Part shown: positions 1-64,000 of the stretch, piece by piece
How the letters are laid out: each line of letters begins with the position of its first letter
How positions within the stretch are numbered: the first letter of the stretch is position 1
Assembly: GCA_051294905.1 (NCBI GenBank)
Contig: CM119381.1
Coordinates: 26,040,001-26,104,000 of the forward strand
From: Botryllus schlosseri
Taxonomy: Eukaryota
Reading direction: 5' to 3'
DNA: 64,000 nucleotides
Notes under the pieces: model-generated
Told to the model about the DNA's origin: nothing
Seen by the model: the letters and a program-made list of their open reading frames with translations, nothing else
Database searches by the model: none
Made by a program: the position numbers and the translations under genes

Positions 1-3000
1 CGGTCGTAAAAATAGCTGGAGCCGAATCTAAAAACAGCATTAGTCCAGGCAAATTCATTGCTTCGGTTTTAAGCCTGTTGGTATAGGTCGAACGCAGTTG
101 GCTGATGTTGGCCCAGCCCTAATGGCTATCAGTACCACGTCGGCCTCGCCGACTTGTGACATTCGTCAAGTTGTTGACAGCAGCCACTGAATTTGTTTTG
201 GCATGAGGCGCAAATTAACTTACTTCCTAAAATACCGGAAACTAGCACAGACACCCCACAAAACATGAGAATGAACAGGACGGACGAGCGACGCGTAGTA
301 TCCCTATAAGCAGGTATTGGTTGTCTGGAATGCAAAATACAGAACAAAAGCGACTCCGAATCAATCCATCTAAAAGTTCTTCACGACTGGCAGCTCACCT
401 CAATTCGTCCAGGCATATCGGAAGAAATATACCGTACTGCATCAAACATAAAATCACGATTGGAACAGCAATGGCCACCTGTAGACATAAAGGTACGTGT
501 GAATTTACCGCATTGCAGATTTACAAAGGTACCGTAGGACATAAAGCTTGTGAATTTGCCTCGCATTACGGTGTCTACAAGATGACTGGTTGTCAAACAT
601 CAAATAAAAGGTGTGTACGCCTTTATATAGCCACATAACTTGTTTACCGCACATGCTGGTGCATGCGCAATTGCACATGAGACTCGATAATAAGACATGC
701 TCGTGAAACGGGATATGTCGACAACTACATAAATGCAATCATTACGAATTCCGGACTTTGGGTCTTTACAAACAGCCCTGCTTGAATCACAAATCTCAAA
801 ATCGACCTCCCATACCTTCACAGTTGGAGCAACAAAGAATTGTGATGGCGTGAGTAATCCAGGACACGCGTCGGTTTCATTGATCAAGGTCAATTGCGAA
901 GCATTTGGCAAGCCATCGAGCAAGTTCGTCACAGAGACCCCGAGGAACAAGAACAGAAAGAAAAGCGAAAACCTCTTCCAAAAGTGTCCGTGTATTCGTT
1001 TCGCGACGGCTAAATATAGATGTTCTCATGACATATGGGGACAATTACGACTGCGGTGAATACATAATCATAATCAGCGGTACTAGTATTTTAACCATTT
1101 CAAGGCATACGATGTACAACTGAGCAGAAGATTCAAGTTACAATGCGAGGATGTAAACAAATTGTAGGATGTCAACACGACCAAGTAGTAGGGTTACCAT
1201 ATGTCCTTCTGTTTTCAGGTTTTTGAAAATGTCATCCTTTTCGGCAATTCGTCCTCCTTTACAGCTTTTAGAGCTAAGATAGTGGATAGACTCGAGGGAA
1301 AATGGGCATAAATGACGCTAAATAGGAAATTCGTGGTTCGAGCAAAAGTGACGTCCTTTTTTTAGTCATCTAACGTAAAGAAAATTGTATTTCTGTAGTT
1401 GAGCTTGTGAGTTGACTTTTTTTAACTACAATGTCGTGGAAAATTTACCATTTTATCATTTTTTCCGGATTTTACTCCAATATTCTAAGTTTGAAAATTT
1501 TGAAAAAGTGTCCTCCTTTCCCGATTCCAAAATATCGTAACCCTACCAAGTAGCCGATCAATCCAATATGAACTTCGGCCTAATGTGAGATCAGTGCTTT
1601 TCAACCTATTTGAGAACCATATGCACTTTTATTTTTGCGAGAATTCCAACCGCAAAAACTCGCCGAAATTATATTACACAAAATCAAAAAAAAAACGAGT
1701 TAGCTTTATTTCGTTTAAATTTTCAGCAACTATTTAACCGGTTACAATCAATGCTGCTGGATATTTCTGGCGATTTCAGAGCGGTTAAGCACAACTTCTA
1801 GCTCCAAATCTCCCCGCTTTTCGTCATCAAGTGTCTCATCAAGAGAGCAACTCTTTTAAAACTCGTTTTGATGTCAACTATAGTGCATTAAGGCCCTTTC
1901 GGCCAAATAAGTTCTGGGTTTTTGTACGAGAACTTTTATATCTTTATATCCGCTTTTAAACCAGACTTTTGATTACGTAATAATATTAGTGTCCGGATAT
2001 AATTTCAGTTCGGTTGGTGCGAGGCTAAATTATTGTAAAAGTTACAATTAGCGTCTCGTCGTAAGTCCAGCAATTTTCTACCAATTTTACCACGACAGAA
2101 GTTAGTGAGGCACCGATTTTAATATCCTTTGAAGTTTATCATATTATTGCACGCCTGAAAATGTAATAGAACATGTGCACAATTTTCATCCGCACTACAA
2201 TTTTTCATTCGCGACCACGGATTAAGAAATTGTTCTTATATGTACAGAAATATTTGCCCTTATGCGTTAGACGGTGGATGCTTATCTCGTGGATAAGTGA
2301 TAAAAGCTTATTGATACATACTTCCTTTCCAAGCTATAGAAGTATACTTCTACCTGAAGTGGTTTGAGCATGTTACGACAATCGTTATATCTACTCCTAC
2401 GTGAGGAAACTCTACACTTCTACAGCATCAATCCTACCTTGGAGTATAGCCTAGTACAGGGGTGGGCAAACTTTTGAGCTCGCGGGCCGCATTCAACATT
2501 TGAATCCATTCGCGGGCCGCACTATATAAAATTAGGATTATTAACCAAAACGCAGCATTGGTATTTGATTATATAGTGAGGACATGGGGATAATATATAT
2601 GCTTATTTAAAACAATCCAAACATTGCTTTGATGATATCGTACACGCGTCAGACACAGTGACGAGATTTCATAGGCTGGTCGACCTCAATAACCAATTTG
2701 TTAAAACTATAGAGATGGAAGACGGTTGTCCTGATTCTTAGATCAGAATTGAAATTTATATCTGTGAGCAGCGATCTGTTCATAGATTGACTAATTCCAC
2801 TTTGGTTCAGTTCGAGGACATACAATGCTGGCAGCATTCATAACCATGTTAGCTTCAAACACGCTTCTACCATATGTTTGGTTAAAACATGAATACCATA
2901 ATTTTACGCATACAGAGAACGAATCTACCTAAGACACGGGCGAATCGTTTTTTATAAGCACATCACTGAAATAATTAAAACTGGAGCGGTCAATCTGAAA

Positions 3001-5381
3001 TCACACTCGTAATCCGAATTATGTCAATCTCGATTAGGATTTCTGTGATGTTTAGAAGCTGCAACCTTTCAAACTGCGTGGGACTTGAGATCGGGATGTA
3101 CCGCCAGATATTAAACATAAAAAATAATATAGGAAGTATTTACAATAGAACAGTGGTTCTCAAACTTTTTAAGACCCCCTCTTATGATGGTAAAAGATTC
3201 CGCGCCCCCCTCATATCGTCATATCACGAAACGAAACCAGGATGCTAGCAATCCTAACTGGTAGTTTGATGGCATGGAAGGTTACGACTGTAGATGACTG
3301 TAAATGCAAAGCAATAATTATTAATGAGATATTAATCGCGCGGAGCGCGAAAAATTTTTTCCGTTGATCTCAGCTTCGCGCCTCCTTTCAGATGCTTTCA
3401 CGCCCCCAAGGGGGTGCGCCCCCAGTTTGAGATTCACTGCCTTACAATTATCATGGTGAAATATACTAAGAAAAAGTTTAATCAAGTCCCTGCAATAATG
3501 CGACTTTTAATACGCATTTGATCAATATTTTTAGTAAGTTTCTTTAGAATCTCGCGGGCCGCACAGAACGGTGTGGAGGGCCGCATGCGGCCCGCGGGCC
3601 GTAGTTTGCCCACCCCTGGCCTAGTAGGATCATTGACTATTTTGACCTCCTCTGCTCGCAAAATTGGCAGTGATTCGGAACCGATTTCTATTTGAATACT
3701 GAACAGACGGCCCCTTGTCCTGTATTGCATACGAGAATCTACGAGTTAAACAGTCAATTTGAACTTGCCTTCCATGTTGATCGAGTGTCTTTCTTGGTAG
3801 CCAACGTGGGATCCTGTTAACACAATAATTGGACAATGTCTTATGCAGCGAAGGATGTTGGGTGCTTGTTATCGCGAGTTTCGTATACATTCTGATTAAA
3901 ATATATATTGCGTCGTTTATCGATATAGCCTACACTCGCTCTCCGGTATTTACACAACAATCCCAGATTAACTATTATTACTATTATATATATTATTATA
4001 TCATTTTACTATCATTCTCAGATCCCGTGGTTCGTATGGGCCGATATATACTCAATTGTAGGCCTACAATGTTTCATAAAGATAATGTGCTGCACAATGT
4101 AAATATACAGCTTGAATTTTCACAAAATATATTTTATGCCTATACCTGTTTTGATCGTCGTAGGATTTATCGTCATGAATTTGATGTTGTCCGCTCGAAT
4201 ATGCAGAGTTTTGAGCTGCAATTACAACGAAATAAGAACAGAAATTGGTTAAAGTACAACCGAGCCATTGTAATAAAGATGAAATGTCTTAGCCCGGGCT
4301 GTGGATTCAGTATCAGTTTTATTAAAGATTTAATAAATTCAAAGCACCACAAGACTGCGATACAATGAAAAGACAGGAATATATCAATACGACTTGGAGC
4401 AGTCTTGGAAATCAGACACCCACCTGGGTCTAGAGGCGATGTAAGTAAGTGTCATGCACACTGGATGGAAAGAAATAAGGGATAACATAACAGTCGGTTC
4501 ACTTTACCCCCGCTTTCGACTCTGAATATGCATAGTTCACTACACCGTCTCCACACACCGATTCCGACTCCAATATTGTACAAGTTGACTTATGGAATCA
4601 TATGGCATTGTACGCGACAATTGAATGATGTCCATGGATCCATTGAAGATTTGCATAATATTACTGATGGCAGCATGGCACGTCCATTTGTTTCATTGTG
4701 GCGCTGCCCGAAACCTCCACTATTCGTATCAATGTAAAGTAATGTTTGGAAAGATTTGCATCAATTTGACGAGTCATCTTACGTCAGCAACGCGGCGATG
4801 CAACCACCGTTTTACGAAAAACGCATATATTTCAATGATTGCGCGCGTTTGTGGCTCGATCTCTAGTAATTCTGATTTAGTCGGGTGCGTTTGCGACTGT
4901 GCGAGTGTGCGTGCATATCAAACAGTATCTTTAGCCTACGTTTATCAAGAATGTTAATAATGACACTAACAAATATTGTCTACTGCTTCCATGATACAAA
5001 CACAATAACACATCATATTTCATTTACTATTGAGAGCTGTCGCTTTGGGAGTCACTAGCATTTTAACAAACTCCGTGCTCGACTCCAACCAGTAACGTGT
5101 CCAGTGTCCACCAATCCGACGTGAAATATCTGTGACTCGTAGGCTAAAGTATCAAGAGAAAAAATAGCGAAACTACTAATCCACAGCCCTGGTCGTAGCG
5201 ACATTTATTATATTCTCACTTCTGTAGATGTTCGGTGCTTTTCCCTCTTCTCACTCACTGTAAACAATCGTTCGACATATTAACCAAACCCGCCAAAGCA
5301 ACGGTGTAAAAACAGTTACCGTAGTCGGCAATTAGCAAGAAGATAGACACGGCGAACGCGATTCGCAATTGATATGCTTGT
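1..5381 (-). CDS. Probable multi-exon membrane-protein gene running off the left edge; family unassigned
   Basis: Candidate exons with AG/GT boundaries: 5381-5320 (RQAYQLRIAFAVSIFLLIADY), 1009-~746 (AVAKRIHGHFWKRFSLFFLFLFLGVSVTNLLDGLPNASQLTLINETDACPG..., a hydrophobic helix followed by a Cys/N-glycan-sequon loop), an exon ending at 399 (donor GTGAGC), 303-224 (donor GTAAGT), 74-1. Two frame parses of the 574-224 exons are possible, so the protein is uncertain. Confidence 0.45.
1189..1545. mobile_element. hAT-type MITE, 357 bp
   Basis: TIR TAGGGTTACCATAT / ATATCGTAACCCTA; perfect 8-bp TSD CCAAGTAG (1181-1188, 1546-1553). Confidence 0.9.
2457..3618. mobile_element. hAT (Charlie-like) non-autonomous element, 1162 bp
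   Basis: TIR CAGGGGTGGGCAAAC / GTTTGCCCACCCCTG; subterminal GCGGGCCGC motifs; perfect 8-bp TSD GCCTAGTA. Confidence 0.92.
3151..3439. mobile_element. CAGTG-type hAT MITE nested in the 2457-3618 element
   Basis: Ends CAGTGGTTCTCAAAC / GTTTGAGATTCACTG; no clear TSD. Confidence 0.65.
4332..4485 (+). repeat. Copy of dispersed ~270-bp retroposon-like repeat (RTE-LINE 3'-end-like)
   Basis: CACCACAAGACTGCGATACAATGAAAAGACAGGAA...CAGACACCCACC shared with 7474-7562, 10447-10605 and, in reverse, 13379-13505 and 35158-36135. Confidence 0.75.
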
Positions 5382-7473
5382 CTGATGAAATATACAAGAT
5401 CACCATTAGCAGGCTAGCTCTTATCCCCGCATGCGAGGATAGGAGGAAGTGGCCGGTGAGGGTGAAAATGTCGTTCGTAAGACCAGCTGGTGTTCGTGGT
5501 CGCGCGTAAGTTCTGGCTTGGCAGCTTTAACGGTATTTCAAGTGCAACGACGGTTTTGCCTCAGACGTATATTTCGGTAATTCTCAATATCGGTAGGTAT
5601 AGCATTATGAGTCTCTGGCGATACGATAGACCGATTCACTTTTATATCAAGCCACTCGACCGTGTGGAAATGGGTGTACTCTTGTCTGCCTTGAAAACGA
5701 ATGACACATCCCGGACTTCTAGATATCCCTGATGAGTTACGTGTATAGGTCTTGCACTATATCACTTCAAGCCAGGTGGAATACATCATACATGGTTATC
5801 TAATATGAGATATAACAGAAACTCACCTTATACTATTTGTGGAATCGGAAAGCCACGTAGAGTTGAATATGTCAAATATCGATCGGTAGTATATCGATGA
5901 GGCTAAAATTAGATCTCTTTAATGAACTGGGTATAGAGAAGATAAAATTAACATCACAGTACTTAATGTGACTAATAATCGAGTTATGTTGCTATTTAGG
6001 AGTTTAAGACATTTATCATCGCAGTAGATCGCAGATACGGGTCAATTTCATAAAGGAACATGAACACAGGTACATTTCATTTATGAAGTCCGTAAATTCG
6101 GCGTGCAGCATGCGTTTACTGTTTGACTCACCTATGACAGCATCCATGACAAAAATGCAAATGATCGCATTGTAGCTTCGTTTTCCACCTCCAAGGTATT
6201 TGGTGATAATGGTCTGCCAAGTACAACGACGTCACCTAACATACACTGTACAACAGGGCCACTCAAATATTTTTAGCAAAGGTCCATAACGGTCCGAATT
6301 TTTTCGTATCACGATAATGTGCGCGCGAGATTTTTCACTATCACCAAAGGGAGCGTATGTCTAAAATGTTTGAGAGCAGGGCGTCTATAGTTATCAGTAT
6401 ACCCATGAACCAGGTGTGGTGGCTATAGGCCATTGGCTATACTTCCAATCTGATGCGTGTTCGTTTACTATCATTTATCTGTGCATCCGTATATAATGTC
6501 TTTGTTCAAGGCCTCTTGGTCGCTGGAGACAGGGGAAAGACATATAAGACAGAATATGATTTCATTGAAATTGACTCTGCGATGCATCATAGTCAATTCA
6601 GAGAGGTCAGACACTGAAACAGGTCAAAGTCTTCCCAATAATGCGACGAGGCAGCCGATCGATGATTATGTAATCTCTTTAGTCAGATATATTATTCAAA
6701 TTCAGAAATGTACGCCTTATACTTACGAAGTAATTGGCGCACTCAATACCTTTCCCCTGTGGAGCCATCTTGCGTAGCATGATGAGCGAATTGCTAGTCG
6801 TATACACCTCCATTATCACGATGAGGCTGCGAAGATAACAAATAGCTTTTCTTATTGGTTACATTACAATTAGGAATGCATATAATAGTATTGTGACTGT
6901 CAAGAATTATTTGTTAAGGCTTGGGGTGTTCAGACACTGTTCGTTCAAGTGTTCAACTTGCCACGTCTGGTAAAAAGCTGATGCTGTTAAGAACACTACA
7001 ATAATGGTAATAAACCCAAGACCAGTTCAAAACATCCGTGACTGCAATCACAACTCCTCTAAGAATTTTACTTACCAAAACAAGACGATCCCTGACATTC
7101 CGACTGCGTAAGGTATAAGAAATATGCCACCTCCAATGGCATGCGATATCAATTTCCATAGCCAATCGTAACTGTCCTGTATTGGAACGCCGAACTTGAG
7201 TTTACAGCCATGCCATGCGAAGTTTGACGTGGGATCTCGAGTTCTATCGGAAATTTAGTTGTATTTCTTACAGGCCTACATATTGGTTGAGTTTGAAACT
7301 ATTTTTGGTCTGGGCGGCTCAATCCAGATCACTGAGTGCCGCGTAAATGGGCGTTAAGGCCCAACTATGCGGCTACAGTCCATTGGTCCATTGGTCCAGT
7401 ACAAGCATTCGATGGTAAAAAATATTGATATCAATTCAATTTCAATTTAATTTATTGTTAACAAATTCATTAA

Positions 7474-7562
7474 TTTCAATACACCACAAGACTGCGATAC
7501 AATGAAAGATAGGAACGTGTCGAAACGACTTGGAGTATAGTCTTCGAAATCAGACACCCACC
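7474..7562 (+). repeat. Partial copy of the RTE-tail-like repeat
   Basis: ACACCACAAGACTGCGATACAATGAAAGATAGGAA...TCAGACACCCACC. Confidence 0.75.
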
Positions 7563-8586
7563 TTTCTATCTCCGATGGTAATTTCACGAGACTATCACAA
7601 TGGCGAGAAATTCGAGAGTTCTATTGTAATATAGCTGGATCAAGAGTCAACAAACTATTTGAAGTTATTTTACTGATCAAAATTGTAACAGCGAGCTAAC
7701 CTTTTTTGGATCTTGACGATCGCCGACTACTATTTCGTCCATATTCTCTGTATTCATTTCACAAACTTCGTGTTCTGGACGTTAAATGTTCAGCCTGTTC
7801 ACGGCGTTGCCATACTATTGGTATGATCGTAGTACAGCAGGCGACAAGTAACTATTCTCTAACTACTCCTGGTACACTAAATCAGCACAGGTAAACTGCA
7901 GCCATTCGCCTCGTCGGTCGTTTTGAACTGATGAAGATAAAGGAATAACCATATAAAATGCTGTAAAATGTGGATCAAAATTTGCCAAATCAGACATTCG
8001 CAAGTACAAACAACAGTTTCTCGGGACTTGCAGAATGCAGAGCTTTAAAACCGTCTGTTAATTAAGTGTAATTAGATAAGCCCTCATACAATGACACAAG
8101 CGTGTTCTCATGTAGGCCTACACCTGTCATCTGCACTATAAACAAGAAAAACTGCACAGCTCAACGATAGTAGCTATAAGACTTTCTACATCGATTCTTG
8201 AGTCTTGGCTGGTCGCGCCACTATAATGGATTAATAATTGCGAATTCGTGTGTCCCGATATAAACCTGTCACCTGCTGGTTTGCGAGATATAGCATCAGG
8301 CTGGTGAAATTTCTGAAAACCAACCAAACAATGGCAATAGTTACAGACTCACAGGTACAGTTGGTTGTCTCGCTAATCTGGCATGGGATGTTCGGATTCC
8401 GTGAACACAGCAAATCGTCAAGATGATTTGTTAATAACGGGTATAGTCATAGAAACGATAGGCCTATCATCGAACGCGAAAATGTTCAACATTGTTACAC
8501 GTTCAAAGTCCGGTCCGCGATCAGACGTACCTACAGCTTTTATACAGCATCAAGAGACCTGGCCACCGCGGTTAGTAGGTCAGGTG

Positions 8587-9006
8587 TAGAGGTCGACCGA
8601 TTATCGGCTTGGCCGATTATCGGCGCCGATATTTGGAACTTTCTCGAATATCGGTATCGGCCAATCTAGGCCGATATCGCGACCGATATTTTATATCTAA
8701 CTACAATCTACCTTTTCTGAACTGATCTGCAATTCTGTATCATGTTTTGATTTTCGGGTTATCCCAAATTTCAACGAATGTTCACAATTAAGCAATAAGT
8801 CTTTTCGATTTCAGTTTTCTCGTTTGTTGTTCATCTTTCTGTGGCATGAACAAGTGCCACTTCGCCTAATATATGATATTTTTGGCGAAATAGTTCTCTG
8901 CTCCTTCCATATTAATATCGGCCTATGATATCGGTTATCGGCCTTGTGAGCGTCGAAATATCGGTATCGGTATCGGCCTGTAAAAATCAATATCGGTCGA
9001 CCTCTA
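8587..9006. mobile_element. hAT-type MITE, 420 bp
   Basis: TIR TAGAGGTCGACCGAT / ATCGGTCGACCTCTA; many ATCGG/CCGAT subterminal repeats; perfect TSD GTCAGGTG. Confidence 0.92.
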
Positions 9007-10446
9007 GTCAGGTGTGCTGCGTTCTGGATATACCTCCCGTTTCACGTACCATATGCGCTTTGATGATGACTGCTTTGAGGTCAGAGGATCAGATTTTTGT
9101 CGTCTGAACCATCGAGTGCTTGACGATGAAGATGCGATACAACCTTTGTGTAGTCTAGTCCAGTGATTCTCAACCTTTTTGACCTCGCGGACCTGTAAAA
9201 CTTCGAAAGCAAATGTTGCGGACCGGTGAATTACCTTCAAAAATCAAAATCAACCATAAATTTAATTACAACAAATGTGTATGCAACTCATATGTAATAA
9301 TTTAATGCTGCCCTTCTGATTATAGATATTCATGGTTATATTGAAGTTTATGCGAGGCAAAAATTGATTGTGATTGTTCGGTGTCCTCTGAAAGAAATGG
9401 TACTTGGCTGTTTGCTAAAGCCTCTAGCTAGGGAGAGAGGCCTACAATAGGGTTACATTTAAAACAAACATTGTTTCAAAACACTTTGTTTAAAAAACAT
9501 GTTTAGCAGCCCTAGTGCTGCTGTTAACCTTGTTATTATGGTATCTGTAGTCATGATCTGTGCGCGTGATTTCTTGCAGCCATTAGATTCGCCTTTTTGT
9601 GGGCTGGACGTCGTGCTGGCCGGTTGTTTCACCGCCGGCTTAAGACCAGTTTATGTTGTTGTGTCGATACGTTGCAGTTTGCGTGTGAAGCTTGGTAATA
9701 AATCATTACTAAGCCGAAGACCGGTTCGTTACATATGTTTTAAACAAATGACTTTTTGAAAGAACAAAATTTTTTTTTCTCAAACGTTGTCTAATTATGC
9801 CATAATTGTGTAAATACGTCCGAAAAACCATGTAGTGAGAGCCTACGAACGATTTGCACCCAAAATAGTCGACTGGTACGATGTGGGGTGGCTGAAGCCC
9901 TAGAAATCGTCGTCGGTTAAACAGATTTTGCACGTAGATATAGATCATTGGTACGGAATGGGCGTTCTGATGATGACGACCGCCGACTGTTAAAATGCTG
10001 CAAAACGATTTAGTCCTGGTTACAGATGTTTTTGGTCTGTTTACGGCAGTGATCGGAAGCCCTTTTCGTCGATATATATTTGCCCTATATTTACCCTATA
10101 TTTTCAATTGTCAATGACAACCCACTGTGACGTCACAATTAAATATTCGTGACGTCGTGGCTAAAAATACAGTAAAACATGTTTTAAACAAGGGCCTTGT
10201 TTTGAATATGTTTGTTTTAAATTGATTTTTGTTTTAAATGCAACCCTAGATATGCAATATGTTTTCTTTTAAGAAAAAAAAATAATGTCCTCTCTTTTTG
10301 CTATGAGTGTAAGCGTGACTTTGACTATAGAGCAACTTCTTCTGGAACCGCTACGGATGCTGTTAACTAAAAATAGGTCAACCAAACGAAAACTGTAGGT
10401 GGAAACCAAGATCCAGGTACCGACGCAGAAAGTTCAATTTCATCAC

Positions 10447-10605
10447 TTCAATACCCCATAAGACTGCTATACAATGAAAAGATAGGAATATGGTGTCGAA
10501 ACGACTCGGAATAGTCTTTGAAATTAAATGCCCACCTGGCCTATAGGCGATGTAAAAAGGAGACATGCACACTGAATGAAAAGTAAAAGAAGATGGCATA
10601 AAACA
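10447..10605 (+). repeat. Copy of the RTE-tail-like repeat
   Basis: CCATAAGACTGCTATACAATGAAAAGATAGGAA...GCCCACCTGGCCTATAGGCGATGTAA...CATGCACACTGAATGAAAAGTAAAAGAAGATGGC. Confidence 0.75.
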
Positions 10606-11342
10606 GGGGATCTCAAACGTTTTGCACCGCGACCCAAATGTGAGTTTTATTGGCATCTCGCGAGTCGCGACCCAAAGCCTAGCATATGAAAATATATGCA
10701 TTTTTAATGTTAGATACTACGTTTTATGGACATGTATGAAATATAAAAGGTCGACATAATCAGTTGTTCAAAACGCAGATCTATGAAACACGTGTGACGC
10801 CGGTGTTTTCGAATTGGGGTAAATTGTTCTCTTCGGTGAGTCGCATTTGCGCTGAAGGGCTCGGATTGCAAGGACCATTTCGTCGACCGGACATATCAAT
10901 ATCGAGGGTTTTATCGCCGCCGATCTTTTTTGCACCGCACTTGGCCAAAACGTATGTTGGCCAAAACTTCGTGTCTTCCTGTGTTCTGGTGCGGAGAGGG
11001 TCAGCCCAGAAATGCCTGTGTCTAATAGTCTCGCATCCGCAGCATATTGCCACCCCTAGACTGAAGCATCCAAACGGTCTACGACGGCGTTAAGCGATAC
11101 CAGGAATTTACCGTTCTTGACCAATTGCGAATACGGTTAGAATTATTTCTTTGAATTATGCGCATTTAAAAAACTATGGGGTGCCGAAGTTATGGCCCCT
11201 TTCTCCCTCTTCCATATCCGAGTATTACCCGCGCAAGTTAGAGCTTTCCAAAGAAGCCAATGTCAGACAAATCTTATTCATGATATCCAGGACCGTGACA
11301 GCAGCACCCCAAACCCCCCAATTGGGGGGAGGCGAGCCCGAA

Positions 11343-11779
11343 GGTTCCATACTGTTACCGAGAATGCTATTACAGAGATGGACATTACCAAGAATGCTAT
11401 TACCGAGAATGAACATTACCGAGAACGGACATTACCGAGAATGGACATTACCGAGAACGGACATTACCGAGAATGGACATTACCGAGAATGGCCAATGCC
11501 AAGAATCTAGCTTAATGTAACGTACATTGTCGAGAAATTTATACCTGAGAATCGATACCGAATGTGGCAACGCCGTGATTCACACACACGACATGGTCAT
11601 ATGCATAACATGCCCGCATTGCATATATTGCATTCTCGGTGTTGTCCATTCTCGGTGGTGTCCATTCTCGGTAATGTCCATTCTCGGTATTGTTCATTCT
11701 CGGTAATGTCCATTCTCGGTATTGTCCTTCTCGGTAATAGCATTCTCGGTAATAGCATTCTCGGTATTGACCGGACACC
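11343..11779. mobile_element. Mutator-like / foldback MITE, 437 bp, with inverted 16-bp tandem arrays
   Basis: GG...CC termini; 9-bp TSD GAGCCCGAA (11334-11342, 11780-11788); left arm has tandem ACATTACCGAGAATGG and right arm its reverse complement. Confidence 0.88.
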
Positions 11780-12310
11780 GAGCCCGAAGGAGGCCCAAAA
11801 TCATTTCGTGAATTAGCATAAATTATAGGTTTTTTTGAAAATTTATGCAGCTTTAAAGGATAAATTTTCGCGCTACGCGCGATTCAATGTTACCAAATGT
11901 CTGGGTTATTGGGTACTCTCCTCCCAAAAAGAATAATTACCCATTTCGGTGTCGTCCGTTACCGCGACACGACACACCAAGACATATACAGTTTTAGGCC
12001 ATGTAGCATGCGACTCCAAGAAGTGTGCCGGAACGATCGGCTGCGAGAAAACCTGGGCCGAAAAGGACTGCCCATTGGGCTCGAAAGTCATGTGACTTGT
12101 GGTTCGCCGGGGCCCAACATTTATCTTAGATAGCCGCTTCCTGTGTTAATTTGCGATATTGGTCTGTTTTCAATTCGTATTTTTTGTCTCAGTGAGGTCG
12201 TTTGAAGTACACTTCTGGGTTCTATGTTATCTTCGTAGACTTTTTTGCTAGTTTCAGGACTTATAGATACTATAACTAGGTAGGTTTATGTTGTTTTGCA
12301 GCCGCGCAAA

Positions 12311-12463
12311 ATGCCAGGGTGTAACGTGCCAATTTGTTATAATGAATGAGAAAACAATTCGGAGTAGTCTTTCCATCGACTTCTGAATTGCCAGAAAACG
12401 ACAGGAAAGTGACTGAAATTTATAATCGAGTCTTTACAGCAGGACAGCCGCATGTGATAACTT
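12311..12463 (+). pseudogene. Degenerate THAP zinc-finger coding remnant
   Basis: MPGCNVPICYNE*ENNSE*SFHRLLNCQKTTGK*LKFI...DSRM* matches THAP MPxCxVPxCxN...SFHRxP...WL..I...RxC, with stops at the conserved W (TGA) and C; acceptor-like TTTTGCAG 9 nt upstream. Confidence 0.6.
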
Positions 12464-13378
12464 CGTTGGCCTCTAAATTATAGCGTCTGGTACAGGCATC
12501 GCATGATTTGCCTGTTATCTCTACTTGTGCTATTGTTATGTCATACTGGCTTAAGAGTGACAGCGTGACATTGAATAACTTTGAATCTGTACAATTGGCC
12601 AAGAACAGACTCGAACAGACGTAATTGCTTAGCGCTAATACTAAAACATCAGAAGATGTGTGCCGAGTTATCAAAAGATACCACAGGCCTGAATCACGTG
12701 AAATTGGAGCCATTACATAACAGATTCCACAGCACACATCAATTGCATTAGTTTGTGAAATAGTTCATCGTCACCGACGTTGCGTATTCGATTGTTCGCG
12801 CCCGTGTTGGTGAATAGTTGATATTGAAGCGAGACGGCGGAATCGCTAATTAACCGCTGGACTCGATGATAAGCTTACGGGTAGCCTACTTAAACGCGTA
12901 AATGCGTCAACACGATGAAGCTTGTCCCATCCATGTATTATGCTGGACAGTTAGTGATTTACGCACGTACTTAATGGTATTAAATTGATGCTAACTTGGT
13001 AAATTTGAAACAATTTTCAACCCTCTCTTTTTATTCAATTTCAAACCCCTCCCTTTTTCCTCTGGCCACCCCATGTAAAAATATAATTCGGCGCCTATGT
13101 CAGTCACTATGCTCATACTATATAGGAACCCCTGGTATAAAACGACAGTTGACAAAAAGAGGTGGATCGTAAAATATGGCAACCATATTATACTGGCAAG
13201 TATGTCGCTTAATTTCACAGTTAGAATTCAACGAAGTTTGTTTAGCACTTTTCGAACGGCCACGCGACTTTCAATGAATTTGATATCATGCTTGATTTGG
13301 AATTGAGGTAGTGAATGGCGATGGCTGGATACAGGATGCGGATTCGAACACATTTCAAGCTCAATCAGCATCAATGAA

Positions 13379-13505
13379 TACTAGTCCGTCCTCGAGATTA
13401 CCGGACCACGACCTGACCCATCGATCTCGCCTTCCGTGACATGCCATCTCATTTTTGTCGCTTGCTTTTTTATGCCATCTTCTTTTACTTTTCATTCAGT
13501 GTTCA
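13379..13505 (-). repeat. Partial reverse copy of the RTE-tail-like repeat
   Basis: GTCCGTCCTCGAGATTACCGGACCACGACCTGACCCATCGATCTCG matches 35426 onward. Confidence 0.75.
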
Positions 13506-14689
13506 ATAGGGCTGTTCAAAAATAACTTTTTCCCGGATTCCAGCCATTTACTGATTAAATTGTCAGGTTACTCTAAAAACGCTGCACACCAAATTTGGTT
13601 CAATTCTAACAAGTAGAAGCGGAGTTACTCAAATAACTCCGCTTATTTGGGATAATCCGAGAATTATTAACAAAAAACTCAAAATAAATCTGGTTCTACT
13701 AATTGGAATTGAGTCAAATTTGTTTTGCATCGTCTTTGAAGACAGCTCAACAATGTCATGGGGTTGACAGAAAAATTTGATTTTTTTTTTCAATTTTCCC
13801 TAATAATTTTTTTTTAAATTGGATCTGCGGAGTCCCGCTGTTTGTATTCATCAATACAAACGCTATCTGTTAGTATGGCGGAGATATGTGAGTGAATCAC
13901 ATTCGAGCGAGCTGTGATGCAACAAAGTTTAGGTGAAAAGTCTCCGAACTCCGAAGATTTCATATGTAACTATTGTCCGAAAGGAGTTGTAGGGTACTGT
14001 ACAAAACTTGCAATCTTGCGACGTACACACAAATCGGACCATGAACTATATATTGATGCACGATGGAGAAAATGTGCACCATAGCATATTTCTAAATCAA
14101 TTTAAAATGTGATGTTTTAGTTCTCTAATTAACGGACAAGAGATATAAAATCCTACAATATTTGCCGGACCGGTAGCAAATTCGCCACGGACCGACGGGT
14201 GAGAATAACCACTGATCTAGGCTTCACCATCATGATTTCTCTCCTCCATGTTATCCCTCGATGTTGAGCGCCGAGCGGGAAAGCCGCGGATACCAGTTTC
14301 CCAGTCCTTTGTCATAACCGACCGTTGATGAGTACACGACCTACCTATCCAGAAGCTCGACGTGACACCGCATCACCATTACGCTCGGCCGAAAGGCAAC
14401 CTGACGAAGCCTCGCGATCTATGCGTCCAGATTAACAATCGACATAATGAGCAACCCTGGTGACGTGGTGTTCGTCTGTTCTAAAATCCAACCAGATGTG
14501 AATTTCAGTGAGTGGCTTGTTAATTATTATTCCACACTTACGCGAAATGTATGTCCATCGGTTAACCGTCCATCACGTTAGGTCGGTTTTTATTTTACAA
14601 GCAGTGACCAAAGCATTCTGTCCACCAAGAAAGGCTCTTGGGCCAACACTCGCACACTTTACGACCAGGGTTGCAAAAATTCTGGTACT

Positions 14690-15025
14690 TCTAGGCCTTG
14701 CTATCTTCAGCAGCGTCCTTCTCATCCTCGCCCCATACCGAGAAATAGGCGGACAGGAACACCACATGGACAACAAAAAGGCTTACGACTGTGCGGCACG
14801 TATGTTGTGAATGTATTTCGGCATGTTCAATAAGCACCACGCTCAAACACTTGAAAATCATTACGAAAATAATAGAGGCATAAGAAAAATGAATGGACGA
14901 ATAAGCGTGTATTGTATAATGTGTCAGCAAGCATTTACAAACTGTCTACGAGAAAATATTGCCGTTAGCCAGCGTGGCAACACTCTTCTCCAACGACTCA
15001 TAGATTCAGTTGCCGAAAGCAATAC
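14690..15025 (+). pseudogene. Decayed non-LTR (RTE-like) reverse-transcriptase fragment
   Basis: AIFSSVLLILAPYREIGGQEHHMDNKKAYD resembles RTE RT AIF.LR.L.EKYRE....H..F.D..KAYD; downstream ...LRENIAVSQ...LIDSV is weakly like the GxRQG..LSP...ID region; interrupted by a stop. Confidence 0.45.
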
Positions 15026-15546
15026 TAGGATATCGTTAAATTTTGCAATTCCCACTTTTAACTAATAATGCTTCAAAATAAGAGACATATTTCAGGATTC
15101 TATACAGCTTCGGATTACACTATATCAGCATATACCTCATTTATCACAGGACAAAGATTTCGATACTCCTGCCTGCACCCTATTGAACTTATTATGGCTT
15201 GCAAGGTAATAAATAGCTAGTGCATAATCGTGGAAGTGTGTAGAAGTACTAATACGGGTGAAACAAACAGCCAGCAAATCGACACGGCATAAACATTTTG
15301 AAAGTGGGAGGAAAATCTGATGATGCTGGGCACTGTAATTTGAGTATTAATTTTTACGATCCAAGTTGGATGGTGATAGATGATGTTTTCGAGTACTGAA
15401 AACTAGTTTGAGGATACTCCTGTCATAATACACAGAAGCCGGCATGTTATGATCGTGGAATTACAGCTCGTCTTAAATTAGTGAAAGCAGATTCGAAAAA
15501 AACTCCTCTGAACTCATGATTTGTGAAATCATAATATTAATTCATT

Positions 15547-18500
15547 TTAACTTGTATCGTCACATTCTCTTTCATCGCCGTCATACTGGTAATGCAACAC
15601 CCTCGGATTTTGAATACGATGATTCCGCAAACTTTTTTGTTCCTGGGGAGTGGCGGCGGAATCGAAAACGCCGTTAGTTGGTGAAACAGTGTACACGGGG
15701 TTGAACGGCGACGAAGTAGGGCTGACTGAGTCCAGGCGATATCTGAGTTGCTCGTTGTGTTGGCGTAGTTTGGTCAACGTGTTTTGTTCCTCCGAGAACG
15801 ACCGCTGTAGTTTGTTGCATTCGGCTGATAGCTGCCTGCAATCGAGAGATTTGCTAGTTGGTTAAAATGGATGGCATTGTCACGATGATAACTAGGACCA
15901 CACATCCAGAAAAAGTCATGTAGTCAGCGTTGGCAATTGACTAACATTTCTACTAAATTACACGTAGAACTGGTGATTTCCAAGAAATGTCAAAATACCG
16001 AAAATGTGGTAAAAATTGTGTGGCTGAGAAGTAATTGGAGTAAGAAATTTTATAAAGTAGATTTGATCGAGGCTGCTTTCAGAATTGCACATGACAAGTG
16101 ACACTACAAATAGGTACAGCTTTACAGAATAAATTTAGTAAAAGTGATACGGTGGTTATTTTTCCTGGTTGGAATGACAATTTCTCATAACAGTGATGAG
16201 AACCTATTCCAAAATTAATTTTACGCCTCACAAAATCCAAAGTGTAAGATGCAAGTACTTTTGCCCAAAATATAATAATTAGAAGTGCAGTTAGTCCAAA
16301 AAAAATTATTCACTAGCGCGAGTACTAGGCAAAACCTCTTTAGTACTCCGAATTTTGTTTGTTTTGAGCTTTTTGGCGACCCTCACCTGATGAGAACAAT
16401 AGCCGGTGATTTCGAATGAAATTTACAAAACCTAATTAGATTGATGGCCTGCATGGTATGATCATCGAATTCGTGATTTGAATCATCATTGTTTTTAATG
16501 GCTACAGTGAAGTTCCTTTGTTAATATTATTCAGAAAATGCTTGTTTCAACGCCATGAAAAAGGTCGCTACGAGTGGAAAAATGGTAATATGAATGAGTT
16601 AAGGTTTTGTATGTATCAGGGTTCTAATGACATACGGCCAGAAACAGTCAGGACTGAGGAAAATTACGATATTATGAATGGGAGCCATTCTATATCACGC
16701 CAGCAAATTTGAGAAATCTGGGTTGAACTCAAACCTGAACAGTGAACAGAATGACTTGGACCAGGACTCGAGTCACAACACTATGACTCAGACTCGACCA
16801 TCTACTCACTGACTTGGACTCGACTTGAGTTGAGTCAAAACTATAAAAGTGAGATTGACTTGCGACTTGGTTACAACCCTGACATGTGGTCTATAAATGA
16901 ATTGTGCAGTGTATATTTGTTTTGTGCTACTGGCATATTCTTTACTTTTTGGACCTTTGGTGGCATCAAATGGATTTCTTTATTACGGCCACGGCTATTG
17001 AAATTGACTTGAAATTATATTATCGAGTAAAAACTAGTCTCAGACTTGGAACGAACCAAATAGAACAGATTTCGAGCCCAACAATATCTCCGGATAAACA
17101 AAGAGCTGAAATTCTACCTTGTTTCTTCCGTTTTCTCCTGCAATCGCGACGATAAATCCTCATTCTGCTGCGACAGCTGGTCCACTCTGTTCTCTAACAA
17201 CAGCGCGCTGTCACGTTGAGACGACAGTTCCGAGCACTTGAAAAACAAGAGTCACAAATCAAGCGAATTGTTTGTGACAAAAAGTAAAAAAAAATTACTT
17301 TGATTTGCAATTTGTGGATAGCGTCATTCTTCATTTCCAAGACCGACGTCATGCTTTCCACTTCCGACCGGGCATTGACGTAAGGCTTCATTTGCTCCTG
17401 AGAAAAAATAGTCACAATGACATTTGCGAACTGCACTAAATGCAATTGCGACTTTTCAACAACAAAGGAAGTATCATCAGGGTTGTAACCAAGTCCCAAG
17501 GCTCCGAGTCCCAAGTCAATCTAACTTTTTATAGTTTTGACTCGAGTCAAGTCGAGTCATTTTCAATTCATCACCGAGTCAAGTCCGAGTCCAAGTCATT
17601 GTGTTGACTGGTCAGTTTCCAGTTAAAGTCTTGTTAAACCCCCTTTACATAACTCTGTTTAGTGATATCGAATGGTTCGTATTTATAATCACTTATTTTC
17701 CTCACTTTTAGCAGTTTCTGGTCGTATTTTCAAGTGCCAGTACAAATAGACGAAATCCCAATAGTGTGGTTACTTTACTATTCTTCGAAATTACATTGAA
17801 ATATCAGTCTTGGCCGTCTGAGTCTCGAGTCATATGACTTGGTTCGGGTCATGCGCGATGACTCGAGTCCAAGTCGAGTCAATGCGCAGATTGACTCGAA
17901 TCGAGTCGAGTCATTTCCGTATTTTGAGAAAATGACTCGAGTCAAGTCGAGTCACCAGAAAATCGCGACTCGAGTCATTACAACCCTGATCACCACTGAC
18001 GAGTGTCAGGCGAGAATATCCGGGTTCATTTCAATTCGAATTCACAATTCAATTGTATAGCTACGGTAGCTCCACTCTCCGAGACTATCAAAGACATCGT
18101 ACGACTGCAATTCTCGTCGTTTCGCGTGAACGCCAATTATTTTCACCTCAAGTTGCGCGGCCACGGCCGATTCAATTCCGTCACGTAGCGCTTGACACTC
18201 GTTTTCGCAGCGTTCCTGAATTTCCGCCACCGTCGCTTCGTATTCCGTTTTTCTCTCCTCCAATTCAACTTCTAACTGATTTATTTTACAGCGATGTTCT
18301 CGTCGCACGTTTTCGATCTCCGACTCCAGCTCCACAACGCGACTCTGGTAATCAGCGCGATCGCGTTGCTCCAGCGCTAGTTTATCGGCGTATTGCTGCG
18401 ACTGTTGACGTTCCGCGGATAAAACCGTTTCCAGTTCTCTCACTTGCTTCGAGAGAAGAGCTGAAAAGGGCAATTGGCTAAAAGTAATGACAGGTCCCAA

Positions 18501-21500
18501 TTTTCAAAACAGGGATTTGATATAGTGATCAAAATAAGCGGGCATAGCAGCAAACTCGGCCAGCTAGAAAATTTTAAGCATTTTCAAAATAGAATTACAG
18601 ATTAGCAGTAGAGATACACCATTCGTACAAATTGGATTACCAGGTTTTGACTCTAATCAGTCTAATTTGCCACCAAGAATTATCTACTTGTCCAAGTATG
18701 CATAATATTCATCGTCTGACAAGTATTCAAGTACCTTAAGAGCCAATTTGATCGAGGGGACATATACTAATGAGGGGCGCACTACAAATGACACTGCAAA
18801 TAGGTACAATATTCAAAAATATCCGTGGTACGGTTTTTTTTTAGGTTGTTCCTACGACAATTTCACTAAAAGATTGATAAGTTAGAAAAAGTTAAAAAGT
18901 TTCCGTGTGAAGTAGCAGTAGTCTAATACCATAACCACTTAAGTGGTGCGAGTAGCCAAATCTAATTGAGCACCCCAAAAAAGTACAAGTACTTCACTAC
19001 TGATCAGTTCTACTTATTTCAGCCTTCCACGGGGCCGATCAAGTCCAGACACATTTTACTGCAAATCACAAATTAGGATAGGCAACAATTTGCTGAAGTC
19101 AATAAATTAATAACAACTAATAATAACAAAATAAGATACACACATCTCGCAGTCTCCTGCCTCTCAACCACATGCTTCAAACTTGCGATTTCCCGTGACA
19201 GCCGTGGCGCAGAAAAGCCGTCCAACTTTAACAAAATTACGTGATGTCGTTCAACACTATATCGCACAGCCTTACGTCATCAACTCACAGTGTTGACCAC
19301 GTGATCCAGGAGAACGGCTAAAGCCACGTGGCAATTGGGATCGACCGATGGCTTCTTGGCTTCGCGATTTGGCCCTGCAAGACAAAAACGCCATCGATAA
19401 CTTGTAAGGCAAGGAAGAATATAGATAACACAATTTCAAGCCTGAATGTATGAGCAATCCCAGATACTGATTCAAAACATTGCACAATCCTAGGTATAGA
19501 AATGTGCGAATCGCGGTATTTCCTGTTACTATATCTAATGCCGAAATCCGCGTACGAAAAGAACTTGTTCGGGGCTTGCGTGCATCAATGGCCTCTTGAC
19601 GTTGATAATTTTCAATCATGCCTCGACAATACATTGACGATTGCTACAAAGCAGGGTTTCAAACCATTTTCCCATCGTGGCCCCCTTTGAAAATTATGAA
19701 AAATCATTGGGAACCAGTTTTTAAATTTTTTTTCGAAAACTCGGAAATGTTATTTTAATTAAAAAACTGATTTAGTAACTGACAGTTAGAATGATGAAAC
19801 GATATAAATACAGCACACAATAAGCATGATAGTACATTAATCAGTTGATATATATTTAGTTAATATGATGGAAAGAGACTGCAAATGCAAGATCAACCAG
19901 TAGATTATTGCCAGGGTTGTAACCAAGTCACAAGTCAATCTCACTTTTACGGTTTTGACTCAAGTCAAGTCGAGTCATTTTCAATTCACCACCGAGTCAA
20001 TTCCAAGTCAGCGAGCAGAGAGTCGAGTCCTACCCGTAGTGTAATGACTCGAGTCCGAGTCCAATTCATTGTTTTGACTGCTTGGTCTCCAGTTAAAGTA
20101 TTGTTAAACCCCTATTTTATAACTCTGTTTGGTGATATCAAATGGTCCGTACTTATAATATACTAATTTTCCTCACTTTTAGCAGTTTCTGGTCGCATTT
20201 TCAAGTGCCAGTACCAATGGACGAAATCCCAACAGTGTGGTAACTTTGCTATTCTTCGAAATGACAATGAAATGTCGGTCTTGGCAGTCGGAGTCTCGAG
20301 TCATATGACTTGGTTCGAGTCATGCGCAATGACTCAAGTCCAAGCCGAGTCAATACACAGATTGAGTCACGTCGAGTCATTTCCGTATTATGAGAAAATG
20401 ACTCGAGTCAAGTCGAGTCATCAAAAAATCGTGACTCAAGTCGAGTCATGACTCGAGTCATTACAACCCTGATTAGTGCTACACCAGTGTTTTTGTTGCA
20501 TTTTAATTTATTTCATTTGTTACCATGACGGAGGTGAAGAACAGTTTATAAGCTCGAAGTCACACAAATACTCGAAGCGAGTGCAGTTTCCAGAAAAACA
20601 CTTACTCAGATTCCCTTCCGTTGGGACCCGCGTCGCTTGCTTTGTTTCGTCTGATTTTTGAGATTGCACCGAGGAGATTTGCGGAGTGTTGGCATTCTTC
20701 TTGCACGGCCGAGAATACGTTTTTGGACCTAAACGAACAAAACCGTGTTCGTATGTTTGCTAGTCACTCCCCATTGAGTGAACGCGAAGTTTGCCTCCAC
20801 ATATGGAGTTAGTTACAGTGGGAATAGCTAAACGATAGTACAGACGATTAATTTTAATTGACACTTGGAAGAGTTAGCTATTTTTCTTGAAAATAAAAAT
20901 TTCCATTACGACTTGCTCTACAATGTCGTTACTGTACCGTAAGCTGATAGATTACAGAAATTACAAAAAGTAGAACTAATTTACAAGTATGGAAGGCAGT
21001 AAAAAATGGAGTATTCCTGGCCTACTTTTGCCCCAAAAAATGAAAACTGTCCAGTACTAGTGGAAGTAATCTAAAATTATAACCCCTTTTCAGTGAGTAG
21101 TGCAGGTAGGCTAAACTAACCATAGCAATCCAAAGAAGTAAGAAGCACTTCGTTAATGACCACTCGATTTTAACAACCGTGTCTTTTTCAAATCCTATAT
21201 GAACACTCAAATTAGCGCACATACTCCCAAAGTAACATTGCAGCGATGTAAGGATTATCAGCGCACTTGAATACCCGAAACAGGACACGTACCTCTCAAG
21301 CCCGAGTTATCATGAGAAACCTGCGGCCGCGTGCGTGCGGATGTAGTCGCTTTACGAGCAGTGCTCAGATTGCCTGCGATCTTCGCAGATGATCCTGCAA
21401 ACGGATATGTGATATATAAATGATGATATATTTGATGTACATGATGTATGAAACGTATTTACGAGTAGAATAGAATCCATATTCCATAACGATAAATTTT

Positions 21501-24500
21501 ACGACACAATTATAAAAATCACCACAATATTCCAGTGCATTTCAATATGAATATATTATTCAATTGTAAATTGAACTTCTGTACCGCCCAGAGCCTCTTC
21601 AAATAATAATAGAAGAGTGAACAAACTGGCTACACGGTGATATCGCAATAAGATGACCAAAGAGATTTCGAATCATAGCTGGAACATTTATTTCCCAAAT
21701 TAGACTAGAATTAGAGTTGTAGCTGCACAGTATTTTCTAAATTAGATTAGAATTAGAATCATAACTACAACATTTATATCCAAATTAGATTAGAATTACA
21801 ATGATAGCTACACAGTTTTTTTCCAAATTAGATTAGAATTAGAATGATAGCTGCAACATTTATATCCAAATTAGATTAGAATTACAATGATAGCTACACA
21901 GTTTTTTCCAAATTAGATTAGAATTAGAATGATAGCTACAACATGTATATCCAAATTAGATTAGAATTACAATGATAGCTACACAGTTTTTTCCAAATTA
22001 GATTAGAATTAGAATGATTGCTGCAACATTTATATCCGAATTTGACTAGAACTAGAATGATAGCCACAACAATTATTTTCCAAATTAAGACGAGAATCAG
22101 AATTATAGTTGCAGTTTTTCCAAATTATATTATAATTAGAAATACCGGTACTGAATTTGCCGAAACTTGGAAATTTGAATTGAGCTCAGCAAGACAATAC
22201 AAAATGTATGCACACATTGTTTGGCTTGTTTCGCACTATACAGTTCTACTGTGGCATTTACGGTAATCTAGAAACAAGACTTTAATGAGATTGAGCACAG
22301 AAACATTTCAAAATTGGATTAGAATCAGTGCAAAGAAATATTTCACACATTACATCAGAATTAAGTTACCGGAAATTTACTCAAATTAGTGTAATTAGAG
22401 AAGCAGAATTATCTAGGTGTCCAAACCTGACACTCACCGGCACGTTTTGGGCTTTCTTGCGCTTTTCGTTTAGCCGGCGTTACCGAACGCTCTAGCTGCC
22501 CACTGTCTTCCTGCTTTGCTGGACCGGCAGCTTTTAAAGTACGAGATTTAGCCGAGGCGGGCAGCTTGGTAGTTGTACGGGGTGGCAGTAGCGATTTTCG
22601 CGCTGCGGCTCCGGAGCTCGGTCTCTTGAAAACCCCGATTTTGCTTCCCGAATCCGCGCTGGACGGTCTGGCTTGTGGAGATTGAGCCTGGCGAAAAATG
22701 AATAGATAAATTCTAGACGTCACGTCACTGGTAACTGGTAGGCCTGGGCAGAATCGAGTGTTCAAGTATCATTATGATGCCACAACAGTATGAATGACGT
22801 GGAATGTTCAAATATGTACCTTTTATCTCAAAGAATAAAATGCCAGCTCTATGTCACAATAACCAGGATTTGCAATGACTCGCGTCATGACTCTACTCGA
22901 GTCAATTTGTGTATTGACTAGGACGGCCAAGAGAGACTAGGACTTCACTCGGTGGTGAATTGAAAATGACTGGCCCTGACTCGAGTCAAAACTACAAAAG
23001 TGAGATTGACTTGTGACTTGGAACCTCGTGACTTGGTTACAACCCTGACAACAACTATAATTTGGTCTTATTTTGACCGCGCCTATCAAATTGCACATTT
23101 TGACAAGGCTGTGAGTTGTTAACAACTTCATTGACATGTATAGATTTGTATCACCGGTATTTATTTTGGTTTGTATGCTACAATACGGTCAATCGAGGTT
23201 TACAGTCTTCCGCAGAGGACAATAACATTGAACTCATAATTCTCGTTGATAAACTAACGTTCAGTGACAATGATAGTATAATTTCTATACTGGGAAAATA
23301 ATCTCCCACGACTCGACTCGAATCATTACAATTAATACCTGTATTCTCGATATAGCGGCGGTGTTCATTCTGGGCTGGGACAGCTTCGAAGTCTTTCTAG
23401 ACTCGTCCCGCTTCGGTATTCCACTTCTCACTTTTGGCTGCAAAGAATTTTTGGAAATGAAATATATATTTGTTACGAAAATCAACAATCAAAATGTGAC
23501 GGATTACCAGAACTGTCATCATGCATCCGTGGAGTGTCCTGTGCTTATAACTGAATGTGGGACTGTTAACCTAAATCCATATAACGAACTGTGTATATGA
23601 TCTGTTTATCATTCAGGAATTAGCATCATAACTTGAGCAATCTAATGTAATAAATAGAACCTGCCCCATATCGAATTTTTGAGCTGATACCAAGAAAAGA
23701 GATATCTTGCACCTTCGCCGATAAACCTGATATATTCGAAAGATATGGTTTCCAGATTGAGGTGCGTTTCCAAAGCTTCAGGGGATTTATTTACAGCTTC
23801 ACAGCCATTGCTATTCTTGGACATGAAATAAACTAAAAAGGCTGCATCTGAACTCCTGTACACTAAAAGAGATATGTCAAAATTCCCACTGTAGTAGTCA
23901 CAGATTATATTTCTGTGACCCGTACTACCATGTTATGACATTACGTGCTATTTTTTACTTCTAATTTGTTTCAAATTGTCATACCCGGTAGCTTGCTTGA
24001 TATTATTTGGCAAACCGATATATAATTTACGACAAAGAAAAAACGTATCAATTGCTACAATCTCTATAGTCACAAAATTGTATCCGAGCTAATGCTGATG
24101 ACTCAAATCAAATATAGACACACTGTTCTGATCAATCTTCTCCAAAACAAGGACGCCATTCTGAAACTGTCGAAAATGCACCTCTTAAACTTGAATCTCT
24201 AGCCGAATCGTGAAAGCGAAATGTCAAGGAATTTCAAACCAAAAAAATGCTCAATGAATAATGCATTAGCGAGTGCGGCACTGCACAAGACTTTCCCATT
24301 CAACTAATCCTATCAAATGAAGAATCCCGCAAGAACATTCGCCCGATCAATAACTCGCAATATTGAAGGTGACCAAAACATCTCATAAATCCTACCCAAC
24401 TTACAAGAATATAATCCGACATGTTATATTTAACTGTGCACGTACTGTCATCCACTACCAGTTAATCATCTGTCACACACATAGATACATAGAAAAACAT

Positions 24501-27500
24501 TAATTCATACTGATCACGTCATAATGTTAGAAATATTTTAAATCAATGAACATTGAAAATACTGATTGATTGAGTTGATATCAGACTCGGAAGATTAGAA
24601 TTAGAGCTACATTACACTACACAGTATTTTCCAAATTAGACTAGAATTAGATTATAGCTACAGAGGTTTTCCATGCTAACAAGAGATGCACGGGAGCTAT
24701 TACAGAACAATACCAAATTTAAAACTGTGTATCTTAGAGAGTGCATAATCTCAAAGACGTCTTAATGACAGTCAATACACTGGAAAGGAATCATCAACTT
24801 TTTCTGTTATATTTGATATAGCTTAGAAAAACAAAATATATTACAAATACAATCCTTTACTGAGAGGGATGGTCAATACCAACAACACACCACAACAACC
24901 GCCTCCTAGCAACATAGTTTTGACAATACACAAGAGAAATGGGCTAGCGCACCACAATACAATAGTAGAGTGTTTGCTATTATATAATATTAGTATGGAA
25001 TTTACCACTCAAGTTCTCGAGTGTGATATATATCGTTCCTTCACCTGACATCACAATAGCCTAATAACTTTCCAGCAGGTGGGTATGAAGATAATCTAGT
25101 AAAGCAACATAAGTGCACCAACTTGGCTGATTTCCTCATATCTTTTCATGGCTTAACCTCAGTATTGGCAGTTACAATAAAATAAGGCAGACAGCCTGTT
25201 TAGCAGCACATGGAAAATTCTCAATAAACCAGTTAAGTGAACCGACAGATTGAAATACGATATGTTTCACGAATCTCGTCACAACAATAGCGCTCATGAA
25301 ATGTAAATAAATTCTACGATGACAGGTATAATGAAGTCATAACAAAGGTGAGGCCGGTTTCAACTGAAAGGGCAAAGGTTCGTCTGAGAATCATAATTAT
25401 TCTGACACTGCAACTATCGAATGAAAAATGTGACTTGTTACACATAGGTATACAATATCTCAACCTTAAAACGGAAAAATTCGACAAACACTACCCCAGA
25501 AAATTGTCCGCTAAAGATTAGATTAGAACGAGAACTATAGCTATACATTTTTTCCCAAATTACACTGACTCATAGCTACACAGATTTCACCAAATTGGAT
25601 TACAATTACGGAAATGTATGTATACAACAAGCTTGGCCCCGTTTCGCACTATACAGTTCCAGCAGCCAGGTAAACCAGAAATTGGATTAGAATTAAAATT
25701 AGAGCAGAGAAACAATTCACAAATTGGATTAGAATTTGATAACCCGCATTTCATTCTAATTGGTTCAAATAGAGCTAATTAGTTTTCCAAGTCTTAGCGC
25801 TACATCTATATCTGACATTCCTAAACATAATCAACCATGAAAATATAACGATATACATCCAATTTTTTACAACACACTTCTGTAAGCCACACTTCGCAGA
25901 CTGCCGCATTCCAGAGAATGAATGGTGCATGTCACTAATAGATGGACTTGACAACTCCATTTAGCATAGAAACCATTACAGATCAAAGTAGCCAAGCTAT
26001 TCAACTCCAGACAAATTGCACAATAATATACCAGCAACAAAAAACGGCATGTTGTGAAATCAAACATATGAAAACCAGGCAGAGGTTCTGAACTTACTTG
26101 TGGAATACTCCTCAAAGGCTTCCTCTCAGTTGTCTTAGTTGTCGAGTCCCCATTATTAGATTCTGGCTTAGTACTTGATTCCATAGGATCAGACATGGTG
26201 CCTGCAGACGATTTACAAGCAGATAATATAATTCTACACATTACAGTACAAAAACACAGCATTAACTCTGCATACTGAACTATTCTATTAGCTACAAGCG
26301 GTTCACTATTCCATGAAACATAACACAATATACCAGCACTAAATTTGAACATAAAGTATTTACATAACAAACATTCCAGCTTGTACCGTAGGATTAAATT
26401 CATATAACATGTAAGTCTGCGACACAATACGGTAAATCCCAAATTCAAAAGCTGCACTGCAGTACGTAGTCTCTATTGAAAGCTAGTTAAGCAATCATTG
26501 ATAGACGGACCCATTCCCGTTCATGTGAAGCGTGAGCTTAAGGTTTATCAACAACAAACACGGTTTCAAGTATCTTAAAATATGTTATCAACTTTATAAG
26601 TGGACTTCCGTCAAGAGATGACCTACTTCTGACATGAAAGAGTTATCTAAAAGTAGGCTAAGACTTTGAATTTAGACAGACAAAAAGACAATTTAATAAA
26701 TCCATACCATTAGCATATTGGCCTTACGGAACTCTATACAATTAGACATTGGACATACAGAAAGCTTCCACTACGTATGGTGACTTGAAAAGAAGATCAA
26801 TCTCATTATTAGTTCCTTGGCACTTTAATATGCTGCCATAACCAGAACTGCTAATACATTAACCAAAAATGATCAACAATCCTGATAACTGCCAAAGATC
26901 ATTGAATAAATATTACTGAATATTACTCAAAAAATATTAATCAATTAACTGGTATAGTTGAGAACATTGAACCATGGTCCTGAAACCTGATTTTCTGATT
27001 TAAATGGTACCTAATACAATTCGTAATTCTATAATATATTTAATGTGTATTGAAGTTAATTCAAGCTATTTTAAATCCGAATTGAAAATTTCATGCCGGT
27101 GACATAATATTTTGTGAAACGATTGTTGATATGCAATGTTCTTTCCAATTCTCTACTAGTTGTTGACGATTACCCCTGACGAGTGTTAGGGGACAATATC
27201 CGGGTTCGCATTGATCAATACGAATATACTATCCAATTGTATATTGAAGTTCTGTACCTTCACGAAGCTCTTAAAATTCTACATCTATAGGATCTTTCAC
27301 AAACTACTTGTATGGGGACAACGTTAATGGTGAAATAGTATAACATGTAATTTCTTACCTAGTTCTGAGGATTTTGACCCAAAAGTGGATAGCGCTGTAT
27401 CCGTGAGCACTGACATGTTTTCCTGCAGCTCTTTTGCACTCTCTAATGAACTTTCAATCACCAGAAAATCTTTGTGCGACTGGATAGTGCTCTCCATTCC

Positions 27501-30500
27501 AAACGTCCGGTTACCAAAGCCTAATCAGAAGACGTCATACAGTCTTAATTAAGCGGACTTAGAATATGTTTTCAGGATGTAAAAGTAATATATTACATTT
27601 TTTCAAACCGCTACCACTACTAACAGCCAGCTGCACTTGGGATGATAGAGCATAGGACACTAAGATTCTCACTAGGTGTCGCTAAAGGGAACAAGATAGG
27701 AACTAGGCCATATCGACTAGGATCGTAATTCATAACTTGAAAAAGCCAGAATCGGGTGGCATCTGATGGCAATGCCAAATAGAATAGAGAGGAAGGCTGC
27801 GCATTAGAGATATTTCTATTTTGTAAAAGAAGATATGGCAAAGAATGAAATAACCACACGAGACATCACGAAAAGGAGCATATAGAGGAGATTTATCTGC
27901 TGCGGGAACGTAGACGGAGATGTCAAGAAATGAAAAGTAAACAAACCTCTTTCCGAGCTCTTGGCATCAAATGTTGCATGGTGACTGCCAGAAACGCCAA
28001 CCACCGACATCTCTTTGGTCTGCGCATCCAGTTCCACAGCAAACGTATGATTAGCTGTAAATAAAATGGGACATTTCCAATTGTTTTTAAATGCTACGAA
28101 CTACGGTAAACTAATCGACCAATAGTATCTAAGACAGTTGTTCTTAACCTTTGCCAAACTAGTTAATCTGCAAGCGTTCAGGGAACCCCAAATTTTCGCC
28201 AAGTCGCAAAACCAAAAATCTACCATATTACACATTACCATAGAATGCTGCTGCACAAAATGAACTGTGCATCAAAAACAGTGTTAATATGTAAGAACCA
28301 TTAAAACCATGGTCACGCAAATCAGTGCGTGTTCATCTGTATGAGTCGGTTTTGTGTCTTCACCTCGACAGGGGTTCATTTAAACTGTACTTAAGAGCTC
28401 CTGTTGGCTTACCATATTTTGAGATCTGAAAAAGGGGACATGTTTTACGAGTTACAAAAGATATAATAGCATACGAGAAAACGGGTAAAAATATTATTGT
28501 GTTGACTAAAAGAAAAAAAGGCCATTTTATGACTCGATCCTACCTCTTGCCACTTCATTGTTGCTTCAGGTCAATCCCCAAATTGAATGGACCTCTTGGG
28601 TTGTTACGCGATATTCAATGATTAATTACGGGTTGGTAGAATAAAATTGTTTGACGAAACAAACCTCTTTCAGAGCTCTTGGCATCGAATGTTGCATGAT
28701 GACTGCCCAAAGCACCATCCACAGCCATCGACAATTCTATGGTTTGAGCACTGCATTCTGCCGCGAACGTCTGATTAACTGAAAAAATAGAACTCCTTTA
28801 ACTTTTAATCGTATTTTGACCTCTCGCCACTTCGTTGTTAAATCAAAGTTCAATGAATTTTTCAACTAGTTTCACGATATTCAACGCTTTAATAATCGCC
28901 GATCAGTACAGTGGTTCTCAACCTTTTTGTCTTCGCGGACCTTTTCGGACCGTCACGGACCCCCCACGAAGTATTAGTTCTTGCAAATTATCTTGCAATT
29001 GTCATATGTCAGGTGCAGATGACAACTGTACAGGCTTAGTGATAAACAGCAAAAAAAATGTCCTCTCTTGAAAATAAGATCTTACTATTTCATGTAGAAA
29101 ATGGGTAGACTTCTATTATTTCAAAGCGAATTCTGCAACTGCATTTCCTGAAATACGTGGTCGTGACTTGAAAGTCGGCGCCTTCAATATGATATGAACG
29201 AGTGCCGAAAATCCATTTCCACAAATATAGGTGGTGGAGAATGTAATAATAACGCGCAACGCTTCCGACGACACATTTGGGTATGATCGCAACTAATATG
29301 GCACCAAAATTGACAAAAATTTTTTAATGAACATATAACGTCATGCCTGGTTATTTCTATCTAGCAGATTACCTTGAAGTTATTATGGAAAAAGGGTCGA
29401 GTGTATCACAGGAGAAAATGGATTTTTGTAAACATTTCGAAGTCACCTTGACTGACCTTACTCACCCAACTTTTTTCCACAATCCCCAACAAAACATCTC
29501 TAAACAGCAAAATGTTTGTATAAGTAGGCTACTGGCAATTTAGCAATTAAAATGAGTCTGCACAGTAGGATATTTCATCTCAGACGGCCATTCTATTGAT
29601 GTGCGCTCTGGAGTTTTAGTATTAATGAAGCGAAACTGCCTCGTTCTTTTCCGAATTGAAAAAAATACAAATTAGGTTATCAACTATTTTGAGGCTTCGC
29701 GGTCCCCCTGAAAATGCTTCGAGGACCCCCCCGGTTGAGAACCACTGGATTAGTAGATATAATATAAGATTGTGTAAGTAAACAAACCTCTTTCAGAGTT
29801 CTGGGCATCGAATGTTACTTGACGACTGTCCAAAACGCCATCAACAGCCATTGTCACGTTTTTGGCGGCTGTACTGCGTTCTAGAGCAAACGTCTGATTA
29901 GCTAAAAATATAAGGGCTCGTTAGAAAGAAATAACACTGAACAATAATAATATTAAAAACACACTCTTACTGCGGAAATTATTCGGCAATTGGGTTTGTA
30001 CCAAAAGTTAAAAGCAACTCACTAGTTGACTTCAAATCGAATGTAGCGTTTCGTATATCTGGAGGTAAATCGCTGTTGCCGACTTGAAAGGTGTTGTTTG
30101 CGCAGGCTTCCAGAGCTATAGACCGTAAACTGGTGTTGGGAGTCTGTAGTTTTTCGAAAGTTTCATTCCCTGTAGAAATTCACATTAGCCAATTGTGGCA
30201 CGCAACCAAAATCTTATCAAACTCCTATCTCCAACCCAACATTGAACAATACCTGATACTGTGGGCATTTCATGTTAATCTTAGGGGGTTTAATAATTTA
30301 GGAGCCATACTTGTATTCGCTAGATGGCGTATGGTTGACGAAACCTGCTGGTCTGGTCTAAGGGAATATTCTGGATATAGCTGTGATTGGGTACAGTTTG
30401 TCAATAGTAATTGGCCCAACGGACGTTCCCCCACTGTATCTACCGATCTTGTTGGGACGATATCTTATTCGTGCTACTATTGTGTCTTATTATATTTGGA

Positions 30501-33500
30501 TATAAGGAAATTCGATCAATTGGAACTTCAAGCAATATACTGTTTTCTACCGTACTTCAAGATCGCGTATATTTACATCGGGAAACTAATAGGACTTTGC
30601 GGCGCTGTCAGTTGAAGGGAAGACAGCTTACACAGAATCATATATGCAGTTCAGCGACCGCAACAATACCTGATATCATAATTACTTGTGCATGACACAC
30701 TGAATTTGGAATACATGTGCTTTATATGTTGGGATACCGGAAACCGGGGTAACTTTGGACTTAAGGGTAACTTTGGACACTAAGCAGTAAAAGATTTAAA
30801 TGGTTATTTATGGAAAAGGGTTGCTGCTGGAGGTCCAATTCTTTTTCATGTGGCATCAGTACCACAAGTAGTCTCAATAGAAGGTGGATTCGTTTCACTA
30901 CACGATAAACTTGACCCAACATTGATAAATTAATGGCGGCCCGGGCTCATATTCTTCAAAATTAATGGTCATTAAACTTCTTACAACCAAACATAGATAG
31001 CATGTGATTCACAGATTAAAAACTTGGCAGCAGATACCTCTGAGCAGGCTTAATCCATGGCAAAAATCTCAGTGGGCTCACCCTTAGATCGATACAGGAA
31101 AATGTGATGTCCAAAGTTACCCCGTCAAATTTTATCAGAACGGGGTAACTTTGGACAGTGGAAAATGTGATATTTAGAGCTCTGGAAAGTGGCTGCTTCA
31201 TCTGTGTCAAAGTGTATGGTCAACTATATTCCTTATTACCGGCCAGATGGCTTTTTAAAATGGAATGAGAAGGTTAATAAATTAGGAGTTCGCCAAAATA
31301 TGAAAAAATGGGTAGGCAATGAGCTCAGAGATTGCAATCGGGTGTAAGCTACTTCAAAAATTTATCACATACTCCTAAAGATGCGCCAGCTGAATATGGG
31401 ACATCGTAAATTATGACAAATATGTCCATCAGAGGACATAGGAAAGGGAAAGTGTATCTTTTAAAGAACAGTAATATATTTGAAATCTGAAATAAATCAC
31501 GGTAACATGTTTAATGTTTGCTGTCGATTGCTGACACTGCCAGTGGGATACCCCTTATCACCATATGTTATTTATAAGTCCCAATTGGCGAAGGCATGAG
31601 AAAAATTGAGACAAGAGATGAATAAGAGGGCATTAGCCTTCATAAACTACCTAATTTTTTTTTTTGGGGGGGGGGTGGATTAGGTAAAAATCATGCAATA
31701 GGCCAGAAATATACTATTTTGTTTCAGTTTTAGCCACTGCTCTCATCAACTCTTATCAAATAAGCCTCATTTACGAGGTTTCATAAACAATTGAGTGTAA
31801 AGGCGTACAAAAACTACATTGTCCAAAGTTACCCCACATGCAGGGGTAACTTTGGACACGGATAATTTACAAAAATAAGGTACTTATTTATGACCATGAA
31901 GATTTTGGATTAGGTAATTCTAATCTTTGCTCCATGACCCGAAAAAACACAAAACATGCCTCCCCTACACCCTAGCATTTCCGAGATACAAAGCGGAATT
32001 GTTGAAAATTGTCCAAAGTTACCCCGGTTTACGGTAGCAAATTTGAATATTCTTTATAGCCCGAGTACTGCAAGTACTGGATATCCATCATCACAGACCT
32101 CATCTTTGATACATTTATATCAAGTGTTGTGCATAGGTGGCACATTTTCCAAATGATTGATTAGGATATCTCAAATGTGAAGTACCAATGTGATTGGTTA
32201 GCAGCACTATCAAAGAGTAAGATTGCTATTCAAGTTGAATTATAACATCAAAGATTTTGGGGCACTCGAGTATAATCAAACGGGACAAAAGACATATCTT
32301 AAACCACCTAAAAGTTTTGTATCATTTGATTCAATTTCTTGGTTTGAATAAATTCCATGAAAAGATGACACAGAACGATCTTTCCCAGATCTGCACACCT
32401 CAATTGACTAACAGGCTGCATAGCAGAAATATCATAAAAGGAGGAAATATATTACCGAAATTGATCACTCTATTAGATCCGCTTCCGTTGGATGATACTG
32501 ACACAATCCTCTGTCCGTGGAATGGTGTAGAAGCGGCATAAATACCTTTCAAAAGAAATAACTTTCAATCGAAGTGATAGCAGTGGACAAATATTTAACA
32601 TTGGTAAGTGAACTAAGAATATTTGTGTTATAATTGTCACGCTGATTTCATAAGAAATAACTTCTCACAGAAACCATATAACTGGTAATAGGTAATTTTG
32701 CTAGGCTACAATATGAACTAGGAATAGGATGGATATAACTATCATGCAGAGAAAGATACAGTGCAGACGGTTATGTGAGCCGTTCCACTTAAGAATGGAA
32801 TGGACAATACCTTCAAATCGGTAACTCATCCCCCATCAGAAGGATGAATTAGTAATATGATGCACTGCCCAGTACGTAAATCTTTCGACAGTTTTTATCT
32901 TTAGATATAAATCATGATGATATGCTGTGGCTTACCTCTACTGATTGGAGACTCATTGCAGCTCTTAAAAGGTAGGTTAATTTTCTTTGACTGTGGTGTT
33001 TGGAACTGAGGAGATGATATCTGGAAAGTCATGTTATCCAAGTAAAATAGGATAAATCAATTGATTATAGGCAAATCTGGTAAATTTTCGGTTATTCTGA
33101 TGACTGCTATGATGATTACCAAGCATATGCTTCGTCAATCAGTCAGCATCTGAGCGAAAACCTTGCCTGTGCACAGCACTATGATGACAATATGTTCACT
33201 GTCATTGCGCGTGGTAGGTCTGCGTTTCATTTATAAGTGTTGGAGTCTACTATTATTCAGTTGAGCAAACCTATTTTATGCAGACAGAAAGATTTCCTCT
33301 ATAACCTACAAATTTCTCATTAGTGCGTGTTGTTCCGTGCGTGTAATTGTTTATTTACAAATTGTGCTGCTACTATAGTACCGTATGTCCGAATACTTCG
33401 TAGTTTGTTATTGTTGCCATTGATACGATGCGAATTTCATGGTCTGTGATTTTGATTGTTGCGTCATACTTTGCCTTTTTGGTTTTGCTTTTAAATCTGT

Positions 33501-34693
33501 TTAAATCCCTTTAGTGTGCCGATAACTCTTGAAAAGAGGCACCCGAAAAGTCTTCGAGTTTAATAAATATACTGCTGCAATGGATGTTGTATTGGAAGAT
33601 GTTTAAACTTGGTTTAAATGGTGAATACGTAACAAATATTGATAACCATCAAAATCATTTCAAGGTTTACTACCAAGAACAGAAACTGTTGTACAACAGT
33701 GTTGGGATTACTTGTGACGCGCACATTGCTCAAACGACTTGGCCTCAAAATATTTGATGACTTGAAATTGACTCGAACTTTGAAAATTCGAGATGACTCG
33801 ACACGAATCACTTTGAAAACTGACGTGATTGCGACTTGAAAAATTTGAAAATCCCTTGTTGCAGACTTGAACGACTGTTGCATCATATAACACAATATAT
33901 AACCAATCATATCAACACTGAATTATCTGATATTGATGTTAATGTGAGAGACAATGCATTTAATTAAATTCTAGGTTCCAACTTCAACTCGGGATAGCCA
34001 TGAACAATTGACTTATTTCGGTAACTGAAAACGGGTAGCACAGCAACGGTTGAGAACCATGGCTCTGAGTTTACGATTAATTCAAATAATTTGCATATCT
34101 TAAAACAAATTAAAACCAACTAATAACAGAAATCATACCAAGCCTTCTTCAATCGCCGTCGGTTTCTTGGCTGCAGAGCCTGAGCTACCAGGCTGAGGTG
34201 ATTCATTTTCGTCTGAAAAGACACCCTGCAAATACAAGAGATTCGTGGTCAATAGCATTGTAACATCACAGTAAAGATTCTAGAAAATGAGGTTATGTAG
34301 GCTGATGCGTTTTTAATAAGAGCTGTGAAGAAGTTGGAGCATGACATCACGATGTAATATAGTCCATCTTATTCTTGATAATCGATTACAAGTGAAAATC
34401 AGATGTCACAGTCACAGACGCTAAGAGCTATAAGAAGACTCGTCATTAGAGGCAATATTGTGAAAGATATCTGACTCAAAGAGTCTCTTGGGGCTACATA
34501 TCTTCAATATACCAATGAATAACCGTCGGTGTTCTTTTCAATTCATCGCTAGTGGCTGACGATTATCCCTAACAAGTGTATTATTGAATTATATCTGACT
34601 TACCGCACACGATGGTAATCTCGCATCCCATAACCAATTGACATGCGATTCTTTAGCCTTTTCATACAGAGTTTCGAAATCACCATCTTCCAT
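15547..34693 (-). CDS. MTUS1/2: MTUS1/MTUS2/CCDC69-family microtubule-associated coiled-coil protein, 20 exons, ~887 aa
   Basis: Phase-consistent AG/GT exons: 34693-34604, 34225-34139, 33020-32936, 32545-32456, 30169-30023, 29901-29788, 28778-28665, 28054-27947, 27520-27359, 26201-26098, 23437-23339, 22687-22438, 21394-21293, 20728-20606, 19374-19289, 19225-19144, 18460-18147, 17397-17299, 17236-17118, 15835-15547 (2664 nt); optional 30370-30311. C-terminus EVESMTSVLEMKNDAIHKLQIK...QQNEDLSSRL...EQLRYRL matches the family ELESL..VLE[IM]KN...QQENEDL...EELL[WY][KR] region; VALAVLLDHVV matches the helix preceding the coiled coil. Confidence 0.8.
16755..16881. mobile_element. Partial GACTCGAGTC-rich hAT MITE (one end)
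   Basis: Ends in TTGGTTACAACCCTG; same family as 17478 and 19912. Confidence 0.7.
17478..17988. mobile_element. GACTCGAGTC-rich hAT-type MITE, full length
   Basis: TIR CAGGGTTGTAA / TTACAACCCTG; near-identical interior to 19912-20471; no clear TSD. Confidence 0.85.
19912..20471. mobile_element. GACTCGAGTC-rich hAT-type MITE, full length
   Basis: TIR CAGGGTTGTAA / TTACAACCCTG; TSD ATTATTGC / ATTAGTGC (7/8). Confidence 0.88.
21671..22130. repeat. 42-44-bp minisatellite, ~10 units, with dimeric A/B organisation
   Basis: Unit starts at 21696, 21738, 21781, 21824, 21867, 21909, 21952, 21994, 22037, 22082, ~22121; core CAAATTAGATTAGAATTA[CG]AATGATAGCT. Confidence 0.92.
22865..23047. mobile_element. 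Partial reverse copy of the GACTCGAGTC-rich MITE
   Basis: Ends in TTGGTTACAACCCTG with GACTCGAGTCAAAACTA. Confidence 0.7.
27112..27275 (+). repeat. Dispersed ~160-bp repeat with CTGACGAGTGTCAG core (hammerhead-like family)
   Basis: Aligns over its length with 61931-62090; partial copies at 17993-18060, 21528-21600, ~34550-34580 and 51310-51395 (reverse). Confidence 0.8.
28909..29747. mobile_element. hAT (Charlie-like) MITE, 839 bp, in an MTUS intron
   Basis: TIR CAGTGGTTCTCAACC / GGTTGAGAACCACTG; TSD GATCAGTA / GATTAGTA (7/8). Confidence 0.88.
30737..32034 (+). mobile_element. pogo-like Tc1/mariner element, 1298 bp, internally deleted, with decayed DDE transposase
   Basis: TA TSD; 24-bp TIR CCG[G/T]AAACCGGGGTAACTTTGGAC; about seven GGGTAACTTTGGAC copies in both orientations; frameshifted remnants DIVNYD..., EDIGKGKCIF*R, ITV..., SPYVIYKS (~31400-31595) resemble pogo NYDET..DDPG..KCI.KRG...PYVIYK. 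Confidence 0.8.
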
Positions 34694-35157
34694 TTTGACC
34701 CCTGGAGTGAAAATAACATTTTGCATTAAGTAAGTGACGTAATTACGATGTAAGAGACAGCGTACCAGAAGCTACTGCAGGGCAGGTGTTCGAAAACCTG
34801 CGTTTGCCGCCGCCCGGTCTGTCGCATTGGCTGAAGGTTGTAAACAACAGTATGCCGGTTCACTGCTTTACATATCGTTTTCGCCAACCGAGATATGCCT
34901 CACATTTCATTGCTTGTATATTTTATGCAGCTTTATTTTTAAATTTCAATAAATGTGCACCAATGTATATATATCATTGATGTACCCTGTGCAATTTAGC
35001 AATTTTTAGCATTTTTCCGGTATGAATATTTCAGCGTAACAGATCATAGCAGATGCTGCAATTTTCCTGCGCACTGTTTTCCAACCCTTTTGGTCCGGTA
35101 CACGTCTTCGATCGATGACAAGATATCATTTTCATCGCTAATCATTACATTTTATCC

Positions 35158-36135
35158 CATATTCCTTTCCGTCCAGCGTACATGCCTCTCATTTACGTTG
35201 CCTAGGCCCAGGTTGGTGTCTGATTTCAAAGACAACTCCAAGTCGGTTCGACACCTTCCTTTCTTTCTATTGTATCGCAGTCTTGCGGTGTTCTCAAATA
35301 ATGTGTCGGTCTTACGGTGGCAAATAAGCCCAGAAAGGGTCTGATGAAGGACGTACTCAAACAAGCAAATGAAAAAAGCAAAGAATAGCGTCTAAAGAAA
35401 AGACAGCAGAATGAAAATCAAAATACAGTCCATCCTCAAGATTACCGGACCACGACTGACCTATCGATCTCGCTTCCCATGACATGCCGCCCTATTTCTT
35501 GTCGCTTTCTTTTTCTATACTGTATTCTTTACTTTCATTCAGTGTGCATGCCTCCTTTTTTACTACGCCTAGGCCAAGGTGGGTGTCCGATTCCATTGAC
35601 AAATCCAAGTCGCTTCGACATCTTCCTGTCTATTCATTGTATCGCATTTTTTGTGGTGTATTGAACTGATAAAATTGCTAATAAACCAATGATGAATGAT
35701 GATGAAACCGAACACTTCTACATCGGGCACTAGACCGAGGAGGGGGGACGAGGACGGACCGTAACTTGTCGTTTCATGATCCTCATATCTGTCCATTACA
35801 TTGCATTGGATCTTTTGTATCGCGTTGTACATATACAAGCAATTACTACTAAATAAATACAGTCCATCCTCAAGATTACCGGACCACGACTGACCTATCG
35901 ATCTCGCTTCCCATGACATGCCGCCCTATTTCTTGTCGCATTCTTTTTCTATACTATCTTCTTTACTTTCATCCAGTGTACATGCCTCCTCTTTACATCG
36001 CCTAGGCCAAGGTGGGTGTCAGATTCCATAGACTACTCCTTGTCGCTTCGACATCTTCCTGTCTTTTCATTGTATCGCATTTTTGTGGTGTATTGAACTG
36101 ATAAAATTGCTAATAAACCAATGATGGTGATGATG
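35158..36135 (-). repeat. Three consecutive same-orientation copies of the RTE-tail-like repeat (35158-35302 partial, 35426-35705, 35860-36135)
   Basis: Copies 2 and 3 are near-identical, bounded by CAGTCCATCCTCAAG and a (TGA)n tract. The minus-strand translation RYNEKTGRCRSD...SMESDTHLGLGDVKRRHVHW resembles an RTE LINE ORF C-terminus (weak). Confidence 0.8.
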
Positions 36136-36303
36136 ATACATAGCGCGCCTTGAACGGATGAAAATTTATAATCCGACGATTTTTATTCTGTATTTTCTGC
36201 CAGAATCACAGTGGCGAGTTTTAGCGGTAGATCAGAGATTGACAGGTGATGGATTTGATTCTTCGATTGTCGGGCTGATGTAGTTTGCGGCTCTAAAGTG
36301 TTG

Positions 36304-36555
36304 ATGGAGGAAGTAAATGTTAATTCTTTGATCCCAACCGAATCGACATTTGACGTATTATTGCGGTATTTACTGTTCGTCGGTGGCATATTCCAAATAA
36401 TCTGCATACTCGCGGTGATTTTCGTTCCAGAAGACCACGGTTTTTCTGCTGATCATTCAAGTGAAAATAACCATCAGATACGAAACAATCCTCAAGCGGC
36501 GCATAAAGAAAATCGAAATAAAAAGAGAAAGACTGAAACCAAAAAAAGGCGTTAA
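36304..36555 (+). CDS. MANBAL: MANBAL / UPF0239 small membrane protein, 83 aa, uninterrupted CDS
   Basis: PTESTFDVLLRYLLFVGGIFQIICILAVIF...KKRKTETKKRR matches MANBAL [29 protein letters not shown]...KKETKKKR. First ATG is 36304. Confidence 0.9.
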   Translation: MEEVNVNSLIPTESTFDVLLRYLLFVGGIFQIICILAVIFVPEDHGFSADHSSENNHQIRNNPQAAHKENRNKKRKTETKKRR

Positions 36556-36608
36556 TCTGAATTTGTGATTTAACGCTTTGTCATTTTCATTTAAGACTGA
36601 TCAATAAA

Positions 36609-37145
36609 ATGGACACATATGTCAGAAACGAGGCATGGATATCAAAGGAAGCTGCGGAAAAAAAGGTAAACCCCCCGAAAACACATGTAGACTTGCAACG
36701 CTTGAAAATTGATAAACTCATGCGAAAACCTGACAAACCTGTCTTCATTCCGGAGGCAAAGAAAGCTTGGAAGCCCCGAGATGCCCCCGAATTCGTTCGA
36801 GATGTTATGGGCTCCAGTGCGGGTGCAGGGAGTGGGGAATTTCACGTTTACAGGCACATAAGACGGAGGGAATTTCAGAGGGAAGCTTTTCACAGTGAGA
36901 TGGAAAAGAAAGAGAAATTGGATCAAGAATATGAGCAGCTTGTACAAGCGAATAAAGAAAAGGCGGAGAGAGCGACCGCAAAGAAAAGAGCAAAGCGACA
37001 GAGGAAGAAACAAAAAATGCAGTTCAAGAAGAAGAAACTCGAAGATCAGCAAAAAGATAACGGTAAGGAGGAAGAGCAGCGGGAAAGTGATGAAGATGAG
37101 AAAGAGGAAAAAGAAGAACAGAGTTTTGTTATGGGTGGGAAATAA
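36609..37145 (+). CDS. PRKRIP1: PRKR-interacting protein 1 (spliceosomal), 178 aa, uninterrupted CDS
   Basis: Signature APEFVRDVMGSSAGAGSGEFHVYRHIRRRE; Lys-rich coiled coil; C-terminal SFVMGG. Confidence 0.96.
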   Translation: MDTYVRNEAWISKEAAEKKVNPPKTHVDLQRLKIDKLMRKPDKPVFIPEAKKAWKPRDAPEFVRDVMGSSAGAGSGEFHVYRHIRRREFQREAFHSEMEKKEKLDQEYEQLVQANKEKAERATAKKRAKRQRKKQKMQFKKKKLEDQQKDNGKEEEQRESDEDEKEEKEEQSFVMGGK

Positions 37146-38017
37146 GCGTCTGTCTAACAAGACTTAATATCTTTCACATAGCGGTGAGAAAGCCTTCGAA
37201 ACGGGGCAGCAACGGGCTCGTGCAGGCATTAAAACCTTCAGCTCGATCTCGTATCTTGTAAATCAGACCCTGCATACTTGATCTGGTTCATCTAATCATC
37301 TGCTCTATGGCGGCCTAATTGACCGCGCAGCTTTTTATATTGGATATATCGTGTTCAAACTATTAGATCACTCTTAAAATGATGTCTTCCAACTTTGAGC
37401 GATTCCTAGAATGGCCGGTTCCATTCTGACTCAAAAAAGTATGCATATCGGTATTATCATTGTGGAGTCGTTGGTGCGGTGAGATTGTTCAATCTTCATA
37501 ACAATGCCGATGTCTGGGTGTTTCAGTGCCCTGACTGTATAGTAAATTCTTGAAATTGAGAATCGGACTATACTGCCTGAGCTGTAAAAATTCAGGATTG
37601 TACTTTTTCCAGTTTTATCCCTACAAATATTGGTCCGTATCAATTTTGCAATAGATGTATTGCGATTTTTGGGGTGGACGTCCACAGATCCAAAAAGTTG
37701 CAATGTGGATCATATTAGGATACAGTTCTGGGTGAATTATTGTAGGCAATGGTATGCCTTTTGAGAGGAATAGTAAATGATTGTGCCGACGAGCGACGAA
37801 TCCAAGAGTTGATGTTGTTTCATTTGGACATGAACAGTGATGAATCAAAAGTCATGAGCCTAATATTATTTACAATTTCAATTGTCAGTTTTATTGATCA
37901 TTATTCCAAGTCTCTGATGGTATTAATATTGTGTTACTTGTACAATCCGAGTGCGGGTTGGTTACATTTTAACATTGCTTTTTTAATTGGCCAGGCGATA
38001 GGTTATCACTTTCCGCC

Positions 38018-39856
38018 ATGCCTACTATATGCAGAAAATGTAATCCGCGGCACATGAAATATGAATTGCAATGTGCTCTGCGATCCTGTCAATCGAGGGG
38101 ACTGTTACAGACTGTGAAATGGCTCGCGGAACAATCGCTCTCCTTAAAATGTGAACCAGAGAAACCAGATGGAGATGAAGAGAATCAACGATACGTCGTT
38201 ACTGGTGATGTTGATGCTGAGGAGACACGCTCTAGAAGCGAACTGGATAATTTCGCTGTTGCTAAGTCATACTTCGATCTCGGGGAGTATGATAGAGCAG
38301 CTTTCTTTTTGGCACAAGATACTTCGAATATTGGATACTTTTTACACATGTACTCGAGATATAAATCTGCGCTGAGAAAGAAACAGTTGGGACGCATAGA
38401 CGACCATTCCACTTCAAACAGAGTGCACTCTAAAAACGAAGAGTTGCGCGTGTTGAGAATGGAACTTTCTAAAAAGCATAAAAGCAATAAGTTGGATTCA
38501 TTTGGATTATATCTCTACGGAATTGTGTTGAAAAAGACGTCAGAAGGTTTGGCGCAACAGAGTGAAGCTACTGACATCTTGTGTCAATCCGTTAAAGCAT
38601 ACCCCATGAATTGGAGTGCTTGGTATGAGCTATCTAATGTGATCGCAGATCAAAATATGTTGTCAAATCTACACCTTCCAAAACACTGGATGAGAGACTT
38701 CTTCTATGCAATTACACACGTTGATTTAGTCAATATCGATGACGCATTCCCGATATACAATGATCTCAAACTATCCGGATTTAATGAGAGTATACACATC
38801 AAAACGCAAGAAGCAATAGCTCATCATAACAAGAGAGAATTTGACGAAGCTATCACAATGCTGGAAGAATTGCACCGAGAAGATCCATACCGCATTGAAC
38901 ATATGGATATCTTGTCTAACATGTATTACGTAAAAGACCGTAAAGTTGACCTTGCGCATTTAGCGCATCATTGCTGTGAAGTCGACAAATATCGTGTTGA
39001 GACATGCTGTATCGTTGGAAATTATTACAGCATGCGAGTTATCCATGAAAAAGCAGTTATATACTTTCAAAGAGCTCTCAAGCTCGATCCGAATTATTTA
39101 GGAGCGTGGACTCTGATGGGGCACGAATACACAGAGGTCAGCAACACGTCTGCCGCTATTCAAGCATATCGTAACGCTGTTGATTTGAACAGGCGTGACT
39201 ATAGAGCATGGTATGGACTCGGGCAAACCTACGAGCTGTTGAAGATGCCGTCTTATTCTCTGTATTACTACAAACACGCTCATAGGTTGCGTCCTTTCGA
39301 CTCTCGCATGATTATGGCTTTGGGAGAAACCTACGAAGCGCTGGGTCGCACGGAAGAAGCCAAGATGTGCTACAGGAAGACTGCCGCTGTCGGAGATATA
39401 GAAGGGATGGCTCATGTAAGACTTGCGAAACTGTATAAAGATGAAGATAAAAACGATTGGGCTGCATATTATTACGACAAATATCTCTGGCAACTTGAGG
39501 AACATGGGATTGTCGCCGATACAAAAGCACACACGGTCGCTTACGTGTTTCTTGCGAATTACCACTTGAAGACGACAAAAAATTACGAAGCAGCCACCTA
39601 TTACGCACACAAGTGCCGAGAATTCCCTTCCGTCCGAGAAGAGGGGAGTGCCGTGCTCAAACAGATTTCTCAATTGAGAGCAGTGTCCGGTCATAAACCA
39701 ATCGACACACTGCCGGCTGAGTTAGCACAGCCAACACCGACGCATAATATGATTGCTAGTGTCGCTATGGACACGGATTCACCCGGTGGCGATTTTGCAC
39801 CTATGAAATTGTCGTTTTCACCTGGCCCTGTCGATTCTGATACTAGTAATCTTTAG
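38018..39856 (+). CDS. CDC23: APC/C subunit 8 (CDC23), 612 aa, uninterrupted CDS
   Basis: RGLLQTVKWLAE, AKSYFDLGEYDRAAFFL, DKYRVETCCIVGNYYS, AWTLMGHEY, DYRAWYGLGQTYELL; TPR array. Confidence 0.97.
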   Translation: MPTICRKCNPRHMKYELQCALRSCQSRGLLQTVKWLAEQSLSLKCEPEKPDGDEENQRYVVTGDVDAEETRSRSELDNFAVAKSYFDLGEYDRAAFFLAQDTSNIGYFLHMYSRYKSALRKKQLGRIDDHSTSNRVHSKNEELRVLRMELSKKHKSNKLDSFGLYLYGIVLKKTSEGLAQQSEATDILCQSVKAYPMNWSAWYELSNVIADQNMLSNLHLPKHWMRDFFYAITHVDLVNIDDAFPIYNDLKLSGFNESIHIKTQEAIAHHNKREFDEAITMLEELHREDPYRIEHMDILSNMYYVKDRKVDLAHLAHHCCEVDKYRVETCCIVGNYYSMRVIHEKAVIYFQRALKLDPNYLGAWTLMGHEYTEVSNTSAAIQAYRNAVDLNRRDYRAWYGLGQTYELLKMPSYSLYYYKHAHRLRPFDSRMIMALGETYEALGRTEEAKMCYRKTAAVGDIEGMAHVRLAKLYKDEDKNDWAAYYYDKYLWQLEEHGIVADTKAHTVAYVFLANYHLKTTKNYEAATYYAHKCREFPSVREEGSAVLKQISQLRAVSGHKPIDTLPAELAQPTPTHNMIASVAMDTDSPGGDFAPMKLSFSPGPVDSDTSNL

Positions 39857-40033
39857 CAATACTCCTCATTGAAGTAGCTGACTGCGAATTTATTCATTTG
39901 ATTCATAGACCTTACAGTCTGAAAGTCATTTGACAAGGGTGGGGACAGTTTCTTACCTATTTCAAGTGCTTGTATTAGTAGTATATGAGGTGACATAATT
40001 TCATACAGTATGCCTCAAGTAGTCCATGTAGAG

Positions 40034-40310
40034 CAGTGGTTCTCGAACTTTTCTTGGAGTGCGTATCAACAATTTAACAAAAAACTCGAATTCACTCCAA
40101 ATGTACGTAGAATTATGGACCATCATGTTTCTTCTCTGCAAGCTCATTTAGGTGGGCTGCAACCTAGTCAAATGATGCGTAAAGCATGCAACTGCATTCG
40201 ATGAAGATGTCTCTTAGATTGGAAAAAATAACCTCTGCAATTTGTGAAACTGGCATTTTTCTTGAAAAAGAAATACAGTTACTGTATGCACCACAGGTTG
40301 AGAACCACTG
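40034..40310. mobile_element. CAGTG-type hAT MITE between the convergent CDC23 and MIOS stop codons
   Basis: Ends CAGTGGTTCTCGAAC / GGTTGAGAACCACTG; TSD degenerate (ATGTAGAG / ATTTAGCC). Confidence 0.75.
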
Positions 40311-40359
40311 ATTTAGCCTAATGCAAAGTAGAAGTTGATTATCATGCTGCAGGTGACAA

Positions 40360-42993
40360 TCATGTCAACAAATTCAGTGCCGAGACGCAATTGCGACAGT
40401 CGCATAAGCATCCGGACACAGGGCAGTCGTTGTGTGCTGTAAACCATTCCTTGATGTGTTGCCGATGGCCGCCATGTTGACAAGATGAGCACCAAGTGAA
40501 GGAATTCTCAAGTATGACACCGTCTCGGTACGGGTCGTCTTCGAATTCGCTATCCGCTTGCGACGTGCCTAGTCCCAAACAGCAAATGGAACATCTTGGC
40601 AGAGGTTTGCGGCATTGCGGGCAGCTTATAGGCTTGCTGGCGTTTCCGCTACCCTGAATCTTTATCCCGCGACCTCGAGATACGGAAAATTTCGGATGCA
40701 TTATGCCTTTACCGCAGAAATTGCATAGCACGGATATTCCTTGGTAAGTATACTCGGATCGTTGCGAGGAATTGGGCTTGCCCAAGACTGTGTCGAACCA
40801 CGCTCTCTCTTTCCATAGTTGCCATAAATCCAGCAGTTTTCTGTAACTATTAATTATGAAACCGGCATTTTGATTCCGGGTAATATCAGATGACCCTCCC
40901 TGTATTAATCCAAGGGCGGCAGTTTGGACGTCCTTTGTTCTGTCAATGTACGCTTGCAGGAGTTCAATGCCCAAATCTGTTGTCAGTCCAGTAGCGATAA
41001 TACCGTCCAAGCAACCATTTTTCGCAGCATCATCACTCAATTCATCCATAACTACTGAAAGGCTCTCATCGTCTAAGTACATACAAGCGAACCCAATGCG
41101 GTCCGAGATACTGACCTCTCTCATTTTTAAAATCGATCTGAAATCAACTTTCGGCTCTTTTAAAGCCTTCAAAAATGCGAACGCAGCTCTGAAATACGGG
41201 CTCGGCATGTCTCTTTGGAGGTTGTCACACATTTCTCTCCATAACGGTGTCGTGTCATTAGCTGCATAGCCACTGAAAGCCATCGCGACTACAGCATACT
41301 GATAGGCCATGTCACCGTTACAATTTTTCAGTATACTAATCGCCAATTGCATGTCTAAATGCCACAACGCTAACACAGCGGCTCGTTCCAGATTTTTTAA
41401 TTTAGACAGGGACATCTTGAATTCAGTCGAGTCCTTTCTGATTTGGCATATACTGTACCAATCACACATGTTCAACGCTCTTCTCCTGTGTTCGCTGGAA
41501 TATATGGAGCATGATGAAGATGGAACTCCTATAATTGAAAATGATACACCTGAGCTGCTCGTCTGCTTCAGCTCTTTCTGGAGACCACAAAATCTACTGT
41601 TCAGTACTGTAGTAGAGCTTGCACTCCGTCCCCACGGTGGTCTGCCGCCATGGCTGAGGTTTGGCTTCGTGTCTTTCATGACAGAGATAGGGTAACTTTC
41701 TTTTGCAAGCTTTATCCATTTCCAAAATAGTCGCAAGCTTGTGTTATCTGGTTCTAAATTCACTTTGGAGTTTCCGTGGTCTTTCGAGTGATCGAGACCG
41801 TATCCATTTTTGGATCTCTTGTATATGATCTGTTCGATGTCGAGCAAGTTTGCTGCGTCGGAGGCTTGCTTTTGTTTGCCAAAATACTGGTGAATATGCT
41901 TGCAAGCGGTGACAAGTTCAGATTGATTAGTCCAGTTCAAAGATATTCTTTCAGGTATTTTCATTCTGTGTACAATTCCAGAATCGGTTACAGCTACAAG
42001 TCGATTTTCTGAATAAGGCAGCCATGCAATTGATGCTGTCTTCTCACTTGCGTTTAAAGGCAGTTTAACGATTTGTTCTACATGTCGGTAAACAATATCT
42101 GATTCACTGTCAGTAACTACAGCATGGGACGTATCATACACACGCACAACGTTCCGTTCACCCGACCCACTAGATATAGTAGCTAGGAAACCGTTTCTAG
42201 TGGGACACCAATCTGCTTTAATTACATTGCCCCTTGTCGATATGGTTGCGGCTGGTTTGGAAAAGCTTCTCAGATCCCATACATTAATTTGGTTTTCATA
42301 AAACGAAGCAAACCGACTGTCCAAGCAAGGATCTTGACATAATCCGAACACAGATTTTGTGTTCACAACTTGACTCGCAGTACGAAACGATCTCATGTCA
42401 TACAAACGAAGGAATTTTCCATTAACACCCGCTACCAATGTCCTAGGTTCTCTGTCAGACCACATGATTGAGTTTACGGCTTCCGAAAAGCACGATTCTG
42501 TTTGTCCTCTCAATTTATTATCAATAAGTCCAGTGACGTGTTCTTTCTTTGGTCCTTCTTTGAGCAGATTAGTAACAATTAAGGAGGACTCAGATCGACT
42601 TTTATCAAATCCAAAAGCTAAATACTCTGGCTGCATTTTATTCCAAGCCAGTGCTTTGCAAGACCTCGATGCTTGATACAGGAGAATATGGTTGGAAGTC
42701 AATGATTCCGGGTAACTGGGCCAAAGCATATAAACGCTTCCATTTTCCAATCCCACAGCCAATGAAATAGGATTTGTGGACTTTCCCAAACAGCACCATG
42801 TCATGCAGTTAATATTCCAAGAGTCGACATGCTGAGGTAAATCCGGCAGGGTGGCAGATGTAAGGTTGAAGTCGTTCTTTGTCAGTACCCCGTCATATTC
42901 ATTGGAGGATGGATCCAAATGAAGAAATTTTATGGAATCGTCCACATCCAAGGCCAGAAGACCTTTCCGTGATGGATTAGCTAGAAACTTCAT
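40360..42993 (-). CDS. MIOS: GATOR2 subunit MIOS, ~877 aa, uninterrupted CDS
   Basis: WD40 N-terminus (LAVGLENGSV, INVWDLRSF), SDRIGFACMYL, TKDVQTAAL, LLDLWQLWKERAWFD, C-terminal CPQCRKPLPRCSIC...FTWCSSCQHGGH...WF...CPVSGCLC. First ATG is 42993; the ORF-track start at 43038 is GTG. Confidence 0.95.
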   Translation of the reverse strand: MKFLANPSRKGLLALDVDDSIKFLHLDPSSNEYDGVLTKNDFNLTSATLPDLPQHVDSWNINCMTWCCLGKSTNPISLAVGLENGSVYMLWPSYPESLTSNHILLYQASRSCKALAWNKMQPEYLAFGFDKSRSESSLIVTNLLKEGPKKEHVTGLIDNKLRGQTESCFSEAVNSIMWSDREPRTLVAGVNGKFLRLYDMRSFRTASQVVNTKSVFGLCQDPCLDSRFASFYENQINVWDLRSFSKPAATISTRGNVIKADWCPTRNGFLATISSGSGERNVVRVYDTSHAVVTDSESDIVYRHVEQIVKLPLNASEKTASIAWLPYSENRLVAVTDSGIVHRMKIPERISLNWTNQSELVTACKHIHQYFGKQKQASDAANLLDIEQIIYKRSKNGYGLDHSKDHGNSKVNLEPDNTSLRLFWKWIKLAKESYPISVMKDTKPNLSHGGRPPWGRSASSTTVLNSRFCGLQKELKQTSSSGVSFSIIGVPSSSCSIYSSEHRRRALNMCDWYSICQIRKDSTEFKMSLSKLKNLERAAVLALWHLDMQLAISILKNCNGDMAYQYAVVAMAFSGYAANDTTPLWREMCDNLQRDMPSPYFRAAFAFLKALKEPKVDFRSILKMREVSISDRIGFACMYLDDESLSVVMDELSDDAAKNGCLDGIIATGLTTDLGIELLQAYIDRTKDVQTAALGLIQGGSSDITRNQNAGFIINSYRKLLDLWQLWKERAWFDTVLGKPNSSQRSEYTYQGISVLCNFCGKGIMHPKFSVSRGRGIKIQGSGNASKPISCPQCRKPLPRCSICCLGLGTSQADSEFEDDPYRDGVILENSFTWCSSCQHGGHRQHIKEWFTAHNDCPVSGCLCDCRNCVSALNLLT

Positions 42994-44998
42994 GTGTAAA
43001 TTGCTGCAATGCAATGACAGATGATGTAAAAACCACACAAATTCATTAATATACTTGCAGGTTCACAAATTCATCAGTTGGTTTTACACAAATGCTGATT
43101 CCGTTAGGAATGCTCATGAGGCCTATATTACATGAGCTCTCAATACACTAAATAATCATAGACATAGCCAAGATCATCATTTTGAAGTGAATTCAAATAT
43201 GGGTGGGGGGAATTCTAATAACCTGTCGTTGCCGATTCATTTTGATGCAGTAAAAACATATGACATCACAAAATGCATGTGGAAAATTTGAAGTCCTTTT
43301 TCTACCAGTGGCAACGCAATTAAATAAGATCATAAACAATTTTTATTGCAGTACAATATTACTGAATATAGTATATTCCTATTGAAATGAACCCGAATAA
43401 TATACTATTCCGAGGTAAGAGTTTCATTGACGGAAAGTTGTTTCAACTAAGTCTATTTTTCATTATTTTGCAATTACCAAGTTATTTTGAATCAATGAAA
43501 TATTTGAAAGAATGGCCTTTTAGGCTAGATTCTGCTCAGTACTACATCAAAATGACCCGAAATTGGCATGCAAATCTACTTAATGAACCATATTTAGCAC
43601 TATGAACTAGAAGATGCAAATTTCTTCACATTAAACAATCAAAACCAACCCAGATTGTAAATCTAACAAAAGTATGCAACTCAAAACAGAGATTTGAAAC
43701 TTTGAATCAACTTTCGAGAATTTTACCGCTGCTATCTTTTTGATACTACTGAATATTCTGCAAGGCAGAGCCCCCTTAAAACCATCACCTCGATGTCGGC
43801 TGTTTGCTAGATTCTATTCATCATAATGTCGCTAAAAATTGTACTGTCGAATTTTGTTAAAAAAGACTTCTTAGCTTGGGACAAGTCGAAAGTACCGTAG
43901 CCTATATAGTCCATAAACGTTACATCTCGTCAAATTACATTCTAATTCTAACACTGACATTCTAATGGTGTTTCATTTCTCTAATTATCGAAAAGTCTTC
44001 AAGCTCAACGTTTTTCAATTAACAATAAAATCGGAATACATTCGCCGGTCCACCGATCAGTGGTTGAAACCAATGATGATGATGATGAAAACCACTGGTC
44101 TGTAGTCTACATGAAAAAGTATTTGACATGCCCTCGAGCCTCTACGGGCAAATTGATGGATTATATTTCCCTCGTCAGTTAATTTCACAATACCTCTCAA
44201 TAACACCTGCATCAGGCGATATAATCATCAGGAGTTTGAACCAAAAGCAGAAGCACTGCTGAAGCATTGCCATGTCAGCTAGATTGAAAATTCAGCATCA
44301 CGTCGGCAATGGAAATATTCACCAAAAGGGTGCGCTGTTCGTCTCACATCGAAATCGTAGTTTTGAGTTCGATTCCGACCCGCCAGGTGATGCGAAAGGG
44401 CTTATGGCAAATCGGAATAAATAGTAATCTATGCAAACGTAGCGCCGACTTTCCATGCCTCCTTCACGTGACGACCGTTGATAATGCTTTGCAACGATGC
44501 GATTGTCAAGGTGCCGAGGTGGGTGTATTTGTAGACGCGGTGCTGCTGAAAATATCGACCGGGTCTTGTGACGGTCTGTAGCGAAGATTAGGAGCGCGGA
44601 GAGTCGGAATGATTTCTATAATAGTAATAATGAGCGAGAATCAGTTGTTGCGTAATTGCCGTCACGCTATTTTGGCCCGCATACCATAAGAAATAGGTTG
44701 TTAATGGGCGTTCGTTTCCGCCGTCGCTCAATTCGTGCGGAATGTATCCGTCTGCATTAATCGTTTGCAGTCTTCATGTCATTACCATGCTTATTAGATA
44801 TTGCGGTGCTGTCACAGCCGTCGTTTTCGAGATTCACGGTTTAGACTATCATTAGTGTAGCTTCCGACAGTTTATATTCAGTATGCTTGAAATATCGTTG
44901 CGTAATCACCAAAATGCACTTCGCGCGTAACGTTAGTGTGAGTTATAGCAGTTTGCATGTGAGCAATTATAATCTCCGGATGCTTACAGGTGTGTAAT

Positions 44999-46840
44999 AT
45001 GAGATTGAATATATTTTGCGTCTGTATCCTGTTCTTTCCGCTACAAGGCTGTGTCACTAAGCAAGCCTTGGCTACCGATGAGCCAAGCTACGAGGAAAGT
45101 GCGCGCCAAAGGCTGTTTTCTTACACCACGGATAACAAATTCTCGGAATACTTAGATGAGACGGTTTTCATCCCGATATTTGTGAGGAACAAGGAACATT
45201 CTCTACCTTACTTCTTCAAGGCTATCGAGGATTTGGATTATGACAAAAAACGAATTTACTTATGGATTGTATGTGATCACACGAAAGATGACTCGGCATC
45301 TCAGATAGACGCATGGGTTTCCGGTGTGCGGTCACAATATAAGAGTGTAGAAACGGAAATAGACACTGGAGCATGGCATTATCCTGGACAGAAAAGCGAT
45401 TTGTCTTGGACTACAGAACGTCACTTGAGGATGTTGGAGCTGAGACAGAGAGCATTAATAAAAGCCAGAGAAATGTGGGCCGATTACATTTTTTATGTGG
45501 ATGCTGATAACATTCTTATGAATCCTTCTACGATTCGTCATCTAATTGATAAAAATAAGGTGTTAGTTGCACCGATGCTTTACTCTCCATCGTCATATAC
45601 AAATTTTTGGGGAGGTATGAACAATCAGGGATATTATGTAAGGACCGATGAATATTTTCCAATAAGAAATAATGAGATTAACGGGACCTTTCCTGTTGCT
45701 TTAATTCATTCAACCTACCTTATTGATCTCCGGAAGAGGAAGTCAAGAGAGATTCAATTTCTGCCTCTCCGCAAAGATTACAAATATGATTTGGATGACA
45801 TCATTATTTTTGCAAGCCATTGCAAATCTGTAGGCGTTGAGATGTATGTCGACAATACTGTGTTTTACGGATACATGCCAGTACCTTTGGACGAATCTAA
45901 ATCATTAGAAGATGATTCTGACGCATTCATACATTTGAGAATGGAAGTAATGACAGAACCGCCTGTTGGAGTTGGAATTGAAATGCAGAAGTCTGCTTAC
46001 ATTCAAGAAAAAGTCCTTACCCCGACGAAGTTAGGGTTTGATGAAATATATGTTATCAATCTGAAGAGACGCAAAGATAGGCGTTCGCGCATGAAAAAAG
46101 TCTTGAAAATGCAAGGCATTGATTACACCATTTTTGATGCCGTCGACAGCAAGACTTTGGGTGAAGATTATCTCGCTGAAATGGGCATTAACATGCTTCC
46201 AGGGTTTATAGATCCTTATTCTCAACGTACCCTAACGTGGGGCGAAATCGGATGTTTTATGAGCCACTTTCACATTTGGGACGATGTCATTGAAAAGAAT
46301 TATGCGCATGTCGTTGTTTTGGAGGACGACGTTCGATTCCAACCGTCATTTGTCCGTAAGGTGACTGATTTAATGGGGCGAATAAAGGCCGCCAATTTGA
46401 AATGGGACTTGATATATCTTGGACGGAAAAAATTGAAAAATGTGGATGAGTTCCCTATCACGGAAGTTGAAGGTTTAGTAGAAGCGGGGTATTCCTACTG
46501 GACTATAGGATATTTGCTGTCGAAATCCGGAGCAGAAAAACTGAAAGACGCAGACCCTTTGTCTCGTATGGTGCCTGTTGATGAATATATCCCAATTATG
46601 TTTGACAAACATCCGATAGACGAATATTCTGAAAATTTTGCACGTAGGGATCTAATTGGCCTGTCCGTTGATCCACTGTACATATATCCAACACACTACA
46701 CAAAAGACGTCAATTATTTTAGTGACACCGAGACATCATCTGTGTGGGAGGTGGATGTAAATGTAAATGATGAAAGTGCGGATGACGTAAAAATAACAGA
46801 TGATAAAGTTGCACATCACCGCGCTAAGAATGAATTATAA
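44999..46840 (+). CDS. COLGALT1: Procollagen galactosyltransferase (COLGALT1/2, GT25), 613 aa, uninterrupted CDS
   Basis: Signal peptide; VRNKEHSLPYFF, YVDADNIL, NFWGGM, EIYVINLKRRKDRR, GEIGCFMSH, LEDDVRF, YWTIGY, PVDEYIPIMFDKHP, YPTHY, SDTETS; ER-retention-like C-terminus KNEL. Confidence 0.93.
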   Translation: MRLNIFCVCILFFPLQGCVTKQALATDEPSYEESARQRLFSYTTDNKFSEYLDETVFIPIFVRNKEHSLPYFFKAIEDLDYDKKRIYLWIVCDHTKDDSASQIDAWVSGVRSQYKSVETEIDTGAWHYPGQKSDLSWTTERHLRMLELRQRALIKAREMWADYIFYVDADNILMNPSTIRHLIDKNKVLVAPMLYSPSSYTNFWGGMNNQGYYVRTDEYFPIRNNEINGTFPVALIHSTYLIDLRKRKSREIQFLPLRKDYKYDLDDIIIFASHCKSVGVEMYVDNTVFYGYMPVPLDESKSLEDDSDAFIHLRMEVMTEPPVGVGIEMQKSAYIQEKVLTPTKLGFDEIYVINLKRRKDRRSRMKKVLKMQGIDYTIFDAVDSKTLGEDYLAEMGINMLPGFIDPYSQRTLTWGEIGCFMSHFHIWDDVIEKNYAHVVVLEDDVRFQPSFVRKVTDLMGRIKAANLKWDLIYLGRKKLKNVDEFPITEVEGLVEAGYSYWTIGYLLSKSGAEKLKDADPLSRMVPVDEYIPIMFDKHPIDEYSENFARRDLIGLSVDPLYIYPTHYTKDVNYFSDTETSSVWEVDVNVNDESADDVKITDDKVAHHRAKNEL

Positions 46841-47830
46841 CGCAGATATAAGTATCGTACTTCAAAATTCTCCCAAGCTAATATCGATAGCTCTACGCTG
46901 AATGAAATGATGAACTTTTGAGCTCTTGAGCATTTTGTATAAGGAATTTATAATGACCAATGACCATTTTATATAGCCTAGAACATAATTTTTTTACTTG
47001 ATTATTTTATGCAGTAAAAATAATGATTTGAGATCTTACAACAGTTTAAACTGATTAATGAGATCATACTAAATAATGAGATCATTTATTGTGATATACT
47101 CCACATAGGTACAATGGAGTGAATTCAATCATTATGCATTGAAGGGAGACTGTGACAATTTTTGCTACCAGTTATTACGCATTTACACAGGATGAATGTT
47201 TCCTTTCTATCAATATTTTGCTCGATTTCAACATGTCTACGTATATTTCTACGTTTGTTACAAAATCGACCACAGTTAAACTTGAAAATAGTATGTGCAT
47301 GATACATCGTCTAATCTAAATCTATTGACTTGATGGCCTAGTCAAACATCCTTTATACTACCGTATATTTTATATACTCTGTTCAATCTGTAGCCAGATA
47401 TTGTGAATAGATAATTATTAATCATTTTACAAGAGACTCATGCTAAAGGTAATATCAAAATTTAGCACTATGCTGGTTGTACATAATTGGTTATATCTAC
47501 TCGTGATTCATGTCTTGGTGAAATTGTTGGATCATAATAGCACGCACAGAAGTTGTTACAAAATCATTTATATATAATAAGACGTTTTTTGCAAAGAACA
47601 CTATTGCCTATTCTGCCGATTTTTATAGATGCTCCACTGCCATATTCTTTCCGCTGAAAATTGTCAAAATTATGCCGCACATGTACTGTTCTGTTGCAAT
47701 TCTCAAAGCGACTGAAATGTGACTTAACACTGCAAACTTTTTCAGATTAAGTCTGTCTCAGACTTTTGGCTTGTGTTCTTCATTCTTTTTAAGTGGCCTT
47801 GTGACAAGGCTGAATAATCAAGACCAGGCA

Positions 47831-48853
47831 ATGCCACAATTTACGAAGGAAGACGTTGAAAGCGCTAAAAAGGACAACCGTACCTTGTTGGTGAAGAACC
47901 GACGCGTTTTTGATATATCGAATTTTGTTAATATCCATCCTGGAGGCAAAGAGATAGTGACGAAATGGCATGGAAAGGATGTATCCACGATTATGGAGAA
48001 AGGCACTCATAAACACAGCGAGAACGCTTACAGATGGTTAGAGCAACATTACGTCGGGGATTTAGTGGAAGAGAAAGATGAAAACGCGAGTAAAGAGATC
48101 CCGCAGACACCAGATTTGGTGAATTGGTCAGAGCCTGTTGTATGGCAAGTCGGACATTTAGGGGCTAAATATCACGACTGGGTAGACTCGCCAGTCGACA
48201 GACCCCTGCGTTTGTTCAAGAGTGACTTTGTGGAATACTTTTCCAGCACCAACTGGTATGTGATACCGGTGTTTTGGATACCGGTTATAGTCATGATTTT
48301 GCTGACGACGTACCGCGGTTACAGTGAGATAGTGTTCTTTCAATCCTTACCGTTCATTAGTTTCACGTGCTCCAACGTAGTGATGATTCCTTGCTTTGTT
48401 TTCGGGATATTCGCGTGGACCTTTTTGGAATACGCCCTGCACAGGTGGTTGTTCCACGCCAGCCCACCTGTGTCGTCATACTGGCTAATCACGTTGCACT
48501 TTCTACTGCATGGGCAACACCACAAGGTGCCTTTTGATAAAGGAAGGTTGGTGTTTCCTGTAGTTCCTGCTGTTGTAATGGCTAGTATGCTGTATTCGCT
48601 ATTGGCTGTGTTCTTAGACACACCAGTCAGACACACCGTCCTTGCAGGCATTCTTGCTGGCTACTTGGCTTATGATTTAACCCATTATTATTTGCATTAT
48701 GGGTCCCCATCTAAGGGCGGATATTTCTATAACTTACGGGCATACCACGTGAGACATCACTTTCAGAATCCAGAACTTGGGTTTGGGATATCAAGTAGGC
48801 TCTGGGATTACCCTTTCAACACATTACTCACAAAGGTTAAGAAGTACGAATAG
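47831..48853 (+). CDS. FA2H: Fatty acid 2-hydroxylase, ~340 aa, uninterrupted CDS
   Basis: Cytochrome b5 domain (HPGG, HKHSENAYRWL) plus His boxes HRWLFH, HGQHH, HYYLH, HVRHH; GFGISSRLWD. Confidence 0.96.
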   Translation: MPQFTKEDVESAKKDNRTLLVKNRRVFDISNFVNIHPGGKEIVTKWHGKDVSTIMEKGTHKHSENAYRWLEQHYVGDLVEEKDENASKEIPQTPDLVNWSEPVVWQVGHLGAKYHDWVDSPVDRPLRLFKSDFVEYFSSTNWYVIPVFWIPVIVMILLTTYRGYSEIVFFQSLPFISFTCSNVVMIPCFVFGIFAWTFLEYALHRWLFHASPPVSSYWLITLHFLLHGQHHKVPFDKGRLVFPVVPAVVMASMLYSLLAVFLDTPVRHTVLAGILAGYLAYDLTHYYLHYGSPSKGGYFYNLRAYHVRHHFQNPELGFGISSRLWDYPFNTLLTKVKKYE

Positions 48854-51309
48854 CTTCCGATGCTTGTTCTAACCATCTTCACGTTGTTTATCACCCATCT
48901 ATTAAGTTCTTTTTAACTGTTGTTTCAGAGCGAGGTTGCTCTGCAATGATCGAAGCACTTGTCCAATGTGTTGTTATGGTCTATGTAACACACAGCGACA
49001 GCAGGCTCATATGTATATCCTCAAATGTCTCATATGCAGCATTGGTGTCCATAAAATTTCGACAATCATGGGCTAATCACTGATACATTCTTGTGAATAG
49101 TAATAGAATTGGTGGCATTGCATCTTTATAAATACATCATTGCCTGCTGGCGATTTTGTGACAAATTGGGATCTTTTTAGATTGTGTTCGGTCATTTATC
49201 CATTCTACAATTGGCAATGACTCATGTTAATTCTTCCCTATTCCTATCTTACGGATTCTGTTAGCTAGCGTAGAAAATGATAGCTTGATGTCGAAGCCTA
49301 TTTTTAGTCCGTCTTTGCAGTTTCACTTTGCTTCTGCATAACTGCACGGAACGCGTCACTTTAAAACTAGCAGGGGGTGTCCCTTTTGAGCACAAGAAAT
49401 TTCTTCAATTGCTGCAACATTTTGTTTAAGTTCTATATTGTGGACCGTTGAGGACCTCGATCGAATTGACCCGTGTCTATTGATTTCATCATCAATGATG
49501 TCGGGTTGACCATATTTTTGTTAGCAAATTTACCCCTATGCAAAATTTCCAGCAGAACGTCTATGTAAAGTTCGGGGTTTGGTTTCTTGCTTTCTCCTAT
49601 TAGTTAGCCTATAGAATGAAATAATGGCATGTTTCACTTGTATGTGATGCAACGTGTTTGCGTTTTCGCACTGATTAGTCCCGTGCATGTTCCAAATCGA
49701 GGTAATCACGAGTTAATCGACCAGCACTCATTTCCAACTGTTTTCGTCAAACTCCCATCAATACCGTAATTGCTCTCAAATTGACGTTTGTATTGTGTTA
49801 ACTTCAGTACTTAGTCATGTAACGGGGCATCATTTATAATCCCTGAAGTTTTTTTTTTGTCAAACATCAACATGAAATCCATTGTCACCTCACTATTCAA
49901 CTGTTTGGCTTCTCCAATATCTGCCATAGTGCCATTACTCATTTTTACCAGGGTAATTTGCCGCAGATGCATTAAAATTTAGGGTAAATTGGTTTAGCCG
50001 GGGCAGTCCATTGTGGATAGATCATTTATCGCTCATAACTCAATGAAATTTACAGTAAATATTGTGTATTAGTGTGTCTTATATATATCAGTGTGACAGT
50101 CATTTTTGCTACTGAATAGTGGCAATTATTAGTGAAAGTGTCCGACTGAGCCTACTTGGCTTTAATAACTGAATATGCCTCATTTCGAAGAAAATATTAT
50201 ATTAATTGATTGACTAAGGGTGATCATTGCATTGACCATTTATATTGTAATCACATTCCCTTTCACCTACTTTTCGCATGTTTCAGTCCTTCATCATTTT
50301 ATGATATTTTGTTTCACAATGTTCTGAGATAGTAGATGTCATCGGTCAGTTTCTGTGCGTAACTGCCTTTCTAAGAACATATAACATATACTTTTATGCA
50401 TGTTTGAGAATTATTTACCGTAAGCATGTCATTGAATCGAATTGGAAAAACAGTTGCGTAAAATTACTTATACAACTTTTTGCCTCTCGCTTATAGAACT
50501 AGTACCGGTAATATAATTTGTGCCTTTTCAAACCATGTAATGTCGTCGATGAACTGTAAGTTGCTTTGTGGGTACAATGTATGATGGCATAGTTACTGTA
50601 TGTTATAATTGTATAATAGCGATGCACTATAAGAAAAGCACCATTAACCCAGGCTATGTATGTATAAAGCATACATGTATCACGGTACCAGCCTCGATGT
50701 TATGCGTTAATCTGATAATGCTCTGCATCATTGTAGACTCCACTGCCGTCCTAATCCTATACTGAAGCATTAGACGTCTCCAAAACTCCAATTTTTGAAA
50801 TTGTGCCCACTGTATATGTTGTGTCATTTTGTTCGTCAGTGTCAAAACGGATATGTGAATGGTAGCTTGTTATGGTAATTGCGGTATGTTTACGGTACAA
50901 TTAAGCTAGTATGTTATGTTGGCTGAATCATGGTGAATAAGAATAATTTATTGTATTATAAGTAGTGAATTTACTTGCATTGTTACTAATTAACAACTAA
51001 TGATACCAAGAGAAACCCGATGAAATTATAGTTTTTATCGTGTTAATTGTGTCATATTTTTTGCAGGTGTGTAGACTTATAATATAGATAGTTCTTTATT
51101 GGAGAAGTGCAAGCATTTGGATTTATGCGAGGGAGCGCTGGACATTATGGGTATTAGCCAATGGTTGCAGCATCCAAATTTGACCTGATGATAATGTTAT
51201 GGTAACAAGCTTATCAATTGTCGGGATGCATACATATACATGGGTCAGGGAGGGACTCCTATGTATTTAAAGAGCATCTTGGAGGTACAGAACTTCAATA
51301 CCGTGTAGG

Positions 51310-51395
51310 CGTACAATTGAATAATATATTCGTATTGAAATGAACTGGAATATTTTCGGCTGACACTCGTCAGGGGTAATCGTCAGCAACTATTT
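51310..51395 (-). repeat. Reverse partial copy of the hammerhead-like repeat
   Basis: Reads TTACCCCTGACGAGTGTCAGCCGAAAATATTCCAGTTC on the minus strand. Confidence 0.75.
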
Positions 51396-51707
51396 AATCA
51401 TTGGAGAGAACATTGTATATCAACAATCGTATCAGCTTAAGCTAAATGTACTATTTTTAGAAGGTACAGGGTACAGAAAGTCCTTCTGCAGGCACAGACT
51501 CGGTATTTTGATACAAGTTGACTCCAAGGCACCAAAATCGAAGTGGGAATGTAATGAATTGTAATGATTTGTTTGGTTCCAACTTCCAACTATTTTGACA
51601 GACCACGTAATACCGTACTTTGTGTAACTGAAGCAAAATGATTCAATCAATTCTCTTCATCATCTATGCATGCTTGCTGCTTATGCTGCCGATAATCTAC
51701 TCATTAA

Positions 51708-52554
51708 TTGGGCGAGTTTTTTGACCTGTCAGAAATTTGTCAAAATTGTAGCGTTAAGTCAAAATTTGTCAAAATTGTTCAAAGTCAAAAAATTTTTGAC
51801 GTCTGCATTACGTTTGTATCGTAGATTTTGCACTGTCGGTGAACTCATCATTTGTCACTTTATAGGCCTACCGTTGTGAAGGCCAATTGTCTGCTCATTG
51901 TGAATCATAAACGGTGAAATAAAACGGATAGGTAAACATGATTTTATGGTCAACGTACCGCAATATCCTAACTGAAGAAAGACTTCTTGGGCATTGCATC
52001 ATTCTTATATTAAGCAGTGCATGATGAAAAATTGTGATACAGACAATATTGTCACAATGAAGCAACACGGTGTGTCACCAGCAGTGTACGCACAACACGA
52101 GTGTTGTCAGCCAATAACTGCTGCTGTTGAACGTTCTTTCTCCATTCTTGGCAAAGCTTCTTAGTAAGGACATACACTTTCTACCCAAGAATGTAGGAAA
52201 GTATATCTGGTTGTACTACAACAAATTTTGATTATTTCTACCATGACATGTATTGTAACTACTGGAATTCTTCATAGGGCTAGGTTATTTGAGTACTAGT
52301 TTTTGTATGTAAAAATTTGTCTGTTTCTAAGCTAAAAACGTTTTTTCAGGACAAACTACTTCGTTAGGACAGCCAGTTCCAACCAGAAATAAAGATTAGT
52401 GGTACAATTTTAACATTATGTGGGAGAACACCTAATTTGCATACGCTAGATCAAAATTTGGTCAAATTCAGTTTGTTCATGTCAAAAAATATCAAATTTT
52501 CAATTTTTTTAGGTCAAAATTTTCCTTTTTTTCAAGTAAAAAAAAATTGCCCTA
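51708..52554 (+). mobile_element. Internally deleted hAT element with frameshifted transposase C-terminus
   Basis: PAVYAQHECCQPITAAVERSFSILG / KLLSKDIHFLPKNVGKYIWLYYNKF* (~52075-52231) is a hAT dimerisation-domain motif; GTCAAAA subterminal repeats; imperfect ends TTGGGC / GCCCTA; flanks CTCATTAA / CTCATAAC. Confidence 0.72.
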
Positions 52555-53285
52555 CTCATAACATTTATTCTGCATCAAATTATGCGCTTTTAGATCAATC
52601 TATGTATTTGAGTGAAACATATCACATCTACAATATATAATAGGGCTTGGTGAAATCGAGGACGTGGGTGTTATGACTACACTACAGTATGAATGATATG
52701 GAAAGTTCAGATATGTACCATACCTTTTGTATGACCTCAACGTTATTGATGCAAGTTCTATATCACATTAAAGATTGTTTGGTATTGTTTTACCATGCCT
52801 GTGTCATTGCACTTTGTAACAATGCTGTGGATTGATCTCGGCATCACAGAATGTCATTTCTCCTAACGTACATAGCTTTGTGAAACATGTTTTGTATGCT
52901 GCGATAGGCTAGGTCAGTAAAATCAAATTCGTAACATATTTTCATGACTGGACTTCTAAACTTGATCATAAAATTGACCTATATATTTTTAATGGGCAAC
53001 TTTATGAAAGGTGGACACGACAATCATAATAGCTTGAGATGGGACGGTTTGTTCTGTAGGCTATAATGTATAGATTCTGTTGATTGTAAATAGTTGAAAT
53101 TGCTGACGTCTTTTTATAACCCTCATTAAAAAGAGTAGTAGTTTACATGTGGTCTGCTTGCGTAGGCTGTGGGACTGTTGCTTTCTATAATCTTTATATT
53201 AGTGCCGATAATTAATAGGGCTTTCTCATTCATTTATTAATTGTCATGGTGTTTGCTTAATTCAGAAAGGGCTGTGCCCAGTTAA

Positions 53286-53779
53286 AGGGGCACGGCACTC
53301 TACAAATCACGTGGTCTCAAATTGAAGGGCAAAACGAAAAAAAATTTGAGCTAACCATTTTCTTGAAAACGCCACCGTAATGGAGCTGGAATTTATTGAA
53401 ATTTCCGCAGCAACTTCACGCTCTAGCAGTCACGCAGAGATCGAACTTGATATAGTTGCCAGCCGATGTTATGAAGGAAATACGTCGTACACGCCAAGGT
53501 GGTTCAGATACCGCGTTCAACGGAAGATGTTCAGTCAGGAGATTTATGTCAAAATCGGGCCTAGTGTATTCAATTTCTTTGTTTCATAACATCGGCTGAC
53601 AACTATATAAAGTTCGATCTCTGCGTGACTGCTGGAGCGGGAAGTTGCTGTGGAAATTTCAATAAATTGCAGCTCCATTATGGTTTCGTCCTGAAGAAAA
53701 CAGCTACGGCCAAATTTTTTTTCTTTTTCGTTATGCCCTTCAATTAGAGACCACACCATATTTAGAGTGCAGTGCCCCT
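53286..53779. mobile_element. Kolobok-like (TTAA) palindromic MITE, 494 bp
   Basis: TTAA at 53282-53285 and 53780-53783; AGGGGCAC / GTGCCCCT termini; imperfect inverted arms of ~200 bp. Confidence 0.85.
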
Positions 53780-53831
53780 TTAAGACCCTTTCTATCCATT
53801 TCAAACGGTTCATGCATTGTTCACCAATGTG

Positions 53832-54098
53832 ACCTTCATTTCACTGATTGTGCCAAGGATTTTCCTAAATCACAATTCAATTATATATCCTGTTTATTAT
53901 TATATCCTGTTTACAATATAATTTCCATGACATAAGTCTCTCTCACCTCTGTCTGTTCTATCATGGCGGCCTTCATTCAGTGACTTTTACGCTCTCCTTG
54001 TGCCAAGGATTTTCCTGTCTATCAAACAATTATGTATCCTGTGAATTATTATATCCTGTTTACGGTATAATTTCCATGACACGAGTCTGTCTTGCCTT
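53832..54098. repeat. Local ~110-bp direct duplication upstream of SIAE
   Basis: TGTGCCAAGGATTTTCCT...TATATCCTGTTTAC...ATAATTTCCATGACA begins at 53849 and again at 53999. Confidence 0.85.
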
Positions 54099-54308
54099 AC
54101 CACCTTAATCTTGTTGGCTATCAAACTCCATACTTATTTAGTTGATATCAGGATTTTTTTGTGATTGGAATGAACTCTCAATGTAATCCACGTATCTAAT
54201 ATAGTTGGGTTCCTGCTACCAAAAATGTAGATCAGTCAGTTTTAGATATGCATGAATGAGTATCCTTGTAATACATTTGTTTCTGTTGATTCATCTTCCA
54301 GTGCAGTT

Positions 54309-55982
54309 ATGTCATCCAGTAACAATTCCGGTAAAGTTGTGGCATACTTTCTGTTTGCTCTGTTTCTGATTCTTCTATTGAAGTCATGTGACAGATCTAC
54401 ACTCCAATTTGTGACGTTCATCGGGAATAACCACCGCAATGAAGCCAAATTTGGTTTAGCATCTTACTACCAAGACCATATGGTGCTACAAGCCGAGCCT
54501 TACAATGCAGTTATTTGGGGATATGGCGTTTTGGGCTCAACGGTAGAACTGTTTGTTAAAGGTAAAACATTTACCGGGCATGTTGACGATGTAATTGATG
54601 GGCAAGGGGTGTGGAGAATCGTTCTGGACCAGTTACCCCCGGGAACAAAGGCCGATGTGTCTATTACACATGAAACCAAAAATGGCGTGCGTAACATGAT
54701 CACAATTCATGATGTTCTATTTGGGGATGTGTGGGTTTGCAGTGGACAAAGTAACATGGCGTTTCCAATAGCGCACATGTTCAACTACTCCCAAGAACTG
54801 GACCTAGTGTCGCAGTATCCTGACATTAGGATTTTTACAGCAGCACAGACTACATCTGATGTGCCGTTATACGATCTGAAGTCGATATCGAGGAATTGGG
54901 AAATTCCTACAAAAGATAATGCCCAATCTTTTTCTGCAGTGTGTTGGGTTTATGCACGTCATTTACATGACGTGCTCAAAATCCCAATTGGTCTTGTTGA
55001 AACAAATTGGGGTGGTACGCCCGTTGAGACTTGGTCGTCATCCGAAGCACTAGCAGCCTGTGGTCTTCAGGCAGAGAACAACTTCAAGATTTCATTTTCG
55101 TCACGGTTCTTTACCGAATCAGAGAATGTGCCTCCGCCACACCAAAACTCAGTTTTATGGAATGCTATGATTCACCCATTTTTAAATATGACAATCAAGG
55201 GAGCTATTTGGTATCAAGGAGAGGCAAATTCTGCTTATCACAGGGACCAATACAATTGTTCGTTCCCTACTATGATTAAGGACTGGAGGTCTGCATGGTT
55301 AGAAGGTACACACGGCCACACCAATGAGGTATTCCCGTTTGGTTTTGTACAGCTCGCCTCTATCACATCATCCCCGGAAAATGGGGAATATCCTGTAGTT
55401 AGATGGCACCAGACTGCGGATTTTGGATACGTTCCTAACTCAGCGATGCCCGAGACATTTATGGCTGTTGCGTTGGACTTAGCGGACCCTGATTCACCGT
55501 ATGGGTCTGTCCATATCAGAGATAAAGAGGATGTTGGGTTGAGGCTATCTTCTGCTGCGTTACATCATATTTTCAAATTATCACCTGATAAGTCAGGGCC
55601 AAGGCCGATAGCCGCTGCGCAAGTTATTGATACCGTTGTACTGCAGTATTCTTCTGATAACTTGGTTGTGAACGATGGAAGAAAATCAAATTTTGAAATC
55701 TGTTGTCTTGGTAGCAATTGTGACGTCAGCGATTTAACAGAGTCGGGATTTGTGGAGTGGTTGCCGTCTGATATAAATGATTATGGGTCTGACACCATTC
55801 AGATTTTGGGCCAAGCTTGCAAGGATCAGTCTGGAGTGAAAAGGGTTCGCTACGCTTGGCGTTCTACACCTTGTGCCTTTAAGGATTGTCAGCTTTACTC
55901 CAAGCAAGGAGCACCGGCTCCTCCGTTTGTGATCGATGTGCAACACGATAAGGAGTCTCCAATCGGCGAAATGAATGCTTAG
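54309..55982 (+). CDS. SIAE: Sialate O-acetylesterase (SGNH), ~557 aa, uninterrupted CDS
   Basis: N-terminal hydrophobic segment; SYYQDHMVLQ, DVLFGDVWVCSGQSNM, FSAVCW, PIGLVETNWGGTPVETWS, GAIWYQGEAN, FPFGFVQL, DSPYGSVH, RYAW. Alternative upstream ATG at 54252. Confidence 0.94.
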   Translation: MSSSNNSGKVVAYFLFALFLILLLKSCDRSTLQFVTFIGNNHRNEAKFGLASYYQDHMVLQAEPYNAVIWGYGVLGSTVELFVKGKTFTGHVDDVIDGQGVWRIVLDQLPPGTKADVSITHETKNGVRNMITIHDVLFGDVWVCSGQSNMAFPIAHMFNYSQELDLVSQYPDIRIFTAAQTTSDVPLYDLKSISRNWEIPTKDNAQSFSAVCWVYARHLHDVLKIPIGLVETNWGGTPVETWSSSEALAACGLQAENNFKISFSSRFFTESENVPPPHQNSVLWNAMIHPFLNMTIKGAIWYQGEANSAYHRDQYNCSFPTMIKDWRSAWLEGTHGHTNEVFPFGFVQLASITSSPENGEYPVVRWHQTADFGYVPNSAMPETFMAVALDLADPDSPYGSVHIRDKEDVGLRLSSAALHHIFKLSPDKSGPRPIAAAQVIDTVVLQYSSDNLVVNDGRKSNFEICCLGSNCDVSDLTESGFVEWLPSDINDYGSDTIQILGQACKDQSGVKRVRYAWRSTPCAFKDCQLYSKQGAPAPPFVIDVQHDKESPIGEMNA

Positions 55983-57022
55983 ATCGGAAATATTTTTATT
56001 CCGTAATACTCTTGGCATGCTTTTATTTGCTATACCCATAATGTTGCCAGAATATGCAGGCTACATTGTGAAGCACGTTCGTGTTCAAAGTTTGAATTGT
56101 TTGTCACCTTGAAACCATCTCAGACACTTAGAACTCAGGTCATGACTAGTATTTAGAGTGAGTGACCAATATGCATACCGTACTGGTTTGCTGGTACATT
56201 TTTGTCATGCGTAGTTAAAAGCAAATTGCATTTCTTGCCATTGATATTATTTGCATATTTTCTGTTATTATGTACATATATGCAATGCATTTTTATTATG
56301 TTTGAAATTATACATCCAACACATAACTGTCGTAGGTGTTATGAAATGATAGTTTATTCCAGATACTTGGAATACTGACTGCAATACATTTTCTTGAATC
56401 GGATTTCATATGTATTCTTATGATTTTTATTGCTTTTAACAGCCATTTCATGAACACTATCCGGGGTCCCAATCTTTTCATAACTTTGTTTCACTTTCAT
56501 AAGATATAACTTTTTACATGCTATGTTGACCAAGGCCGTGTGCTCTGTATGAATTGAAATACTGTTACCTTGTATTTGTAACGTTTGATATAGGGAAAGG
56601 AGACAATTGAAATGGTTTTTTCAGAACTATCATGCCAACTCGTACAGTAGTCTTTTATTACCAGTACCGATAGATTTGTGAATTTTCTATTCAATATCAT
56701 AATTCAAGTTTTGAAAAGTTGGGGTTAACGCCTCCCGACTTGATACATATTCTAAATTTGTTTTGCTCGTGGTTCTGCAAGGCTTTGGTGATGTTACCAT
56801 GTGTAAGTCATGTATATGAGGTGTGTGCATGATATCATATGCTTATATTTTGCCACCATGTCACACTGGCGTTCAGTGCCATATTATCCTTGTTAGTGAT
56901 ACCTGACTGAATTTATCTATAGCTTCTACTTTGTGACTATATTGATCTCGATTGTTCTGATTTCGCAGTGTTATCCACAATTATCACACATAAATTATTG
57001 CTGCTATAATAAGATCTCTGGA

Positions 57023-60000
57023 ATGACTGGATCAAAGGCTTTGAAGGCAATATCTCAAGAGACATTTGACGATGTCGTGCGAGAGAATATAGAGGATTTT
57101 GAAATGGAACCTCAAGAAGCATTAGATGATGCAATCGAACAGTTCAAGTCTCAGGTATCAATATTCTCACTTGAATGCCATGGCGTTTTAGAGTTTTGTA
57201 GTCATACACTCGACAGCGATGTCGAATCTATTGGTACCAAAAGCTAATAATTATGATTTCATGACAGCTGAAGTTTGCTGTGTTCATTTTGATATACAAC
57301 TGTACAGGGCCCTTATTCACACTGCCGTAATATTGCCAAATATGGTCAAAATAGATGTCATCCTTTATTTCATACCAAATGAAGCCTATCTCTTGTCTAC
57401 CATATCAATCACCTACCGTATCCACATTGTCTTCTTTTGTGGAGCTATTGTACTTATACCTCTTCTCCTCACACATCACATGACTTACTTATTGTTTGAG
57501 ATCTGTGGAAGTCTTTTGAATTCATATACTACAGCAATTCCGTTTTCGGTTAATAGTACTCATAGGGAAACTTCTAGTGAATTCCTCAGTCAATTAAGTT
57601 AACAGTCTTGACATGTTTCAATTTTCGCTATGCAAGAAAAAGTTATTGTCACCTATACCTTCGATGGGTTTGTCATTGAGAAAAGTATAAAATAAACATT
57701 CTTCGTTCCTAGCTGTATTCAGTATTGTCATTATTTAATGCCAGAACATATAGACAAGTCGTTGGTAATTATGGAATACGGGATGAAGTGCGTTTACTAG
57801 TTCACTGGCCTCACTTCACATTTCCTTACTTACATAACTTTCATCTCGGTGCCATAGCGTAACTTATGGATTGTACATTCCAACTATTATTCTATGTAGT
57901 CAGCATAATGGTATGATTTCCCAATGCCCGAGACCTGAGTAAAACTAGGCGAAAGGAAATCCTTCTGTGAAGATGAAAATTCTCCCGAGTCATAACGCCG
58001 GATCCTTTGTTTGTCTTTAGGGTGTGAATATTAGCATCATCATTAAGGAAGTTCCCACAAATGGAAAGCATAAGGTAGCATTCCTTGCCGAGTCCTTATC
58101 TGATATTGTATCCCAAGAAGAAAGCTTTGATAAAGGTGGAGTTTTTCTATATTGCAATCTGTTGCCGGTTTGCTCGTAGCTGTGTGTGCTTACAACCATT
58201 TAGCTCAAATTATATCACATTGTTGATGCGGTTAGAAGTTAATAAAAGAACATTGCAAACGCAGTAGGCCTAATCGAATTCCCACATTGGCCACATTGAT
58301 ATATCGTTGATGTGATGTTTTCTTTAGTGTAGTTCTAAACAATATGCATATGGAATGTTTGAACTATATTCACTATTCTCTGATCTGCAGTTTGTAAAGA
58401 TTTGAAACATACTTCAAATTTAATCATGCTTAACTCCTGAGATCGCCTACATTCTCCTTTGGTAAACACAGAATTGGACAACGTCACTGTATTTGACTGA
58501 TGCATGTTTGAATTGTGAGCTATCTGTATCTTGAAAGCAAACCTTTTTATAAGGTCAAACTAGCAATTGTTGGTCATGGGATCGTACCCTACCACGGCAT
58601 AGCAATGAAAAGAATATATGTGTAACTAATATGTACCTTGTATAGATTTTTTTTTCTTGTGAATGGTAGACATGATTGTGTATTGTCAGTGTGTTTAGTT
58701 TACGATAGTAGGGAAATCTTTCAACACATAGATATTCCCTATTTATAGTAATAGTAACCCATCTGTTCTTGATCTTGTCCAGAATCTACTCTGGAAACGA
58801 TACGAAATTTGAAGGATGAATTGTCCAGTGACTTATCCAAACGGTATCAAGCATGTAAAACAACGAATGTGTCCCAGAAGCTCTTCGACTTGTGTGTCAT
58901 GTCATCTCGGAAATCTTGTTATCAGACAGGTCAGTCAACTTATGTAAAGTATTCACACATCCTGGTATGCTTGTGACTTCTCAAAACAACGACTGCTTGA
59001 CCTACTCCCCAGATTCGTTCAAAGCGTACTGCTCGCTCGTGAATGGTCAGCCTGATGAAGCAACTAAGGAACATTTGGATTTTTTTCTGCAACAATTAAG
59101 AGGTATGCATATCCTCTTATAGTATTCTGTATGCCAAACTGCAGTTTTATGAAATACAATAATATTAAAACTGAATGTGTCAAGCTAGTTTTCATGTTAT
59201 GTAATGTGTTACAATATATAAATAGCAACTTCTCACAATATTACTTGAGCTATCATAACATACCACAAAACTAGTTGTATCATATGGCCTAATACTGTTC
59301 AATGGACAGATTGCTCTAAATCAGTGATCCCCAAACCTTTGGATTTTTTGGAAAATAAATACAGGAACTAGCACACGCGATTTGAAGACGCTCCACCTTC
59401 TTCAACAGCTGATAAATAAGCACATGTGGCAATAATGAAACCCGTTCTGGCATCATAATAAATCAATTAATCTTTCAGCAGAATATCAACTGATTAATTT
59501 ACAGAAATGCCCATTTTATAAGAAAGCTCTTTCTGCAAAAGAAATTGGTCGAGTTTTGGCTGTCTGCTTCCAAATCCTATTCCATCATCGGTGCAAATAT
59601 AATAAAAGTTATGTTAACATTTGTATCCTAATGACTATGCTTTATAGCAAATTTTGTTTTGTGTGCTCCTAAATTTTTTCATCAATTTTAGTTTGCCACA
59701 AGCTTGAAAAGTTTGGGAACCACTGCTCTAAATAATGGCTGTAGCGTAGCCTAAATTTTTGATTTGGACAGACCTTAATGTATTTGTGACAATAATATAT
59801 CACAGTTCTACATTTATTGAAGGTCCTGCTTTGAAATTTTCTGTACTTCTGATAGCTATACAGCAATGATCATGTAGGCAACATTTGCGAAAAAACTGGA
59901 GATTTATCCTAGCAATTATTACCATTTGGCTATGGTAACTTAGGTATTAGTGCTGATGCAGGAATTATGAATATTTAAAGATGGGCGGGGTGTGTTGCCA

Positions 60001-62439
60001 ACATATGTCAAATTAAGAGGTAGACAGCTTGCCCTTGGGATTTAAAAATTCATGAATTTGTCGGTCTCAACCAAAAGAAAAGGGAAATTCTAGTTTTTAA
60101 CGTTACTACCGAAATCACTGCTCATGAATAATGATTCACACTTTTCAGCTCAGTCATCTTTCTTGTTTGGTGACCACAAAGTCTTACTGGAGTTGATAGC
60201 CTTTTGGGGCATGGAATTCTTATCGCTATCACAATAATCCGTCTGACATGCATTGTGACCTGCCCTGTGCCCATGCTGGATATCTACAGCATTAATTCAT
60301 AACAAAAGCATTGTAACCACGTGTATATAATAAACTGTTACCACATATGACTTGATGCAATACTGATTTGTGTTTTTGATGATTTTATGCCTTTAGAGAC
60401 CTTCCAATGTGTTGTAGATATCAGTAATGCTTATTCCATGCACATCATCTCACAATTGGTGTCTTTAAACTGATTCTTTGTGATGAATGGTAGGGAATTT
60501 ATCATGACATATTACTACTCTTCCTGAGGTGCCAAGAATGCATTTTGCAATTGTCAATCTTGCGTTCCTCTACGTTAGAATACATTGCCTATAAGTCAAT
60601 GTTCTAGGTTATGTTTTATAGTAGCCTACTCTATTGTAGGATAAACAACAGAACAATTTCATGGATGATATTGGACGATGTCGGGTTTAACTTAAGCTGT
60701 TTTGTAGACAGCGATGTAGCTGAAAAGACCGAGGTGCTATGCTGCATTTTCAAGAATTTATGTACCATGCAAGAAAACAACCGACAAACTCTAGTGAAAA
60801 TGGGAATTATTCCGACGCTCATGAAAGTTATGGAAACTTTTATTGGTGAGAAAACTATATCTTCCTAATCTTGCCCTGATAAATGATCAATTGGTTTCAA
60901 GCCCCTTCAAAATTTATGAAACCTGCTATTTGTCGTAGTCACAATCAGCGTGTTATGATGAATCAGTAAAAGCTCGAAGTTTCCTGTAGACATTACTTCT
61001 ACAAAGCTTGTGTATCATATTCTTTTTGTCAAGACACGAGTAGTCTGTTATGATCTCAGGGATATACGATTTGAGATCAATCAAACTACCACCTACTAGC
61101 AGTTGCATTATTTATCCATACCGCTTGTCCAAGCTACTTATGCTCTGAGAAAATCTGAGCCCTTCGAAAATTGATCACATTGATCAACACTATCCAAGGG
61201 TGTTTGTATAATGTATATACAATTGACATCCTTGAGATTACTTGCCTCTGGCTACAATGTTGCACTGTTCACGAAGGCATTTTCGTCTGTCTCTGTTTGA
61301 CTCAAAATAATTTGAATTCCTGGGCCATCTTATGCTCATCCATTTTCTTTGTATTTACGATCGATAAATCGTATCACATTTCTTTCTGTGTAATATTTAA
61401 ACTGGCAGAATTCTAATATGCTGACTGAAAAGCAAGTGAAATCTTTAAGAAAACGCAGCTGTTGTCCGGGAATGCTGCAGTACGTTCCGGGCCCTAACAC
61501 TGGACGACGATGTCCGGGTGGAGTTCGGACAATTTCACGAGCACGCAAAGATGATAGTTACTGACCACGATGGGCTGGAAAGATTTGTCAGCGTTTTCAA
61601 AGGTCCGTTATAGTAATTAGTCAGTTATTATATGTGTATTGGTAATATTATCCTTCAAATGAATAGCAAGTATACTGCGCGATGGAATGTCATGTATTTT
61701 ATTGCCAAGACAAGATGTTTCCTCCGTTTTTGGATTAACAATTAACAGCCTGCCTACAATCTCTATAATAATTATAATCTCATCTCATATTTTTGGTGAA
61801 GGATCTTCTTATTATTGACATATGTGACATATAAGTCTACCGTTCCATATCCAACACCCAAGACTTGTATTGAGCTTGAGCGATCTCTTTGCCCGATTGT
61901 GCGAAATTCCATGCCAGTGACGTCATATTTGGTGATACAATTGTTGATATACAATGTTCCTTCCGATTCTCTACTAGTTATTGACGATTACCCCTGGCGA
62001 GTGTCAGCCGAAAATATTCGTTTTTCATTTCAATTTGAATATACTATTCAATTATATATTGAACTTCTGTACCTCCAAGAAGCTCTTCAAAACTTGCTTT
62101 ATGCATTATTATTTGAAATGTTATGATATATCTACCAAATTTTTCTGCATGCAAGAGTTACTTACGAATTTACGATCAACGCTGTATAAACCAAGGATGG
62201 GAAATATATATAACTATCATTATGGATGAGCCAGTTTCAGATGAAAAGGCTCATATTTTGAATTAGTTAATCAGGATCAATGTTTTATTACAGAGCATTA
62301 TTCCGACCCTGTTTTGGCAAAAGAAATCTCGTCAACTTTGTCCCGGGTCATGGTACGGAATGAATATTGTCAAGAATTTGTTGATATGGGAGGATTCGAT
62401 GCATTGCGTAAATCGGTATCAGCACATACGGCAGTTATG
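57023..62439 (+). CDS. ARMC6: Armadillo repeat-containing 6, exons 1-7 (307 aa; continues downstream)
   Basis: Exons 57023-57154, 58021-58135, 58783-58929, 59013-59102, 60708-60845, 61450-61602, 62294-62439, phase-consistent. Motifs [95 protein letters not shown]. Confidence 0.92.
59322..59725. mobile_element. hAT MITE, 404 bp, in an ARMC6 intron
   Basis: TIR CAGTGATCCCCAAAC / GTTTGGGAACCACTG; perfect TSD CTCTAAAT. Confidence 0.9.
61931..62090 (+). repeat. Copy of the hammerhead-like ~160-bp repeat in an ARMC6 intron
   Basis: TTACCCCTGGCGAGTGTCAGCCGAAAATATTCG; aligns with 27112-27275. Confidence 0.8.
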
Positions 62440-62954
62440 GTAAGTCAGCTGTTTGTTTGTCTTTATTCAACATAACATGACAATATCATAGTAGGGCGAT
62501 CTTTGTACTGCCTGAATTAAGTTGCAATGTTCCAAGTCACGCAGTACGAAAAACATTATCTCATCTTTAGTCGCTACATATATTTTCACACATGTAAACA
62601 TCCATATTGCTTAATGTAATTGCATTTGTTAGCATTTGTCACATAAGTAAGAATGGGTACCATTGAGCATTTGTTGTGTGCTGTCAAGCATTTAGAACGG
62701 CTAATCGTTGGCAATGTGATAGGGGAAGTAAAAGTCGGTATACCGGTCATGCAATGAGCGTTCTTCACGAGGCATCAAAGTTTTAAAATGACTGAACACT
62801 GACGATATGACACTAACAATGCAATTTCCTGAATGGATCTAGTGGGAAGTTATTAAACGTCTTTAGTGACAGTTGCTACCGTTTCATGTAATATTATTGT
62901 CATGAGTTTGTTTGTCATTTCTGTTCATTTCTTGAAGTGTTGAGGAGGATTGTT

Positions 62955-63375
62955 AGGGTGACTTGACTCAGTCAATTTCTGTATTAATTCGACTTGTACT
63001 TGAGTAATTTCGCATGACCAAGTCATATGACTTGACAAATTCTATGTTACTCATTCAAGTCTCGCATTCGTATATCAGGACTGATAATTAAAAAATCGGC
63101 CCAGAAACTGTCTTTTATCTGTTTGAAAAAACTGGTGTAAAGTGAGAAAAATGAGTAGGCCTATATTATGAATCCAAGACCTCCGATTCCACCCAAAAAT
63201 GTTACAGAAGTGACTTGAATCTGACTTGAACACGATGCTGAACAGGTAACTCCATGACTCGGACTCGAGTCTTAACACTATGGCTAATTGAAAATGACTT
63301 GACTTGACTCGAGTCAAAACTATAGAAGTCAAATTGACTTGTGACTCGGAACCTTGGGACTTGGTTACAATCCTG
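62955..63375. mobile_element. Reverse copy of the GACTCGAGTC-rich MITE
   Basis: Interior is the reverse complement of 17478-17988; end TTGGTTACAATCCTG. Confidence 0.75.
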
Positions 63376-64000
63376 TTGCATGCCACGATTCTATTTGTTG
63401 AAGATACATTTGTGACGTCACATTTAACAACGATCTCAGTTATGGGTCTAATTTTGGACGGATTTGTCTGGTAAACTTGATGTACTTTGGAAATGATTCC
63501 GCTCCCCCAGATACCAACAAATTAACGACTAAATCCTGTTTTGTTGCGTGTTATATTTTAGTATCGGTCATTTTTATTGTTGTCATAAGAAGATAGTGCA
63601 TTGTACTAACGGACTTCATGAAAATATCTTCAGTACACAGACGGTTCTTCAAAGTATTGCGGATTGATTTTTTTTCGCACGGTCTGAATTTACTCATAGA
63701 GAAGCAGACGCATATTATAGAATTATAGCATACTGTGTCTTATACGAGGATAAACAATGCAATAATTACATAATATCTTCTGTCGATTACATATTTTTTT
63801 AATAAGTGATAAGATAAGGCTTTTTCAATGATACGAAATTATACAGAATACAGCTTTTAATGGTACAGTCAGTCAGTACAGAAATACAACTAAAATCAAG
63901 TTCCGTCTATATCAACATGAGAATGGCAATGTCTGTTCCAAGCTTGAGTCGTTTCGCACCACACAGTTCTGTAGAATTTTTAGAAAATAACAGAAGCTAG

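Follow-up and report, generated by a model that had tools for sequence, protein, structure and literature searches.

The 64,000-nt stretch of Botryllus schlosseri DNA analysed here (the window; contig CM119381.1, positions 26,040,001 to 26,104,000) carries on its minus strand a gene in which five exons encode an array of repeated Thr-Phe (T-F) motifs. These exons, referred to here as A to E, are exon A (30169-30023, 147 nt), with NETF, NNTF and NATF; exon B (29901-29788, 114 nt), with NQTF at its start and QVTFD near its end; exon C (28778-28665, 114 nt), with NQTF at its start and HATFD near its end; exon D (28054-27947, 108 nt), with NHTF at its start and HATFD near its end; and exon E (27520-27359, 162 nt), with NRTF near its start and LSTFG near its end. 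Re-reading the sequence returned the coordinates, lengths and translations of the original prediction and, as it had also claimed, all five exons are phase 1-1 with AG..GT borders. The translation of each includes two or three copies of the T-F motif. An additional NMTF, at 33035, is non-coding, since it falls in the acceptor region of the upstream exon.

The remainder of the gene, all on the minus strand, is largely predicted. Upstream, a putative first coding exon (34693-34604) starts with MEDGDF and is hydrophilic, without a signal peptide. A predicted exon 2 (34225-34139) is drawn from splice sites and an open frame only. A predicted exon 3 (33020-32936, phase 0 to 1), placed by its AG/GT borders and open frame, would feed exon A, and its last base, G, agrees with an extra base found 5' of exon A in the transcript contig X3 record 9. 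Downstream, exon F (26201-26098, 104 nt, phase 1 to 0), whose borders were read directly, is Ser/Thr/Lys-rich and without T-F; it is spliced to exon E in the X1 and X3 transcript contigs. The assembled model continues, as a chain of splice and coding scores, through predicted basic Ser/Pro/Lys-rich exons (23437-23339, 22687-22438, 21394-21293 and 20728-20606), with which the 432 nt of X3 record 9 beyond exon F are compatible. Open frames and splice sites then predict C-terminal coiled-coil exons at 18460-18147, 17397-17299, 17236-17118 and 15835-15547, the last including the stop codon. The product is predicted to be roughly 800 residues long, with an acidic N-terminal part which includes the array, a basic region with SxIP-like motifs (model residues 302-527, pI 11.3, with the [ST]x[IL]P motifs SGIP, SLLP and TKLP in predicted exons) and a C-terminal coiled coil. 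The predicted first coding exon is divergent to a PRKRIP1-like gene at 36609. Rfam gave no match across 15000-36500. AlphaFold modelled one unit as a lone helix with a pLDDT of 70 and no compact fold, a result obtained from a three-sequence alignment and with no bearing on disorder.

The array is transcribed. The Logan contig X3 record 9 (1219 nt), from a public run, is colinear with the array exons and runs onward into exon F, in the blocks 30170-30023, 114 unlisted nt, 28778-28665, 28054-27946, 27519-27358 and 26200-26098. Exons C, D and E occupy its positions 300-413, 414-522 and 523-684; exon A is present here and in X1 record 5, and exon E also in X1 record 1. Since the unlisted stretch (positions 186-299) measures exactly 114 nt, we infer that exon B is included in the mRNA. 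The joints 28054>28665 and 26200>27358 have CT..AC ends, which are GT..AG on the minus strand, and both are present in X1 and X3, two runs of different studies. As one spliced contig joins the five array exons in order, they are used together. Raw-read depth on the array exons is about zero. It had been proposed that the array exons can be skipped freely. This is arithmetically true of phase 1-1 exons. Inclusion is seen in the contig, but no skipping occurs among the joints displayed from the transcript contigs, 44 others lying beyond that display, and the sole long contig contains all five exons, which are thus not mutually exclusive.

Exons B, C and D are paralogous. Pairwise, they share 77-86% nucleotide and 57-74% amino-acid identity, which confirms that the three apparent intronic repeats are related exons; this similarity reaches just ~10-25 nt into the introns and is then gone. 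In adjacency, phase and similarity they qualify as tandemly duplicated exons. The outer exons A and E have in common with them their phase and the motifs at both ends. An HMM built from B, C and D gives weak scores for both outer exons (E-value about 0.7 within the window), with the matches at both ends and in the correct order. Exon E had been described as a diverged fourth copy: its motif positions and phase do match, but its overall similarity is not significant by the HMM, so that A or E is called a copy by virtue of motif position and not of significant overall similarity. The same HMM detected no decayed unit copies within the window, and no further unit copies were found elsewhere in the B. 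schlosseri genome. Judged from sequence, the array exons arose through tandem exon duplication, with one unit per exon. The array is real, expressed and of an already known kind: repeated regions are quite commonly built in this way.

The 214-residue array product contains seven NxTF, 11 TF and 10 N-x-S/T motifs, reproducing the earlier count of seven NxTF and four other xTF. Among 100,000 composition-matched shuffles these three counts were reached by 0, 0 and 3, figures which are inflated by the paralogy of the exons; exon A by itself includes three NxTF in a sequence without other repetition. In the modelled CDS of 799 codons, the 11 T-F are confined to the array (residues 88-301). Each unit starts with N-x-T-F-[A/E/G]-x-E and ends with [A/V/S]-T-F-[D/G]-x-[K/Q]-[S/N]-[S/T]-E, with a variable spacer between the two motifs. 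Flanking residues are kept too, A-x-E after the first motif and D-A-K-S-S-E after the second. The array residue which precedes Phe is never Ser, and there is no S-F in the array. NNTF sits in the middle of exon A, clear of any splice site. A literature search for 'NxTF' returned nothing relevant.

Because N-x-S/T holds 10 of the 13 array Asn residues and S-x-E sites (KSSE) are present too, the N-x-T sequons could be read as belonging to a secreted or luminal domain that is N-glycosylated. Two observations make this reading highly improbable. The modelled N-terminus is acidic and, like the other modelled exons (the first three of them predicted), hydrophilic, with neither a signal peptide nor a membrane span, and the remainder of the protein consists of a basic region and a coiled coil. 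In addition, four T-F sites have no Asn, so the common core is T-F and not N-x-T. The original prediction had likewise considered N-glycosylation unlikely for lack of a signal peptide, and the model bears this out.

How strongly are the motifs constrained? The pN/pS ratio falls from 0.65 in the spacers to 0.32 at the motif ends of the three short exons B, C and D, a contrast that is weakened by splicing constraint on exon ends, and pS is also lower at the motif ends (0.31 vs 0.48). The transcript contigs reveal eight non-synonymous allelic differences across exons A to F (seven in the array and one in F), all eight of them outside the motifs, although chance alone would let all seven array changes miss the motifs in about one case out of three. 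Despite codon variation (ACT/ACC/ACA/ACG, TTT/TTC and AAT/AAC), N, T and F do not vary, and their retention through synonymous changes supports a motif at the protein level. These values bear on the view that a flexible linker has expanded, for the most part neutrally, in this lineage, the motifs of the array being functionless leftovers of recent ancestry together with splice-proximal constraint. Such a history would be consistent with the high dN/dS between paralogous exons (0.57-0.80 for pairs with B), with the position of motifs at exon ends, where splicing signals constrain the sequence, and with the lack of homologues among the 1.84 billion representatives covered by phmmer and in a length-filtered word-indexed search. 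Against this, the array exon copies differ considerably at synonymous sites (pS 0.27-0.55) and intron homology has disappeared beyond ~25 nt, yet N, T and F have not changed. Moreover, exons A and E retain T-F though the remainder has diverged past recognition, and the mid-exon NNTF of exon A would escape splice-site constraint. We consider neutral expansion improbable. The best explanation is that selection keeps short T-F-centred motifs rather than a fold, although taken jointly with the phosphorylation mechanism discussed below this falls somewhat short of an even chance.

What these motifs might do is suggested by kinase specificity. The broadened Plk1 consensus, [E/D/N/Q] at -2 and a hydrophobic residue at +1, is common to Mps1 (PMC3076450) and to Nek6/7/9 (PMC6570481). 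It fits eight of the 11 T-F sites (the seven NxTF and QVTF), while the other three (HATF twice and LSTF) have no E/D/N/Q at -2. The original prediction had interpreted NxTF as Plk1 sites within a cassette in which Plk1 phosphorylates the Thr residues and exon number tunes the dose. The match of NxTF to the consensus stands and phase 1-1 exons can be skipped without breaking the frame, but Plk1 is not singled out: the sequence cannot name the kinase, because Mps1 and Nek6/7/9 share the consensus and three sites misfit. For Plk1, Ser is no worse a target than Thr, and plain Plk1 sites would not lead one to expect an array in which every site is Thr. As the sole long contig has all five exons and the joints displayed include no skipping, tuning by exon number also gains little from the transcripts, and an array dedicated to Plk1 in particular appears doubtful.

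A second possibility is that the T-F motifs are binding motifs, independent of phosphorylation or with Thr read directly, forming a multivalent ligand array of, for example, the PTB-type NxxF kind or one for a different peptide-binding module. N-x-x-F turn motifs are bound by some PTB domains, and Asn at -3 from Phe in seven of the 11 T-F sites is reminiscent of NxxF/NPxF-type motifs. Two contexts, with and without N at -2, surround the strict T-F core, and the kept flanks A-x-E and D-A-K-S-S-E exceed the usual need of a kinase site. On the other hand, no partner is known, none of the tests matched the motifs to a known class, and the candidates were rejected by eye: FFAT, LC8 TQT, LIR and SxIP each misfit some copies inside the array, and RVxF matches only RQVTF in exon B. 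Phosphorylation-independent binding is therefore a minority view, though one to be taken seriously.

We tentatively favour, at rather less than even odds, an interpretation of the array as a multisite Thr phosphorylation region for a mitotic kinase of the Plk1/Mps1/Nek6-7-9 class, built by exon duplication. A kinase with specificity for E/D/N/Q at -2 and a hydrophobic residue at +1 would phosphorylate the Thr residues of a presumably disordered array. The eleven graded sites might then alter how the acidic N-terminal part compares in charge with the basic, supposedly microtubule-binding part or, alternatively, the phosphorylated array might recruit a phospho-threonine reader.

The protein had been called MTUS-like. 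In the MTUS1/MTUS2/CCDC69 family the conserved part is the C-terminal coiled coil, the N-terminal region being long and non-homologous, and its members act in mitosis on KIF2A/KIF2C (PMC11621681). The domain layout of our model fits that of MTUS1 (ATIP3), MTUS2 (TIP150) and CCDC69, with a non-homologous N-terminal region followed by a basic region and then by the coiled coil at the C-terminus, but no homology search linked the gene to the family. Queried with the coiled-coil exon, phmmer found no match among 1.84 billion representatives, and 0 hits also came from word-indexed searches with the 153-residue coiled-coil frame (which cover proteins 0.55-1.75 times the query length) and with the open frame containing exon D (for which the length filter excludes full-length proteins). 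Pfam returned just generic coiled-coil noise below the cut-off for seven exon translations, and the look-alikes in three Atlas look-ups were generic coiled-coil proteins only. The MTUS-like label is thus one of domain architecture, together with a presumed likeness to the human MTUS1 C-terminus: exon 17397-17299 would be similar to the coiled coil of human MTUS1 around VLEIKNEKLHQQDIK. SxIP-like motifs are expected in plus-end proteins which bind EB1; one of these, TIP150, has a basic microtubule/EB-binding region that carries SxIP motifs, and the model matches it at the motif level only and on predicted exons. Vertebrate MTUS proteins are not known to carry a T-F array, in which respect this gene would differ from them. 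From the model, the gene probably encodes a microtubule-associated coiled-coil protein.

The neighbourhood was also followed into relatives. Homologues of the PRKRIP1-like neighbour were found, the best named match being from Styela clava (64%), and an exact look-up of the window's own PRKRIP1-like protein gave no record. One relative (L007) keeps a PRKRIP1-CDC23-MIOS island, on a contig which stops 140 nt upstream of PRKRIP1, and the remaining contigs with PRKRIP1-like homologues have different neighbours. Neither tblastn with the gene model nor the unit HMM gave a match in the contigs fetched.

The present gain is mainly a well-supported gene model and a candidate motif; knowledge of Plk1 or of MTUS proteins is unchanged. 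The array is a putative repeated docking or phosphorylation region, and if its T-F sites are regulatory it would provide a compact natural example of a microtubule regulator that acquired a multisite switch through exon duplication, in which the number of sites could be read from the gene structure. Adjacent exons of the array show the textbook features of tandem exon duplication: similar length, one phase, and similarity which ends near the splice sites. Many tandem exon duplicates are mutually exclusive alternatives. In contrast, exons C and D (and B, by length) occur together in one transcript, so that duplication here lengthens the protein and offers no choice.

A close parallel is with the MELT arrays of KNL1 (Spc105), which lie in a disordered stretch of a mitotic scaffold and whose class of motif is a target of Mps1 and Plk1, kinases with a shared consensus (PMC3076450). 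Both arrays consist of tandem short Thr motifs with an E/D/N-type residue at -2, and both came about by repeated duplication, the motifs being conserved and the spacers free. By analogy, the eleven Thr-Phe sites might form, on a protein of the spindle or the plus end, a multivalent docking platform that depends on phospho-threonine and is specific to ascidians, with a motif and reader different from those of KNL1-MELT and a copy number tunable by exon duplication or skipping, a speculative and rather unlikely proposal. The two systems also differ: the motif is N-x-T-F or A-T-F-D here and M-E-L-T in KNL1, the modelled protein has a basic region and a coiled coil instead of RWD domains, and each unit of the B. 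schlosseri array is an exon of its own.

The Thr-Phe motif array analyzed here was built by exon duplication and is both real and expressed. It is encoded on the minus strand by five exons, all flanked by AG on the 5' side and GT on the 3' side on inspection of the sequence: 30169-30023 (exon A, 147 nt), 29901-29788 (exon B, 114 nt), 28778-28665 (exon C, 114 nt), 28054-27947 (exon D, 108 nt) and 27520-27359 (exon E, 162 nt). All are phase 1-1, the first two bases completing a codon and the last opening the next. Phase 1 is also the end phase of the predicted upstream exon (exon 3, 33020-32936) and the start phase of exon F (26201-26098), the next one downstream, so any subset of exons A-E could be omitted without frameshift. 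The coordinates, phases and translations originally claimed for the five read exactly so in the sequence. Description of these as tandem paralogues, with exon E a diverged fourth, holds for B, C and D, which are mutually 77-86% identical in DNA and 57-74% in protein, the similarity fading out by ~10-25 nt past the splice sites. Exons A and E give weak matches (profile E about 0.7) to a profile built from B, C and D, at both ends and in the correct order, so that their homology is one of motif position and not of significant overall similarity. There are no further copies of the unit elsewhere in the genome and no decayed copies within the window. An NMTF occurs in the correct frame at 33035-33024, just upstream of the predicted exon 3 acceptor, with no AG able to include it; it is probably fortuitous or left over from a once longer exon.

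Public runs contain roughly a tenth of the words in the 5.9-kb stretch, equal to its exonic share. A 1219-nt Logan transcript contig (record 9 of run X3) carries, in order on the window, exon A, 114 unlisted nt (matching exon B exactly in length), exons C, D and E, exon F (26200-26098) and 432 nt more. Read on the minus strand, the joints 28054>28665 and 26200>27358 show GT..AG borders, and they occur in runs from two studies. As only RNA can be without introns, the array exons are spliced and used together, and they are not mutually exclusive. The original prediction that they can be skipped freely is borne out for the reading frame, which permits it; the RNA junctions reveal inclusion, with no skipping among the joints listed (44 more lie outside these). 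Two additional runs give raw RNA reads with essentially zero depth on the array exons, indicating weak expression in those two samples. Sixteen allelic or strain differences are displayed on exons A-F and alter 13 codons; eight are non-synonymous, all of them outside the motifs, although for the seven within the array exons zero motif hits would be expected by chance about 1 in 3 times.

The array product (214 residues) includes 7 N-x-T-F and 11 T-F, in agreement with the predicted seven NxTF plus four further xTF, and Thr directly precedes 11 of its 13 Phe. None of 100,000 composition-preserving shuffles equalled either count (maxima 3 and 7), a statistic inflated by exon paralogy. Exon A carries three NxTF, one of them mid-exon, in otherwise unrepeated sequence. 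All 11 T-F of the 799-codon assembled model fall within residues 88-301, and S-F is absent from the array although Ser outnumbers Thr there. The codons for N, T and F differ among copies, which places the constraint at the protein level, and pN/pS among B, C and D is 0.32 at the two motif ends versus 0.65 in the spacer, in a small sample whose exon ends are also constrained by splicing. Near-neutral expansion of a linker is an unlikely account of the array. Each unit starts with N-x-T-F-[A/E/G]-x-E and ends with [A/V/S]-T-F-[D/G]-x-[K/Q]-[S/N]-[S/T]-E, flanking a variable, free spacer, and fold prediction for one unit gives no compact structure. Such a layout is typical of short-linear-motif arrays.

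The broadened Plk1 consensus (E/D/N/Q at -2, hydrophobic at +1) is common to Mps1 (PMC3076450) and is also shared by Nek6/7/9 (PMC6570481). The seven NxTF and QVTF fit it; HATF (twice) and LSTF do not. The shared core is T-F, always with Thr, which points to a Thr-preferring kinase, a reader requiring phospho-threonine or direct Thr-Phe recognition, and not to Plk1 in particular. The proposed Plk1-type sites would stand in part, Plk1 itself being a reasonable hypothesis and not a finding; a cassette specific to Plk1 is improbable, and we rank it level with near-neutral expansion. Placed first, and tentatively favored, is a phospho-threonine multisite module that may serve a kinase of the Plk1/Mps1/Nek class (Plk1 included, although also scored separately). 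A binding array working without phosphorylation comes second and is somewhat doubtful.

Several repeats occur in and around the gene. An 839-bp element (28909-29747) with perfect 15-nt terminal inverted repeats, CAGTGGTTCTCAACC, makes up most of the B-C intron, reaches very high depth in transcript contigs and, judged by the likeness of its termini, is presumably akin to a hAT-type MITE. Just downstream of exon E, the stretch 26985-27378 shows contig depths as high as about 20,000 in RNA-derived runs; it contains a palindrome (27205-27224) and, around 27119-27225, strand-switching joints. It has no Rfam match and is an intronic high-copy repeat or hairpin-forming element. Open minus frames at 35925-35572, 35491-35360 and 13495-13364 share the peptide ...SWSGNLEDGL..., two of them being almost identical over about 25 residues; they probably stem from a transposon or a dispersed repeat, and lie partly in the promoter region and partly far downstream.

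The neighboring intronless PRKRIP1-like (best named relatives in Styela clava, Phallusia and Ciona), CDC23/APC8-like and MIOS-like genes (36609-43038) keep the same arrangement, orientation included, on a 6.2-kb contig from a relative (L007, 1-6199; PRKRIP1 71% identical), which ends before reaching the array gene. In Styela clava (L004), PRKRIP1 lies beside different neighbors. The island is thus older than this species, yet not general in ascidians. The array is absent from every fetched contig with a PRKRIP1-like homologue, and those other than L007 have different neighbors.

The gene model (about 800 residues) was assembled manually from a simple chain of splice and coding scores; among the pieces shown, transcripts support exons A-F and the remainder is predicted. 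Its predicted N-terminus is hydrophilic and acidic (MEDGDF...) without a signal peptide, a modeled topology which speaks against N-glycosylation of the sequons; such glycosylation is very unlikely, in line with the original view, and ranks last. There follow the array region (pI 4.9), a predicted Ser/Pro/Lys/Arg-rich basic region (pI 11.3) carrying SGIP, SLLP and TKLP, and a predicted coiled coil of about 270 residues. Exon-sized queries yielded no specific family match, and so no confirmation of the originally proposed MTUS-like identity, in Pfam, a full phmmer scan (1.84 billion representatives), a word-indexed database or Atlas look-ups. Exon 17397-17299 resembles part of the coiled coil in human MTUS1, a lead only. 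The host is a probable microtubule-associated coiled-coil protein. Arrays of this kind are well known; the motif and host appear new. MTUS1-ATIP3 and MTUS2-TIP150 regulate KIF2A and KIF2C during mitosis and are conserved in their C-terminal coiled coil (PMC11621681), and the predicted layout of acidic start, array, basic region and coiled coil matches that described for these two proteins.

Follow-up and report, generated by a model that had tools for sequence, protein, structure and literature searches.

A probable old, conserved neighborhood of functional genes lacking coding introns in an ascidian genome

Our analysis confirmed, in the window (the whole 64,000-nucleotide stretch of Botryllus schlosseri DNA that was studied), a block of seven genes with intron-free coding sequences, which we interpret, with a probability of about 0.6, as an old conserved neighborhood of functional genes that lost their introns before the split from the ascidian Styela clava, and as the stolidobranch counterpart of the clustering of single-exon genes in Ciona. 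As these losses are old, shared with S. clava and in keeping with the packing of intron-free genes in tunicates, a single regional event is unnecessary to account for them. The first-pass annotation had described the seven genes as one uninterrupted ORF each, and this holds at every position it gave, with full-length Pfam matches and end-to-end alignments to orthologues (Table 1). All seven ORFs match the expected Pfam family with nearly the entire profile covered, MIOS through MIOS_WD40, MIOS_a-sol (alpha-solenoid) and zinc_ribbon_16. The alignments cover 96–100% of CDC23 orthologues of about 575–625 aa, 87–100% of normal-length COLGALT orthologues and up to 100% of PRKRIP1 orthologues, and residues 57–563 of SIAE align with 28–521 of a 524-aa orthologue. 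Counted from the first ATGs, the coding sequences total 9,858 nt; the earlier figure of 9,801 nt is consistent with SIAE starting 19 codons later. An independent chromosome assembly, which shows the same structures with non-coding flanks, excludes cDNA contamination and assembly artefacts as sources of these ORFs.

Table 1. Features of the gene block and its surroundings; positions are counted from the first letter of the window.
Feature	Position	Strand	Description
MANBAL (UPF0239)	36304..36555	+	Single 83-aa ORF from first ATG; Pfam PF06783, E=3e-17
PRKRIP1 (DUF1168)	36609..37145	+	Single 178-aa ORF; Pfam PF06658, E=3e-41
CDC23/APC8	38018..39856	+	Single 612-aa ORF; Pfam ANAPC8 and TPR
MIOS (GATOR2 subunit)	40360..42993	-	Single 877-aa ORF from first ATG; convergent with CDC23
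COLGALT (GT25 procollagen galactosyltransferase)	44999..46840	+	Single 613-aa ORF; Pfam PF01755; divergent from MIOS
FA2H (cytochrome b5 and fatty-acid hydroxylase)	47831..48853	+	Single 340-aa ORF; Pfam PF00173 and PF04116
Conserved non-coding element	50926..51066	+	FA2H-SIAE spacer; 3' end exactly at TTTTTTGCAG acceptor-like site
SIAE (sialate O-acetylesterase)	54252..55982	+	Single 576-aa ORF; Pfam SASA
ARMC6	57023..62463	+	Right flank; at least 7 exons in window; 7 tblastx blocks

Six of the seven block genes were located in the Styela clava chromosome assembly, and all six are single-exon there. On OZ123515.1, CDC23(+), MIOS(-), FA2H(+), SIAE(+) and ARMC6 follow one another in the order and orientation seen in the window, the first four being single-exon and the adjoining ARMC6 multi-exon. 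The window CDC23 is 73% identical to its Styela orthologue; the Styela MIOS (878 aa, 2,637 nt) is likewise convergent with CDC23, its FA2H (339 aa) lies upstream of SIAE, and its SIAE is a single ORF between FA2H and ARMC6 that aligned across query residues 26–563. The single-exon PRKRIP1 and COLGALT are encoded elsewhere, on OZ123514.1 and OZ123518.1, respectively, and MANBAL was not found upstream of the former. Thus, of the synteny and intron state that had been proposed for comparison among tunicates, the run CDC23-MIOS-FA2H-SIAE-ARMC6 is shared with Styela and the placement of PRKRIP1 and COLGALT is not. In the COLGALT tree the window gene is the main stolidobranch orthologue; the additional Styela COLGALT paralogues were considered as potential parents and rejected, as they form a long branch nested among the stolidobranchs. 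Further arrangements come from the Logan contigs of three species (A, B and C), which are informative on introns only if they are genomic and not transcript assemblies. The species B contigs carry MANBAL-PRKRIP1-CDC23-MIOS and COLGALT-FA2H-conserved element as in the window, with FA2H a single 340-aa ORF after COLGALT, and in species C (locus L010) a complete single-ORF MANBAL, adjoined by an intronless RNF41-like gene, is directly upstream of PRKRIP1.

The comparison with intron-bearing tunicates covered CDC23 in Ciona, which has 11 exon blocks and hence at least 10 introns, and COLGALT in Clavelina, which has about 8 exon blocks and at least 7 introns. These point to true whole-gene intron losses before the divergence of the window lineage and Styela, as had been claimed from the ORFs: CDC23 and COLGALT have lost all of their ancestral introns, the criterion used for processed retrogenes. 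A further tunicate, which clusters with Ciona and Phallusia (100/100), likewise carries CDC23 as one ORF, on a 204-kb contig, implying that whole-gene loss recurs gene by gene. The CDC23 tree clusters by lineage rather than by intron state, and this ruled out an ancient CDC23 paralogy. The independent loss of introns from CDC23 in two tunicate lineages points to a gene-specific propensity, for example through germline expression, rather than to location.

These genes are under purifying selection: no species looked at has a disrupted ORF, and pN (0.07–0.35) is far below pS (0.64–0.91), with synonymous sites saturated. The genes are thus functional rather than dead retrocopies, and we rejected non-functional retropseudogenes on these grounds. 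The orthologous positions in Styela, where no second CDC23 or PRKRIP1 was seen among the matches, likewise uphold their standing as the functional copies. No A-rich runs or poly(A) relics were found within 900 nt 3' of any stop codon, nor were direct repeats or target-site duplications bracketing the genes seen among the repeats found; both absences are weak evidence, as they are expected for events older than the saturated synonymous divergence. The motif AATAAA is scarce in the 3' flanks, although not significantly so given the AT content. Judged from the sequence, with its want of poly(A) relics and with losses that would predate a split at which synonymous sites are saturated, recent intron loss is not supported.

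We propose that in a styelid-type ascidian each gene would have been rid of every coding intron before the window lineage and Styela clava diverged. Reverse transcriptase is the probable agent, with a spliced cDNA either replacing the gene in place or giving a retrocopy whose parent later disappeared; the sequence does not distinguish between these two routes. CDC23, MIOS, FA2H and SIAE, together with the intron-rich ARMC6, would already have been adjacent in the common ancestor of the two lineages. COLGALT and the MANBAL-PRKRIP1 pair, on the other hand, would be intronless at any locus and members of the block in the window's own sub-lineage only, whether they were brought in by rearrangement or lost from the block in Styela. 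Such clustering would parallel that of Ciona, in which single-exon genes are common (15–38%) and concentrated in compact spliced-leader operon-type pairs.

The first-pass annotation had argued that one retro-insertion could not have produced the whole block, and this exclusion stands. Its suggestion of a regional wholesale event for all seven genes does not: PRKRIP1 and COLGALT are single-exon in Styela despite lying off OZ123515.1, and hence the intronless state is independent of block membership. Regional multi-gene loss can also be framed as a few recombination steps between ancestral neighbors and polycistronic cDNAs (e.g., of MANBAL-PRKRIP1-CDC23 and COLGALT-FA2H-SIAE units), with Styela scattering PRKRIP1 and COLGALT afterward. 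We consider this distinctly unlikely. The same-strand sub-blocks, the tight pairing of MANBAL with PRKRIP1 in three species, the full arrangement common to the window and species B, the four contiguous genes that are intronless in Styela and the window alike and the improbability of a seven-gene run under independence would all agree with it, but the genes lie on both strands, and ARMC6, directly 3' of SIAE, bears introns in both species. Moreover, the 14.4-kb MIOS-FA2H interval of Styela yielded no COLGALT relic even at E=10, CDC23 is independently intronless in another lineage without these neighbors, and the 1.1 kb that follow PRKRIP1 in species C contain no CDC23.

That same empty interval, and the differing loci of COLGALT and PRKRIP1 between Styela and the window, the unoccupied site bearing no relic, are what one would expect if a permissive site beside ARMC6 had received successive expressed retrocopies, including a dicistronic MANBAL-PRKRIP1, which replaced parents that have since been lost. 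The notion of a landing zone for retrocopies, raised on first inspection, could in this form still apply to the accretion of COLGALT and MANBAL-PRKRIP1. It would also accommodate the absence of all introns at once from every gene, the unrelated neighbors of CDC23 in Ciona, and the occurrence of intronless neighbors elsewhere, such as a WD40 gene by the Styela COLGALT and the RNF41-like gene of species C. However, the 3' flanks are devoid of poly(A) tracts, parent copies are not known and target-site duplications are missing among the repeats found, even if such retro-signatures would have decayed regardless with pS saturated; the moves are explained equally well by ordinary DNA rearrangements, a common occurrence in tunicates. 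On balance, we hold a block built by retrocopy accretion to be unlikely. A more general version, in which styelid intronless genes gather by repeated RNA-mediated re-insertion (again including a dicistronic MANBAL-PRKRIP1) beside the intronless genes already residing in a permissive chromatin domain, strikes us as highly speculative; were it true, blocks would grow, from the four genes of the Styela arrangement to the seven seen here.

A straightforward objection to an old conserved neighborhood is that a run of seven might be expected in a genome rich in intronless genes. With the published Ciona rates (15% single-exon outside operons and about 20% overall; PMC2760879), used in place of this genome's own, about 0.02–0.13 runs of at least seven are expected under independence per 15,000-gene genome. 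Pure chance, with a very high single-exon fraction, the longest run picked from many windows and no local cause, would be an adequate account at a fraction of 0.3–0.38, for which 2–11 such runs are expected per genome. Against this, ascidian rates are published at 15–20% overall, intron-less genes are reported to be fewer in Styela than in Ciona (PMC7540406), lowering the odds of a chance run of seven, and only one of the eight non-target neighbor genes in the sampled Styela loci is single-exon; we accordingly regard pure chance as very unlikely. The run thus exceeds independent chance unless the single-exon fraction of this genome is at least 30%, and its rarity under independence indicates that the local clustering is real and of the type documented in Ciona operons.

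In Ciona, an operon is a same-strand pair of genes less than 100 bp apart (PMC2760879), a criterion that refers to the distance between transcript ends (Satou 2006/2008); the single-exon share is 38% among operon genes, 15% among others and 60% among the 5'-most operon genes (PMC2760879). The block comprises the same-strand runs MANBAL-PRKRIP1-CDC23, COLGALT-FA2H and SIAE-ARMC6, with MIOS on the opposite strand. The spacer between the MANBAL stop codon and the PRKRIP1 ATG is 53 nt, compared with about 15 nt for species B and about 94 nt for species C, and a pyrimidine-rich ...TTCATTTAAG acceptor-like site lies 13 nt upstream of the ATG in the window. Going by this gap between coding sequences, MANBAL-PRKRIP1 is a predicted operon-like pair within the Ciona distance. 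The other gaps, measured between CDSs and not transcript ends, are 872 nt, 990 nt, 5.4 kb and about 1 kb, so that one of six junctions is below 100 bp; genes about 0.9–1 kb apart may or may not be co-transcribed. In Styela, upstream single-exon genes are followed closely by another gene in WD40-PUS7L (60 nt) and SIAE-ARMC6 (176 nt). AG acceptor-like sites, which are common, occur 5–40 nt 5' of the ATGs, and neither the window nor the related loci contain the Ciona spliced-leader sequence. With one short junction in six and genes on both strands, operons alone cannot explain the run.

Between the block genes, tblastx and blastn against the related loci recovered no further conserved coding sequence. 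The 5.4-kb gap between FA2H and SIAE contains short ORFs, an inverted-repeat element of about 500 bp and one conserved non-coding element, and nothing else. The ORFs of the inverted-repeat element (53282–53783) are without Pfam support, as is a suspected hAT-like remnant at 51994–52164. Rfam gave zero matches in the whole window and in a permissive search of this gap, and ARAGORN found no tRNA. The conserved element is 88.7% identical to its species B counterpart across 141 nt, despite the saturation of synonymous sites, and its core is also found in Styela between FA2H and SIAE. It has no Rfam match of its own and folds without significant structure; it may be a promoter or outron of SIAE or mark where a 5'-UTR intron ends, and the acceptor-like site at 51066 hints at a candidate SIAE UTR intron.

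Of the flanking genes, both of which the first-pass annotation had taken to be intron-rich, ARMC6 proved to be so, its seven blocks being collinear, exon by exon, with the annotated Styela ARMC6 (PF27652). The name "MTUS-like" given to the left-flank gene could not be confirmed, and its multi-exon nature is consistent with the data: the minus strand there has no long ORFs and one 152-aa coiled-coil piece, for which no significant Pfam or atlas match was obtained.

The block thus provides a clean, datable chordate example of whole-gene intron loss, in which CDC23 and COLGALT have remained functional across a saturated synonymous divergence, and it extends to stolidobranchs the link that Ciona displays between single-exon genes and compact operon-type neighborhoods. 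It reveals no new mechanism, and its chief value would be that of a test locus in genome-wide studies of why ascidian intronless genes cluster.

Among known systems, the block resembles the products of cDNA-mediated intron loss and the "orphan" retrogenes (e.g., PMC3652778, PMC3548309) in that all coding introns were precisely removed together and the reading frame was kept, with the intronless copy as the sole functional one. It differs from them in that neither a poly(A) tail nor a target-site duplication nor a parent copy is demonstrable, signatures that are beyond demonstration because the events are too old and synonymous sites are saturated. The other parallel is with the operons of Ciona intestinalis (Satou et al. 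2008, Genome Biol 9:R152). Here, the block departs from the model in having only one junction below 100 bp and in occupying both strands; its seven genes outnumber the six of the largest Ciona operon, and its host is a stolidobranch, with CDC23 at least having introns in Ciona. The likeness lies in compact same-strand pairs with an upstream single-exon housekeeping gene, as with MANBAL before PRKRIP1 here and SIAE-ARMC6 and WD40-PUS7L in Styela, and in both systems single-exon genes are clustered beyond independence.

Seven long ORFs had been singled out by the first-pass annotation between 36304 and 55982, and all are indeed present, each recovering its expected Pfam family over nearly the whole profile (see the table). 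As they align end to end with orthologues of normal length, each represents an entire coding sequence. With first-ATG starts the coding sequences sum to 9,858 nt; the 9,801 nt counted earlier matches a SIAE start 19 codons downstream. Comparison with related loci uncovered no further conserved coding sequence in the spacers between the block genes. The claim of an intron-rich right flank likewise stands, with ARMC6 having at least seven exons that match one-to-one those of Styela's annotated ARMC6. The name "MTUS-like" for the left flank found no confirmation: this region yielded short ORFs only and one coiled-coil piece. Between this minus-strand gene and MANBAL, directly upstream of the MANBAL start, lies a tandem repeat (35192-36126) with about three copies of a ~433 bp unit, whose pieces are 81-100% identical.

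Block genes in the window and the corresponding region of Styela clava (OZ123515.1)
Feature	Location	Strand or extent	Basis or product
MANBAL (UPF0239)	36304-36555	+	Pfam, first-ATG start
PRKRIP1 (DUF1168)	36609-37145	+	Pfam, first-ATG start
CDC23 (ANAPC8 + TPR)	38018-39856	+	Pfam, first-ATG start
MIOS (WD40, alpha-solenoid, zinc ribbon)	40360-42993	-	Pfam, first-ATG start
COLGALT (GT25)	44999-46840	+	Pfam, first-ATG start
FA2H (Cyt-b5 + FA_hydroxylase)	47831-48853	+	Pfam, first-ATG start
SIAE (SASA)	54252-55982	+	Pfam, first-ATG start
Styela CDC23	OZ123515.1 stretch, 1st	+	613 aa in 1,842 nt
Styela MIOS	OZ123515.1 stretch, 2nd	-	878 aa in 2,637 nt
Styela MIOS-FA2H interval	OZ123515.1 stretch	14.4 kb	without called gene
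Styela FA2H	OZ123515.1 stretch, after 14.4-kb interval	+	339 aa in 1,020 nt
Styela SIAE	OZ123515.1 stretch, after FA2H	+	single ORF
Styela ARMC6	OZ123515.1 stretch, after SIAE	+	multi-exon

At the protein level, the window CDC23 shares 73% identity with its Styela clava counterpart and 61% with Ciona and Phallusia CDC23, and the CDC23 tree recovers, with strong support, the topology (lgn4,(Styela clava,(lgn2,(window,(species A, species B))))). Together these indicate that the window derives from a stolidobranch ascidian of the styelid type, with Styela clava as the outgroup to its small clade. Our argument on intron state leans mainly on the Styela chromosomes (GCA_964204865.2), where three loci could be joined into OZ123515.1:10,149,960-10,196,861. 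Here CDC23, MIOS, FA2H, SIAE and ARMC6 occur in the same order and orientation as in the window; we infer that this four-gene core beside the intron-rich ARMC6 is ancestral to both. The Styela COLGALT (631 aa in 1,896 nt) and PRKRIP1 (183 aa in 552 nt) are also single-exon genes, located on OZ123518.1 and OZ123514.1, respectively. Thus, the earlier proposal of regional wholesale intron loss as one event for all seven genes is not supported: judging from these loci, COLGALT and MANBAL-PRKRIP1 are intronless regardless of block membership, and either entered the block in the window lineage or left it in Styela. No COLGALT relic was found in Styela's MIOS-FA2H interval with a threshold as permissive as E=10.

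In species B (Logan SRR32906212), whose CDC23 is 87% identical to that of the window, the MANBAL tail shares a contig with PRKRIP1, CDC23 and minus-strand MIOS, while a conserved element accompanies COLGALT and FA2H on a second contig; the genes are uninterrupted ORFs and follow the window arrangement. A single contig of species A has CDC23 and minus-strand MIOS, each as one ORF, and in species C (Logan SRR10746996; L010:8162-10549) three same-strand single ORFs lie in a row, coding for an RNF41-like RING/USP8-interacting protein (319 aa), a complete MANBAL and PRKRIP1. The presence of over 2 kb of non-coding spacer and of genes on both strands suggests that these Logan contigs are genomic DNA.

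Outside this group, the Ciona intestinalis CDC23 comprises 11 exon blocks over 5.1 kb and the Clavelina COLGALT about eight over 4.0 kb; the vertebrate orthologues are also multi-exon. Hence, CDC23 lost at least ten introns and COLGALT at least seven along the stolidobranch stem from which Styela and the window descend. A 204-kb contig (ENA ERZ25067576, L012:10001-11857) also encodes CDC23 as a single 618-aa ORF, with MIOS, PRKRIP1 and MANBAL absent nearby; its tunicate joins Ciona and Phallusia in the tree (support 100/100). We considered an old retro-paralogue here and rejected it, because the CDC23 tree sorts by lineage rather than intron state; this is a second, independent whole-gene intron loss, outside the stolidobranchs. 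The simplest account of the block is that, in the styelid stem, genes lost all their introns one gene at a time through a reverse transcriptase-mediated process, which would have hit broadly expressed genes in compact, partly operon-type neighborhoods. Alternatively, the introns of the four-gene core may have gone in a regional event, or retrocopies may have accreted; no retroposition scars are left at the block genes, as expected at such an age.

By their sequences, the block ORFs are the working gene copies: they are intact in every species examined, and comparison of the window with species B or with Styela gives a synonymous divergence (pS) of 0.64-0.91, which is saturated, and a nonsynonymous divergence (pN) of 0.07-0.35. 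Among the matches listed, CDC23 and PRKRIP1 each occur once in Styela. Three additional COLGALT paralogues of this species (P0151, P0153 and P0234) form a Styela-specific group on a very long branch (1.37 substitutions per site) nested inside the stolidobranch COLGALT clade, and were therefore rejected as intron-bearing parents.

Under a chance model of independent genes in a 15,000-gene genome with an assumed single-exon fraction, 0.02-0.13 runs of at least seven are expected at fractions of 0.15-0.20, about 2.3 at 0.3 and about 11 at 0.38. Given the low expectation at 0.15-0.20, that intron-less genes are reported to be less numerous in Styela than in Ciona (PMC7540406), and that only 1/8 non-target neighbors in the sampled Styela loci is single-exon, the run of seven is a real local enrichment, unless the single-exon fraction of this genome reaches 0.3 or more.

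Only one non-coding stretch of the block is conserved, an element of 141 nt (50926-51066) in the FA2H-SIAE spacer that is 88.7% identical to its counterpart in species B, whose synonymous sites are saturated. Its core also occurs in Styela between FA2H and SIAE, with counterparts at L006:6208-6339 and L009:8713-8747 in relatives' loci. TAAT cores are abundant in the element, and its conservation breaks off precisely at an acceptor-like site, TTTTTTGCAG; no Rfam match or significant fold was found for it. It may be a SIAE promoter/outron, the 3′ end of a SIAE 5′-UTR intron, or an enhancer; were it an intron end, SIAE would be intronless in its coding sequence only. The same spacer holds a MITE-like inverted-repeat element of ~500 bp (53282-53783; 84% complementarity along its 150-nt arms and 86% along its 63-nt arms), followed, just upstream of SIAE, by a 71-nt direct-repeat pair (53878-54097).

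Operon-like spacing recurs at these loci. The MANBAL stop is 53 nt from the PRKRIP1 ATG, and the acceptor-like sequence TTCATTTAAG is found 13 nt upstream of the latter; the spacing is ~15 nt in species B and ~94 nt in species C. In Styela, a single-exon WD40 gene (335 aa; OZ123518.1, L003:12723-13790) adjoins the single-exon COLGALT, and 60 nt separate the end of this WD40 gene from the multi-exon PUS7L start; a second such pair with a single-exon leader is formed by SIAE and ARMC6 (gap 176 nt). With gaps of 0.9-5.4 kb at the remaining window junctions and MIOS oriented the other way, operons cannot explain the entire run. By spacing and strand, MANBAL-PRKRIP1 would qualify under the operational definition of a Ciona operon, two neighboring genes on one strand with less than 100 bp between them (PMC2760879). 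In Ciona, 38% of operon genes are single-exon, as against 15% of others, rising to 60% of the 5′-most operon genes; the intronless MANBAL-PRKRIP1 pair is consistent with this published enrichment (PMC2760879).
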